A program made the translations under genes and the position numbers. A stretch of DNA of 41,569 bases, taken from positions 1 to 41,569 of the IMG/VR virus record IMGVR_UViG_3300015050_000800; one strand, given 5' to 3'. The notes under the pieces were generated by a model. The model did not search any database. It saw only the letters and a program-made list of their open reading frames with translations, and had not been told where the DNA came from. Source of the stretch: a virus (taxonomy: Duplodnaviria; Caudoviricetes). This document shows, piece after piece, positions 1-41,569 of this stretch (within the stretch, counting starts at the first letter, position 1; each line of letters opens with the position of its first letter).

Positions 1-123
1 AGGAACAGGATTACGACGCCAAGCGATCAAGCGTATGGCGCAACATGCTGGTTGAGGGCACTGGCGGCATTGGCGTATCTGTCACCGAGGCAATCGACTA
101 CAACGGCCAGCCCGGCATTGAAA
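1..123. repeat. Terminal direct repeat, copy 1 (circularisation/assembly overlap)
   Basis: 1-123 is identical to 41447-41569, and the portal reading frame is continuous across the join. Confidence 0.95.
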
Positions 124-1673
124 TCAAGATCAGCCGGTATTCGTGGGATCGGCTGTTCTACGATCCGCACTCGTCCGAACTGGATTTCGGGGATGCTGGC
201 TATCGCGGCGTTGTGATCTGGATGGATTACGACGATGCGCTGGCGATGTACCGGGATAATCCGGATGCTGCCGACATCCTCGATACGACGCTGACTACGG
301 CTCCAAGCGATACCTACGACGACAAGCCGAAGCACTCGCTATGGGCGGACAAGAAGCGCAAGCGCGTTCGCATTTGCCAGATTTGGGTGAAGCGGGACGA
401 GAAGTGGTACTTCGCGGAATATACCAAGGGCGGCATTCTCAAGAGCGGCCCGTCACCGTTCGTCACTGACAAGGGCGAGCCTGACTGCGAATTGATCTTC
501 CAGTCGGCGTATATCGACCGCGACAATAACCGCTACGGCCTCGTCCGCGAGATGATTACCTTGCAGGACGAGATCAACAAGCGCCGGTCCAAGTCGCTGC
601 ATCTGCTCTCGTCCAACCAGACGCTGTTCGAGAAGGGCGCGATCAAGGACGTTGAGAAGTTCCGGCGTGAGAAGGCGCGTCCTGACGGCACAATGGAGGT
701 TGCTCCTGGTGCCTTGCGCGACGGTGCGGTTGAGACAATCGATGGCACGCAGCTTGCGACTGCTCACTTCCAGCTTTTGCAGGAATCCAAGAACGCCATT
801 GACCTCAAAGGTCCGAACGCCACTGAAATGGGCGATAAGACTGGTGGTTCAAATGCCGCGTCCGGTCGCGCCATTGTCGCCAGCCAACAGGGTGGCATGA
901 TCCAGATTGGCGACCTGATGGACAATCTGCGCCATTTGGACCGCCGCGTGTTTCGCGCAATGTGGAACCGCATCCGGCAATACTGGACGGCGGAGAAGTG
1001 GATTCGCGTCACTGACGACGAGAACAGCGTTAAGTGGGTTGGCATGAACGTCGATCCGCAGCAGGCGCAAATGCTCATGCAGCAGAACCCAGAAGCGGCG
1101 CAGAAGATCAAGGGTATCGTCGGCAGCGTTGCTGAACTGGATTGCGACATCATCATTGATGAAGCGCCGGATAGCCTGACGCCTCAGCTTGAGCAGTTCC
1201 AGTCGCTCGTTGAGCTAAAGAAGTTCGATACCGAGGGCGAGATCCCGTTCAAGTCGATTGTACGGGCCGCTCCGAACCTCAAGGGCAAGCAGGCCATCTT
1301 GAATGAGATGGAGCAGAGGGCCGCCCAGAAGCAGCAGGCGAGCCAGCCAGCGCAGCAATTGCAGCAGCGTGGCGCTGAGGCAGAGGTGGCCGAGACTGAG
1401 TCCAAGGCCATGCTCAACGTCGCCAAGGCGCGCAAGGAGGGCATGCCGGAGCAGGGCGCACCACAACAGCAGCAGGCCTATCAGCCGCCGCCGCAGTTGC
1501 AGGACGCCAAATTGGTTGCCGAGATCGAAAAACTTCTGTCCGACGCGCGCAAGAACGATGCGACGACGGAGAAAACACAGACCGAGGCCATGCTTGCACC
1601 CATGCAGGCCGCGCACAGCGCGCGAATGGATCGGGACAATTTCAAGCTGTCAGCGCGAAAGCCAGCAGCTTAA
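1..1673 (+). CDS. Portal protein (P22-like), 3' part; the full gene starts at TTG 41101 and wraps through the junction (about 672 aa)
   Basis: Follows TerL and precedes scaffold/capsid; GLVREMITLQDEINKRRSK motif and Q-rich helical C-terminal barrel typical of P22-type portals. Confidence 0.9.
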   Translation, partial: EQDYDAKRSSVWRNMLVEGTGGIGVSVTEAIDYNGQPGIEIKISRYSWDRLFYDPHSSELDFGDAGYRGVVIWMDYDDALAMYRDNPDAADILDTTLTTAPSDTYDDKPKHSLWADKKRKRVRICQIWVKRDEKWYFAEYTKGGILKSGPSPFVTDKGEPDCELIFQSAYIDRDNNRYGLVREMITLQDEINKRRSKSLHLLSSNQTLFEKGAIKDVEKFRREKARPDGTMEVAPGALRDGAVETIDGTQLATAHFQLLQESKNAIDLKGPNATEMGDKTGGSNAASGRAIVASQQGGMIQIGDLMDNLRHLDRRVFRAMWNRIRQYWTAEKWIRVTDDENSVKWVGMNVDPQQAQMLMQQNPEAAQKIKGIVGSVAELDCDIIIDEAPDSLTPQLEQFQSLVELKKFDTEGEIPFKSIVRAAPNLKGKQAILNEMEQRAAQKQQASQPAQQLQQRGAEAEVAETESKAMLNVAKARKEGMPEQGAPQQQQAYQPPPQLQDAKLVAEIEKLLSDARKNDATTEKTQTEAMLAPMQAAHSARMDRDNFKLSARKPAA

Positions 1674-1681
1674 CGAACACC

Positions 1682-1766
1682 GCCGCCGGGTTACGGGCGT
1701 TTGAGAGCATGTCTCACACAACATGCGGTGCCGCCGATCATCGGGCGTATGTGACTAATCACACAA
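1682..1766 (+). promoter_or_regulatory. Tandem duplicated structured leader motif upstream of the scaffold gene
   Basis: Two copies 48 nt apart of GCCGCCG-N5-CGGGCGT, each followed by a hairpin (TGAGA/TCTCA, then TGTGA/TCACA). Confidence 0.65.
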
Positions 1767-1777
1767 ACTAGGATGCC

Positions 1778-2608
1778 ATGACTGAATCTCTGGACAATAT
1801 CCTGTCCGGGAGCGGCGAAGCCGTGACCGAGCAGAACACCGCCGTTGAGGAAAAAGTAGCGCAGGTTGCTGAAGGCGAAGGCCAACAGCGGCAGATCGAT
1901 CCAGACGAGGATCAGGCGACGGAAGTGAACGGCCAGAAAATGGTCCCTCACGCCGCTCTCCACGCCTCGAAGGAAAAGGTCAAGCGCTACACCGAGCAGG
2001 TAGCGAGCTTTGAGAAAACTCTCACTGAGCGCGATCAGGCTTGGGAGCGCCGCTTTCAGACCATGCTGGAAAAGCTGGGTCCGAAGCCGGAGCCTCAACA
2101 GAAACCTGACTGGTTCGAGAACCCGGAAGGCGCGACGCGGCACGAAGTGCAGCAGACCGTCAACCCGCAACTCGATCAGATCACGCAAACGCTTATGGCG
2201 AATGCGCAGATTGTCGCCGGTATCAAGTACGGCGATGACAAGGTGGCGGAAGCCGAGCAAGCGTTCCTCGACGCCGTAAAAAGCAACAGGCTCGATCCAG
2301 CAGACTTTCAGAAGGTGACAGGCAGTCCGAACCGTTACGCGGCGGCTGTCCAATGGCATCAGCGCCAGATCGCTCAATCAGAAATCGGAGACGACCCGGC
2401 AGCCTTCAAGGCCAAGGTTGAAGCCGAACTGCGCGAGAAGATCACGGCAGAACTTCAACAGGGCGAAGGCCAGCAGGCGCAACAGCGTCAGGCCACGATG
2501 CCCTCCAACTTCGCAAATGCCCGCAACGTGGGCAATCGCGGCACCGGCCCTGCGTGGTCCGGACCGTCAACAATCGACGACATCTTCAATCGCCAACGCT
2601 CGGGCTAA
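1778..2608 (+). CDS. Capsid scaffolding protein
   Basis: Between portal and capsid; acidic and helical, with a C-terminal IDDIF-type motif. Confidence 0.8.
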   Translation: MTESLDNILSGSGEAVTEQNTAVEEKVAQVAEGEGQQRQIDPDEDQATEVNGQKMVPHAALHASKEKVKRYTEQVASFEKTLTERDQAWERRFQTMLEKLGPKPEPQQKPDWFENPEGATRHEVQQTVNPQLDQITQTLMANAQIVAGIKYGDDKVAEAEQAFLDAVKSNRLDPADFQKVTGSPNRYAAAVQWHQRQIAQSEIGDDPAAFKAKVEAELREKITAELQQGEGQQAQQRQATMPSNFANARNVGNRGTGPAWSGPSTIDDIFNRQRSG

Positions 2609-2652
2609 GCCCGGCGCGATTGCTGGTGTCTGTCCTGAAGGGATAAGCACAA

Positions 2653-3783
2653 ATGGCTGACACTCGTGTTGCCAGTGGTCTCACTGTCGAACAGTGGGAC
2701 GACAAGTACTTCACCGAATACCTGACCGAAAACCGCTATGCCGGTGAAATGGGTACGAATGAAAATTCGATTATCCAGGTCAAAGAAAACCTCGCCAAGA
2801 AGCCGGGCGACCGGATCAACTTCGCTCTCGTTAACAAGCTGTCGCAGGATGCCGTCACTGGCCGCGATGTCCTTGAAGGCAACGAAGAAGACATGGCCTC
2901 GCGCTCCTTCGAGGTTGCCGTCAACAAGCGTCGTAACGGCGTCCGCGTCGCGGAAATCGATGAGCAGTTCTCGGCGATTGGCCTCCGCGATGCTGCCAAG
3001 TCGGTCCTCAAGGATTGGTCGCTCAAGGACACCGAGCGTCTCATTTCTCGGGCGCTGGGCCGCATGAGCAATGGCACATCCTCGGTCGATATGAACGTTA
3101 CGGACATCACCGCTGACGGCGGCACTGTTGCCGACGTTTGGCTGGCCAACAACAGCGACCGCGTTTTCTTCGCCAACAGCGCTTATACGGCGTCTTCGGG
3201 CGATCTGTCTGCGGGCCTTGCTACTCTGACCAAGGGCACGGCGGCTGAACTGCTCACGACCGCCAACCTCGATACGATGAAGTTCATTGCGCTCAATCGT
3301 GCGAACCCGAAGATTCGCCCGATCCGCACTGAAGCCAACGGTCGCCACTACTTCATCGTGTACGCGCATCCGCTGGCCTTCCGCGATCTCCAGTCGAACG
3401 CGGCGATCCAGCAGGCCCAGCGCGAGGTCCGGCTGGAAATGGAGAACAACCGCCTGTTCAAGGGCGGCGATCTCCACTGGAACGGAATGATCATCAAGGA
3501 AGATTACGACCTTTATGAGTATTCCACCCTGACCGGCCTTGGCGACACGTCCACGGTTGCTCCTGTCTTCCTGTGCGGTGCGCAGGCGGTCGGTGCGGCC
3601 TATGCGAAGCGCTGGACTTCGAAGGAACAGACCTTCGATTACGGCGACAAGCGCGGCGTTGCCATCGAGTCGATCTATGGCATCGACAAGATGCGCTTCG
3701 GCACCTCTGCCGGAAGCGATACCGGCACCCCGAAGGACCACGGTGTTGTGACTGGCTTCTTCGCCAGCTCGACCGACGCATAA
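2653..3783 (+). CDS. Major capsid protein (N4-gp56/DUF4043-like)
   Basis: 376 aa; KKPGDRINF..LEGNEE and HPLAFRDL..LFKGG motifs; followed by decoration gene and terminator. Confidence 0.88.
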   Translation: MADTRVASGLTVEQWDDKYFTEYLTENRYAGEMGTNENSIIQVKENLAKKPGDRINFALVNKLSQDAVTGRDVLEGNEEDMASRSFEVAVNKRRNGVRVAEIDEQFSAIGLRDAAKSVLKDWSLKDTERLISRALGRMSNGTSSVDMNVTDITADGGTVADVWLANNSDRVFFANSAYTASSGDLSAGLATLTKGTAAELLTTANLDTMKFIALNRANPKIRPIRTEANGRHYFIVYAHPLAFRDLQSNAAIQQAQREVRLEMENNRLFKGGDLHWNGMIIKEDYDLYEYSTLTGLGDTSTVAPVFLCGAQAVGAAYAKRWTSKEQTFDYGDKRGVAIESIYGIDKMRFGTSAGSDTGTPKDHGVVTGFFASSTDA

Positions 3784-3795
3784 GGAGCCTGACAC

Positions 3796-4269
3796 ATGGC
3801 TATCGGAACTGTTACTTCCGCTCAGGTTGCCGCTGGCAAGCCTGTCGCGGGCCATGGCTTTGCGGGCAACCTCAAGGTCGCTTATGGCACGTATAACATC
3901 GGCTCTGCCGTTGCGCAGAACGACGTTATCCAGATGTGCCGCACCCCGAAGGGGGCCGTCATTCTCGACGTTGCCATCTTCGGTCAGGACATCGATACGG
4001 GCACGGAAGCGCTCGACTTCGATGCTGGCTACGCCGCGAACGGCGTGGACGCTGCTGACACCGATGCTTGGGGCGTGTTCGTTAACGTCACTGGCGACGG
4101 CATTGGCAACGACACCGCATCCGTCCGCCTGTTTGGAGCGGGTGTGCTGGCCTCTGGCGGCCCGAAGACTCTGGGGGCGGAAACCGTCCACCAGATCGTT
4201 TTCAACGCAGCGGCGAACGCGGGCGGCACTGGCCGTCTGAACATGCTGGTCTACTACATCATCCCGTAA
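3796..4269 (+). CDS. Capsid decoration/cement protein (putative)
   Basis: Small Gly/Ala-rich, beta-rich protein right after the capsid gene, with AAGGAG RBS. Confidence 0.6.
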   Translation: MAIGTVTSAQVAAGKPVAGHGFAGNLKVAYGTYNIGSAVAQNDVIQMCRTPKGAVILDVAIFGQDIDTGTEALDFDAGYAANGVDAADTDAWGVFVNVTGDGIGNDTASVRLFGAGVLASGGPKTLGAETVHQIVFNAAANAGGTGRLNMLVYYIIP

Positions 4270-4280
4270 GGGATCGCAGG

Positions 4281-4312
4281 GGCGGGGGCTTCGGCTCCCG
4301 CCTTTTTCTTTT
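4281..4312 (+). terminator. Rho-independent terminator after the head genes
   Basis: GGCGGGGGC-TTCG-GCTCCCGCC stem-loop followed by TTTTTCTTTT. Confidence 0.9.
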
Positions 4313-4323
4313 GAGGGCGATCA

Positions 4324-4665
4324 ATGTCTGACACCAAAACAGCCGAAGACCTGGTCTACGAAGTTGCGGCCATTCTCGGAAAAGCTGTCGCGGGTGAGGC
4401 GCTCGGTCAGCCCGAATACGACACGATTAACGGGAACATCGATCCGGTGTTGTCGGAGATCGAGGATATTGTCTACGTCGGTGACCGCGACGATATTCCG
4501 AATAAGTATTTCCAGACCATCGCTCGACTTGTTGCCGTTCATTCGGCGGCGAAGTTTAGCAATAGCACCGTGGATTTGCAGGAAGTCGTAAAGCACGAAA
4601 ACCGCCTGCGCTATCTTGCAGCAAGTGATCCTACGTTCCAAACTGAAAAGGCGGTCTATTACTAA
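4324..4665 (+). CDS. Head-tail adaptor (P22 gp4-like)
   Basis: 113 aa helical protein ending in YY, coupled to the next gene by TAATG; position. Confidence 0.65.
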   Translation: MSDTKTAEDLVYEVAAILGKAVAGEALGQPEYDTINGNIDPVLSEIEDIVYVGDRDDIPNKYFQTIARLVAVHSAAKFSNSTVDLQEVVKHENRLRYLAASDPTFQTEKAVYY

Positions 4666-6083
4666 TGACCGCCGTACCGTTCCCCCTTCTTTCAGCGCCG
4701 GGGAGAGAGCCACAAACCGCAGGCGGGAGGCTGATCAACTGCTTCCCCGAGAAGTTAAGCGGGACGGCTGGCAGCCAATACGTCTATTGGCGTGTGCCGG
4801 GGCTTAAGTCGTTCGGCACATCAGCGGATACCAACTATCGCGGCGCTCTCGTTGTTGGCAGCACTCTATACGCGGTCTTTGACGATACAGTTTACACGTT
4901 CGACCTGAACGGCGGCGCTGGCGCTGCCTTGACAGGAACGGTGCCTGGGACTGCCCCCGTCATCATGGCGCGGGACAATGCCTCGACGCCGCACATTGCC
5001 ATTGTTTCTCCCGGTGATGGCGTGGTGCAGATCGCAAGCGGCGCTGTGTCGTCTTGGCCCGACGCTGATGTGGGCCAGCCAAATGCTGTTGAGTTCATGC
5101 GAGGCGCGTTCTTCTTCACCTACGGCGACGGGAAGATTCGCAATTCCGGTATCAACTCGACGTCGATTAATACGCTTGACGTAGCGACAGCTGAAAGCAA
5201 GCCGGACACGCTCTATCGCCCGATCCAGTTGGGCAACGGCCAGATGCTTATGGTCGGGTCTTCATCCTCCGAGGTCTGGGGCGGGCAGTTCAACGATACG
5301 GGCTTCCTGCTAAACTACATTGCCACCATCCCACGCGGCATTGTCGGGCCTTACGCTATCACCGGATCGCAAGACGGTTGGGGCAAGGGCTTGTTTGCGA
5401 TTGGCGACGACCTGAAGGTGCATCGTCTCGATGGCTATGAGTTCACGCCGATCTCGCCTGTTGAGCTTGATACGCTTATCGAGGCGGAAGCGGATCGCAC
5501 TACGCTTAGTGTTTCGGTCTATGTGGCGCAGGGAAGGGGCTACGTCGTAGTTCAATCCCCAACGTGGTGTTGGGAGTTCGACACGGTTCTGCAAAGCTGG
5601 CATGAGCGCCAGAGCCACCTACTGACCTATTGGCGCGGGATGTTCCCGGTCAATGCGTTCGGCAAGTGGCTGTGTGGCGACCGTAGCTCCGGCAATCTTC
5701 TGGAAATCAGTTCGACAACGCATGATGAAACGGGCGACCCGCTGCGAATCCGGGTTGAAACCGGGCCGCTGGGCGGCTTCCCCAAGGTTCTGCGCATCAA
5801 CGCGATTGAGATGTATCTGACGAAAGGCGTCGGTATCGCAACCGGCACCGATCCAGTGCAGACCGATCCTGACATTGAGATTTCGATTTCCCGCGATGGC
5901 GGAACGTCGTGGAGCAACGGCAGGCCTATCAAGGTTGGCAGACAAGCCATGTCTGCGGGCCGCGTTCGGTCATCGTTATGGGGTCAAGCAGAAGTGCAGG
6001 GCGTTCGCTGGCGCTTCGATGAATCAAGCTCGGTGCCGTTCGGGTTTATGGGCGCTGACATGCAAGCAGACGCGCTGCGGTAA
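4665..6083 (+). CDS. Tail hub / packaged DNA stabilisation protein (P22 gp10-like)
   Basis: 472 aa beta-rich; RLINCFPE start and SRDGGTSWSN motif near the C-terminus. Confidence 0.8.
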   Translation: MTAVPFPLLSAPGREPQTAGGRLINCFPEKLSGTAGSQYVYWRVPGLKSFGTSADTNYRGALVVGSTLYAVFDDTVYTFDLNGGAGAALTGTVPGTAPVIMARDNASTPHIAIVSPGDGVVQIASGAVSSWPDADVGQPNAVEFMRGAFFFTYGDGKIRNSGINSTSINTLDVATAESKPDTLYRPIQLGNGQMLMVGSSSSEVWGGQFNDTGFLLNYIATIPRGIVGPYAITGSQDGWGKGLFAIGDDLKVHRLDGYEFTPISPVELDTLIEAEADRTTLSVSVYVAQGRGYVVVQSPTWCWEFDTVLQSWHERQSHLLTYWRGMFPVNAFGKWLCGDRSSGNLLEISSTTHDETGDPLRIRVETGPLGGFPKVLRINAIEMYLTKGVGIATGTDPVQTDPDIEISISRDGGTSWSNGRPIKVGRQAMSAGRVRSSLWGQAEVQGVRWRFDESSSVPFGFMGADMQADALR

Positions 6084-6565
6084 TGGCAGATCGCAAGGTT
6101 ACGATACCCGGTCAGAATGTTCCCATTCAGATCGGGACAAGCATCAACCCTGACTGGTACATGGTTCTCAAGTTTCTTGAGACACTTCAGCCTCTTTCAG
6201 ACGTTGATTTCGCGGCAATAGATGCTGCGATTGCGCTGAAGTCTAACATTCTGCGCTCAATCAACGATCAGACCGGAACGACGTATGATTTTGCCGTTGC
6301 TGATTCCGGCAAGTATGTCCGGCTCACGAACAGCAGCCCTATAACAGCAACCATTCAACCTTTCTCAACCATCGCGATTCCGTCGCGAGCGCAGATTGAT
6401 CTGATTCAGGGAGGCGCAGGCAAACTCACGATAGCCGCTGGCTCTGGCGTTACGATCAATTCGTTGGCGGGTTACAAATCTCTCGCCGGTCGATACGCGG
6501 GCGGAACTCTGGTCCACACCGACACCCTCAATACGTGGGATTTGGTCGGGAACCTGATCGCATGA
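6083..6565 (+). CDS. Tail needle/short fibre protein (putative)
   Basis: Position after the gp10-like gene; C-terminal QTGTTY..DSGK..WDLVG fibre-associated module. Confidence 0.5.
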   Translation: MADRKVTIPGQNVPIQIGTSINPDWYMVLKFLETLQPLSDVDFAAIDAAIALKSNILRSINDQTGTTYDFAVADSGKYVRLTNSSPITATIQPFSTIAIPSRAQIDLIQGGAGKLTIAAGSGVTINSLAGYKSLAGRYAGGTLVHTDTLNTWDLVGNLIA

Positions 6566-7278
6566 GCAGGTTTGGGTTGGGCTTCGTTTCTGGCGGCGGC
6601 ACTCCTGGAAACGACGCCTTCACGAAGATCCTGCTGCACTTCGACGGAGCGAACGGCGGGACGACTTACACGGATGTGAATGCTGGCGGTGCTGCAAAGA
6701 CATTTACGCCAACAAATCCCGCCCTTGTCGCACTTAGTTCCACTTCCCTAAAGTTTGGGCCGACTTCCTGTAAGTTTAGCGGATCAAATCTTACAACAGC
6801 GGACCATGCGGACTTTACGGTCGGTTCTCAGGACTGGTGTGTTGATCTTTGGTGGAATGCAAACGGCGTATCAGCCGGCGGCTTTCAGGGCATTTGCGGC
6901 CAAGTTGGTGCGGCTGGGTTCACTGATACATCGCTGGCCGTTTACAGAGACAATTCCGATAAAATCATTGCTTACGTCTGCATCGGAGGCTCGCCGTTTA
7001 CGATAACCGGAACGACAAGCATCAATACCTCTGCTTGGTTTCACATCGCTTTTGTTCGAACCGGAAATAGCATCAAACTTTTTATAAATGGAACGCAAGA
7101 GGGCGGCACGGTCGCAATAAGCGGGTCCATCAATAACTCAACGTCGCTATTCGGAGTGGGCTGCACAGGATCAGCCGGAACATCCTCTAACTACGGTTAT
7201 ATGGACGAGTTCCGATTCAGCGTTGGCGTTTCCCGCTGGACATCGAACTTCACGCCGCCTGCTTCGGCGTACACTTAA
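6562..7278 (+). CDS. LamG/concanavalin A-like lectin domain virion protein
   Basis: LLHFDG, WFHIAFVR..LFINGT and GYMDEFRFSVGVSRWTSNFTPP motifs; ATGA overlap at 6562. Confidence 0.8.
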   Translation: MSRFGLGFVSGGGTPGNDAFTKILLHFDGANGGTTYTDVNAGGAAKTFTPTNPALVALSSTSLKFGPTSCKFSGSNLTTADHADFTVGSQDWCVDLWWNANGVSAGGFQGICGQVGAAGFTDTSLAVYRDNSDKIIAYVCIGGSPFTITGTTSINTSAWFHIAFVRTGNSIKLFINGTQEGGTVAISGSINNSTSLFGVGCTGSAGTSSNYGYMDEFRFSVGVSRWTSNFTPPASAYT

Positions 7279-7289
7279 GGACATAGCAA

Positions 7290-8030
7290 ATGGGATTTCT
7301 CGACACCCTCTTTGGAGGTGGCGCGGAGCGCGAGGCTGCGGACAAAAACCGCGCATTGTATGCAGACTATCTCGCCAAGGGCACGTCTGCGCTCGACAGC
7401 GGGCTTGCAAGCTCCAAGGGAGCGCTTGACAACGCGGGTGGCATCTACAGCGGCTTGCAGAACAAGTATGGCGCTGGCACCGATCTTTACCTGAATGCTC
7501 TCGGCGTCAATGGTGCCGATGCTGCGAAGACCGCGCAATCGTCGTTCACAACCAATCCCGGCTATCAGGCGGGCATTGATGCTGGCCTTGATACGCTCAA
7601 TCGTCGCCGCGCTTCTGCCGGAATGCTCGACAGCGGCAACGCCGATCTGGACGCGCTGACGTTCGGCCAGAATGCGCAGAACCAGCAATACAACGGCTGG
7701 CTGGATCGACTCGGCGGGCTTGTCAGCCCCGAGGTTACGGCTGCGAGCGGCGCGGCAGGCAACCAGACTAATCTCGCTAATCTCTATCAGACAGACGCCA
7801 CGAACCGTATCGGCCTTCAGGGCAACTACACATCCGGCAACGTCGGCGCAAACAACTACCAAGCCGCTGGTGAGGCTGCTGGCGCGAAGAACCTGCTGGG
7901 CGGCGCATTGTCGCTTGCGACTCTCGGGACGAGTCTGGCGGGCGGAGGCGGGCTTGGAAGCCTGTTCAGCGGCGGTGGCAATCAATCATCCATGAACTAC
8001 GGCGGCCAGTCTTGGCCTATGTTCAAGTGA
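7290..8030 (+). CDS. DNA ejection/pilot protein (P22 gp7-like)
   Basis: Gly/Ala-rich; FTTNPGYQ and GMLDSGN motifs; first of three ejection-type genes. Confidence 0.65.
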   Translation: MGFLDTLFGGGAEREAADKNRALYADYLAKGTSALDSGLASSKGALDNAGGIYSGLQNKYGAGTDLYLNALGVNGADAAKTAQSSFTTNPGYQAGIDAGLDTLNRRRASAGMLDSGNADLDALTFGQNAQNQQYNGWLDRLGGLVSPEVTAASGAAGNQTNLANLYQTDATNRIGLQGNYTSGNVGANNYQAAGEAAGAKNLLGGALSLATLGTSLAGGGGLGSLFSGGGNQSSMNYGGQSWPMFK

Positions 8031-8041
8031 GGCTCGCATAG

Positions 8042-9079
8042 ATGGCGGTCGCTCCTCTGAATCTCCCCGGCTACGCAACGCCTCAATCGCTCGACTTCTC
8101 GTCGCTCGCGAATTTGGGGCAGGTTTATAAGACGGCTCAGAATGAGCGCGGGCTTAAGGATGCATTCGCGAATGGCGTCCCTACGGATGCTGCCGGACTT
8201 GCGCAACTCGGCGGTCAGGTTGGGGCGTACAACCCGCAACTCGGGCTATCCTTGGCACAACTCGGCATGACTGCGGGCCAGCGCCAGCAAGATCAGGAGC
8301 GGCAGGGCAGGCTGGATCAGCGCCAACTCTCTCGCGATGCAGTTGACGACAATTTCCGCAATCAGTCGCTTGCACTCCAGCGGGCCGCTGCGGCGCGGGC
8401 CAACGAAGACAAGCCGCTCATCAAGGAAGTGACGGACCCGAACACTGGCGCGACCAGCTTTGTTCGCATCAATCCGCGCACTGGCGATCTTACGCCGCTT
8501 GGCGCTCCACAGGCACCGTCGCAGCCGAATAACCCGTTCAGCTCTGGCGGCAAGTTCAACGGCGATCAAGGCAAGGCAGCGGGCTTTACCGATCGTATGT
8601 TGCAGTCAGAGGGAATTCTCTCCGGAATCAACGGCAAGGGCGGCGTACAGGGGCAGGGCGGGGATTTTGTGCAAACGGCAATATCCAACGTAGAGAAGTT
8701 GCCGTTAGGCGGAGGCCCGCTCGGCATGGCCGCCAATACATGGCTCAAATCAACTGATCGTCAGAAGTACGAGCAGGCGAAGCGCGATTTCGTAAACGCG
8801 CAGCTTCGTCGCGAATCTGGCGCTGCCATTTCGCCCGGCGAGTTCGAAAGCGCAGAAAAGCAATACTTTCCTGTAGTCGGTGACGCTCCGGAAGTCGTTG
8901 CGCAGAAGGCAGCCAACAGGCGCGCCGCCGTTGAAGCTATGGGTCGCGAAGGCGGGCCATCCTACAAGCCGAAATATACCTTCGATGAAGCGGGCAAGGT
9001 CACGCCATACGGCCAAAAGCAGAAGCAGCAGCAGACGCCCGGCGTCACCTCCAGCGGTGTGAAGTGGAGTGTCGAATAA
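8042..9079 (+). CDS. DNA ejection protein (gp20-like position)
   Basis: Q-rich; FVNAQLRRESGAAISPGEF motif; position. Confidence 0.55.
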   Translation: MAVAPLNLPGYATPQSLDFSSLANLGQVYKTAQNERGLKDAFANGVPTDAAGLAQLGGQVGAYNPQLGLSLAQLGMTAGQRQQDQERQGRLDQRQLSRDAVDDNFRNQSLALQRAAAARANEDKPLIKEVTDPNTGATSFVRINPRTGDLTPLGAPQAPSQPNNPFSSGGKFNGDQGKAAGFTDRMLQSEGILSGINGKGGVQGQGGDFVQTAISNVEKLPLGGGPLGMAANTWLKSTDRQKYEQAKRDFVNAQLRRESGAAISPGEFESAEKQYFPVVGDAPEVVAQKAANRRAAVEAMGREGGPSYKPKYTFDEAGKVTPYGQKQKQQQTPGVTSSGVKWSVE

Positions 9080-10987
9080 ATGCCGACGCTGAACATTGAC
9101 GGCAAGCGCGTTACGGTAGACGACAGCTTTCTCAAGCTGTCACCGGAGCAGCAAAATTCGACCGTTGATGAGATTGCGTCGTCGTTTAAGGCTCCAAAGC
9201 CAGTCGCGCCGCCACAGGCAGAACAAACGACCGCTCCAGCCGAACGGCTGACGCTCGACTTTATGAATCAAGGCTCGGCTGCTGGTCAGCGCACGACGCC
9301 GAACATTCAGGCCCAGATGAAGAACTTCATCTCGGATGATGTTCATGAGAACGATGCTGGCGAGGTTCTTTATCGCGATCCGCAGTCGGGTAAATTGATC
9401 CCGACCGATCAGACCAAGCAAGTCGCGTTGCGTGACCCGGCAGATAACAAGATCAAGATATTTGCTCGCACGCCGGATACCAACGAGGGCGTCCTGTCGT
9501 CTGCGGGGCGTTTGCTCGGTACAGGCTTGGCTTCTGGTGCGCCCACGTCAAGGGCGGCGCAGATTGCTGCGCCGGTCGCGGAGGCGGCGCAAGAGCTTCG
9601 CCCCGGCCAGCAAGTTATCGCTGCGGCTGATCGGCTTTCTGCTGCGGGTTCGCCTGTGCAGGTGCCGCGCGCTGTTGCGACAGATAATATGTCCGTGCAG
9701 CAAGCCGGAGCAGCAACATCCAATATCCCGTTTGCAGGGACGCCGCTGGTTAAGGCGGCAGAGCAAACCATCAAGCAGCTCGGCACGAAGGCGGATGAAG
9801 TCTCGCAGGGCTTTGGCTCCGGCAAGTCAGTAGCCGAGGCGGGCGATACTGCTCGCACCGCTGTTAAGGATTGGATCACGGGCGAGAGCGCGGCGAACGC
9901 CAGCAAGCTCTATGACCGTGTTGACAGCCTTGTTGATCCGAACGTCAAGACGCCGCTCAATGCGACGCGCGAAACCATCGCTGAAATTGCTGCGAAGCGC
10001 TCGGCGGCGGGCTTGCCTTCTGGCAAGGCCACGGACTCAGTGCTTGAAGCCGTGCAGCGGTCTGACGGCCTGACCTACGAAGGCGTAAAGACGCTACGCA
10101 CAAGCATTGGCGAGGATATGGCGCGCGGCATCCTGCCGGAAGGCGTCTCTGCCGGTGAGTTGAAGAACATCTATGGCGCTCTCACGAAAGACCTGGAAGC
10201 ATCAGTTCAGGCGGCTGGAGGCGAGAAGGCAAGCGCGGCGCTATCTCGCGCAAATCAGTATTACCGACTTGTCTCCGACCGCCGAGAGGCGCTTGCGAAG
10301 ATTGTCGGCTCTGATGGCAATGCTCCTGCGGAAACGGTTTTGAGCCGCATCGAGGCGATGGCCGGTAGCACGTCACGCGCCGACATCTCAAAGCTGGCAC
10401 AGGCCCGTAAGGCTATCGGCGCGGATGACTGGAACGAATTAGCTTCAACGATTGTGGGGAGGCTGGGTCGCGATGTTGAAGGCGATTTCAGCCCGCAGCG
10501 CTTCATTACGGCCTATGGCAAGATTTCCGACGCCGGGAAGCATGTCCTGTTTCGCTCTGGCGGCAAGAGCGAACTGGCGAGCCATCTAGACGACATTGCC
10601 AAGGTATCAAGTCGGTTCAAGGAATTGCAGAAGTTCTCCAACCCGTCAGGCACGGCAAGGGCTGGCTTTGGCGGCCTGATCGGCGCTGGTGCATTTGCGG
10701 AGCCGTTGACCACGCTAACGACGGTTCTGGGTGGCCGCGCTCTGGCGGTTGCTCTGGCAAAACCAGCCTCGGCTGCATCTATCGCGAAATGGGCGAAGGC
10801 GAATGAAGCCATCGTGCGGTCGCCAAGTCCTGCGCGTTTGTCTGCGCTGAATACCGCTTCAAAGAACCTGATTAGTACGCTGGGCGTGAAGAACCTCTCC
10901 ACGACCGACTTCCTGCGAGCGCTTCAATCTCCGGGCGTAGGCCGCGCCAACGATCAGCCAGACGTTCCACGGCCACCAGGCCAGTAA
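9080..10987 (+). CDS. Large DNA ejection protein (gp16-like position)
   Basis: 635 aa, Ala-rich and helical; NPSGTA motif near the C-terminus. Confidence 0.6.
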   Translation: MPTLNIDGKRVTVDDSFLKLSPEQQNSTVDEIASSFKAPKPVAPPQAEQTTAPAERLTLDFMNQGSAAGQRTTPNIQAQMKNFISDDVHENDAGEVLYRDPQSGKLIPTDQTKQVALRDPADNKIKIFARTPDTNEGVLSSAGRLLGTGLASGAPTSRAAQIAAPVAEAAQELRPGQQVIAAADRLSAAGSPVQVPRAVATDNMSVQQAGAATSNIPFAGTPLVKAAEQTIKQLGTKADEVSQGFGSGKSVAEAGDTARTAVKDWITGESAANASKLYDRVDSLVDPNVKTPLNATRETIAEIAAKRSAAGLPSGKATDSVLEAVQRSDGLTYEGVKTLRTSIGEDMARGILPEGVSAGELKNIYGALTKDLEASVQAAGGEKASAALSRANQYYRLVSDRREALAKIVGSDGNAPAETVLSRIEAMAGSTSRADISKLAQARKAIGADDWNELASTIVGRLGRDVEGDFSPQRFITAYGKISDAGKHVLFRSGGKSELASHLDDIAKVSSRFKELQKFSNPSGTARAGFGGLIGAGAFAEPLTTLTTVLGGRALAVALAKPASAASIAKWAKANEAIVRSPSPARLSALNTASKNLISTLGVKNLSTTDFLRALQSPGVGRANDQPDVPRPPGQ

Positions 10988-11015
10988 CACAACCACCACG
11001 CAATAAATCAAAAAC

Positions 11016-11046
11016 AGCCCTGCTCGCGCGGGGCTTTTCCTTTTTG
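11016..11046 (+). terminator. Rho-independent terminator
   Basis: AGCCCTGC-TCGC-GCGGGGCT stem followed by T-tracts. Confidence 0.75.
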
Positions 11047-11058
11047 GGAAGGGTCTAG

Positions 11059-12042
11059 ATGGCCGGGTCAATTAGTCTCTCGATGCAAACCCTGTTCGGA
11101 AGCACAGGACAGTTGTTGGCTGGTGGACAAGTAATATTCATTGCTGCCGGTACAACCTCCGATCCGCAAAATGCTTACTACGACGCCGACCTTACTGCGC
11201 CGCTTCCATACCCCTTTACGCTGGATGCCAGCGCGAGGATGCCAGCATTCTACCTCGCTGACGGGCAAATCAAAGTCCGTATTCTTGATGAAAATGGCGT
11301 CCAGCAATACTCACAAGATAACATTTTGGTTGTTGGTCCATCCTCGGGCGGCGGCGGCGGCGGCGGCGTAGACCCTACCGTTATTTTCCAGACCGGCGAC
11401 TGCCTTTGGCTCGACGTGCAGGGCACGCGCACTGGCTGGGTCCGCGATAACGGTCGGTCTATCGGTTCAACGACATCAGGCGCGACTGAGCGTGCGAATG
11501 CGGACACAGCGGCACTGTTCGCATATCTCTGGAACAACTTTTCCAACACAATTTGCCCGGTTTCGACAGGGCGCGGTGACAATGCTGCCGCAGACTTTGC
11601 GGCGAACAAGAATATTACACTCCCCGATAAGCGCGGCTACATTCCCGGCGGCCTCGATGACATGGGCAATAGCGCGGCATCGCGTTGGGCCAACGTTCCG
11701 GTTGTGTCTGGGTCTGTCACTGACGCTGGCTCGGTGTTGGGTGAGGCTACACATGCCCTTACAGCAGGTGAACATGCTTCACATGACCACGATGTTTATC
11801 TCAACGATCCCGGCCACACTCACACTGTCCCGCTAGGAGCCACGTCCACGGCAGGCGGCGCTGGGTCCGGTGGCGCTGTAGGCGCTGGTCCTACCTCAAC
11901 AAGTTCCTCGACCACCGGCCTGCAAGTCCGCAGCGCGACTGCTGGCGGCGGCACACAGAACAAAACCAACACCCAAGGCTCCGGCACCGCCCATAACAAC
12001 GTGCAAAAGACCGTGCTTGGCACGTTCTACCGTAAGCTGTGA
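11059..12042 (+). CDS. Tail fibre with head-binding-like N-terminus and tail-collar domain
   Basis: N-terminal LAGGQVIF..PYPFTLDA, poly-Gly linker, collar motifs GW..NG..LFAYL..LPD.RG, HSHDH and AHNNVQ tip. Confidence 0.7.
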   Translation: MAGSISLSMQTLFGSTGQLLAGGQVIFIAAGTTSDPQNAYYDADLTAPLPYPFTLDASARMPAFYLADGQIKVRILDENGVQQYSQDNILVVGPSSGGGGGGGVDPTVIFQTGDCLWLDVQGTRTGWVRDNGRSIGSTTSGATERANADTAALFAYLWNNFSNTICPVSTGRGDNAAADFAANKNITLPDKRGYIPGGLDDMGNSAASRWANVPVVSGSVTDAGSVLGEATHALTAGEHASHDHDVYLNDPGHTHTVPLGATSTAGGAGSGGAVGAGPTSTSSSTTGLQVRSATAGGGTQNKTNTQGSGTAHNNVQKTVLGTFYRKL

Positions 12043-12053
12043 GGGGCATTTAG

Positions 12054-12395
12054 ATGGGCATCACTCTAAACGCCTCGACCACAAATCGCGCGGATTGGAA
12101 AACCAACTTCCAATTCACTGACGGCGATACTGGCGACCTTATCGACTTCACCGGGGCGTCCATCGAGGTCGAGGTTCGCGACCAGCAGGGCTGCTTAAAG
12201 ATCGAAGCCACGACCGACAACGGCAAACTCACCATTCTTTCGCTCGGCGTTATCCAGATGCTTATTCCCGCATCGGAGATGTCGAACATCTGCGCGGGCC
12301 AATATGACATTGGCGGTTTGTACGTTTTGAACGATGAAACCATTTCGCTCTTTACCGGAGAAGTGCAAATCCGCGAAGGGGTGGTGCGCGTATGA
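12054..12395 (+). CDS. Virion adaptor/Ig-like protein (putative tailspike attachment)
   Basis: IDFTGASIEVEVR and GQYD motifs; ATGA-coupled to the tailspike. Confidence 0.45.
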   Translation: MGITLNASTTNRADWKTNFQFTDGDTGDLIDFTGASIEVEVRDQQGCLKIEATTDNGKLTILSLGVIQMLIPASEMSNICAGQYDIGGLYVLNDETISLFTGEVQIREGVVRV

Positions 12396-14785
12396 GTACC
12401 CCAACGATTAAGGTCAAAGTTTTCCCGAAGGCCGTTATCAAAGGGAAGATGGATGTTCGCTTTCCTGCGAGCGTGACGGGAGCGGGCGGTATCTCTGTCG
12501 TTAGCGCCAACGGCGGTTACACGATTTCGCCTGATGCTGGTGTACTTGGGGACGTTGTTGGACCCGAGTCGAACGTGGGTGTTCCGGGCAAGGTTGCCAT
12601 ATTCGCTGACAAACATCATATCGGCGCGTCCGTTATCAGCGAATCCGACCTGTCCGCTTCTGTGCTTGCGCCAGAGTATGGGTCTGTAGCAGAGGTTGGG
12701 GCAACCAGCATCAACCCAAACGCAGATTGGCTGCGAACTACTGGCTACTACGAACCAGGCGACGGCGGTGGTGCGCTTTACGCGCGGGCACTTAGTGAGC
12801 CGTCGCATAGTGGAAAGATACAATCTCTCGACGATGCGTGGTGGGAAATCGCGGAATCTGACACGCTGAGTGTTAGGGCCTTTGGTGTCGTCTGCGACGG
12901 CGACACGGCAAACGCATCAAGCAACCGGACGATCCTCAACGCAATCCTTTCCGAATTTTCCGGGAAGACGTTTGTTCTCCCGTCTGGGTCGGTGACTGTC
13001 ATCGATGCCAGGATCAATATCTCAACTGGCGGCATTACACTGACCTCGGATGGCGCTCAGAAGGCGACCATTAAGACGACATCGCTTACCGATGACATCA
13101 TAAGAGTGAACGTCGCCGCGAACATCCTCAGCGAAATCTCTGTCTCAAATATCATCTTAGATTCCACAGTCACAAAGACGGCGGGCGTCTCGCTCAATTT
13201 GAGGGCCACCGCAGGCGGCGCGCTCTATAGGAGTACGTTCAGAGACATCGAGACTCGCGATAGTACCTTTTGCGGCATTGCTCTTAACAGCGGCTTTTTT
13301 AACACTTTCGAGAACATCAAAATCTTCGGAGTAGGGGCAAACGGTTTCGGCCTCAGCTTTGCAGGCATCGATTCGAGCAATATTGTCGGGAACGTCTTCC
13401 TTATAAATATCAACGTGAGTTCGTCCGCGACACCAGGCGGCGTCTCGCGCGGCATCTACATTGCCGATCATGCGGAGGGCATCTACGGCACGAATATTAT
13501 TCTGGAGAGCAGAGGGCTGAATCAGTGCCTTTACATCGCCAACCCGTCAGGAACGGGGGGGAACGAGGCGCCAAAGAACATATGGTTCACGCAGCTTATC
13601 GCAGACGCCCCGACCAATCAGGGCATGTATATTGAGTTTGTGAGAACGCTACGCTGCATTGGGTGCTGGACAACATCGTCTCTCGATGCAGGGGTAACCA
13701 TAGTCAAGGGCGTTGACATCGAGTTCGTGGGTCACGCCGCAATCGCTAACGCAACCTACGGTGTGCACCTCAACTCGGCAGTTAAGAACTTCCGCTACCT
13801 CGGCGGCGTGATCGATGGAAACGCGAGTTATGGAGCGCTGATCGATGCTAACACGACGGACTTCAAGTTCGTCGGAACTGATTTTAAGCGGTCGGGTACG
13901 ACGCCTGCCAGTTCGTATGATATTTACATAGCGACGGGCAGCTCAGACAACTACGACATCTCCCACAACAATCTAAACGGAAGTATTACCGGATCGTTGT
14001 TTGATGGCGGCAGCGGCACGAACAAGACGATTCTCGGCAACATCAGCGCGACATTCCCTGTCGCGAACAAGCTTCCGACCGCCTTAACTGCGCCGGGGTT
14101 TGTTGGCCCGCTTACTGGAAGCGTAACGGGGAACGTAACTGGCAATGCCAGCACGGCAACCCTCGCTGCGTCTGCAACGGCACTGGCGACCGCCCGCGCG
14201 ATCTATGGAAACAACTTCGATGGCACGGCGGCGCTGACGCAAATCATTGCCTCGACCTATGGCGGCACCGGCAACGGCTTTACGAAATTCACCGGCCCAA
14301 CAACGTCAGAAAAGACGTTCACGCTTCCGAATGCCAGCGCCACCATCGCGCGGACCGATGCGGCTCAGACTTTTACCGGGACTCAGACATTCCGGGATGT
14401 GTTGATCAACAGCGGCGGCACATCATCGAATTTCTCTCTATCAAATTCTAGCGGGAATAATTTTGGATTTGGATTTACCGGCGCAACGGCAACTTATGAC
14501 AGCCCAGGGACAGCCGGAACTCACCAATTTCGTGGTGAGGGATTTGTAAACATCGTTCTTATGGACAAATCGAAGGCGGATTTCACCGCCCCGATTAAGT
14601 TTCCGTCGTTTACCTTTGCGACGCTTCCATCTGGCTCAACGGGTCTAACAGTTTTCTGCTCCAATGTCCGCGTATTCAATGGCGCTGGAACGCAGGAAGG
14701 TTCTGGCGCGGGGACGGGTGGTCTAGTCACGCATAACGGAACGGCATGGAAAATTGCCGGGACCAATGTGACTGCAGTTGCCTAA
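12392..14785 (+). CDS. Tailspike / polysaccharide depolymerase (right-handed beta-helix)
   Basis: GYYEPGDGGGALY and SVRAFGVVCDGDT pectate-lyase-type entry motifs, then Asn/Ile/Gly-rich repeats. Confidence 0.82.
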   Translation: MSTPTIKVKVFPKAVIKGKMDVRFPASVTGAGGISVVSANGGYTISPDAGVLGDVVGPESNVGVPGKVAIFADKHHIGASVISESDLSASVLAPEYGSVAEVGATSINPNADWLRTTGYYEPGDGGGALYARALSEPSHSGKIQSLDDAWWEIAESDTLSVRAFGVVCDGDTANASSNRTILNAILSEFSGKTFVLPSGSVTVIDARINISTGGITLTSDGAQKATIKTTSLTDDIIRVNVAANILSEISVSNIILDSTVTKTAGVSLNLRATAGGALYRSTFRDIETRDSTFCGIALNSGFFNTFENIKIFGVGANGFGLSFAGIDSSNIVGNVFLININVSSSATPGGVSRGIYIADHAEGIYGTNIILESRGLNQCLYIANPSGTGGNEAPKNIWFTQLIADAPTNQGMYIEFVRTLRCIGCWTTSSLDAGVTIVKGVDIEFVGHAAIANATYGVHLNSAVKNFRYLGGVIDGNASYGALIDANTTDFKFVGTDFKRSGTTPASSYDIYIATGSSDNYDISHNNLNGSITGSLFDGGSGTNKTILGNISATFPVANKLPTALTAPGFVGPLTGSVTGNVTGNASTATLAASATALATARAIYGNNFDGTAALTQIIASTYGGTGNGFTKFTGPTTSEKTFTLPNASATIARTDAAQTFTGTQTFRDVLINSGGTSSNFSLSNSSGNNFGFGFTGATATYDSPGTAGTHQFRGEGFVNIVLMDKSKADFTAPIKFPSFTFATLPSGSTGLTVFCSNVRVFNGAGTQEGSGAGTGGLVTHNGTAWKIAGTNVTAVA

Positions 14786-15546
14786 TCGAGACGGTTTACC
14801 AGATCGAAGACGTGATGATCGTTCGTCATTAAGCTCTCAAGGAATCTCGCTGCATCTTCGGGACTGGAAGGCAATGGGCTGGCCGGTCCCTCATATTCGA
14901 CGGAAAAAAGCGCTGAATTGAGATGTGTCGTGGCATTCGCAAGGAAGCCAGACAAGGAGATCCCCGACATCCGTAGCGCCATCGGGTTGCACTCGAAGAG
15001 AAAGACGGGGTTGTGATGTTTGATGACGTGGCTGGCGCCTTTCAACGCAGCAATCTCGTATCCCTCCACATCAAGCTTGATGAACCCAACGGGGCCGAGG
15101 TCGTGCTGACGAACAAAATTGTCGATCGACATTTGTTTAACATCGTATGATCCGGGCTTGTCTTCCATCCTGCTGCCCGAATGATTTCCGGGCATCTCCG
15201 TAAACTTCTCGGTTTTTGTCTCGGCTCCTATAGCCATTTGATGCGCGCTTACGTTGCGACCGAGAACGCCATTTTGTTTTAGATTTGCTTCCAGATAGGC
15301 GAAGCTGATGCGGCTTGGTTCAAACGAATGAACGTGAGCTTCGGGAAGAATGTCATGCATCAGGAGTGCCGCGAGTCCGATATTCGCGCCGATGTCCAAA
15401 ATTCGAGCTTTGGCAAATTGCTTTTGGCGGGTTCTGAGAAATGTGGATAGCCCGCCCAGATCGTTTGCGGGAAGCTGCGCGAAATACGCGTCCTTGGGGT
15501 CTCCTGAAACCTTGTAGGTTTTCGAAAAGCTGACTTCCTTAATCAT
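14782..15546 (-). CDS. FkbM-family SAM-dependent methyltransferase (moron)
   Basis: ILDIGANIG, SFEP and FIKLDVEGYE motifs; antisense to the late operon. Confidence 0.9.
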   Translation of the reverse strand: MIKEVSFSKTYKVSGDPKDAYFAQLPANDLGGLSTFLRTRQKQFAKARILDIGANIGLAALLMHDILPEAHVHSFEPSRISFAYLEANLKQNGVLGRNVSAHQMAIGAETKTEKFTEMPGNHSGSRMEDKPGSYDVKQMSIDNFVRQHDLGPVGFIKLDVEGYEIAALKGASHVIKHHNPVFLFECNPMALRMSGISLSGFLANATTHLNSALFSVEYEGPASPLPSSPEDAARFLESLMTNDHHVFDLVNRLD

Positions 15547-15748
15547 CCACTACAACGCTTCGCAACATCTTAAGCGCGGCATCGGACAAGCCTGCACGAA
15601 TTTCGCTGATGCTCTCTACTGACGGTTCGAGGCCAGCGTAGCGGTTAACTTCTCGAACAAATGCCTCAAGGCCTCTTAATTGAGCGGGCGGCACGTCACC
15701 AATTGGATCGCGCTTTCCCTCAACAATATTGATGACGCTATCTGCCAT
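15539..15748 (-). CDS. Small hypothetical protein (69 aa) coupled to FkbM
   Basis: ATG at 15748 with AGGGAGGA RBS; overlaps the FkbM start. Confidence 0.55.
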   Translation of the reverse strand: MADSVINIVEGKRDPIGDVPPAQLRGLEAFVREVNRYAGLEPSVESISEIRAGLSDAALKMLRSVVVDD

Positions 15749-15817
15749 TTCGTCCTCCCTGATCGCGGGAAGATATAGCCGCGCCTTAAGTTCCGCAACC
15801 GCCCAGAACCGACACCC

Positions 15818-15840
15818 AGCCCGCATCGTGCGGGCTTTTT
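15818..15840 (+). terminator. Intrinsic terminator-like hairpin upstream of the lysis cassette
   Basis: AGCCCGCA-TCG-TGCGGGCT followed by TTTT. Confidence 0.7.
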
Positions 15841-15861
15841 CTATGCCTGAAAGGAAATCCA

Positions 15862-15966
15862 ATGCTCAATAAAATTGGCGAAACCATCGTCCAGACCGTC
15901 CGAGACTACCCCAAGGGCACGCTGATCGTGGCGGGTGTTCTGATCGTTGTGGCGCTGTTTGTCTAA
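15862..15966 (+). CDS. 34-aa single-TM peptide (not in the ORF track)
   Basis: MLNKIGETIVQTVRDYPKGTLIVAGVLIVVALFV; AAGGA RBS; TAATG-coupled to the holin. Confidence 0.6.
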   Translation: MLNKIGETIVQTVRDYPKGTLIVAGVLIVVALFV

Positions 15967-16241
15967 TGCGCCTGATTGACGATTGGCGCGCGGTCCTACG
16001 TTATTCGTGGTCTGCCCGGTTCATGGCGCTCAGTCTCGCGGTCATTATCGCAGAGCCGGTCTTTACCGCCCTCATTGATCTGTTCGTCACGCCTTCTGTC
16101 TGGCTCACCGTTGGCCTGCGCACAGTGAGCGGGCTTCTGGCCTTTGCCGGGATTTACGCTCGCGTCGTAGCCCAGCGCGAGATTGAAACCGTAGTTACGC
16201 CCAAGGGCGCGGCTGACATTAAAGCCGAGGCCAAGGAATGA
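15966..16241 (+). CDS. Holin
   Basis: MRLIDDWR..SWS start, two TM helices, ARVVAQ; directly before the endolysin. Confidence 0.8.
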   Translation: MRLIDDWRAVLRYSWSARFMALSLAVIIAEPVFTALIDLFVTPSVWLTVGLRTVSGLLAFAGIYARVVAQREIETVVTPKGAADIKAEAKE

Positions 16242-16720
16242 CGCCAAACCAACAGAAGGGCGTAACAGCGGGTGTGGCTGCCGTTCTAGCACTCACTGCT
16301 GCTCTGGTCGCGCCATACGAGGGCTTCTACCCCAAAACGTACAAGGACATGGTTGGCGTCCCCACGGTCTGCTTTGGCGAGACTGAAAAGGAAGCCGTCG
16401 CGCTTGGTCGCATTCGTCCGTACACGCGCAAAGAGTGCGAGGACATGCTGGCTGGCTCTCTCCAGAAATACTACGCGGGGATGATGGCATGTGTTCACAA
16501 GCCGATGACCGTCAATATGCAGGTCGCCTTCACTTCCGCCACTTACAACTTCGGAATCGGCGGCTTCTGCAAAAGCTCGATGGCGCGTCTCGTGAACGCC
16601 GGGAAGCCAAAAGAAGCCTGCAACGCGCTGATGATGTGGAACAGGGCTGGCGGGCGAGTGGTTCGCGGCCTGACCATCCGTCGCGCGGGTGAGCGCGCTA
16701 GATGCTTGGAGGGATTGTAA
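16238..16720 (+). CDS. SAR endolysin (GH24 lysozyme)
   Basis: Ala/Gly-rich N-terminal anchor; E-x8-D-x5-T triad (EGFYPKTYKDMVGVPT); YNFG and GLTIRR. Confidence 0.92.
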   Translation: MTPNQQKGVTAGVAAVLALTAALVAPYEGFYPKTYKDMVGVPTVCFGETEKEAVALGRIRPYTRKECEDMLAGSLQKYYAGMMACVHKPMTVNMQVAFTSATYNFGIGGFCKSSMARLVNAGKPKEACNALMMWNRAGGRVVRGLTIRRAGERARCLEGL

Positions 16721-17064
16721 TGCCGTACTGGCTTCAAGCTCAGGCTGCTGGCCTGTGGGCGCTCGTTTGGCATTACGGGGTTGGCGTCGGCGTCTGCATC
16801 CTGGCGCTCGCTTGGGCGTGGTTTATGCCCGTTTTCAAGAAAACATCGCTCTGGGTTGCTCTCGGCGCAATCATCGTCACCACATCATACGGCATAGGAG
16901 TTTCCAATGGATCGGCGCGAGTTAAAGCGCAGTGGGATGCGGCTATCGCTGCTTCCATCGAACAGTCAGAAAAGGCTCGCACTGACGCTGAGCGGGATGT
17001 TTCTGGCGACATTCCTAGCCAGTTGCCAAACGACAGGTACAACCGTGACAACGCGGGAAGGTAG
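16720..17064 (+). CDS. Inner-membrane spanin (Rz-like)
   Basis: N-terminal TM segments followed by a helical domain; follows the endolysin. Confidence 0.65.
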   Translation: MPYWLQAQAAGLWALVWHYGVGVGVCILALAWAWFMPVFKKTSLWVALGAIIVTTSYGIGVSNGSARVKAQWDAAIAASIEQSEKARTDAERDVSGDIPSQLPNDRYNRDNAGR

Positions 17065-17176
17065 GTGCGCAGCGTGGCGCGCAATCACCTATTCGGCCAA
17101 GGGCGATACTAAGCTAACCGTCGATCAAATCCGCACTCACAACCTTGTTGGCCGCAAACTCGGGTGCTGGAAATGA
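16937..17176 (+). CDS. Outer-membrane spanin lipoprotein (Rz1-like)
   Basis: Overlaps the i-spanin in another frame; lipobox LASC. Confidence 0.7.
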   Translation: MRLSLLPSNSQKRLALTLSGMFLATFLASCQTTGTTVTTREGRCAAWRAITYSAKGDTKLTVDQIRTHNLVGRKLGCWK

Positions 17177-17457
17177 CCCGGCGCAAGCCCACAATAGACC
17201 GCGAGGACGGCAACTGGCACTTGGATCGTAAAGTCCCTATAGCGCTGATCCTTGCGATCCTTCTGCAAACCATTGGCATCGGTTGGTGGGGTGCCTCCAC
17301 CAATGCCCGCCTCAACGCCCTTGAAGAAAAGGCCACCTTGGCCTCCACACAGCCGGAACGTCTGGCGCGCGTGGAAACCAAGTTGGAGTCAGTTCAAGAC
17401 GGCATTGTGGAAATCAAATCGATCCTCCGCAAAGAACCTGTGCCGGTTCGGAAATGA
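17173..17457 (+). CDS. Single-TM coiled-coil protein (lysis region)
   Basis: WHLDRKVP, a TM helix, then the coiled coil ERLARVETKLE. Confidence 0.6.
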   Translation: MTRRKPTIDREDGNWHLDRKVPIALILAILLQTIGIGWWGASTNARLNALEEKATLASTQPERLARVETKLESVQDGIVEIKSILRKEPVPVRK

Positions 17458-17627
17458 AGTTCATCGCGCTCTTGATCCTCATCGGTCTAGCGCAATGGTA
17501 CTTCCGCAAGCCTCCGCCTCCCGTCGTTCATATCGTTCCTTATTGTCCATCCGAGACGCTGAGGTTTCAAGACGGCGGTGCGGTGTATCTGCCTTGCAGC
17601 GAAGTCGACCGCTACGAATACGCCTAA
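17454..17627 (+). CDS. 57-aa signal/TM peptide (not in the ORF track)
   Basis: MKFIALLILIGLAQWYFRKPPPP..., ATGA overlap with the previous gene. Confidence 0.5.
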   Translation: MKFIALLILIGLAQWYFRKPPPPVVHIVPYCPSETLRFQDGGAVYLPCSEVDRYEYA

Positions 17628-17648
17628 CTACACACGAAAAGGGGTTTC

Positions 17649-17747
17649 ATGAATCCAGTCGCGACTTTCGCGCTGCTGACGATGCTTGGCCTGTTGTTCA
17701 TCGGCGGCATCATTCATACCTTCAAACTGCGGGGCATCGCATGGTAG
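17649..17747 (+). CDS. 32-aa TM peptide (not in the ORF track)
   Basis: MNPVATFALLTMLGLLFIGGIIHTFKLRGIAW; AAGGGG RBS. Confidence 0.5.
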   Translation: MNPVATFALLTMLGLLFIGGIIHTFKLRGIAW

Positions 17748-18478
17748 GCCCCAAAATCCTCTTTATCGACATTGAGACTGCACCTATTTTAATGACCTCG
17801 TGGTCAATCCGCGCTCCTTATGCGGGCGCGGTCTGGGTTGAACGCGATACTTACATTCTATCCTTCGCCGCTCGCTGGAATGGTGGCAAGAAAACCAAGA
17901 CTTGGGCGCTCCCGGATTATCCCGGCTACAAGCGCAACCGGCACAGCGACAAGGCGATATGCAGCACACTGCACGCCATGCTCGACGAGGCGGATATTTG
18001 CGTTGCTCACAACGGCGATGCCTTCGACATTAAGAAGATCAATTCCCGCCTAGCCGTTAACGGCTTCAAGCCACCATCCCCCTTCAAGACAATCGACACG
18101 CTAAAAATTTCCCGCCGCATGTTCAAGTTCGACTCCCACAAGCTCGATAACATCGGGCGCTATCTGGGCGAGGGGCGGAAGATCCCGAATACGGGTGCGG
18201 CCCTCTGGCGAGGCTGCTCAGAGGGTGACCCGAAATCATGGGCAACCATGAAGCGGTACAACGCGCAGGACGTGGACCTTCTTGTGAGAGTTTACGAGCG
18301 CCTTAAAGCGTGGTCGCCCAACCATCCAAATCTCAATCTGTATTCGCAGCATGTCGGCTGCCCGACGTGTCAAAGCTCTAACGTCCAGCGCCGTGGTGTT
18401 GAGGTGAAAGCCAATACCCGCAAGCAAAGGTTTCAGTGCCAGGATTGCTCGGCGTGGTTTAGCGGGGCTAAGGTATGA
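17741..18478 (+). CDS. RNase H-fold (DEDDy) 3'-5' exonuclease with C-terminal Zn ribbon
   Basis: ILFIDIET, AHNGDAFD, YNAQDV motifs; CPTC..CQDC. Start taken at ATG 17741 rather than 17252. Confidence 0.85.
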   Translation: MVGPKILFIDIETAPILMTSWSIRAPYAGAVWVERDTYILSFAARWNGGKKTKTWALPDYPGYKRNRHSDKAICSTLHAMLDEADICVAHNGDAFDIKKINSRLAVNGFKPPSPFKTIDTLKISRRMFKFDSHKLDNIGRYLGEGRKIPNTGAALWRGCSEGDPKSWATMKRYNAQDVDLLVRVYERLKAWSPNHPNLNLYSQHVGCPTCQSSNVQRRGVEVKANTRKQRFQCQDCSAWFSGAKV

Positions 18479-18681
18479 CCAAGTTCTATCATTTGGAAGA
18501 TTCGGAGTGGGTTCGCATCACCAAGAAAGACCACAAGCACCGCTGCTGCGACTGCTCATTAACCCATATCGTGAGCTATAGAAGCGGCCCCAATGGCTCA
18601 CTGGAAACGCGATGGAAGATCGACGCGAAGGCCACAGCCGCAGCTAGGCGCAAGTTCAAGTTCACGCCGGACGAGGATTAG
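18475..18681 (+). CDS. Small hypothetical protein (CCDC..H metal-binding)
   Basis: ATGA-coupled to the exonuclease. Confidence 0.6.
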   Translation: MTKFYHLEDSEWVRITKKDHKHRCCDCSLTHIVSYRSGPNGSLETRWKIDAKATAAARRKFKFTPDED

Positions 18682-18951
18682 TCACTGCGGAATAATCTCC
18701 CCGTCTATGATGTTGCAGGCGCGTGCCTCGTAAGCATCGTTATAGAACCTGATTTCTACTTGGCCTTTGATGTTGCATTTAGGGCATTTGAATCTGCGCT
18801 CTATCTCAGCCCATGTCGTTCTAGGTAGGTCAGTGATGTTGATAGGAGCCATGTAGTGACAGGGGTTGTTGTTAATCATGCCCTTGCAGTAGACGTGAAT
18901 CTTCTTTGATCCGTTATTTATAGAAGATTGAACTGTTCCTGTAAGAGGCAT
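18682..18951 (-). CDS. Zn-ribbon hypothetical protein
   Basis: C..C and CPKC; its ATG abuts the outer box of a repeat copy. Confidence 0.6.
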   Translation of the reverse strand: MPLTGTVQSSINNGSKKIHVYCKGMINNNPCHYMAPINITDLPRTTWAEIERRFKCPKCNIKGQVEIRFYNDAYEARACNIIDGEIIPQ

Positions 18952-19295
18952 GGTTCAGAGAAGATGCTCGCAATGAGGGATCGTGGACTACGAGGGGTCA
19001 CATACTGAGTTTACTCCTGCATTAGCCAACACCTCTGCAAAGGGAGGCCTTGGTTTTTTTACTGCCCCTAATGCGGGTGACGCACTCACGGCATAAGCAT
19101 CGTCATAAATTTTTTCGACATCGAACGGCTCTGTCAGCAGTCCATTGATGTAAAATCTGGTCTGCGCTACGGAGCGATGCCGCCAATCAGAGTCGGGCGA
19201 TGTCTGCTCCCAAAACTCTATCGAGATAAACTCAGTTCGTGCGCTCTCAGTCATGTTTCGATTCCGGCTTTGCGAGTGGAGCCTTTTTCTGAACC
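18952..19295. mobile_element. Cassette 1, bounded by inverted bipartite repeats (18952-19013 and 19227-19295)
   Basis: Outer GGTTCAGA..CTCGCAA / TTGCGAG..TCTGAACC; inner ACTGAGTTTA / TAAACTCAGT (perfect 10-bp inverted pair). Confidence 0.7.
18988..19254 (-). CDS. Hypothetical protein (cassette cargo)
   Basis: Start and stop both lie within the repeat copies. Confidence 0.55.
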   Translation of the reverse strand: MTESARTEFISIEFWEQTSPDSDWRHRSVAQTRFYINGLLTEPFDVEKIYDDAYAVSASPALGAVKKPRPPFAEVLANAGVNSVCDPS

Positions 19296-19438
19296 CCCTC
19301 TAATACTCGGGTGAAGTCGGAGAGGGCTTTTTCACTAACGCCATTCACATAGGTGACACCTTTGTCAATGTAGATGTCCGGCCATTCCTTCATCACCAGC
19401 TTAGGTAATGGTTTAGTTGGGGGTTTTGTATCCACCAT
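19247..19438 (-). CDS. Hypothetical protein
   Basis: AGGAGAAGG RBS; C-terminus is encoded by a repeat copy. Confidence 0.55.
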   Translation of the reverse strand: MVDTKPPTKPLPKLVMKEWPDIYIDKGVTYVNGVSEKALSDFTRVLEGVQKKAPLAKPESKHD

Positions 19439-19464
19439 CCTCTCCTATAGTTCTAATAGGGGTT

Positions 19465-19846
19465 GTTCAGAAAGAGACTCACCGCAGAAAGCGGGCAGAG
19501 AGCAGAACGGGTCATTCGGCGAGTGAGTTAACGGTCGCCGCACTCTCGATTCACCGCATCGATCAAAGCGCGCAATGACTTGCCGGATATTGTGCCTACA
19601 TATACTTGGTAGCGCATGACCCTCTCGTGGAATTTTCCATCCTCAAACCAGACGTAGCCGTAGTGATCCCACGCATAATGCGGCATCCAATGCGTGCCCT
19701 TGCGAAGCTCCTTGTCGGCCCCCTCTGGCATTTCATGGTCGCTGTTGCTGTAGCTGAAATCAGCTTCGGTTCGATCTTCTAGATCACTCAGTACTGATGT
19801 CTCGCTCATCCTCTATCTCTCCTTCTGCGGTGAACCTCTTCTGAAC
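19465..19846. mobile_element. Cassette 2, bounded by inverted bipartite repeats (19465-19530 and 19786-19846)
   Basis: GTTCAGAAAGAGACTCACCGCAGAA vs reverse complement GTTCAGAAGAGGTTCACCGCAGAA; inner AGTGAGT / ACTCAGT. Confidence 0.75.
19528..19809 (-). CDS. Hypothetical protein (cassette cargo)
   Basis: GAGG RBS; N-terminal MSETSVLSD comes from the repeat. Confidence 0.6.
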   Translation of the reverse strand: MSETSVLSDLEDRTEADFSYSNSDHEMPEGADKELRKGTHWMPHYAWDHYGYVWFEDGKFHERVMRYQVYVGTISGKSLRALIDAVNRECGDR

Positions 19847-19878
19847 CCATCATCCTCCAAGAACGGATAGAGAACAAG

Positions 19879-20061
19879 AGGTGCGGGAGCGGCCCAAAAT
19901 ACCGCTTACGAATCAATCGGCCCGTTATGCCCGCACCTTGTTGCAACGCACTGATTTACCTAATAGGTTCCACATCTTCTTCCCCCACCAACATTAAAAA
20001 GGGCAGTTGAAAAGACTGCCCTTTTTACGTTCCGGCCCGCACCTTTCCCTTGGGTGCGGGA
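19879..20061. other. Putative attP region with integrase arm-type sites
   Basis: Non-coding gap downstream of int; CCCGCACC(T) near 19930 and 20036, and inverted copies near 19880 and 20053; AT-richer centre. Confidence 0.6.
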
Positions 20062-21104
20062 ATAGCGGTTCTCTTTTTGGCCTTCCGCGACAGCTTCTCC
20101 ATGGCATCCGCCGCCAGCGCCTTACGGTCAGCCGAGCGCGTATAGAGCGATGCCATGCGGCCACCTTCCCAGCCGAATATAGCCTCTAGCTGAGGCACTG
20201 TAGCGCCCCTGTTTGCGGCGTGTGTGGCGGCGGCCTTGCGTAGCCCATGCGCGGATTTGCGAATCCCGGCGGCTCGACAGGCTTCCCTGAACACCGTTCC
20301 CAACGATTCCTTGGCAAAGTGCTGCCCGTCGTCCGTGGCGATGATAGCCAGTTCCCCGAGCTTCGTTGCCGCCATTGTCTCGGCAAGGTCTGGCAGGATT
20401 GGGATTGTCACCCGCATCCCGTTCTTCTGTGTGTCCAACGTAATGACGCCATTCTTGATGTGCTGCTTACCAAGCGCTGCGGCGTCACCGCGACGAAGTC
20501 CGGTATAAAGGAACACGTCCAGCATCAGGCGCTCCCGCGTCCCGCGCGGCCATCGCTTCTCATAGGCGGCGATTTCCTCATCCGTCCAAACCGGGAAGCC
20601 GCTTGTCTTGGCCTTCTTGGCGATCACGCCTTGGGTCGGGTCAATCTTGGCAAGCTCGTTATCGACGGCCCATTTGAAGATCCCGCGCATCGTGTCGAGG
20701 AAGTGCCGCGCTTGAGACGGCGTTTTCTTCCGACGCTCGCACCCTTGCTTGATTGATTGCCGGTTGATGCTCGACAGCGGCTCCTTGCCCGCTGACGCCA
20801 GCACAGGCTTAAGGATGTTCTCGCGCTGCTTGCGGGTTGCCAGCGAAAGATCGGCCCAGACGGTAGATTGCCGATAGAGCATCACAAGCCATTCCAGCGA
20901 ACCCCTGACGGCCTCTTTGGTCTTTACCGGGCGCTCGCCTTTGATGGCGAGTTCATATGCTTCATTGAACGCCTCTGTGCCGTATTCGGCCTTGAGGCGA
21001 ATCCTGGGGCCGCGATTGACGCGGACATACCAAACGAGCTTCCCGTGGCGGGTTGTCTCATGGTGCAAGTGCGGGGGTCTGGGGCGAGGCATAAGGTCCA
21101 TCAC
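20025..21104 (-). CDS. int: Tyrosine integrase
   Basis: YTGLRRGD (R), QK, SAHGLRK (HxxR), FGW, and catalytic Y in SLYTR. Confidence 0.95.
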   Translation of the reverse strand: MMDLMPRPRPPHLHHETTRHGKLVWYVRVNRGPRIRLKAEYGTEAFNEAYELAIKGERPVKTKEAVRGSLEWLVMLYRQSTVWADLSLATRKQRENILKPVLASAGKEPLSSINRQSIKQGCERRKKTPSQARHFLDTMRGIFKWAVDNELAKIDPTQGVIAKKAKTSGFPVWTDEEIAAYEKRWPRGTRERLMLDVFLYTGLRRGDAAALGKQHIKNGVITLDTQKNGMRVTIPILPDLAETMAATKLGELAIIATDDGQHFAKESLGTVFREACRAAGIRKSAHGLRKAAATHAANRGATVPQLEAIFGWEGGRMASLYTRSADRKALAADAMEKLSRKAKKRTAIPAPKGKVRAGT

Positions 21105-21286
21105 AGGACGACCTCGCGCTTAGGCGCAACGGGAACAGAATAGGTATCGTCTGTGGATAGCGGCGACAAGCCGATCCGAATGGTGCCGTCTGATAGAATC
21201 TCGACCGTTCCCGCACCAGCAGCTTTCGCCGCGCGAATAGCCTTCGCGACGGTCGCCTGCGTGATGAGGGAAGGGCGGCGGGACAC
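21101..21286 (-). CDS. Excisionase-like small basic protein
   Basis: 61 aa, overlaps the int start; ITQATVAKAIRAAK motif typical of alphaproteobacterial prophage xis genes. Confidence 0.65.
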   Translation of the reverse strand: MSRRPSLITQATVAKAIRAAKAAGAGTVEILSDGTIRIGLSPLSTDDTYSVPVAPKREVVL

Positions 21287-21435
21287 TCAGTCAGCCTTCT
21301 CTCGTTGAAGGGGAGTGACTGCTTTCTGCGGTCTTGGCTGCTCCTGAATCTATCTCCCCCGTCTTAGAAATTGGATCAGCAGAAACTCCACTCACGAGGC
21401 CGACATTCCCCGGAGCATCAGCATTCGTATCCGCA
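21285..21435. repeat. Back-to-back repeat copies (21285-21343 and 21373-21435)
   Basis: ACTCAGT..GCTTTCTGCGGTCTTGGCTGCTC, a spacer of about 30 bp, then GGATCAGCAGAAACTCCACTCAC..GTATCCGCA. Confidence 0.7.
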
Positions 21436-21881
21436 ACCGCTGGCGGTGCAGGAAGTAGCTGCCAATACGTTGCGACACCGCAGAGGCCGTGCCACGTCCA
21501 CCCGCCGCCGTTGTGGTCGATCCAGTAAGCCTCATGAGCGGCTTCCCATCCTTCGGCGACAGGGTCGTCGCTATACTTCGCATGGGCGTGGACGAACCAA
21601 ATCAAGATTCGAGTGCCGTCTCTCGGTGCAGTCTCAATAGGTTGCCACGCCGTCTCTCTTACCCGGTGTAGGGAGGCGCGAAGCTTTTCGATCTCGTCGT
21701 TCAGCCGCTTTTCCATCCCGCGCGTCGCTGACAGATGGTCACGATCAGCCGCTTGCAGTTCAGCTATGAGGGTGGCTGCTTCGCGACACTGCTCACCAAG
21801 AGGGATGTCGGAACCATCGGCGCGACGAGACGCATCGGCGATACGAACCAACCTCTCCACTATCCCGCTCTCTTTTATCAT
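21291..21881 (-). CDS. DUF551-like domain protein (mosaic)
   Basis: WQPIETAPRDGTRIL..TYWQLLPAPP. Confidence 0.7.
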   Translation of the reverse strand: MIKESGIVERLVRIADASRRADGSDIPLGEQCREAATLIAELQAADRDHLSATRGMEKRLNDEIEKLRASLHRVRETAWQPIETAPRDGTRILIWFVHAHAKYSDDPVAEGWEAAHEAYWIDHNGGGWTWHGLCGVATYWQLLPAPPAVADTNADAPGNVGLVSGVSADPISKTGEIDSGAAKTAESSHSPSTREG

Positions 21882-21891
21882 GAAGGAGTCC

Positions 21892-21951
21892 TTTTCAGTG
21901 AAGATGTGAACAAAGCTCTTGTCCCGACTTCATTCAGTTCCGCGACTGAGA
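21892..21951. repeat. Repeat copy (partner not found)
   Basis: TTTCAGTGAAGA..CAAAGC, then TTCCGCGACTGAG 53 bp in. Confidence 0.55.
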
Positions 21952-21954
21952 CCG

Positions 21955-22161
21955 CTATTTCGGGAGCGCTGCGATCATTCGTTCGATGCCCTCGCGGACA
22001 ACCCGCCAGTGTCCGATGTCCACCCGCCAGCAATTCTCGATGGTGAACGTCGGTGCAGAGGTCTCATTTTCCTGCCGCACCTCGACTTCCAAGGCATAAC
22101 CCGATCCATCGCTGTACGGCGCAAAGCCGGTTTTCATTTCGATCAGCGGGTTACCCATCAT
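21955..22161 (-). CDS. Hypothetical protein
   Basis: TAAGGAG RBS. Confidence 0.6.
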   Translation of the reverse strand: MMGNPLIEMKTGFAPYSDGSGYALEVEVRQENETSAPTFTIENCWRVDIGHWRVVREGIERMIAALPK

Positions 22162-22222
22162 CCATCTCCTTATTTCTGTATCAGGTGGAAGAAATTATAA
22201 TCAGCAAAGACGGCACGAGGAA

Positions 22223-22432
22223 TCATCCCCCGCCATCGGTTCGACGCGTCTCCGCATCCGTTGGCTCACCAGTAATGACCTCGATAAGCGCCTCTTCGTA
22301 ACTCAGCCCGCGAACATTCTCGCAATCCTCAAGTGCATCTCCAGCCGTGAGGTTAGGTTTCCCGCACAGATAACAAGTTCCAGCGAAGGCCTGTCCTTTT
22401 GGCGATGTGCGATTGATATGATGTTTAGTCAT
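22223..22432 (-). CDS. Hypothetical protein (RTSPKG..CYLC)
   Basis: ORF with CxxC; C-terminus TDAETRR is repeat-encoded. Confidence 0.55.
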   Translation of the reverse strand: MTKHHINRTSPKGQAFAGTCYLCGKPNLTAGDALEDCENVRGLSYEEALIEVITGEPTDAETRRTDGGG

Positions 22433-22676
22433 TTTCGCCCCGCGACAGTGAGGCGTGCTCATCGTATCCGCGCATCAGGGCGTTGGCGAACCATGTGGTC
22501 ATGATTTCTTCGTCGGCGTCCCATCCGTGTTTCTTCCTAGCCACGCAAAAAGCCTTAGCCCAATCTCGGGCATCGAAAGAAGGGAGCGGCCAATCCGGCC
22601 TTTCATGCGGAGGAGTATTCGCGTGTTCGCGTTCAAACTCCGCGTGGTCGCCGTTGAGAATGATTGGGTACGCCAT
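22425..22676 (-). CDS. Hypothetical protein (DARDWAKAF..WFANALMRG)
   Basis: GGAG RBS before ATG 22676. Confidence 0.6.
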   Translation of the reverse strand: MAYPIILNGDHAEFEREHANTPPHERPDWPLPSFDARDWAKAFCVARKKHGWDADEEIMTTWFANALMRGYDEHASLSRGEND

Positions 22677-22727
22677 CTTAAATCTCCGAAGCGGTTGAAG
22701 TACGTGGGTCAAATGTTCTGTGTCGAT

Positions 22728-23711
22728 TTATGCTTCGTGAGTGGAGCGATCTTCTGAACCCATCTTCCCCGGCCCCTGTAGGTCGAGGGCGGCTCCCGAC
22801 TGTTCTATGAGAGCGGCGGGGGCGGCAAACATATGTTTGGCAGCGAACCGAAGCGCAGCAGCACACGCCTGAAACGTGCGGACATAGCTGACGTTCGGTC
22901 CCGCCGCTAAACCGTTACGTGCTGCTTTGTCGTGATCGAAGGCACGCTCGTTAAACTCTTTCGCCGTGAAAGGGCCAGTATAGCCGTGACCATCAATCGG
23001 CACCGCAGCCGGGGACGGGGATGCAAGCGCGGCCCGCATAAGATTTTCGGCGTATTCCTTCACGCCATCATATCGCCCGCGCTCATAAGCGTTTGTCAGA
23101 ACGTCCTTGCCCGTTTTGGGCCGCGCCATCCGCACCAGTTCTCTCAACCCTTCCACAGGGGGTTGTGGTGCAGCCAAGACGGCAGGAGGCGTAGATTCAG
23201 AACGATTGCGGGCATCCGTATCCGCATCCGGCAACGTTGGAAGTAGCCTCCAGTGTGTTGGAGGGCTGGGCCACATGACGCCTTCGCCGTTCGTCGGCAG
23301 GCGATCATCTTTGTGCCGAAAGCGAACTATGCGCGTGGCACCCCATCCCTTGGTTGTCGCGCACGCTAAAAACCAAGTCCCATCCCTCGGAGCCGTCTCA
23401 ATCAGTTGCCAGCCGGCAGTCTCAGTCGCAGATGCTTCCGTTCTGCTCGACGTAGGCTTTGCAGTTTGAGTCTCTTTCTGAACCCGCTCCCCGGCTGAGG
23501 TGTCTGCGGGGGTGGCGCGGGTGTTCCATTGCTTCACTGAATCCTCTTTAAGCCCGGCTGTCGTGATGGGGCCGAAACAATCATCGCTCGAGCAATAAAT
23601 TTGCCCCATGATCCCGCGCGGGTGACCATTATCTTTCGCTTCTCCGCCGCAGAACGGACACGGCTTCAACGCCTCCGCTACAGCTAGACTTGCTTCGGGG
23701 GTGTTGGTCAT
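22728..23711 (-). CDS. Mosaic protein: Lar-like Zn domain, DUF551-like domain and unknown domain
   Basis: LKPCPFCGGEA..C..C..WNTR, then WQLIETAPRDGT; domains are separated by in-frame repeat copies. Confidence 0.72.
   Translation of the reverse strand: MTNTPEASLAVAEALKPCPFCGGEAKDNGHPRGIMGQIYCSSDDCFGPITTAGLKEDSVKQWNTRATPADTSAGERVQKETQTAKPTSSRTEASATETAGWQLIETAPRDGTWFLACATTKGWGATRIVRFRHKDDRLPTNGEGVMWPSPPTHWRLLPTLPDADTDARNRSESTPPAVLAAPQPPVEGLRELVRMARPKTGKDVLTNAYERGRYDGVKEYAENLMRAALASPSPAAVPIDGHGYTGPFTAKEFNERAFDHDKAARNGLAAGPNVSYVRTFQACAAALRFAAKHMFAAPAALIEQSGAALDLQGPGKMGSEDRSTHEA
23168..23484. mobile_element. In-frame domain cassette (DUF551-like), bounded by repeats 23168-23226 and 23420-23484
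   Basis: GTGCAGCCAAGACGGCAGGAGG..GTATCCGCA / TCTCAGT..TGAGTCTCTTTCTGAACC; the right copy shares GTTCAGAAAGAGACTCA and GAGCAGAACGG with the 19465 copy. Confidence 0.72.
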
Positions 23712-23715
23712 GGCT

Positions 23716-23982
23716 TCACCAATTCAGGTCTGAGGAAAGCAGCGGGCGGCCCATCGGGCGGTCGAGTTGGCCGCTCTCGCAAGCGACATCGAGCGCCTCG
23801 ATACGAGATACGAACCTTCCCGCGTCGGTGTAGAAACCTTCATCATCGCCAGCGGTGGCCTTGTACGGCTCCGGGTCGCCAAGCTGCGCGCGAAGCTGCC
23901 AGTGCGATTTGTGGCCGTGGTGGACTTCGCCACGCCGCTTAATGGCAACGCTTACTAATCTCTCGGGTGCGTTTTTGCTCAC
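23716..23982 (-). CDS. Conserved-type phage hypothetical protein (EGFYTDAGRFVSRIEA)
   Basis: GGAGG RBS; coupled to its neighbours. Confidence 0.65.
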   Translation of the reverse strand: MSKNAPERLVSVAIKRRGEVHHGHKSHWQLRAQLGDPEPYKATAGDDEGFYTDAGRFVSRIEALDVACESGQLDRPMGRPLLSSDLNW

Positions 23983-24512
23983 AGCTTTCCTCCAAGGGAG
24001 AGAGTTGGATCAGCAAAGCCCGCAGGTGTATTCGATCCCGCGCTATCGGCTCGACGCGTCTCCGCGTTGTCTAGCGTGCTTGGCAGATAGCCATTAGCCC
24101 AACCGTAATTGATCGCCGCGATCATATGCTCGACGGCCTGGTGTCGTCCGTCGCAAGGAAGCCCGTTGTTTGGACAGACGCCACCATGATCGGCGCAATC
24201 ACGACAGCGCCCGCCGTAGGCGTTGATGTATTCAACTGTTATGTAATCGTCGGAAATTTTCTTCGGTGATCGACTTAGACCCTGAGCGGACTGCTCATTG
24301 CAGTGCCCGCCATCTGCGGATTTTGTCTGCCCCGAACCATCTGGGAGGGAAGCGGCGAGGCGGTGCCATTCTCGCAACGGTTTGACGATGACAGACCCGC
24401 CGCAGTTGATGCCAATGCCGCCGCTTTCCGTGACGTGAATGGAATCGCAGTAAGATGTTTCGTTGGCCGCGAGCCAGATAACTCGATCAGTGTTTTTCGT
24501 TCCGCCTGTCAT
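23979..24512 (-). CDS. Two-domain mosaic hypothetical protein (C-terminal CRDC..CP..C domain)
   Basis: ATG 24512 overlaps the upstream stop; repeat-encoded linker. Confidence 0.6.
   Translation of the reverse strand: MTGGTKNTDRVIWLAANETSYCDSIHVTESGGIGINCGGSVIVKPLREWHRLAASLPDGSGQTKSADGGHCNEQSAQGLSRSPKKISDDYITVEYINAYGGRCRDCADHGGVCPNNGLPCDGRHQAVEHMIAAINYGWANGYLPSTLDNAETRRADSAGSNTPAGFADPTLSLGGKL
24007..24332. mobile_element. In-frame domain cassette, bounded by repeats 24007-24066 and 24273-24332
   Basis: GGATCAGCAAAGCCCGCAG..GTCTCCGC / ACTTAGA..ATCTGCGGATTTTGTCTGCCC. Confidence 0.6.
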
Positions 24513-24772
24513 GAGGAGGTGCCTTTGGTTACCTTTGCGAGAGCCGCGCGGCCTGCGTTGGTGATAAAATACCCGCCCCACGCATCGGCGCTCTTGTATT
24601 CGCGATACTCAGCAAAGCCCATTTCGCAAAGTTGTGCGCAGCTTTCAACGGGACCATGCTTATGCACCGAGGGGCCGAACAGCCCGCGATTTTCGATACC
24701 TACACGCTCCATCCAAATCAGATCGCTGATCTGAGCTTCGCTCAACCCAATCTCCCCATCCTTCCTTGTCAT
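24509..24772 (-). CDS. Winged-helix-like hypothetical protein
   Basis: LSEAQ..L..MGFAE..YFITNAGRAAL. Confidence 0.6.
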   Translation of the reverse strand: MTRKDGEIGLSEAQISDLIWMERVGIENRGLFGPSVHKHGPVESCAQLCEMGFAEYREYKSADAWGGYFITNAGRAALAKVTKGTSS

Positions 24773-25206
24773 GGCTGGGGACTCCGGGTCTTCAAGGCTG
24801 CGGCACAAAGCGCCAGCGCGGGGCTTGCGGCTTCGGCCTCGAATGAAATGTCATTGAAGTTGTCGGGTGGATAAAGCCATGCCGAGCCGGGGTGCCGGGG
24901 GGACCATTCGACGGACACCGCGAAACCCTCCGGCACCAGCGTCATCGCTGCGTCTACGGAGGAGGTGTAGGCTGGCGCGGCATAACGCTTGTGCTTTTTT
25001 GATGTCTTGTTGGCGAGTGTGAGGAAAACAGTAACTCGACCGGGCGCGTCATCAGCCTCAAAGGTCCAGCGCCAGCCGTCACTCAGGGTTGGCAACGTAC
25101 CGCTAAAGCATGGGCAGCCGAGTGCCGCCTCGATCTGGCCATCCAACTCCCGATCCGGCCCCGTCGCCTTCTCCAGCCTCTCTACCAATCCTGCAAGGTC
25201 ACTCAC
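24769..25206 (-). CDS. Phage hypothetical protein (LEKATGPDRELD..PAYTSSVDAAMTL family)
   Basis: GTG 25206 with GGAG RBS; an alternative ATG at 25269 lies inside a repeat. Confidence 0.65.
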   Translation of the reverse strand: MSDLAGLVERLEKATGPDRELDGQIEAALGCPCFSGTLPTLSDGWRWTFEADDAPGRVTVFLTLANKTSKKHKRYAAPAYTSSVDAAMTLVPEGFAVSVEWSPRHPGSAWLYPPDNFNDISFEAEAASPALALCAAALKTRSPQP

Positions 25207-25239
25207 GCTGTTATCTCCTGCCTTGTGTGGGGGGAATTT

Positions 25240-25794
25240 GGTGAAGCAAAGATCGCAGAAAGCTGTCATCGAACAGAACAGTTCATTCCGCGACTGAGTT
25301 CACTTCTTCGATTTCAGCTTGTCGGTTTCTTCCTTGATCCATGTCTTGAGCAGATCGACGCCGGGGTTCACAACGTCCTGCACGGCGCTGGAACTGATTG
25401 CGCGCTCGCCCATTTCAGAACCGGCGATGAGAAGCATTGTTTGGCGGGAAGGAATAATCGTTGCGAGCGCCGCGCCGCCGACGAGAACCACGGCGGATAA
25501 CTTCAAGCCATGACGCATCTTGCCGCTGATGTATTTGTCTTCTGCGGTATACTTATTTTCATCAAAGCCTTCGCCTAGATAAAAAGCCATAAGAGGTATG
25601 CCGATGACGGCAACGCCAATAATCGCAAGGGCGATACCGCCAGCAATGACGTCGCGCGCGCCCTCGACAACCTGCGTCAGATAGATAAACCAAGAGAGAT
25701 TGTTCATTGCGTAGCCCCTTCGCTGTTAAACTCAGTACGCGCGGCAGATGTTCTGTCGCGGTGATTGCATTGTGAGTGGAGTTTCTTCTGATCC
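25240..25794. mobile_element. Cassette bounded by repeats 25240-25300 and 25727-25794
   Basis: AAAGATCGCAGAAAGC..CGCGACTGAGTT / TAAACTCAGT..GTGAGTGGAGTTTCTTCTGATCC. Confidence 0.75.
25300..25707 (-). CDS. Two-TM membrane protein (IPS..TM..IAGSE family)
   Basis: Two hydrophobic segments; fills the cassette exactly. Confidence 0.7.
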   Translation of the reverse strand: MNNLSWFIYLTQVVEGARDVIAGGIALAIIGVAVIGIPLMAFYLGEGFDENKYTAEDKYISGKMRHGLKLSAVVLVGGAALATIIPSRQTMLLIAGSEMGERAISSSAVQDVVNPGVDLLKTWIKEETDKLKSKK

Positions 25795-25852
25795 CGCTCT
25801 CTCCACCATTCTTCTAGGAGGGCATCAGCTTCTTGCTGACTGGTGAGAGTCA

Positions 25853-26164
25853 TCACACCACCTCATGTTTACGAAGATCCCGAATATGATCCCAATGATC
25901 CGCCATCCTCTCGATTGAGGTCATGGTTGGCTCGTCGGACTCGTTGAAGGCCTCCCGAAGGAAATCCTCTGTCACATCCGAGCAAATGTGTTCCACTGGA
26001 TTGCATTCCAGGATTTGAACAATCTCAGCGAACTGACCCGACTGGATGTCCTTGATAGTGGTTGCCCGGTCCATGTCGGCGGGATCGCGCTCGACGTATG
26101 CCTTGCCGAGTTTTGGCCCGAAGTCGCAGAGAACGAAGTAAATCATCCTGTCGGCGGTCATCAC
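25853..26164 (-). CDS. Hypothetical protein (YFVLCDFG..AYVERDP..DVTED)
   Basis: GGAGGG RBS; coupled to the upstream gene. Confidence 0.65.
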   Translation of the reverse strand: MMTADRMIYFVLCDFGPKLGKAYVERDPADMDRATTIKDIQSGQFAEIVQILECNPVEHICSDVTEDFLREAFNESDEPTMTSIERMADHWDHIRDLRKHEVV

Positions 26165-26568
26165 TTCCCCTCCTTGAGTGAGGAGAGGGTGGCGTCAACC
26201 TTGCGGAGCAGAATTACAGCGTTGGCAAAGCTCGCAATGATGGCGGGGCCAGTCGCCTTTACGTCAGGGTTGGTGAGGTCGGATAGGAGAGTTTGGCACT
26301 CTTCCAACGCCTTCACAGCCGCTGCGATCTTCGCTTCGTTCGCTTCATGGGAGTTCACGGCTTTGACGATGAAGGCGGCGTTGGCGCGTTTGGCGCGCGG
26401 GGAAATTGTTGATGACTTTCCGCAATCCGCCACTGTCTGCCCGTCAATACCAACGACGTAGACTCCATCCGTTTCCCAAAGCAGTGGCGTATGCCCACCC
26501 ACTACCTGAGCATCCTTTGGGGAGGAGTTGTTCAGTGAAGGTTCGCAGAAGGATGGATCGCGGCTCAT
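26161..26568 (-). CDS. Hypothetical protein (HTP.W..ANAAFIVKAVNSHE family)
   Basis: Typical phage early-gene motif; start lies inside a repeat copy. Confidence 0.65.
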   Translation of the reverse strand: MSRDPSFCEPSLNNSSPKDAQVVGGHTPLLWETDGVYVVGIDGQTVADCGKSSTISPRAKRANAAFIVKAVNSHEANEAKIAAAVKALEECQTLLSDLTNPDVKATGPAIIASFANAVILLRKVDATLSSLKEGK

Positions 26569-26928
26569 AATGATGGTCCTCGCACTGAGTTAGGCAGGAA
26601 GCTGGCGGATAGCTTTGACTTCGCCGCCGAACTCAATCGAAGTCCCGTCATCTTGCGAGTGAACGGTGTCGATAAGCAGATCAACGCGGACCAGCACTTT
26701 GCCGCCGTCCCGGATGAGCTTCGCAAGCGCTCCGCGACCTTGCTTCACATCGATGATGGCGAAGTCTGATTTGAAATCAGGAACGGAGTGAACTGGGCGA
26801 GATGCCATTGCAGGACACCGAGTGATCGTTACTTTTTGCGCTCGCATCTGTTTTCCCCTTCGCTAAACTCAGTTTCGGAAGCGCCTGTTGGCCGCGTGGC
26901 TGGCCTTGTGACGATCCTTGGCTGAACC
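26530..26928. mobile_element. Cassette bounded by repeats 26530-26592 and 26864-26928
   Basis: GTTCAGTGAAGGTTCGCAGAAGG..CACTGAGTTA / TAAACTCAGT..CCTTGTGACGATCCTTGGCTGAACC. Confidence 0.75.
26590..26847 (-). CDS. Hypothetical protein (cassette cargo; first gene of the leftward operon)
   Basis: GAAGGGG RBS next to the inner box; stop codon TAA abuts the other inner box. Confidence 0.65.
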   Translation of the reverse strand: MRAQKVTITRCPAMASRPVHSVPDFKSDFAIIDVKQGRGALAKLIRDGGKVLVRVDLLIDTVHSQDDGTSIEFGGEVKAIRQLPA

Positions 26929-26961
26929 CCCGCCACCCCAATGGGTAAGCTGATGGAGAGG

Positions 26962-27013
26962 AGTGTAACCGCTATTGTCACATAGTCAACAGTAAAGTGA
27001 CAGCTACGGTCAC
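26962..27013 (-). promoter_or_regulatory. PL promoter with two operators (26965-26981, 26997-27013)
   Basis: GTAAC-N7-GTCAC and GTGAC-N7-GTCAC palindromes; minus-strand TTGACT (26989-26984) and TACACT (26967-26962). Confidence 0.75.
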
Positions 27014-27068
27014 TATTTTATTCTGCTTGTGGCAGAGGGGGTTACGGGGAGATTCGAGGGAGGAGGGG

Positions 27069-27287
27069 CTAAATGCCCGACAAAATATACCGGCTGGCGC
27101 GGCCAATGCCCCAGCTAAACGCAGCGAACCCGAGGAAGCAGCCGGTTACAAACGCAGCGTCCTGATAGGTCATTGACGTTTGGTACAAGCCGATTAGCCC
27201 GGCGATAACCGCTGCGGCACCAAACAGGCACATAACGGCGATGCCGGAGCATATCCAATAGACCACATTTCCAAGTCTGGCGATCAT
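27069..27287 (-). CDS. Small two-TM membrane protein co-transcribed with CI (possible superinfection exclusion)
   Basis: 72 aa, hydrophobic, immediately downstream of the repressor. Confidence 0.55.
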   Translation of the reverse strand: MIARLGNVVYWICSGIAVMCLFGAAAVIAGLIGLYQTSMTYQDAAFVTGCFLGFAAFSWGIGRASRYILSGI

Positions 27288-27291
27288 GGGT

Positions 27292-27657
27292 CTAGTTCCG
27301 CTTGCCTACCGCTCGACGCAGCATATCCGCAAAACCCTCTGCCTGGTCGTCTGGGACGCCCTTCACGATGGCGTCTAAGCTGGGGCGCAGTTTCTTCCCG
27401 GCCTCTGGAGGAGGCTCCCAGAGGCGCTGAGGGTCTATCCCCATGGCATCGGCTAGTTCGGCCACTTCCGCCACACTGAGGGTCTTCGGGTTCCGTTCGA
27501 GCCGGTAGTACGATTCCCGCTCGATCTCTAGCCGGTCGGCCATGGCGACGGCTGTCAGGCCGGGGTTGCCGGACTCCTGAAGGTAGACGCGCCACTCCCT
27601 GAGATAGACGTGGGCTTTCGCGCCTCTGCGGATTCGATCTGTCGCCATAAGTGACAT
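27292..27657 (-). CDS. CI-like HTH repressor (no peptidase domain)
   Basis: LREWR..LTAVAMADRLEIERESYYRLE Xre HTH; divergent from Cro. Confidence 0.82.
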   Translation of the reverse strand: MSLMATDRIRRGAKAHVYLREWRVYLQESGNPGLTAVAMADRLEIERESYYRLERNPKTLSVAEVAELADAMGIDPQRLWEPPPEAGKKLRPSLDAIVKGVPDDQAEGFADMLRRAVGKRN

Positions 27658-27736
27658 TATGCCTCACAAGCCCAAAAGGTCTGTGACCGCTGTCGTCACT
27701 TTCAGCTTGACAAGTTGTGACAGTAGCAGTTACAAA
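27651..27736 (+). promoter_or_regulatory. OR operators (27651-27667, 27683-27699, 27717-27733) and PR promoter
   Basis: Three GTGAC-N7-GTCAC-type palindromes; TTGACA at 27707-27712. Confidence 0.8.
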
Positions 27737-27743
27737 CGTTGGC

Positions 27744-27977
27744 ATGGAAGCAAATCCGATCAAAGCTTATCGAGAGCGACAGATTCCGCCTTTGTCACAA
27801 GGCGAGTTTGGCGACCGGGTGGGTGTTACCCGCTTCACCGTGTTGCGATGGGAGAAAGGCGAACCCATCGACGAAAAGAAACTCCCCGCTGTCAGCAAGG
27901 AAATCGGCGTTCCGGCCAAGGAACTGCGCCGCGATCTTGTTGAGAAGCACGAGGAAATTTTCGGAGGTGCGCCATGA
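27744..27977 (+). CDS. Cro-like HTH regulator
   Basis: LSQGEFGDRVGVTRFTVLRWEKG HTH; probably a nearly leaderless mRNA. Confidence 0.82.
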   Translation: MEANPIKAYRERQIPPLSQGEFGDRVGVTRFTVLRWEKGEPIDEKKLPAVSKEIGVPAKELRRDLVEKHEEIFGGAP

Positions 27978-27982
27978 CCTCC

Positions 27983-28255
27983 TCAATTCAGAAACTTACT
28001 CCTCGGCGCAATGACCAGTCCTTTTGTTGGCGGCAGGATAACGTCGCGGGTTCGCGTGGCGGACACATAAGCTCCGTTCGCTGGCATAACCAATCTGATG
28101 ATTGCCACCTTGAGCAGATCGCCGTTTGCGCGCGAGGGAGGCTGGAGCCTGTAACCGACACATCGCAAGACGCCATCGGTCACATGGAAGTCGGTAAATC
28201 CGTCTGCAAAAAATTCTTGAACGGCGAACGGCTCAATTACGCTCTTATCACGCAT
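27983..28255 (-). CDS. Hypothetical protein antisense to the early right operon
   Basis: MRDKSVIEPFAVQEFFADG..; G-rich RBS. Confidence 0.5.
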   Translation of the reverse strand: MRDKSVIEPFAVQEFFADGFTDFHVTDGVLRCVGYRLQPPSRANGDLLKVAIIRLVMPANGAYVSATRTRDVILPPTKGLVIAPRSKFLN

Positions 28256-28352
28256 GATTACCCCCCGGCCTTGGCAATTCTCGATCATGACACAGCGGGA
28301 CAGGGAGTCACGGTAAATCATCGCGGCGTTGCGCTGGTGACTATTGATTCAA

Positions 28353-28388
28353 AAGCGGCAGAAGGCACGGGGCTACCTTCTGCCGCTT
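28353..28388. other. Perfect 13-bp hairpin
   Basis: AAGCGGCAGAAGG-N10-CCTTCTGCCGCTT. Confidence 0.7.
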
Positions 28389-28790
28389 CCGTTCATGTGA
28401 GCGGGGCAACTCACAATCACAACAATTCAAACCATGCCAAGACAAGCGCCAGCGCAATTCCTGCGGCGATAGCCAGCATCATCGCGGCTTTGTCTGACAT
28501 TGTTCAACGCAATCCGCGCAAGAACCATTTCAATCCAAAGTATGTGAGCGCGATTAGCATTGCTGCTCCGATAATCCACCACATGCGAACGCTCGTTTCG
28601 TTCGTTCTGCAATTCTCTCATTTAGATCAATCACGGTTGCTGACTTCCGCGCCAACGGTCGTCGCAACAAATTCTGTAGCTCCTCACTCGCGCGCCAACG
28701 CGGGTCATCGAGGATGTGTGTCAGGTCGATAGTTTCGTTCGTTACTCGCTTCATGCAGCCATTCAACAGCATGGAGCGATCAAAGTGGTG

Positions 28791-29177
28791 ATGAAGAAGG
28801 ACAAGAACGTGATGGATGCCATCGCAAACGTGAACTGGAAAGAACAGATCGGCACGATTGCCGGTCCGTTTCAGCCAACAGACACCAAGCAGAGCTGGCT
28901 AGGCCGCGCAGCGCGCAAAGCCAACGTGTCGGCTCGCTACATCACATCCCTTTATTACGGGCACGTAAAAGACCCGAAGTTCAGTGTGGCGTCGAGTGTA
29001 CTGAGCGCAGCAGAGCTTGCGCGAATAGAAGCCACACGGCGCGAAGCTGCACTGCTCGCGACCCGCTTCGAGATCACTGCCGGGGGACTCAATGCTAAGG
29101 ATGCGGATTTTTTTGGCTCAGAGATTAATTCGCTGCTCGACGCGGCTAATATTTTGCGCGCGATGGGTGGCTCCTGA
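28791..29177 (+). CDS. CII-position regulator (putative HTH)
   Basis: WLGRAARKANVSARYITSLYYG; position after cro. Confidence 0.55.
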   Translation: MKKDKNVMDAIANVNWKEQIGTIAGPFQPTDTKQSWLGRAARKANVSARYITSLYYGHVKDPKFSVASSVLSAAELARIEATRREAALLATRFEITAGGLNAKDADFFGSEINSLLDAANILRAMGGS

Positions 29178-29194
29178 ACTGTGGGAGAGCCGCG

Positions 29195-29329
29195 ATGCTT
29201 AGAGCAATCAAGATCGTCGCTCACGACATCCTCGCAGGGCTGGCGATCATTGTTCTCGCGGTCGCCTTTGCATCCGTTGTTGTGTTTTCGCTGGTTGTTT
29301 TAGTCGGCAGAATTGTGGGGCTGGTATGA
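29195..29329 (+). CDS. 44-aa TM peptide (not in the ORF track)
   Basis: GGAGAG RBS; ATGA-coupled to the next gene. Confidence 0.5.
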   Translation: MLRAIKIVAHDILAGLAIIVLAVAFASVVVFSLVVLVGRIVGLV

Positions 29330-29697
29330 GCAGGAATTCTTGGACGGAAGCAGACAAATCAATCGCTATCCGGCTTCGCAATGAAGGGAAGTCGGACAGC
29401 AAGATTGCGGAAATCCTGGGCCGCTCCCGATCTTCGGTTTCGGGTCAGTTCTGGGCTATCCGCCTCGGTCCTGCGGGATTGAAAGCGTACAACTCGAAAT
29501 ACAACCGCAAGCGCAAGCCACAGCCGCGCGTACTCACCTCAACAATGGTCGATCCAGAAGTTAGGACGATCTATCGCCCAACGCCGGAAATGTTGGCGGA
29601 TCGTGCGCGTCGTGAGGCCATGCCGCATCGTGATCTGACCAGCGCGTTCTTTGGCGACCCGCCGATTGGCCTCAGCGCATTGGATCAACGAGCATGA
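29326..29697 (+). CDS. GcrA/Myb-like HTH protein
   Basis: WTEADK..LRNEGKSDSKIAEILGRSRSSV; C-terminal FFGDPPIG.SAL. Confidence 0.6.
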   Translation: MSRNSWTEADKSIAIRLRNEGKSDSKIAEILGRSRSSVSGQFWAIRLGPAGLKAYNSKYNRKRKPQPRVLTSTMVDPEVRTIYRPTPEMLADRARREAMPHRDLTSAFFGDPPIGLSALDQRA

Positions 29698-29996
29698 TGC
29701 GCCAGCGCCTCAAGAACCGTCGCTTCAACGAAACATTCGAGTTCGAGCATGGCGGCGTTCGCTTCACTGCATCCTATGGCCGTGACGAAAACAACAAGAT
29801 CAAGGAACTGTTCCTGTCCGGCGGAAAGGCTGGATCTGTTGTCGAGGCAATGATGAGCGACGCATCCACGTCAATCTCGATTGCCTTGCAGAGCGGTGTA
29901 AAGCCTCATGAGCTTGCTCATTCGATGGTTCGTAATCCTGACAGTTCGCCAGCATCGCCTATCGGCGTTGTTCTCGATGACATGGTGATGGGATGA
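29694..29996 (+). CDS. Stand-alone TSCPD-like domain (class II ribonucleotide reductase C-terminal type)
   Basis: RQRLKNRR..TFEF..ELFL..KAGS..ISIALQSG. Confidence 0.7.
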   Translation: MMRQRLKNRRFNETFEFEHGGVRFTASYGRDENNKIKELFLSGGKAGSVVEAMMSDASTSISIALQSGVKPHELAHSMVRNPDSSPASPIGVVLDDMVMG

Positions 29997-30709
29997 GCCG
30001 AATTGAACAACTAGCAGAAGGCGTGACGCTCTATCTCGGAGATTGCCGCGAGATATTGCCGACGCTCGGCAAGGTTGATGCGGTTGTGACTGATCCGCCT
30101 TATGGGATTGGCGCGGACAAGGCTGCTGCTGACGCGGCACTCCAGCGCATCAAGGCCGATGGAAAGTCCAAAGCTGGGCGCGGTTGGAAATTCTACGGAG
30201 AGACAGATTGGGACAATGGCAGACCGCCACTAAGCCTGATTTTGTCTCTTTGCGAGATGAGCGAATATCAGATCATTTGGGGCGGAAACTATTTCACGGA
30301 CGTTCTGCCGCCCACCATGCAATGGTTGATTTGGGACAAGGGCCAGCGCGACTTTTCATTGGCAGATTTTGAGATGGCGTGGTCCTCGCAAAAAGCCGCG
30401 TCTCGAATCTTTGACTATCCCCGCGCTGCTGCGCTGCAGGACGGCAAGGAGCATCCCACGCAAAAGCCTATAGAGGTCATGAAGTGGTGCCTTGAGTTCT
30501 TGCCAGAAAAATGCCGAACGATTGTGGACCCGTTTATGGGGTCTGGAACGACTGGTGTGGCTTGCGCGAAGGTTGGACGAAACTTTATCGGGATCGAACG
30601 AGAGCCTAAATATTTCGACATTGCTTGCCATCGAATTGCTGACGCGCTTGCACGTCCAGACCTATTCATAGAACCCCCCAAGCCCGTAAAGCAGGAGGCA
30701 ATGCTTTGA
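29993..30709 (+). CDS. Orphan N6/N4 DNA methyltransferase (beta class)
   Basis: TDPPYG precedes HPTQKP and DPFMGSGTT. Confidence 0.92.
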   Translation: MSRIEQLAEGVTLYLGDCREILPTLGKVDAVVTDPPYGIGADKAAADAALQRIKADGKSKAGRGWKFYGETDWDNGRPPLSLILSLCEMSEYQIIWGGNYFTDVLPPTMQWLIWDKGQRDFSLADFEMAWSSQKAASRIFDYPRAAALQDGKEHPTQKPIEVMKWCLEFLPEKCRTIVDPFMGSGTTGVACAKVGRNFIGIEREPKYFDIACHRIADALARPDLFIEPPKPVKQEAML

Positions 30710-30888
30710 AAAACTACGTCACACCAGAGCTTGCCTTCCTGTCAGAGCCTCGTTTCGGAGAGGTCTACCTGAACATTGTGACGCTGGAGATGGGTCACAA
30801 GAAGATCAGGCTCACCCCATCGCACCTTTCAACGCTTGTAAGCGACGGCGCAAAGATGCTGCGGCCTTATGCGGAGGAGAGGGCTTGA
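30706..30888 (+). CDS. Hypothetical protein
   Basis: GGAGG RBS; TTGA coupling. Confidence 0.55.
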   Translation: MKNYVTPELAFLSEPRFGEVYLNIVTLEMGHKKIRLTPSHLSTLVSDGAKMLRPYAEERA

Positions 30889-31331
30889 GCAGTCAAGATT
30901 CGCAGAAAGCGATCAATGCGGCCAACACGCAAGGTCTCGCGACTGAGTTTGGCCTCATGGTGGACTATGCGCGTGCGGTGATCATCAACACGCCGTTTCC
31001 GCCGTCCACAAATAACCTTTTCATCAACGTGGCGAAGGGCCGTATTCCGTCCGCGCGGTATGCCGACTGGAAGCAAGACGCCGGTTGGGCACTCAAGGCG
31101 CAGCGCCCGAAGTCGATCAAGGGTCCGGTTGTCCTTCGCTATCAATTCCAGGAAGGCCAAGACCGCCGCAAGCGCGACATTGGCAATCTTGAAAAGGCCC
31201 CGACCGATTTGCTCGTTGAGCATGGCGTGATCGAGGCCGACGACAACACGATTGTGCGCGGGATCAGCTTGTCGTGGTCGAAGCACATTACCGGCGCGCG
31301 TGTCGAGATTATTCCAATTTCTAAAGCGTAA
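30885..31331 (+). CDS. rusA: RusA-family Holliday junction resolvase
   Basis: PPSTNNL, RDIGNLEK..DLL..GVIEADD. Confidence 0.88.
   Translation: MSSQDSQKAINAANTQGLATEFGLMVDYARAVIINTPFPPSTNNLFINVAKGRIPSARYADWKQDAGWALKAQRPKSIKGPVVLRYQFQEGQDRRKRDIGNLEKAPTDLLVEHGVIEADDNTIVRGISLSWSKHITGARVEIIPISKA
30887..30950 (+). repeat. Repeat copy forming the RusA N-terminus
   Basis: GAGCAGTCAAGATTCGCAGAAAGC, then CGCGACTGAGTTT 55 bp in. Confidence 0.72.
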
Positions 31332-31349
31332 CCGCACAGGGAGAGTGCA

Positions 31350-31583
31350 ATGACCTTAGAGGACTATGACAAATCGATTAAGCCGCATCTGAACTTCATC
31401 CGTTCGGGCGCTGAGATGGCCGCGCGTCACGCCCGCGCCCTGACTGCAAAGCCACGGTTCGCCACTCTGGCAGAACTTGAACTGGCAGAAACCCGAGAAA
31501 CGCTGGAAGCCGCGTTAAAGCTCGTTGATGCAGCTCAGTCACAGTATCGCGGCAAGCCGATGGAGCAAACCCATGTTGCTTGA
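31350..31583 (+). CDS. Hypothetical protein
   Basis: GGGAGAG RBS. Confidence 0.6.
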   Translation: MTLEDYDKSIKPHLNFIRSGAEMAARHARALTAKPRFATLAELELAETRETLEAALKLVDAAQSQYRGKPMEQTHVA

Positions 31584-32364
31584 TCGCGCTGACCCTATTT
31601 CATCCGGCCCATTTACAGCCGGACATAACCGCCCACCAAGTCCGATTGAGCTTGCTGGCGGGACCATCGACGCCATGTCCGAGTTCATGAAGGACAACCC
31701 AGTCATCGCGGATGAGGAAGTCGCGCGCAAGGCTAAGCTGTTGTGCGACCGAGCCAAGGCCGCACTGGAGGAAATCGAACAGGAGCGCGACAAGTCAGTT
31801 CGTCCCCTGAACGAGAAGGTCGCGGAGATCAACGCCAAGTACAAGGCGTTGCACAATACAGACCCGAAGAAGCCCGGAACGTATGATCGTATCTTCGTTG
31901 AACTGAAATCGCGACTGGCGGCGTTCCTTCTCAAGCAAGAGGAGATTCGTCGGAAGGCTGCCGAGGCGGCTGCGGCTGCGGCAGAAGAGGCCGAGCGGAT
32001 TGCCCGTGAGGCTGATGAACGGGATAGGCAGGCCCGCGACAATGCCGCCGCTGGCGAGCTTGACGTGGACATTGTTGCCGTCACCCAGGAAGCCGACACA
32101 GCTTTCACCGAGTTTGAGAAAGCATCGCGATTTGCGGACCGTGCCGAGCGCGACACGAAGGTAAAGCTTGGCGGCGGGTTTGGGCGTGCTGCTTCGCTCC
32201 GCACTGTCGAGACCCTTCACCTCAATAGCTACAACCTTGCGATCAAGGCCATCGGCCCGCATCCGAAGATTGAGGAGGCCATTCTTGCGGCTGCTCGCGA
32301 GTACCGAAAGGCTCGCGGCGCATTGCCCGAAGGCGTCACCGCAACACAGGAGCGCAAGCTATGA
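31573..32364 (+). CDS. Coiled-coil recombination-module protein
   Basis: GHNRPP motif and long coiled coil; directly upstream of the annealase. Confidence 0.6.
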   Translation: MLLDRADPISSGPFTAGHNRPPSPIELAGGTIDAMSEFMKDNPVIADEEVARKAKLLCDRAKAALEEIEQERDKSVRPLNEKVAEINAKYKALHNTDPKKPGTYDRIFVELKSRLAAFLLKQEEIRRKAAEAAAAAAEEAERIAREADERDRQARDNAAAGELDVDIVAVTQEADTAFTEFEKASRFADRAERDTKVKLGGGFGRAASLRTVETLHLNSYNLAIKAIGPHPKIEEAILAAAREYRKARGALPEGVTATQERKL

Positions 32365-33059
32365 CCTTTAATGAAGATCAAGTAGCGGCGCTCAAGGCCC
32401 CGCTTTCGTCGTCGCTGGTGAAGTCACGCAAGCAGGGTGGCCGGGACGTTAGTTATATCGAAGGCTGGAAAGCTGTCGAAGAAGCGAACCGCATCTTTGG
32501 CTTTGATGGCTGGACCCGCGAAACCGTTGAGATGAAATGTGTCTCTGAGGGTGAGCGGGCCATCGGCCAGCGCGGCGATACCGGCTTTGGCGTGACATAC
32601 ATCGTCAAGGTCCGCGTCATGGTTGGCAACGTATGTCGTGAGGGTTGCGGTGCTGGTCACGGTATCGACCGAGACTTGGGCCAGGCTCATGAGAGCGCGT
32701 TGAAGGAAGCCGAAACCGACGCCATGAAGCGCGCGTTGATGACGTTCGGCAACCCATTCGGGCTGGCTCTGTACGACAAAACGCAAGCTAATGTTTCTGA
32801 CGACACCCCGAGTAAGCCGCGACCGGCGCAGAAGCAGTCAATCCTGCCGGACGACTTCAATGCCCGCGTTGAATACATGGTGACGTGCCGGGAAACCATT
32901 GCCGCATTCACCGACGTTGAGAAGCTGGGCGCGTGGTGGAACTCGGATGAGCAGAAGGAGGCTCGCCGTCAACATCAACTCGAAACTCACCAAGTAGACG
33001 CGCTCAAACAGGCCGTCATGAATCGTCGTGACGAACTTAGCAAAAAGGAAGCAGCATGA
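32361..33059 (+). CDS. Rad52/Rad22-family single-strand annealing protein (Sak)
   Basis: SYIEGW..ANRIFGFDGW..KEAETDAMKRA..FGNPFGL.LY. Confidence 0.92.
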   Translation: MTFNEDQVAALKAPLSSSLVKSRKQGGRDVSYIEGWKAVEEANRIFGFDGWTRETVEMKCVSEGERAIGQRGDTGFGVTYIVKVRVMVGNVCREGCGAGHGIDRDLGQAHESALKEAETDAMKRALMTFGNPFGLALYDKTQANVSDDTPSKPRPAQKQSILPDDFNARVEYMVTCRETIAAFTDVEKLGAWWNSDEQKEARRQHQLETHQVDALKQAVMNRRDELSKKEAA

Positions 33060-33325
33060 CCGACCGTTACGACGCAGTAATCAGCCGCAAGGATAAGAAC
33101 GGCAAGACGCGCTACACCAAGATCGGAGCCGCCTTCCCAGCGAAGGACGGCAAGGACGGATTCAACATCGTTCTGGATGCCCTGCCGATGCCAAATGCGG
33201 AAGGGCAGGCGTGGATCTCGCTTTATGTGCCCAAGCCAAAGGATGAGGAGGCCGCACCGAAGCGCAACGGCTCAATGAGCGACCGCGCGATGAACGACGA
33301 TATGAACGACGATGTGCCATTTTAA
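33056..33325 (+). CDS. Small ssDNA-binding protein
   Basis: TKIGAAF..IVLDALP; acidic tail DDVPF. Confidence 0.7.
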   Translation: MTDRYDAVISRKDKNGKTRYTKIGAAFPAKDGKDGFNIVLDALPMPNAEGQAWISLYVPKPKDEEAAPKRNGSMSDRAMNDDMNDDVPF

Positions 33326-33643
33326 ATGAACGCCAACGCACCGCTATCTGAGCAATTCCGCCTCGCCGCGAAGGATTGGGTCGATAAGGATTCCGCAGCA
33401 TCAATGCTGGAGGAAACCAAGTCAGCCGTTCTTTCGCAGCGGATGGCGGCGCTTGGAGACATGGCCGTGAGCAAGGCCGAACTTCAAGTCAAAGCCTCTA
33501 CTGAATGGCGTGAGTTTGTCGAGGGCATGGTTCGCGCTCGCACGTCAGCCAATCTGGCGAAGGTCAAGTTGGAATGGATCAGGCTCAAATTCAACGAATG
33601 GCAGTCCGAGGCGGCTACCAAACGAGCGGAGATGAAGCTGTGA
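33326..33643 (+). CDS. Recombination-module hypothetical protein
   Basis: Helical, 105 aa, between SSB and HNH. Confidence 0.6.
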   Translation: MNANAPLSEQFRLAAKDWVDKDSAASMLEETKSAVLSQRMAALGDMAVSKAELQVKASTEWREFVEGMVRARTSANLAKVKLEWIRLKFNEWQSEAATKRAEMKL

Positions 33644-34029
33644 AGCTGCGCGGCACATCTCGCAAGGAGTTCCCACTGGCTGTTCGCAAGGCTGCGTTCG
33701 TCCGCTCCTGCAAGAACGGCGTCCCGCATTGCGAGTCGTGCCCGGTCGAACTGAACAAGCGCACTGGCATCATCTACGAGCATGTCATCCCTGACGGCCT
33801 CGGAGGTGAGCCTACTCTGGAGAACTGCAAGGTGCATTGCCGCAACTGCGCTGACGTTAAGACCTTCACCGAGGACAACCCGCGAATGCAGAAAGCTGAT
33901 CGTGTGTTCAAGAAAGAATACGGGCTGACGCCTTCGCGGAAGAAGATCGAATCGCGCGGATTCGCAAAATCACGGCCACAGGGATCCGCATCACGTCCAC
34001 TTAACCGCGAGAAATCTTTCCGCACATGA
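33640..34029 (+). CDS. HNH endonuclease
   Basis: CESC..EHVIP..GG..LENC..HCRNC..KT. Confidence 0.8.
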   Translation: MKLRGTSRKEFPLAVRKAAFVRSCKNGVPHCESCPVELNKRTGIIYEHVIPDGLGGEPTLENCKVHCRNCADVKTFTEDNPRMQKADRVFKKEYGLTPSRKKIESRGFAKSRPQGSASRPLNREKSFRT

Positions 34030-34113
34030 ACAGTGGGGATAGCTCGCCATTGTCATGGCGCGGCTCGACGCGAATATAGGACCGTAAGTTTCAACCGATT
34101 TGGGGCGCATCAC

Positions 34114-34305
34114 ATGCAAGAGAACTGGAAGGCCCTTGGGGCAATCACAGCCCGCATTGCTGGCAGGATTGCGCCGGTCACGTTTGAAGTACCGCTGGAT
34201 GGCGCGCTGGCCGTCCGGCTGTCTGCCTACGCCATTGAGGAGGGCATTAAGCCTGAGACGCTGATCGCTGAAGCTGTCCGCGCTTACGTCGGGGATGCAG
34301 CTTGA
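34114..34305 (+). CDS. Small ribbon-helix-helix-like protein
   Basis: LAVRL..YA..GIKPETLIAEAVRAY. Confidence 0.5.
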   Translation: MQENWKALGAITARIAGRIAPVTFEVPLDGALAVRLSAYAIEEGIKPETLIAEAVRAYVGDAA

Positions 34306-35009
34306 GCGAGCGCGGCTTCATTAGCATCAGCCGCAAGATATTTGATAATCCGCTCCTTCGGGATGCGGACTACTTCCGCGCATGGGTATGGCTCATTTGT
34401 GAGGCCTGCTGGAAACCAGCCCGAGAGCGCATTCAGACCGGCAGGTCGTTCACTATGGTTGATCTTGAGCGCGGGCAGTTGTCTCACGCCAGGAGCTTCA
34501 TCGCCAAGGCGCTCGATATGAGCGAGCAGCGCGTGAGGACGTTTTTAAATCATCTCGAAACCGAGGGGATGATTAGCCGCACAACCAACCAAGGACAGAT
34601 GGTCATAACCATCTGCAAATACGACGAATATCAGATTGATCCCCTAGCAACTAACCAGCGATCAGGGGGGGCAACTAACCAGCAACTAACCAGCGATCAA
34701 CCAGAACTAAATAAGGGTAATAAGGGAATAAAAGATAGTAGCGCGTCCGCGCCGATCAAATTTCCAAAACCAAGGGCAACAACAATCGCTGACGGCTTTG
34801 CGCCTGACGCGGCGATGCTTCGCTTTGCGGCGGATCGTGGATTCGCTGGTGTTGAAGTCACCCGCATGTTCGAGAAATTTGCCAACCATCACCGGGCGAA
34901 GGGTTCCAGATTTGTGGACTGGGCTGCCGCATGGCGCACATGGGTCGGCAATCAGGTCGATTTCAATTCTCAACGTCCGCAGCGGCGGGCAGGAACGCCG
35001 GATGTTTGA
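34302..35009 (+). CDS. Replication initiator protein
   Basis: GFISISRKI..LERGQ..SEQRVRTFL winged helix; internal iterons; C-terminal DWAAAWRTW. Confidence 0.82.
   Translation: MSERGFISISRKIFDNPLLRDADYFRAWVWLICEACWKPARERIQTGRSFTMVDLERGQLSHARSFIAKALDMSEQRVRTFLNHLETEGMISRTTNQGQMVITICKYDEYQIDPLATNQRSGGATNQQLTSDQPELNKGNKGIKDSSASAPIKFPKPRATTIADGFAPDAAMLRFAADRGFAGVEVTRMFEKFANHHRAKGSRFVDWAAAWRTWVGNQVDFNSQRPQRRAGTPDV
34647..34733 (+). repeat. Replication origin: iterons plus A-rich tract
   Basis: GCAACTAACCAGC at 34647, 34671 and 34682, followed by AATAAGGG repeats, inside the initiator gene (lambda O-like layout). Confidence 0.75.
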
Positions 35010-35011
35010 TC

Positions 35012-35314
35012 ATGGACGCTGGCGAAATCTTGAATCACTTCCGCATCCGGGTTCGGTCAACGAAGGCCGGAAACCAGAAGGCGGTTTGTCCCGAGTGTTC
35101 GCACAAGCGAAAGCACAAATCGGACCCGTGCTTATCGGTGCTGATCAACGGCGAGGGCGTCTGTTTCAATTGCAAGAACTGCGGGCACAAAGGGGGATTG
35201 TACTATGACGGTAAGCCCAAAAGCGGAAGCATGGTTCGAGGCTCGGGCGATAGACCCGGAGATCGTCGCACGCATGGGGATTTACTCAGGGCGTCGCGAG
35301 CTGGTTGGCGATGA
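35012..35314 (+). CDS. Primase zinc-binding domain as a separate ORF
   Basis: CPEC..DPCLSV..CKNCGHKGG. Confidence 0.75.
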   Translation: MDAGEILNHFRIRVRSTKAGNQKAVCPECSHKRKHKSDPCLSVLINGEGVCFNCKNCGHKGGLYYDGKPKSGSMVRGSGDRPGDRRTHGDLLRASRAGWR

Positions 35315-36746
35315 AGCCCAAGTGATCCCCGATGCCGCCGGGGACATCCTTGTGTTTCCGTATTACGAGGCCGGGGCGGATGTTTCGGCTAAGTATCGCG
35401 GGCGACCGCGCCCAGACGGATCAAAGGTGTTCTGGCAGCGCAAGGATGGCCGCAAGACGTTCTACAACGCCGATGTGTTGGATGACCCGGCTCTGGTTGA
35501 TGGCACCGCTGCACTTGTGATCGTGGAGGGTGAGCCGGACTGTCTTGCGGTCCTGACGGCGGGCTATCCGTTTGTTGTGTCTGTACCTGATGGTGCACCG
35601 GCTGATCGCGATGCCAATGGCAAGCCTCTCGCGCCTGTGCCTGATGGTGCTGACGACATCGACCCCGACAATGACCTGAAGTATTCTTACATTCAGAACA
35701 ATTGGGATCGCCTGTCTAAGATCAAGCGGTTCATCCTTTTCACAGACAACGATGGACCCGGCCAGCGGTTGCGCGATGAGCTTGCAAGGCGGCTGGGCCG
35801 CGTGCGCTGCGGCTTTGTGGTGTATCCAGATTGCGCTGGTAAAAAGCAGGACGCAAACGAAATTCTTGTCCAGCATGGACCAGAGGCGATCACGTCGATG
35901 ATCGCGAAGGCCCAGCCGTTCCCGGTTAAGGGCATCTATCACATCAACGATTTTCCGACGCTGGAGCGTCCGCGCACGGTGTCGAGCGGTTGGGGCCGTT
36001 TGGACTTGCCCGTTCAATCCGGCAATTGCGGCCTGATGCTGACAACCGGAATTTTCATGGTGGTGCTGGGCAAGCCTGGATCTGGCAAATCAACCTGGAC
36101 GTTGCAACTCGCTTACAACATGGCTCGCTCTCAGAATTGGAATGTCGGGCTGGGTTCATTCGAGGTTTTGCCGGTGCCATATGTGCGGGACATCCTTCGC
36201 TCGCACTTCATCGGTGCGGGGCGCGATGATTGGTCACCAATCAAGGTTCACGCCGCAGACCAGTTTATCCAGCGAAAGTTCACGTTCTTTCATATCGACG
36301 CCAGAACCGATGAGTCCGAGCAGTCGCTTGAATGGCTGTTAGATAAGGCAGCGGACGCCGTGGTTCGCGATGGCATCAAAATGCTGATCGTGGACCCGTG
36401 GAACGAGCTTGAACATGCGCGTCGCCGGGATGAAACAGAGACGCAATACACGGCGAGGGCGATACGCGCGCTGAAGAAGTTCGCGATGGCCTATGATGTA
36501 TTGGTCATCATCGTGGTTCACCCGACCAAGAGCGGCGGGGATAAGCCTCAAGGCGAATTGTCCCTATATGACGCTGATGGTTCGGCGCATTGGGTAAACA
36601 AGCCTGACATTGGGATCGTGGTCGAGCGTGACGACGCCAGCGGCCAATGCATCATTCATGGCCGAAAGTTCAGATTTTCATTCTTAGGACGTAAGGGATC
36701 AACCGGGTTTGTTTATGACCCTAAAACGGAGACGTTGAGTCAATGA
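35205..36746 (+). CDS. TOPRIM primase-SF4 helicase (T7 gp4/Twinkle-like)
   Basis: IVEGEPD, SVPDGA, DNDGPG, QDANE; Walker A GKPGSGKST; IVDPWN, VVHPTK. Confidence 0.92.
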   Translation: MTVSPKAEAWFEARAIDPEIVARMGIYSGRRELVGDEAQVIPDAAGDILVFPYYEAGADVSAKYRGRPRPDGSKVFWQRKDGRKTFYNADVLDDPALVDGTAALVIVEGEPDCLAVLTAGYPFVVSVPDGAPADRDANGKPLAPVPDGADDIDPDNDLKYSYIQNNWDRLSKIKRFILFTDNDGPGQRLRDELARRLGRVRCGFVVYPDCAGKKQDANEILVQHGPEAITSMIAKAQPFPVKGIYHINDFPTLERPRTVSSGWGRLDLPVQSGNCGLMLTTGIFMVVLGKPGSGKSTWTLQLAYNMARSQNWNVGLGSFEVLPVPYVRDILRSHFIGAGRDDWSPIKVHAADQFIQRKFTFFHIDARTDESEQSLEWLLDKAADAVVRDGIKMLIVDPWNELEHARRRDETETQYTARAIRALKKFAMAYDVLVIIVVHPTKSGGDKPQGELSLYDADGSAHWVNKPDIGIVVERDDASGQCIIHGRKFRFSFLGRKGSTGFVYDPKTETLSQ

Positions 36747-36844
36747 GCAAGCTGATGGAATACATCCGCAAATGGATGGCTAGTGGTCCTTGTCCTCACG
36801 GCTTTGCTAGGCCGGGGTATTGTAGTGAATGTAATTTTGATTGA
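36743..36844 (+). CDS. 33-aa Cys/His peptide (not in the ORF track)
   Basis: MSKLMEYIRKWMASGPCPHGFARPGYCSECNFD; ATGA-coupled. Confidence 0.45.
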   Translation: MSKLMEYIRKWMASGPCPHGFARPGYCSECNFD

Positions 36845-37375
36845 GCAGAAAAGACCGCACAAAGCCTAAATCGAAAACAACAACTGAACACACGAACTGA
36901 GTGGAGCGAGAATAAATGAGCATTCAGACAAAGCGAATTTCAGAAGTAGCGCGCGGTCCGTTTCTTTTTTGCAAGGAAACTTGGTCGATGGATGGTAGCG
37001 ACCCCGTCGATATGGACGCAGTATACAACGCTAACGGTGATTATGTCGGTGATGTGAAGTGCGCCGAAGAGCTTGAGAAGCGCGGCATATCACCAGAGAA
37101 GCGGACACCAACATCAAACGTTTGCTCAATCGGCTTCAGTGAGCGTGAGCAAAAGTGGTTCGGCTGGTCACACCGAGCGATCTACGGGTTCAAGGTTGGC
37201 GACGTGGTGAAGGAGGGCGATTGTGCTGCCGACAGTCTGCCTGCTGGGTTTGAAGCGAAGACCATGGATGACGCCAAGGAAATGGCTAAGGCGTTCGCTG
37301 CTTCGGTGTCCTAACTCACTCGCGGGACGGGGCATCACGTCCGCGATTTATGCTTTCTGCGAATCTTTTCTGAAC
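36843..37375. mobile_element. Cassette bounded by repeats 36843-36902 and 37312-37375
   Basis: GAGCAGAAAAGACCGCACAAAG..ACTGAGT / TAACTCACTCGC..GCTTTCTGCGAATCTTTTCTGAAC. Confidence 0.75.
36916..37314 (+). CDS. Conserved-type phage hypothetical protein (CSIGFSEREQKWFGWSHRA), cassette cargo
   Basis: Fills the cassette; stop codon abuts the inner box. Confidence 0.7.
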   Translation: MSIQTKRISEVARGPFLFCKETWSMDGSDPVDMDAVYNANGDYVGDVKCAEELEKRGISPEKRTPTSNVCSIGFSEREQKWFGWSHRAIYGFKVGDVVKEGDCAADSLPAGFEAKTMDDAKEMAKAFAASVS

Positions 37376-37397
37376 ACTCATCACCGGGGCAAACCAC

Positions 37398-37946
37398 ATG
37401 GCATGGTATATCGCGATTACGAATCCAAACTGTCACCGCCGCGCCGAGAATGGCCTAGCCAGTCTTGGTTACCAGGCGTTCTGGCCTAAGTGCCGGAAAT
37501 GGGCCTCTCATGCCCGCGTGAAGGTGGCGAAGGAATATCCGATCCTAGGGCGCTATCTGTTCATCAACGTGCCTGATGGGAATTTCTACGCCGTGCGGAA
37601 TGTCGATGGGATCGAGGCGCTACTAACGGGCGATGACCGCGCGCCGGTTTCCGTCTCAGAAACAACGGTCTGGGATTTCCGGGAGCGGTATCTCGCTGGC
37701 GAGTGGGATTTTGTCCGCGAGCGTCGCCCGGTGTTTGGGTGGAATAGAAAGAAGCAACGAAATGTTCTGATTGGCTACGAGGATAACCCGCCCTTGCCGC
37801 AAGGCGCGCGGGTCAGGATCATGGAAGGCGAGTTTTCGGAGCTACTTACCGTTGTGCGCGGGTTCCAGAACGGCAAGGTCAAGTTCCTGCCGCCGGGCAA
37901 GAGCAAGTTCTTCTTCACGCGAGAAGACAATGTGAGGGCGGCGTGA
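37398..37946 (+). CDS. NusG-family transcription antiterminator
   Basis: WYIAIT..PILGRYLFI..V..V.GI NGN domain and KOW GARVRIMEGEF; located in the Q position. Confidence 0.85.
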   Translation: MAWYIAITNPNCHRRAENGLASLGYQAFWPKCRKWASHARVKVAKEYPILGRYLFINVPDGNFYAVRNVDGIEALLTGDDRAPVSVSETTVWDFRERYLAGEWDFVRERRPVFGWNRKKQRNVLIGYEDNPPLPQGARVRIMEGEFSELLTVVRGFQNGKVKFLPPGKSKFFFTREDNVRAA

Positions 37947-38128
37947 TGGACGCTGCTGACATCAATCGCCGGATAGAGCTGGAGCGAAAAGATGCCTCGC
38001 GAAAGGTGCTGGAAGAGGCAATCAAATCCATTGAGGGATTGGAGACGGTCTACCGGAATGATATATATCGAAAGGCTTGGAAGGTGGCGGCGCAATCAAT
38101 TCGGACCATGATTTTGGGGATCAAATAG
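37946..38128 (+). CDS. Hypothetical protein
   Basis: TGATG coupling. Confidence 0.55.
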   Translation: MDAADINRRIELERKDASRKVLEEAIKSIEGLETVYRNDIYRKAWKVAAQSIRTMILGIK

Positions 38129-38574
38129 TGGCAAGAGTCAGACCGTGCGAATTGTATCGGCATTTCGACAGAGAAGGCACGCTTCTTTACGTCGGGATTT
38201 CGTATAATTCAGTCGAGCGTTTGATGAAGGGGCATAAGCAGAATGCTCTTTGGTTCGATCAGGTCACGAAGATAGAGATAGAAAGATTTCCGTCACGGTC
38301 AGAGGCGCTGCGGGCTGAGAAGGAGGCAATCAAGACTGATCGCCCGCGCCACAATATTTGGACGGACACAAGGCGCGGCATCAAGTGTCGTGATGGCGAG
38401 GAACAGCAAGAGATTGATCGGTTAATCGCTCTTATTGAGGCGCGCGGATATTCTATGCGCAAGAACTCATGTTTGAACGTAGCGCAGGCGGCGTGGAGAG
38501 CAATCGACGCGGGCGATGAGCCAGAGGAGTATTTAACCCGGCGTTTATCGACGCCAAGGGCGGTGCCGGGTTAG
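38128..38574 (+). CDS. GIY-YIG-like nuclease
   Basis: LYRHFDREGTLLYVGIS..R..H..EKEAI..P.HN. Confidence 0.75.
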   Translation: MARVRPCELYRHFDREGTLLYVGISYNSVERLMKGHKQNALWFDQVTKIEIERFPSRSEALRAEKEAIKTDRPRHNIWTDTRRGIKCRDGEEQQEIDRLIALIEARGYSMRKNSCLNVAQAAWRAIDAGDEPEEYLTRRLSTPRAVPG

Positions 38575-38633
38575 TTTCATCGCAGATGCCGGTCCTCGTT
38601 TCACCCGCAGGGCGGCTTGTGTCTTTCAGAGCC

Positions 38634-38826
38634 AATGGGGAACCACGCTCGATCAGGCCCTAATAAGGCTGGCCCCATTTGAGGCCGTGGTGACTGGCGG
38701 GAAAGACCGCCCACAGTTTCACAGTTCGAGCAGCGGCGCTCCCATGTGCCGACGTGATCAACAATCCCGTTATCCCCTTAACGAAGAGATCGCATGTAGC
38801 GGCCTTTCGAGGGGTGCTGCTGCTCG
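38634..38826 (+). ncRNA. Structured late-leader RNA (candidate)
   Basis: Three consecutive stems, including a 16-bp stem (38727-38742 with 38811-38826) containing three G-U pairs. Confidence 0.5.
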
Positions 38827-38836
38827 GAGCCTGATT

Positions 38837-39098
38837 GATTCAGAAAAGATCGCAGAAGGCTGACAATGAGTGAAGCTCCGGCATCTGTACTGAGTGATCC
38901 TCAGTACATCATTGCTTCTCCGTCATTTATCGAGCAGTTGCATTTAGCGTCGGATCGCTTTGGGATCTACCGAGAGCGCAGACTGCTGGCTCGGCACTTG
39001 CCGTTCGTTCGAGAGTACCGAGGCGAAGAATGGTGGCTCACTCAGTAATCATCTCTCGTTGTCCGCATTCCCCGCTTTCTGGGAGTCTTGCCTGAGCC
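38837..39098. mobile_element. Cassette bounded by repeats 38837-38895 and 39040-39098
   Basis: GATTCAGAAAAGATCGCAGAAGG..ACTGAGTGA / TCACTCAGT..CCCGCTTTCTGGGAGTCTTGCCTGAGCC. Confidence 0.72.
38866..39048 (+). CDS. Hypothetical protein (cassette cargo)
   Basis: N-terminal MSEAPASVLSD resembles MSETSVLSD of ORF 19528-19809. Confidence 0.5.
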   Translation: MSEAPASVLSDPQYIIASPSFIEQLHLASDRFGIYRERRLLARHLPFVREYRGEEWWLTQ

Positions 39099-39290
39099 AT
39101 GTCCGTAATCCTAATGCGTGACAAAGAACTAATAACAATCTCAGTTCATGGCTCTACAGAAACAATGCACATAGGCGAATGGTCAAAGCTGATAGCTAAA
39201 CCCACCAAGCCAATTGTTTATGATTTCAGCACGCATCAGCAATACATCGACCTCCCATCCGACAGCGAGCCAAGCAATGAACCGGCCTAA
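39099..39290 (+). CDS. Hypothetical protein
   Basis: ATG abuts the outer box; GGGAG RBS lies inside the repeat. Confidence 0.45.
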   Translation: MSVILMRDKELITISVHGSTETMHIGEWSKLIAKPTKPIVYDFSTHQQYIDLPSDSEPSNEPA

Positions 39291-39387
39291 CGACAAGTGG
39301 ACGTTTCAGATTGACTGTCCCGGCCATTGGGTAAGCGCGAGTCATTGGGGAATGTTTTGGGTTACAGGAACTTAGCGGCACAGAGCA

Positions 39388-39747
39388 ATGGCATTCCAAA
39401 AGGGTAAATCGGGCAATCCAGGCGGGAAGCCAAAGGACAAGGCGTTTGCTGACGCGGTGCGCGTTGCCGTTAACCGCGAAGAACCGGACGGTCGCAAGAA
39501 GCTGAATGCCCTCGCTGAGAAGTTGGTTGATTTCGCCCTAGCTGGCGAAGGCTGGGCGATGCAGCAAATAGCGGACCGGCTTGACGGCAAGCCCGCGCAA
39601 GAATCAACGGTGACATTTGACGACAAGCGAGAAGCAGCGGACTGGACCCGCGCAGAGCTGGTCGCCTTCCTCAATGAGCGCCGCGCAGGCAGCGACGGAG
39701 CTACTGAGGCGGACGGACGCGGCCCAGAACCTGATAGCGTTCACTGA
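39388..39747 (+). CDS. terS: Terminase small subunit (DUF5681-type)
   Basis: FQKGKSGNPGGKPK and DRLDGKP; directly before TerL. Confidence 0.8.
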   Translation: MAFQKGKSGNPGGKPKDKAFADAVRVAVNREEPDGRKKLNALAEKLVDFALAGEGWAMQQIADRLDGKPAQESTVTFDDKREAADWTRAELVAFLNERRAGSDGATEADGRGPEPDSVH

Positions 39748-41116
39748 ATACACCTTTCCGCGCTATCGGACTGCTGAGCATCATCGGATTATATCGGAGC
39801 AGCTAGAGCGAGTTGAGCGGGGTGAGATTGATCGCCTGATGCTGCTGGTGCCCCCGAGGCACGGCAAATCAGAACTGGCATCGAAGCGGCTCCCTGCTTG
39901 GTTTCTTGGTCGCCAGCCGCACAAGCAGTTTCTATCGGTATCCGCGACCGAAGGTCTTGCATCGGACTTTGGCCGTGAAGTCAGGAACATCATCAGCAGT
40001 CCTGAATATCAGGCGGTGTTTGATACGAGGTTGGCGGAAGATAGCCAAGCCAAGGGCAAGTGGCACACATCAGAGGGCGGCGTTTATTACGCTCTGGGTA
40101 TTGGTGGTTCTGTTCTCGGTCGTGGTGGCGATACAATTCTTATCGATGATCCTTACTCATCGATGCAGGACGCATTATCGGAACTCACGCGTAAGAACGT
40201 CTGGGATTGGTATACGGGCACGGCGTACAACCGCTTGATGCCAGGCGGCTCGATTGTCGTCATCAATCACCGAATGCACGAGGATGATCTGTGTGGTCGC
40301 TTGCTGGCCCAGCAGGCGGCAGGCGGCGACAAATGGGAAGTAGTTGAGCTTCCCGCGATTAACGATTCTGGCGAGGCGCTGTGGCCCGCAGCATACCCGA
40401 TAGCATCGCTTGAACGGATCAAGCGCAATTCGCAGCCAAGGTTTTGGTCCGCGCTGTACCAGCAGCGGCCCGCGCCGGAAGACGGCGATTACTTCAAGGC
40501 CGAATGGCTGCGTCCTTACACAGTAGCGCCTGATCCAAAGACGCTGCGAGTTTACGGCGGCTCTGACTACGCGGTGACCGCTGACGGCGGGGATTTCACG
40601 GTGCATGCCGTTGTTGGCCTAGATCCCGAGGGGCGGATGTACCTCCTCGATCTATGGCGCAAGCAGGCGGCATCGGATGAATGGGTTGAGTCGTTCTGCG
40701 ATTTGGTCCGCGAATGGGAGCCAATGAGCTGGGCAGAAGAAACCGGCCAGATAAAATCAGGCGTTGGTCCGTTCCTAGAGCGCCGGATGCGTGAGCGTCA
40801 AGCCTACGTTGTTCGCGAGCAGTTTCCGACGCGCGGCGACAAGGCGATTAGAGCGCAGTCCATTCGCGCCAGAATGGCTAATGACGGGCTTTACGTGCCG
40901 GTCAATGCGCCTTGGTATGCAGACTTTAGAAGCGAACTGTTGAGCTTCCCTGCGGGCAAGCACGACGATCAGGTGGACGCCATTGGTTTGGTCGGCCAGC
41001 TATTGAGCCGAATGATTGAAGGCGACAAGCCGCGCGCTGAAAAGCCGCAGGCACGTGACCGCTGGGATGCGGCGTTTGATGACGATGAGGATTCGCATAA
41101 TTGGAAAACAGCTTAA
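39674..41116 (+). CDS. terL: Terminase large subunit
   Basis: Walker A PPRHGKS, Walker B ILIDDP, nuclease motif HDDQVDA. Confidence 0.95.
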   Translation: MSAAQAATELLRRTDAAQNLIAFTEYTFPRYRTAEHHRIISEQLERVERGEIDRLMLLVPPRHGKSELASKRLPAWFLGRQPHKQFLSVSATEGLASDFGREVRNIISSPEYQAVFDTRLAEDSQAKGKWHTSEGGVYYALGIGGSVLGRGGDTILIDDPYSSMQDALSELTRKNVWDWYTGTAYNRLMPGGSIVVINHRMHEDDLCGRLLAQQAAGGDKWEVVELPAINDSGEALWPAAYPIASLERIKRNSQPRFWSALYQQRPAPEDGDYFKAEWLRPYTVAPDPKTLRVYGGSDYAVTADGGDFTVHAVVGLDPEGRMYLLDLWRKQAASDEWVESFCDLVREWEPMSWAEETGQIKSGVGPFLERRMRERQAYVVREQFPTRGDKAIRAQSIRARMANDGLYVPVNAPWYADFRSELLSFPAGKHDDQVDAIGLVGQLLSRMIEGDKPRAEKPQARDRWDAAFDDDEDSHNWKTA

Positions 41117-41569
41117 CGCCTGACAAGAGCGATGAGGCCAAAGGCCTGCTCGATGTTGGCGACCTCTGCCGCATGTTTGAAGAAAGCGAGGACTCGTCTT
41201 ACGAGTCGCGCAAGCTGGCAGAGCGTGACCGCGATTACGTGGACAACAAGCAACTCACGGCTGAAGAACTCGCGACCTACAAAAAGCGCGGCCAGCCTCC
41301 GGTTATCGACAATCGGATCAAGACCAAGATTGATTATCTCGTTGGCCTAGAGAAGCAGCAGCGGATTGACCCGAAGGCGCTTCCTCGCACGCCAAAGCAT
41401 GAGGACGATGCTGACGGCGCTACAGAGGCGCTGCGTTACGTTGCCGAGGAACAGGATTACGACGCCAAGCGATCAAGCGTATGGCGCAACATGCTGGTTG
41501 AGGGCACTGGCGGCATTGGCGTATCTGTCACCGAGGCAATCGACTACAACGGCCAGCCCGGCATTGAAA
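41101..41569 (+). CDS. Portal protein, 5' part (continues at the window start)
   Basis: TTG 41101 with GAGGA RBS; MENSLTPD..RDRDYVDNKQ..KRGQPPVIDNRIK, in frame with 45..1673. Confidence 0.88.
   Translation, partial: MENSLTPDKSDEAKGLLDVGDLCRMFEESEDSSYESRKLAERDRDYVDNKQLTAEELATYKKRGQPPVIDNRIKTKIDYLVGLEKQQRIDPKALPRTPKHEDDADGATEALRYVAEEQDYDAKRSSVWRNMLVEGTGGIGVSVTEAIDYNGQPGIE
41447..41569. repeat. Terminal direct repeat, copy 2
   Basis: Identical to 1-123. Confidence 0.95.

What the first reader, a model, noticed from the sequence alone, without database searches (positions are those of the whole stretch)
18952..39098. Dispersed family of about 22 bipartite repeats forming inverted pairs around single accessory genes: candidate phage gene-cassette system
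Seen in sequence: a degenerate unit with an outer box (G(T/A)TCAG or GAGCAG, then usually AAGA(T/C)CGCAGAAAG or CTCCACTCAC) and an inner box ACTGAGT(TTA) 50-59 bp further in. Right-facing copies start at 18952, 19465, 21373, 21892, 22198, 23168, 24007, 25240, 26530, 30887, 36843 and 38837. Left-facing copies end at 19295, 19846, 21343, 22760, 23484, 24332, 25794, 26928, 37375 and 39098. Nine inward-facing pairs each enclose 0.26-0.56 kb of unrelated cargo. Long matches link distant copies: 21373-21395 vs the reverse complement of 25772-25794 (22/23 identical); GTTCAGAAAGAGACTCA at 19465 and at the 23484 copy; TAACTCACTCGC at 37312 and as the reverse complement of 19519-19530. I found no copies in the structural or lysis genes, no clear target-site duplications and no transposase. 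Established: repeat-mediated modular exchange is known from T4-type PeSL elements, lambdoid boundary/linker sequences and integron attC arrays, but those are co-oriented. Inference: inverted, fixed-spacing, two-box ends bracketing single genes in three separate genome regions look like a distinct cassette capture or exchange system.
Basis: partly seen in the sequence, partly recalled or inferred. Interest (0 to 1): 0.9.

Follow-up and report, generated by a model that had tools for sequence, protein, structure and literature searches.

The report
Phage gene slots with inverted adapters
A temperate phage and its relatives keep pairs of facing ~60-base adapter sequences at fixed genome slots and carry different small genes between them, one predicted to be an anti-defence gene, which likely reflects a built-in gene-swapping device whose enzyme is still unknown.

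Summary
The window is a complete 41.4-kb circular temperate phage with 22 copies of a ~60-bp unit: 18 in nine inward pairs, 4 solo, none in structural or lysis genes. The same unit occurs in 12 other phage or prophage records and was not found outside prophage-like DNA. Adapters stay while cargo changes: 8 of 8 phages carry different cargo at the slot before terminase, and in 18 of 19 cross-genome unit pairs identity stops within 9 nt after the inner box. In a close relative the Tad6-like gene is replaced exactly box to box. Cargo homologues elsewhere lack units; units supply start or stop codons; one cargo start appears at two different slots. No hairpin, promoter consensus, target duplication or shared recombinase was found. 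Against special status: breakpoints hit other gene ends about as often per site (10 of 31 vs 8 of 21). Best reading: unit-directed exchange at the inner box by an unidentified trans-acting enzyme (0.45); rival: microhomology annealing by Sak/ERF plus selection (0.33). It works like pdif modules or linker sequences but fails their membership tests.

The parts
18952..19010 (+). unit, downstream end of slot A; inner box 19004-19010 overlaps the cargo stop region
19230..19295 (-). unit, upstream end of slot A; encodes the first 9 codons of ORF 18988-19254
18988..19254 (-). slot A ORF: unit-encoded leader plus a small orphan gene whose 4 relatives are free-standing 69-84 aa proteins
19465..19528 (+). 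unit, downstream end of slot B
19786..19846 (-). unit, upstream end of slot B; holds RBS-like stretch and start codon of ORF 19528-19809
21285..21343 (-). solo unit; inner box overlaps the stop of ORF 21291-21881 and the start of ORF 21101-21286 before the integrase
21373..21435 (+). solo unit, variant inner box, inside ORF 21291-21881
21892..21951 (+). solo unit
22198..22256 (+). unit, downstream end of slot J, variant inner box (weakest copy)
22695..22760 (-). unit, upstream end of slot J, variant inner box
23168..23226 (+). unit, downstream end of in-frame slot C, variant inner box
23420..23484 (-). unit, upstream end of in-frame slot C inside the Lar-domain ORF 22728-23711
24007..24066 (+). 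unit, downstream end of in-frame slot D, variant inner box
24273..24332 (-). unit, upstream end of slot D
25240..25299 (+). unit, downstream end of slot E; cargo stop codon abuts the inner box
25730..25794 (-). unit, upstream end of slot E
26530..26590 (+). unit, downstream end of slot F
26867..26928 (-). unit, upstream end of slot F
30887..30948 (+). solo unit fused in frame to the 5' end of rusA; absent at this place in G001 and X1
36843..36902 (+). unit, upstream end of slot H
36916..37314 (+). slot H cargo: Tad6-family protein (Pfam PF25188, E 8e-40), predicted anti-Thoeris
37314..37375 (-). unit, downstream end of slot H
38837..38895 (+). unit, upstream end of slot I; holds the start codon of ORF 38866-39048
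39040..39098 (-). unit, downstream end of slot I, directly before the ATG of ORF 39099-39290
32361..33059 (+). Rad52/Sak-type annealase gene (candidate catalyst under the rival reading only)
20025..21104 (-). tyrosine integrase (not shared with G001, so an unlikely reader of the units)

Best explanation
The ~60-bp units are fixed adapters that face each other across small slots in the accessory regions, and related phages carry different genes or gene pieces between the inner boxes; the swap is likely made by strand exchange at or within a few bases of the inner box, directed by a protein predicted to bind the outer and middle motifs and likely supplied in trans. Shown: the family, its confinement to phage accessory DNA, cargo turnover at the inner box, unit-encoded starts and stops. 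Inferred: two exchanges (one per end) replace a cargo, as in pdif module replacement; one exchange makes a solo junction such as unit-rusA; unit-free genes are captured at look-alike sites and kept if they read in frame; the units first spread as ends of a mobile element whose outer edge is a TG dinucleotide. Not identified: the enzyme.
For: Slot I: 8 of 8 phages have cargo with no blastn match to each other at E 0.01. Of 20 cross-genome unit pairs at least 75% identical over the 20 nt outside the box, one was the same DNA held twice and was dropped; in 18 of the other 19 identity ends within 9 nt after the box (sample chosen on outside identity). Runs X1/X2, not chosen that way: joint 36902 to 37314 replaces the Tad6 gene exactly box to box; breaks at 19532, 22694, 23228, 23416, 24069, 25301 lie 1-4 nt inside boxes; 8 of 41 printed breakpoints are within 10 nt of a box edge against 1.7 expected by position (p 2e-4); three of them are inside open reading frames, where gene-end selection does not apply. 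A cargo start at slot B in X2 matches over 26 nt (15 on the cargo side, read by eye) the cargo start of a different slot in G001. Cargo homologues without units: Tad6 in 3 of 3 loci; a methylase that is slot H cargo in L176 is 52% identical to the window's unit-free methylase; a G006 cargo is a piece of a tail-gene N-terminal domain fused to a unit leader; the 4 relatives of the slot A protein are free-standing and align from their residue 3-6. The 16 window units with a canonical box are on average 62% alike with a longest exact match of median 8, max 16 nt, below the 23-27 bp minimum and about 17% divergence limit given for Red-beta (PMC3945230), yet three motifs stay at near-fixed spacing. 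The same unit is kept by phages with different annealases (Sak here, ERF in G006, none recognised in G001).
Against: No recombinase, transposase or resolvase other than RusA is shared by the two complete unit-rich genomes. Per site, breakpoints hit boxes (8 of 21) hardly more often than unit-free ORF ends (10 of 31). The cargo side has no conserved half-site. Five window copies have a different inner box yet three still mark breakpoints. Units are mosaics and tandem arrays join half-units at different internal points, so crossovers are not confined to one base. No circle, inversion or wholly empty slot was seen; contigs cannot show rare forms. Slot A cargo is unchanged in X1/X2, and L176 and L190 share slot H cargo.
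Confidence: 0.45

Rival explanations
1. Linker-type exchange without a dedicated enzyme: the units are relic repeats that give phage annealases (Sak, ERF) short homology; same-slot alleles swap through flanking homology, new cargo enters by microhomology at the box, and selection for intact reading frames sharpens the edges.
For: Window encodes a Rad52-type annealase, G006 ERF plus YqaJ; such enzymes tolerate divergence (PMC3945230). Breakpoints at unit-free gene ends are as frequent and as precise. Tandem arrays in L012, L063 and G006 are joined at short matches inside units. No shared recombinase.
Against: Matches between units at different slots are mostly too short. Homology alone does not explain why three motifs at fixed spacing are kept while the bases between them drift, nor why units stand inverted at both ends. 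Breaks inside reading frames fall 2-4 nt from boxes.
Confidence: 0.33
2. Non-autonomous transposon-like elements: each inward pair with its cargo moves as a whole, using a transposase from elsewhere; cargo differences reflect independent insertions.
For: Inverted ends of about 60 bp with repeated sub-motifs; many outer edges begin with TG (seen by eye); filled and empty alleles exist for solo units at both ends of rusA; the family had to spread to 22 places somehow.
Against: No target duplication: longest shared word in outer flanks averages 2.0 nt for 9 own pairs vs 2.3 for mismatched pairs. The two ends of a pair are no more alike than random ends (20 pairs, p 0.82). Ends stay while cargo changes. 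No unit pair around a transposase in any locus, and no hit outside prophage-like DNA in the bacterial genomes searched.
Confidence: 0.12
3. The units are regulatory or RNA-processing signals (binding sites of a phage regulator, translation modules) and cargo turnover beside them is ordinary gene-boundary mosaicism.
For: Units hold RBS-like stretches, start and stop codons; GcrA-like and CII-like regulator candidates (29326, 28716) are shared by window, G001 and G006.
Against: Both orientations occur relative to transcription; no consensus RNA structure, folding z near -0.3 to -0.8, no Rfam match, promoter and terminator counts at shuffle level; reading frames through the unit vary.
Confidence: 0.1

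Closest known systems
pdif (dif) modules of Acinetobacter plasmids (PMC13141974, passages read)
   Same: Accessory genes between inversely oriented sites; single modules replace one another between related replicons; enzyme supplied in trans.
   Different: pdif is an XerC site, 6-bp spacer and XerD site with conserved halves on both sides of the crossover; here the unit is ~60 bp, all conservation is on the backbone side, it encodes starts and stops, and it sits in phages.
PeSL regulatory cassettes of T4-type phages RB49/phi1 (PMC2839356, abstract and sections 13, 21 read)
   Same: Dispersed repeat family confined to variable regions, beside orphan genes, proposed sites of modular shuffling.
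   Different: PeSLs are sigma-70 promoters plus stem-loops placed upstream of ORFs; these units show neither and stand at both ends, inverted.
Botstein-type linker / boundary sequences of lambdoid phages (as summarised in PMC2839356 section 21; Clark et al. 2001 recalled, not read)
   Same: Conserved short sequences between modules that place incoming genes correctly.
   Different: One family serves many slots and both ends in inverted orientation, and copies at different slots are too diverged for efficient homologous exchange.
MPME1/MPME2 mycobacteriophage mobile elements (PMC3029335, passages read)
   Same: Small inverted-repeat-bounded elements in temperate phage genomes, no classical target duplication.
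   Different: MPME1 is a constant 439-bp element found at different sites; here ends are constant per slot and the interior varies.
Integron attC cassettes (recalled)
   Same: Promoter-poor single-gene cargo, stop codon overlapping the site, anti-defence or adaptive cargo.
   Different: No single-strand hairpin, inverted rather than tandem sites, no integron integrase identified.

Membership tests
PeSL | sigma-70 consensus promoter in the element | tested here: not met
   4 promoter-like sites in 18.5-27.5 kb vs 4.3 in shuffles; one overlaps a unit. Alphaproteobacterial promoters may deviate from this consensus.
PeSL | stable stem-loop | tested here: not met
   0 consensus pairs in 48 units; z at or below -2 in 3-7 of 48 per strand and molecule
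PeSL | location in variable regions beside orphan genes | tested here: met
PeSL | mini-circle formation | not testable with these tools
   only contigs were laid
pdif modules | inversely oriented sites around accessory genes, with module replacement | tested here: met
pdif modules | XerC site, 6-bp spacer, XerD site conserved on both sides of the crossover | tested here: not met
   conservation ends 1 nt after the inner box; no likeness by eye to the site table in PMC13141974
pdif modules | dependence on XerC/XerD | not testable with these tools
   needs an assay
integron attC cassettes | single-strand hairpin site | tested here: not met
integron attC cassettes | tandem co-oriented sites | tested here: not met
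   9 of 9 window pairs are inverted
integron attC cassettes | integron integrase IntI | tested here: inconclusive
   the one tyrosine recombinase scores as phage integrase in Pfam and PHROGs; no IntI-specific model was run on it
MITE / MPME / cargo-carrying non-autonomous transposon | terminal inverted repeats that match each other within an element | tested here: not met
   paired ends no more alike than random, p 0.82
MITE / MPME / cargo-carrying non-autonomous transposon | target-site duplication | tested here: not met
   later unit swaps could have erased it
MITE / MPME / cargo-carrying non-autonomous transposon | autonomous partner with transposase | tested here: inconclusive
   none in the loci and genomes searched; the searches are samples and scored few candidates per genome
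linker / boundary sequences | conserved short sequence at module edges with exchange there | tested here: met
linker / boundary sequences | exchange by homologous recombination | tested here: inconclusive
   possible between same-slot alleles; homology between slots is short; needs an assay

The most novel reading that the evidence does not exclude
A new kind of phage gene-capture machine: a one-sided ~60-bp site positions an unknown enzyme to cut or exchange at a fixed distance, so that a facing pair of sites takes up arbitrary genes and gene fragments, gives them a start and a stop, and lets phages sample anti-defence genes and new protein fusions; similar ~57-bp inverted adapters noted in unrelated soil phages would be other members.
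Probability: 0.3. Interest if true: 0.92.

Novelty: new variant of a known kind. Interest (0 to 1): 0.74.

Why it matters
How phages place new small genes at exact gene edges is a long-open question, usually answered by random recombination plus selection. Here a defined, short, testable sequence marks the edges at many slots, with a cultured host genome carrying 17 copies in one prophage span. The slots are a ready list of candidate anti-defence and host-takeover genes (one is Tad6-like, others sit with Lar domains), and a one-sided exchange site with an unknown enzyme would be a new recombination tool if confirmed.

Tried and rejected
Consensus RNA or single-strand DNA structure: none; Rfam: 0 matches. 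Promoter/terminator reading: counts at shuffle level. Protein-level repeat: frames through the unit differ. Pairing of the two ends as a long stem or co-evolving TIRs: not supported. Target duplications: none. Cultured phages and plasmids: no blastn match for 36300-39800 in 50,697 phage records, for one unit in phages or one unit in 72,556 plasmids; single-unit blastn is insensitive. Host IS as source: in G010 all 17 hits at E 0.05 or better lie in one 40-kb span; other genomes of the family gave only partial hits at E 0.004-0.04; genus 4 of 48 genomes, all hits beside phage genes or at a prophage edge; order and class samples 0 of 150 each besides G010. Empty slots: relatives sharing primase, NusG or integrase without units have unrelated neighbours, so no empty allele of a paired slot was defined. 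Candidate enzyme 27974-28732: Atlas hits under 0.85, no family. Longer relatives of the slot I protein: 0 of 67 candidates passed; slot B protein has one 82% relative. No RNA holder listed. A comparison of consensus patterns for a direct motif scan of the large collections was not run, so the family's range is known only from protein-led searches and sampled genomes. Papers: seven searches for such a system listed 1, 0, 0, 0, 3, 1 and 6 papers, none describing it by title or abstract start; only PMC13586616 was opened (passages). The library lacks most subscription papers; no supplements were read.
Full report
Setting. The window is a complete virus record with a 123-nt terminal repeat: portal, capsid and tail genes at 0-14.8 kb, lysis at 16-17 kb, integrase at 20.0-21.1 kb, a leftward accessory operon at 21-27 kb, rusA, Sak-type annealase, primase-helicase, NusG-like gene and terminase. 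Its closest titled relative lies in a genome that the tool names Afipia clevelandensis (L101), so an Afipia-like host is inferred.

The observation. The 22 copies are present as described and far above chance (observation check). Each unit has an outer box, a middle motif and a 7-nt inner box about 50-59 nt further in; information is highest in the middle motif and inner box. Eighteen copies form nine inward pairs and four are solo. Two pairs lie in frame inside longer ORFs and one holds two ORFs, so 'single accessory gene' is the rule but not the whole story. Slot H holds a Tad6-family protein; a review describes Tad6 as a binder of Thoeris ThsB (PMC13728456, two passages read); its function here is untested.

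Relatives. The unit was found in 12 other records: G001, G002, G005, G006, G007, L159, L176, L190, L221 and prophage-like stretches of G183, G188, G197; duplicates (L177, L178, L104, L213, L158, and the G010 prophage, which overlaps G001 at 100%) are not counted again. It is patchy: 4 of 80 viral, 7 of 79 other metagenome and 2 of 17 genome loci found with the terminase carry it, though many of these loci hold little upstream DNA. In G010 all 17 hits fall within one 40-kb span of a 4.4-Mb genome. G183 is a prophage with a distant terminase (27%) and no matching head genes that has two solo units, so units cross phage types with accessory modules.

Cargo turns over while the ends stay. At the slot before the terminase 8 of 8 phages have unrelated cargo. 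In 18 of 19 cross-genome pairs of near-identical units identity ends within 9 nt after the inner box (one duplicate pair dropped; the sample was chosen on identity outside the box). An independent close relative in runs X1 and X2 breaks at 36902 and 37314, the two box edges around the Tad6 gene, and 1-4 nt inside boxes at slots B, C (both ends), D, E and J; at slot F it breaks 16 nt inside, at the upstream end of slot B about 8 nt outside with its own box, and slot A is unchanged. Eight of 41 printed breakpoints lie within 10 nt of a box edge against 1.7 expected (the tool's tables were cut, so the list is incomplete). The control cuts the other way: unit-free ORF ends are hit at 10 of 31 sites, boxes at 8 of 21, so this phage group also swaps genes precisely without units. 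Three box breakpoints are inside reading frames, which gene-end selection does not explain.

Where cargo comes from. Homologues of cargo genes occur without units (Tad6 3 of 3 loci; methylase). Slot A's protein is a unit-encoded leader joined to a gene whose four relatives are free-standing and align from their third to sixth residue. A G006 cargo is about 80 residues of a tail-gene N-terminal domain behind the same leader. One cargo start is seen at slot B in X2 and at another slot in G001 (26-nt match read by eye). Solo units have filled and empty alleles at both ends of rusA, with the junction at the TG of a stop or start codon (read by eye). Tandem forms (unit, cargo, inverted unit, half unit, cargo, inverted unit) occur in L012, L063 and G006 and are joined at short internal matches.

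Mechanism. Shown: adapters, turnover at the inner box, supplied starts and stops. Inferred: exchange directed by the unit. The main argument is that copies at different slots share too little exact sequence for annealases (median 8, max 16 nt, against 23-27 bp in PMC3945230) while three motifs keep their spacing, and that phages with different annealases and integrases keep the same unit. The main weakness is that no catalyst is shared by the window and G001 apart from RusA, an RNase H-like exonuclease missing from the covered part of G006, and small proteins of regulator or unknown type, and that crossovers also occur inside units. I give 0.45 to directed exchange by a trans-acting enzyme, 0.33 to microhomology annealing plus selection, 0.12 to whole-element transposition as the main process and 0.10 to a regulatory role. 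The slot architecture itself I hold at about 0.9.

Comparison with known systems. It works like pdif module replacement and like Botstein-type linkers, but lacks the two-sided Xer site, the PeSL promoter and stem-loop, the attC hairpin, and the matched ends and target duplication of MITE-like elements (membership table). Seven literature searches listed no paper on this arrangement (open-access library only). Earlier notes of this scan describe similar ~56-70-bp inverted adapters in other soil phages; no sequence look-alike was returned, and I did not test them, so they are leads only.

Verdict. Real, comparative prediction met, enzyme unknown. New variant of a known kind (boundary-directed module exchange), with a 0.3 chance of being a new class of gene-capture system. 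Interest 0.74.

Noticed in passing
L012:8530-8640 and L013:9010-9110: A different insert of about 100 nt with a perfect terminal inverted repeat lies just upstream of slot I in two relatives; I did not see it at this place in the window.
   Followed up: no
window 14782-15546: FkbM-family methyltransferase on the minus strand between tail and lysis genes, moron-like, without units.
   Followed up: no
window 21291-21881 and 22728-23711: Two mosaic ORFs share a WQ.IETAPRDGT-type domain and read through units in frame; the second starts with a Lar restriction-alleviation domain, suggesting domain shuffling of anti-restriction fusions.
   Followed up: partly
window 17252-18478: RNase H-like exonuclease with a C-terminal zinc ribbon next to the lysis genes, 89% identical in G001.
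   Followed up: partly
L096:15924-16612: Slot A in G006 holds a fragment of a tail-gene N-terminal domain from another phage; it might act as a decoy of a virion protein (inference).
   Followed up: partly
G001:32752-32915: Two units stand back to back with outer edges a few bases apart.
   Followed up: no
window 27974-28732: 252-aa ORF with no family in PHROGs, Pfam or NCBIfam, 47% identical over 157 aa in G001; low Atlas recognition, so it may be a shadow frame.
   Followed up: partly

What the first reader, a model, noticed from the sequence alone, without database searches (positions are those of the whole stretch)
22728..24512. Repeats are read through in frame and delimit protein domains (domain shuffling)
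Seen in sequence: the 327-aa ORF reads Lar-like Zn domain, repeat linker RVQKETQTAKPTSSRTEASATE, DUF551-like domain, repeat linker DADTDARNRSESTPPAVLAA, a third domain, then the repeat tail GSEDRSTHEA. ORF 23979-24512 reads domain, linker GQTKSADGGHCNEQSAQGLS, Cys-rich domain, tail NAETRRADSAGSNTPAGFADP. ORF 21291-21881 ends by reading through two back-to-back copies. Domain boundaries coincide with the boxes and no stop codons intervene. Inference: the repeats act as stop-free, hydrophilic linkers that let single domains be combined into new fusion proteins.
Basis: partly seen in the sequence, partly recalled or inferred. Interest (0 to 1): 0.8.

Follow-up and report, generated by a model that had tools for sequence, protein, structure and literature searches.

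The report
Paired repeats bracket swappable phage genes
In this bacterial virus and its relatives, a ~60-base DNA element sits in facing pairs around single genes or protein domains that differ between near-identical relatives, so the pairs likely mark the ends of swappable gene cassettes, and the fused proteins are likely the cases where a cassette sits in frame rather than the purpose of the repeat.

Summary
The read-through is real, but it is a small part of a larger system. The window is a circular 41.4-kb temperate phage with 22 copies of a 52-61-bp three-box element. Eighteen copies form nine inverted pairs around one gene (one is anti-Thoeris Tad6) or one domain. Only 3 copies have 30 or more codons on both sides.

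Related phages hold the same pairs at the same sites with other cargo: 59 pairs, 46 cargo clusters, up to 10 at one flank. In the Afipia clevelandensis genome the copies are confined to the prophage. In contigs 95-99% alike, the DUF551-like and Cys-rich modules are replaced within 2-9 nt of the inner boxes, so swapping at the repeats is shown.

No target duplication, two-sided empty site or shared recombinase was found. Best reading: ends of single-gene cassettes, probably placed by an enzyme acting in trans and reshuffled by short-homology recombination. Not found in ten literature searches.

The parts
22728..23711 (-). 327-aa fusion ORF: Lar Zn ribbon (aa 14-66), entry element, DUF551-like module, exit element, two further modules (about aa 185-230 and 238-312), stop inside a third element
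23421..23480 (+). entry element (read outer to inner), in frame, aa 78-97
23227..23420 (-). cargo: DUF551-like module, replaced 23228-23416 by a diverged module of the same length in a close relative
23171..23226 (-). exit element, GCGGAKAC sub-type, in frame, aa 162-181
22700..22756 (+). degenerate entry element holding the stop of the 327-aa ORF; partner of 22202-22254
22202..22254 (-). exit element, GCGGAKAC sub-type, holding the stop of the 69-aa ORF
23979..24512 (-). 177-aa fusion ORF: N-terminal module (aa 6-54, 48 homologues), entry element, Cys-rich cargo module, exit element tail
24274..24329 (+). entry element, in frame, aa 62-80
24067..24273 (-). cargo: Cys-rich module; close relatives diverge at 24069 and 24283
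24011..24066 (-). exit element, GCGGAKAC sub-type, in frame, aa 149-168
21291..21881 (-). 196-aa ORF: two modules joined by non-element linkers, DUF551-like module, exit element, entry element
21377..21437 (-). unpaired exit element, GCGGAKAC sub-type; absent in close relatives, which diverge at 21367
21286..21340 (+). unpaired entry element; holds the stop of the 196-aa ORF and the GTG start of the xis-like gene
21896..21950 (-). unpaired exit element
18956..19291 (.). pair (exit 18956-19009, entry 19231-19291) around an 88-aa gene that starts inside the entry copy
19468..19843 (.). pair (exit 19468-19527, entry 19787-19843) around a 93-aa gene; cargo replaced 19532-19800 in a close relative
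25244..25790 (.). pair (exit 25244-25298, entry 25731-25790) around a 135-aa gene
26533..26924 (.). pair (exit 26533-26589, entry 26868-26924) around an 85-aa gene whose homologue is a plain gene in G004
30890..30947 (-). unpaired entry element at the start of rusA
36846..37372 (.). pair (entry 36846-36901, exit 37315-37372) around Tad6 (PF25188, E 8e-40); this entry flank adjoins 10 different cargo clusters across relatives
38841..39094 (.). pair (entry 38841-38894, exit 39041-39094) around a 60-aa gene
32361..33059 (+). Rad52/Sak-family annealing protein (PF04098, E 1e-38): candidate for short-homology exchange; role inferred, not shown

Best explanation
The repeats are a three-box ~60-bp DNA element that stands in facing pairs around single genes or domains, the enclosed pieces differ between near-identical phages, and the pairs likely serve as the two ends of gene cassettes that are probably first placed by an unidentified enzyme cutting just outside the outer box and then likely reshuffled by the phages' own short-homology recombination. 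SHOWN: the anatomy (inner box ACTCAGT, variable ~30-nt spacer, middle box GCTTTCTGCG, outer box TCTTNNCTGAAC); inverted pairing; a small difference between entry and exit ends; cargo of about one ORF; different cargo at fixed sites; breakpoints in and at the elements. INFERRED: protein recognition of the boxes, the placing enzyme, and the role of Sak/RecT-type proteins. The fusion ORFs of the finding are inferred to be cassettes that sit in frame inside a gene. Exchange between such copies keeps the frame, so domains are swapped there, alongside swaps at ordinary coding linkers.
For: Pairing: of 85 neighbouring copies within 700 bp, 56 face each other with inner ends, against 17, 8 and 4 for the other arrangements; 18 of 22 copies in the window are paired. 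Two kinds of end: middle-to-outer spacing is 12 nt in 24 of 36 entry ends and 13 nt in 25 of 36 exit ends. Boxes are conserved at nearly fixed spacing while the spacer varies, which suits protein binding rather than plain homology. Cargo: 59 pairs fall in 46 clusters, and one flank adjoins 10 clusters. The cargo ORF's stop ends 0-5 nt from the exit inner box in 26 of 52 ORF calls (the choice rule favoured this). One cargo family sits in pairs at two different hotspots (L101/L134). Cargo homologues occur as plain genes elsewhere. Outer junction: same cargo with a different flank breaks in the middle or outer box or up to about 11 nt beyond in 9 of 11 comparisons. The stretch between outer box and fixed flank varies: 13 junctions of 3-103 nt at one site, 11 of 7-19 nt at another. 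Relatives carry an element end joined at 26160 and 23669, where the window has none. Reshuffling: breakpoints of same-flank, different-cargo comparisons spread from -20 to +65 (83 comparisons). 20 of 48 breakpoints in close relatives lie within an element plus or minus 10 nt, against 16% expected. Rad52-like proteins recombine short diverged sequences (PMC3945230, passages).
Against: No empty site with both flanks: 7 of 7 and 3 of 3 true flank hits carry the element. No target duplication in 53 pairs. No recombinase or transposase is shared by the carriers: integrases and annealing proteins differ between the window, G001 and G013, and none was recognised among the cargo ORFs scanned. No single crossover point. 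28 of 48 breakpoints lie outside elements, 12 of them 26-49 nt beyond an outer box. Four of 22 copies are unpaired. The breakpoint enrichment is inflated because conserved elements are what short contigs match. Many loci are overlapping or related records, so counts are not independent events.
Confidence: 0.5

Rival explanations
1. Linker model without a dedicated enzyme. The element is an expression or regulatory signal (it often carries a start, a ribosome site or a stop) that is kept at gene ends and therefore doubles as a homology patch for Sak/RecT-type recombination, like PeSLs of T4-type phages.
For: Breakpoints are spread through the element and at other linkers. Starts and stops lie inside or beside the boxes. 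No enzyme, duplication or empty site was found.
Against: One motif in opposite orientations before and after a gene is not what a promoter, terminator or ribosome site gives. Promoter-like and terminator-like matches are at shuffle level (4 vs 4.3; 10 vs 9.2). There is no consensus fold and only a weak hairpin tendency. The spacers diverge while the boxes stay.
Confidence: 0.25
2. One reading: the repeat is selected as a stop-free hydrophilic peptide linker for building fusion proteins.
For: In-frame read-through in three ORFs here and in L101 and L247. The same linker joins different domains. The GCGGAKAC exit sub-type keeps one frame in 4 of 4 matches.
Against: Only 3 of 22 copies are internal linkers. 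Frames are not more open than shuffles, and one frame is mostly closed, 9 of 84. Modules also shuffle without the element.
Confidence: 0.1
3. Strict site-specific cassette exchange: a recombinase swaps cargo between resident site pairs at one fixed crossover in each end.
For: 8 of 48 breakpoints lie at the inner edge (-10 to +6), against 3.6% expected. Sites are fixed and cargo varies.
Against: Breakpoints are spread over 85 nt, and spacers travel with cargo in some lineages and with flanks in others.
Confidence: 0.1
4. Independent miniature mobile elements that insert singly and survive at gene boundaries.
For: Unpaired copies exist, and one-sided new junctions are seen at 26160 and 23669.
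Against: Strong facing-pair bias, 56 of 85. Entry and exit ends differ. No copies were found on the host chromosome.
Confidence: 0.05

Closest known systems
Botstein/Campbell linker model and PeSL cassettes of T4-type phages (PMC2839356; abstract and passages read)
   Same: Conserved short sequences border single accessory genes, and recombination between them swaps modules.
   Different: PeSLs are promoter plus stem-loop units that yield mini-circles. Here the copies face each other, show no promoter or terminator signal above chance, have three spaced boxes, and are sometimes translated.
Mycobacteriophage mobile elements MPME1/2 (PMC4351075; passages read)
   Same: Small phage-borne unit of inverted repeats around one ORF, a few extra bases at the junction, and hybrids by homologous recombination.
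   Different: MPMEs carry one fixed 123-residue ORF. Here the cargo is variable (46 clusters) and no empty site was found.
Inverted or palindromic sites around cargo in P2-like and other enterobacterial phages
   Same: Two kinds of short ends bracket swappable accessory and defence-related genes, and the enzyme is unknown.
   Different: Those notes describe 24-34-bp palindromes. This element is 52-61 bp, asymmetric, and in alphaproteobacterial phages. Sequence kinship was not tested.
Ea22/DUF551/Lar mosaic genes of the lambdoid exo-xis region (PMC10834534; passages read)
   Same: Same genomic position, same portable domains (DUF551-like, Lar), variable C-terminal modules.
   Different: The passages read describe no bounding DNA element. 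Here some of the module boundaries are marked by a genome-wide paired element.
Non-autonomous composite transposons such as TIMEs (PMC4133298; search listing only) and integron gene cassettes (recalled)
   Same: Paired ends around passenger DNA (TIME); cargo trimmed to about one ORF (cassettes).
   Different: No target duplication, no transposase, no attC-like fold, and ends are inverted rather than in tandem.

Membership tests
DDE composite or miniature transposon (TIME/MIC type) | terminal inverted repeats around passenger DNA | tested here: met
DDE composite or miniature transposon (TIME/MIC type) | target-site duplication | tested here: not met
   no 3-6-mer duplication above shuffles in 53 pairs; later recombination could have erased it
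DDE composite or miniature transposon (TIME/MIC type) | cognate transposase or autonomous partner | tested here: inconclusive
   none among scanned cargo ORFs or shared genes; host genomes not searched for one
Integron gene cassette | attC single-strand hairpin | tested here: not met
   no consensus pairs; spacer z -0.5 to -0.65 vs control -0.16 to -0.27
Integron gene cassette | one site per cassette in direct orientation | tested here: not met
   facing pairs dominate
Integron gene cassette | cargo is one tightly trimmed ORF | tested here: met
   with the stated selection bias
PeSL cassette | sigma-70 promoter plus terminator stem-loop | tested here: not met
   an alphaproteobacterial promoter type would not be covered by that scan
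PeSL cassette | mini-circles from recombination between copies | not testable with these tools
   needs inverse PCR or raw reads; only contigs were available
MPME | fixed single ORF between the repeats | tested here: not met
   46 cargo clusters
MPME | a few extra bases at the junction with a known empty site | tested here: inconclusive
   variable junctions but no two-sided empty site
Linker-bounded module (Botstein model) | homology between relatives ends in conserved linkers that flank the module | tested here: met
Enterobacterial P2 Z/fun-type sites | 24-34-bp palindromic site sequence | not tested
Lar (PF14354) | profile match above the curated cut-off | tested here: met
   31 bits vs 28.6
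DUF551 (PF04448) | profile match above the curated cut-off | tested here: inconclusive
   no hit for the window's modules; sub-threshold hits in homologues; precomputed hits in 4 listed homologues of the 196-aa ORF and 1 of the 177-aa ORF
Rfam RNA family | match at gathering score | tested here: not met
   0 matches in the window

The most novel reading that the evidence does not exclude
A dedicated, undescribed gene-capture system of alphaproteobacterial phages: an unknown recombinase uses two-ended three-box sites to lift single genes or single domains, including anti-defence genes such as Tad6 and Acb2/Tad1, and to drop them at translation starts or in frame inside genes, so that it builds new fusion proteins as well as new operons.
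Probability: 0.3. Interest if true: 0.85.

Novelty: new variant of a known kind. Interest (0 to 1): 0.65.

Why it matters
How phages gain and swap single accessory genes, and how the mosaic Lar/DUF551/Ea22-type genes are assembled, is usually put down to chance or illegitimate recombination. Here a defined sequence marks both ends of dozens of swappable units, at gene and at domain scale, in a cultured lysogen (Afipia clevelandensis ATCC 49720 prophage). That makes the linker hypothesis directly testable. The pair is also a bait for finding new anti-defence genes: 2 of the few annotated cargos are Tad6 and Acb2/Tad1, and most of the rest have no Pfam match.

Tried and rejected
Integrase as the enzyme: of 16 loci with integrase relatives, only the 95% identical one showed elements; the 15 at 49-67% identity showed none in the flanks held, and carriers have unlike integrases.

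Hairpin or attC reading: rejected. Known RNA: none. Target duplications and a fixed terminal CA: not found. Empty sites by flank patterns: none; 5 of 8 hits of the second pattern were unrelated chance matches and were dropped.

Host-chromosome repeat: rejected for G011. 11 of the 15 positive genomes had only partial, weak matches, which I counted as chance. A sample of 150 other genomes of the order gave none (incomplete genomes do not show absence). GenBank phages and plasmids gave no real match. L126 and L190 were dropped from the model as probable chance hits, along with 8 further weak or partial copies (104 of 114 aligned). Loci L166 and L173-L175 are the window itself and were removed.

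The single-sequence fold of the 327-aa protein was too poor to use (pLDDT 37.6). The search of protein representatives was not available, so remote homologues of the Cys-rich module and of aa 185-230 remain unsearched. No RNA holder listed.

Papers read without bearing: 10.1101/2023.04.06.535777, PMC3556154 and PMC3091744 (passages). The original MPME paper was not held. I recalled a report of inverted-repeat-bounded accessory-cargo elements in enterobacterial phages; searches did not list it, so it is unverified. Supplements were not opened.

Full report
SETTING. The window is one virus record of 41,569 bases with a 123-nt end overlap. It has a P22-like portal, capsid, terminase, primase-helicase, RusA, a Rad52/Sak protein and a tyrosine integrase. 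The finding lies in the leftward accessory operon upstream of the xis-like gene and integrase. The one named host genome with a prophage carrying the same element is Afipia clevelandensis ATCC 49720.

THE ELEMENT. Iterative profile search found 22 copies in the window, none in the structural region 1-18,900 (best hit there E 0.06, partial). Each copy has an inner box ACTCAGT, a variable spacer of about 30 nt, a middle box GCTTTCTGCG and an outer box TCTTNNCTGAAC, and spans 52-61 nt. A leave-one-out test recovered 18 of 21 copies. Reversed sequence gave 0 hits at E<0.1 in 1.5 Mb. There is no consensus fold, only a weak hairpin tendency in the spacer, no Rfam match, and promoter and terminator matches are at shuffle level.

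PAIRING. Eighteen of the 22 copies form nine pairs whose inner boxes face 146-445 nt of DNA; four are unpaired. Pattern scans of viral, metagenome and genome collections and whole-record fetches gave 188 profile hits in 171 non-redundant loci, many from overlapping or related records. Of 85 neighbours within 700 bp, 56 face inward, against 17, 8 and 4 for the other arrangements. The upstream and downstream ends differ: middle-to-outer spacing is 12 nt in 24 of 36 entry ends and 13 nt in 25 of 36 exit ends. In the 4.4-Mb Afipia genome all 18 matches at E<=0.01 lie in a 40-kb span, the prophage. Three of 150 related genomes had full-length copies, each beside phage-type genes or a segment like the window's. 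0 of 150 other genomes of the order had one. A relative with an 83% identical capsid protein (G004, 33 kb, incomplete) has none.

CARGO. 59 pairs hold 46 cargo clusters, and single flanks adjoin up to 10 clusters. Of 56 cargos examined, 52 gave an ORF call. In 26 the stop ends 0-5 nt from the exit inner box, in 22 it lies 4-49 nt past it, and in 4 well inside the cargo. The rule for choosing the ORF favoured near stops, and a few calls are on the wrong strand. Recognised cargos are Tad6 in the window and Acb2/Tad1, a YspA-type SLOG protein and a DNA methylase in relatives; most have no Pfam match. One family sits in pairs at two different hotspots, and several cargos have homologues with no element nearby.

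THE FINDING ITSELF. The quoted linkers are element copies read outer-to-inner before a module and inner-to-outer after it. Logan contigs of three runs, mostly 95-99% alike, give the direct test. The DUF551-like module is replaced between 23228 and 23416 by a diverged module of equal length, and the Cys-rich module is left at 24069 and 24283, all within 2-9 nt of inner boxes. The same contigs also replace 22827-23142, 23715-23978 and 24361-24505, and modules at 24967-25142 and 26201-26301, with ends outside any element. Of 48 breakpoints read from the displayed rows (further rows were not shown), 20 lie in an element plus or minus 10 nt (16% expected), 12 lie 26-49 nt beyond an outer box, and 16 lie elsewhere. 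The enrichment is biased upward, since short contigs match at conserved elements.

Protein homologues agree. None of 8 covers the whole 327-aa protein. P0002 keeps the linkers with other domains between them. P0003, P0004, P0005 and P0006 carry single modules with other partners. 48 homologues of the 177-aa ORF match its first module and mostly end at aa 50-59. The 196-aa family swaps modules between short non-element linkers, with or without the exit copy. These searches were limited to 0.55-1.75 times the query length.

IS IT A DESIGNED LINKER? Not as a family. Three of 22 copies have 30 or more codons on both sides, and the six frames of 84 non-redundant copies are open in 45, 9, 47 and 32, 28, 40 cases against about 40 and 31 for shuffles. 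Copies in ORFs are the most decayed as DNA sites. An exit sub-type with a GCGGAKAC inner box is read in one frame in 4 of 4 pattern matches, with 0 in the reversed control. It may be a lineage kept in coding use.

MECHANISM. Conserved boxes at nearly fixed spacing, two kinds of end and facing orientation point to protein-bound ends of a unit (inference). When the cargo is shared and the flank differs, the break lies in the middle or outer box or up to about 11 nt beyond in 9 of 11 comparisons. The stretch just outside the outer box varies in length at two fixed sites and is constant at a third. Relatives show element ends joined at 26160 and 23669, where the window has none, but only one side was seen. 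This suits placement by an enzyme that leaves no duplication, as tyrosine transposases of the Tn916 type do (recalled, not from a call). Against it: no duplication, no two-sided empty site, no shared recombinase. Breakpoints of same-flank comparisons spread from -20 to +65, which suits exchange by Rad52-like annealing proteins (PMC3945230, passages); the window has Sak and G013 has RecT. I put 0.5 on placement plus reshuffling and 0.25 on linkers with no dedicated enzyme.

COMPARISON AND NOVELTY. It works like the linker model and PeSL cassettes (PMC2839356, abstract and passages) and resembles MPMEs (PMC4351075, passages), but it fails defining tests of each, and of DDE transposons and integron cassettes. 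Mosaic DUF551/Ea22 genes are known (PMC10834534, passages). Earlier notes of this scan describe two-ended 24-34-bp sites in enterobacterial phages (several later marked in doubt) and linker-bounded modules in an E. coli DUF551 gene; these are leads, not support. Ten paper searches listed no description of this element; the library lacks most subscription journals. Verdict: new variant of a known kind, interest 0.65.

Noticed in passing
window 36916-37314: Tad6 anti-Thoeris gene is the cargo of a pair; an Acb2/Tad1 gene is cargo in L164, so unannotated cargos are candidates for anti-defence genes.
   Followed up: partly
L203 (also the flank of L140 and L184): A ~100-bp insert with its own short terminal inverted repeats lies just outside an outer box; other relatives have 40-58-bp inserts at the same place.
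   Followed up: no
window, 26-49 nt beyond outer boxes (e.g. 19318, 23143, 23979, 24360, 26494): 12 of 48 breakpoints cluster at this distance; it may be a second class of coding linker or a longer homology block. Unexplained.
   Followed up: partly
window 19231-19291, 25731-25790, 22700-22756, 21377-21437: Longer copies hold, between middle and outer box, a stretch that matches the reverse of a common inner-box edge, as if they were hybrids of two ends.
   Followed up: no
L251:9529-9981: A cargo ORF contains a further inner-box-like motif in frame near 9775, which suggests two cargos fused through a partial element.
   Followed up: no
window 21286-21340 and 30890-30947: Unpaired entry ends sit at the starts of the xis-like gene and of rusA.
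   Followed up: no
window, element middle-to-outer stretch: Many copies hold GANTC or GATC there; a methylation link (CcrM/GcrA, recalled) was not tested. The phage encodes a putative DNA methylase at 29993-30709.
   Followed up: no
L256:9798-10021: A 12-bp tandem array in a relative that lacks the element.
   Followed up: no
L128, L129, L133 (G012): Element-bearing phage contigs are filed in a MAG labelled Sterolibacterium; they also appear as viral or metagenome contigs, so the host label may be a binning effect.
   Followed up: no
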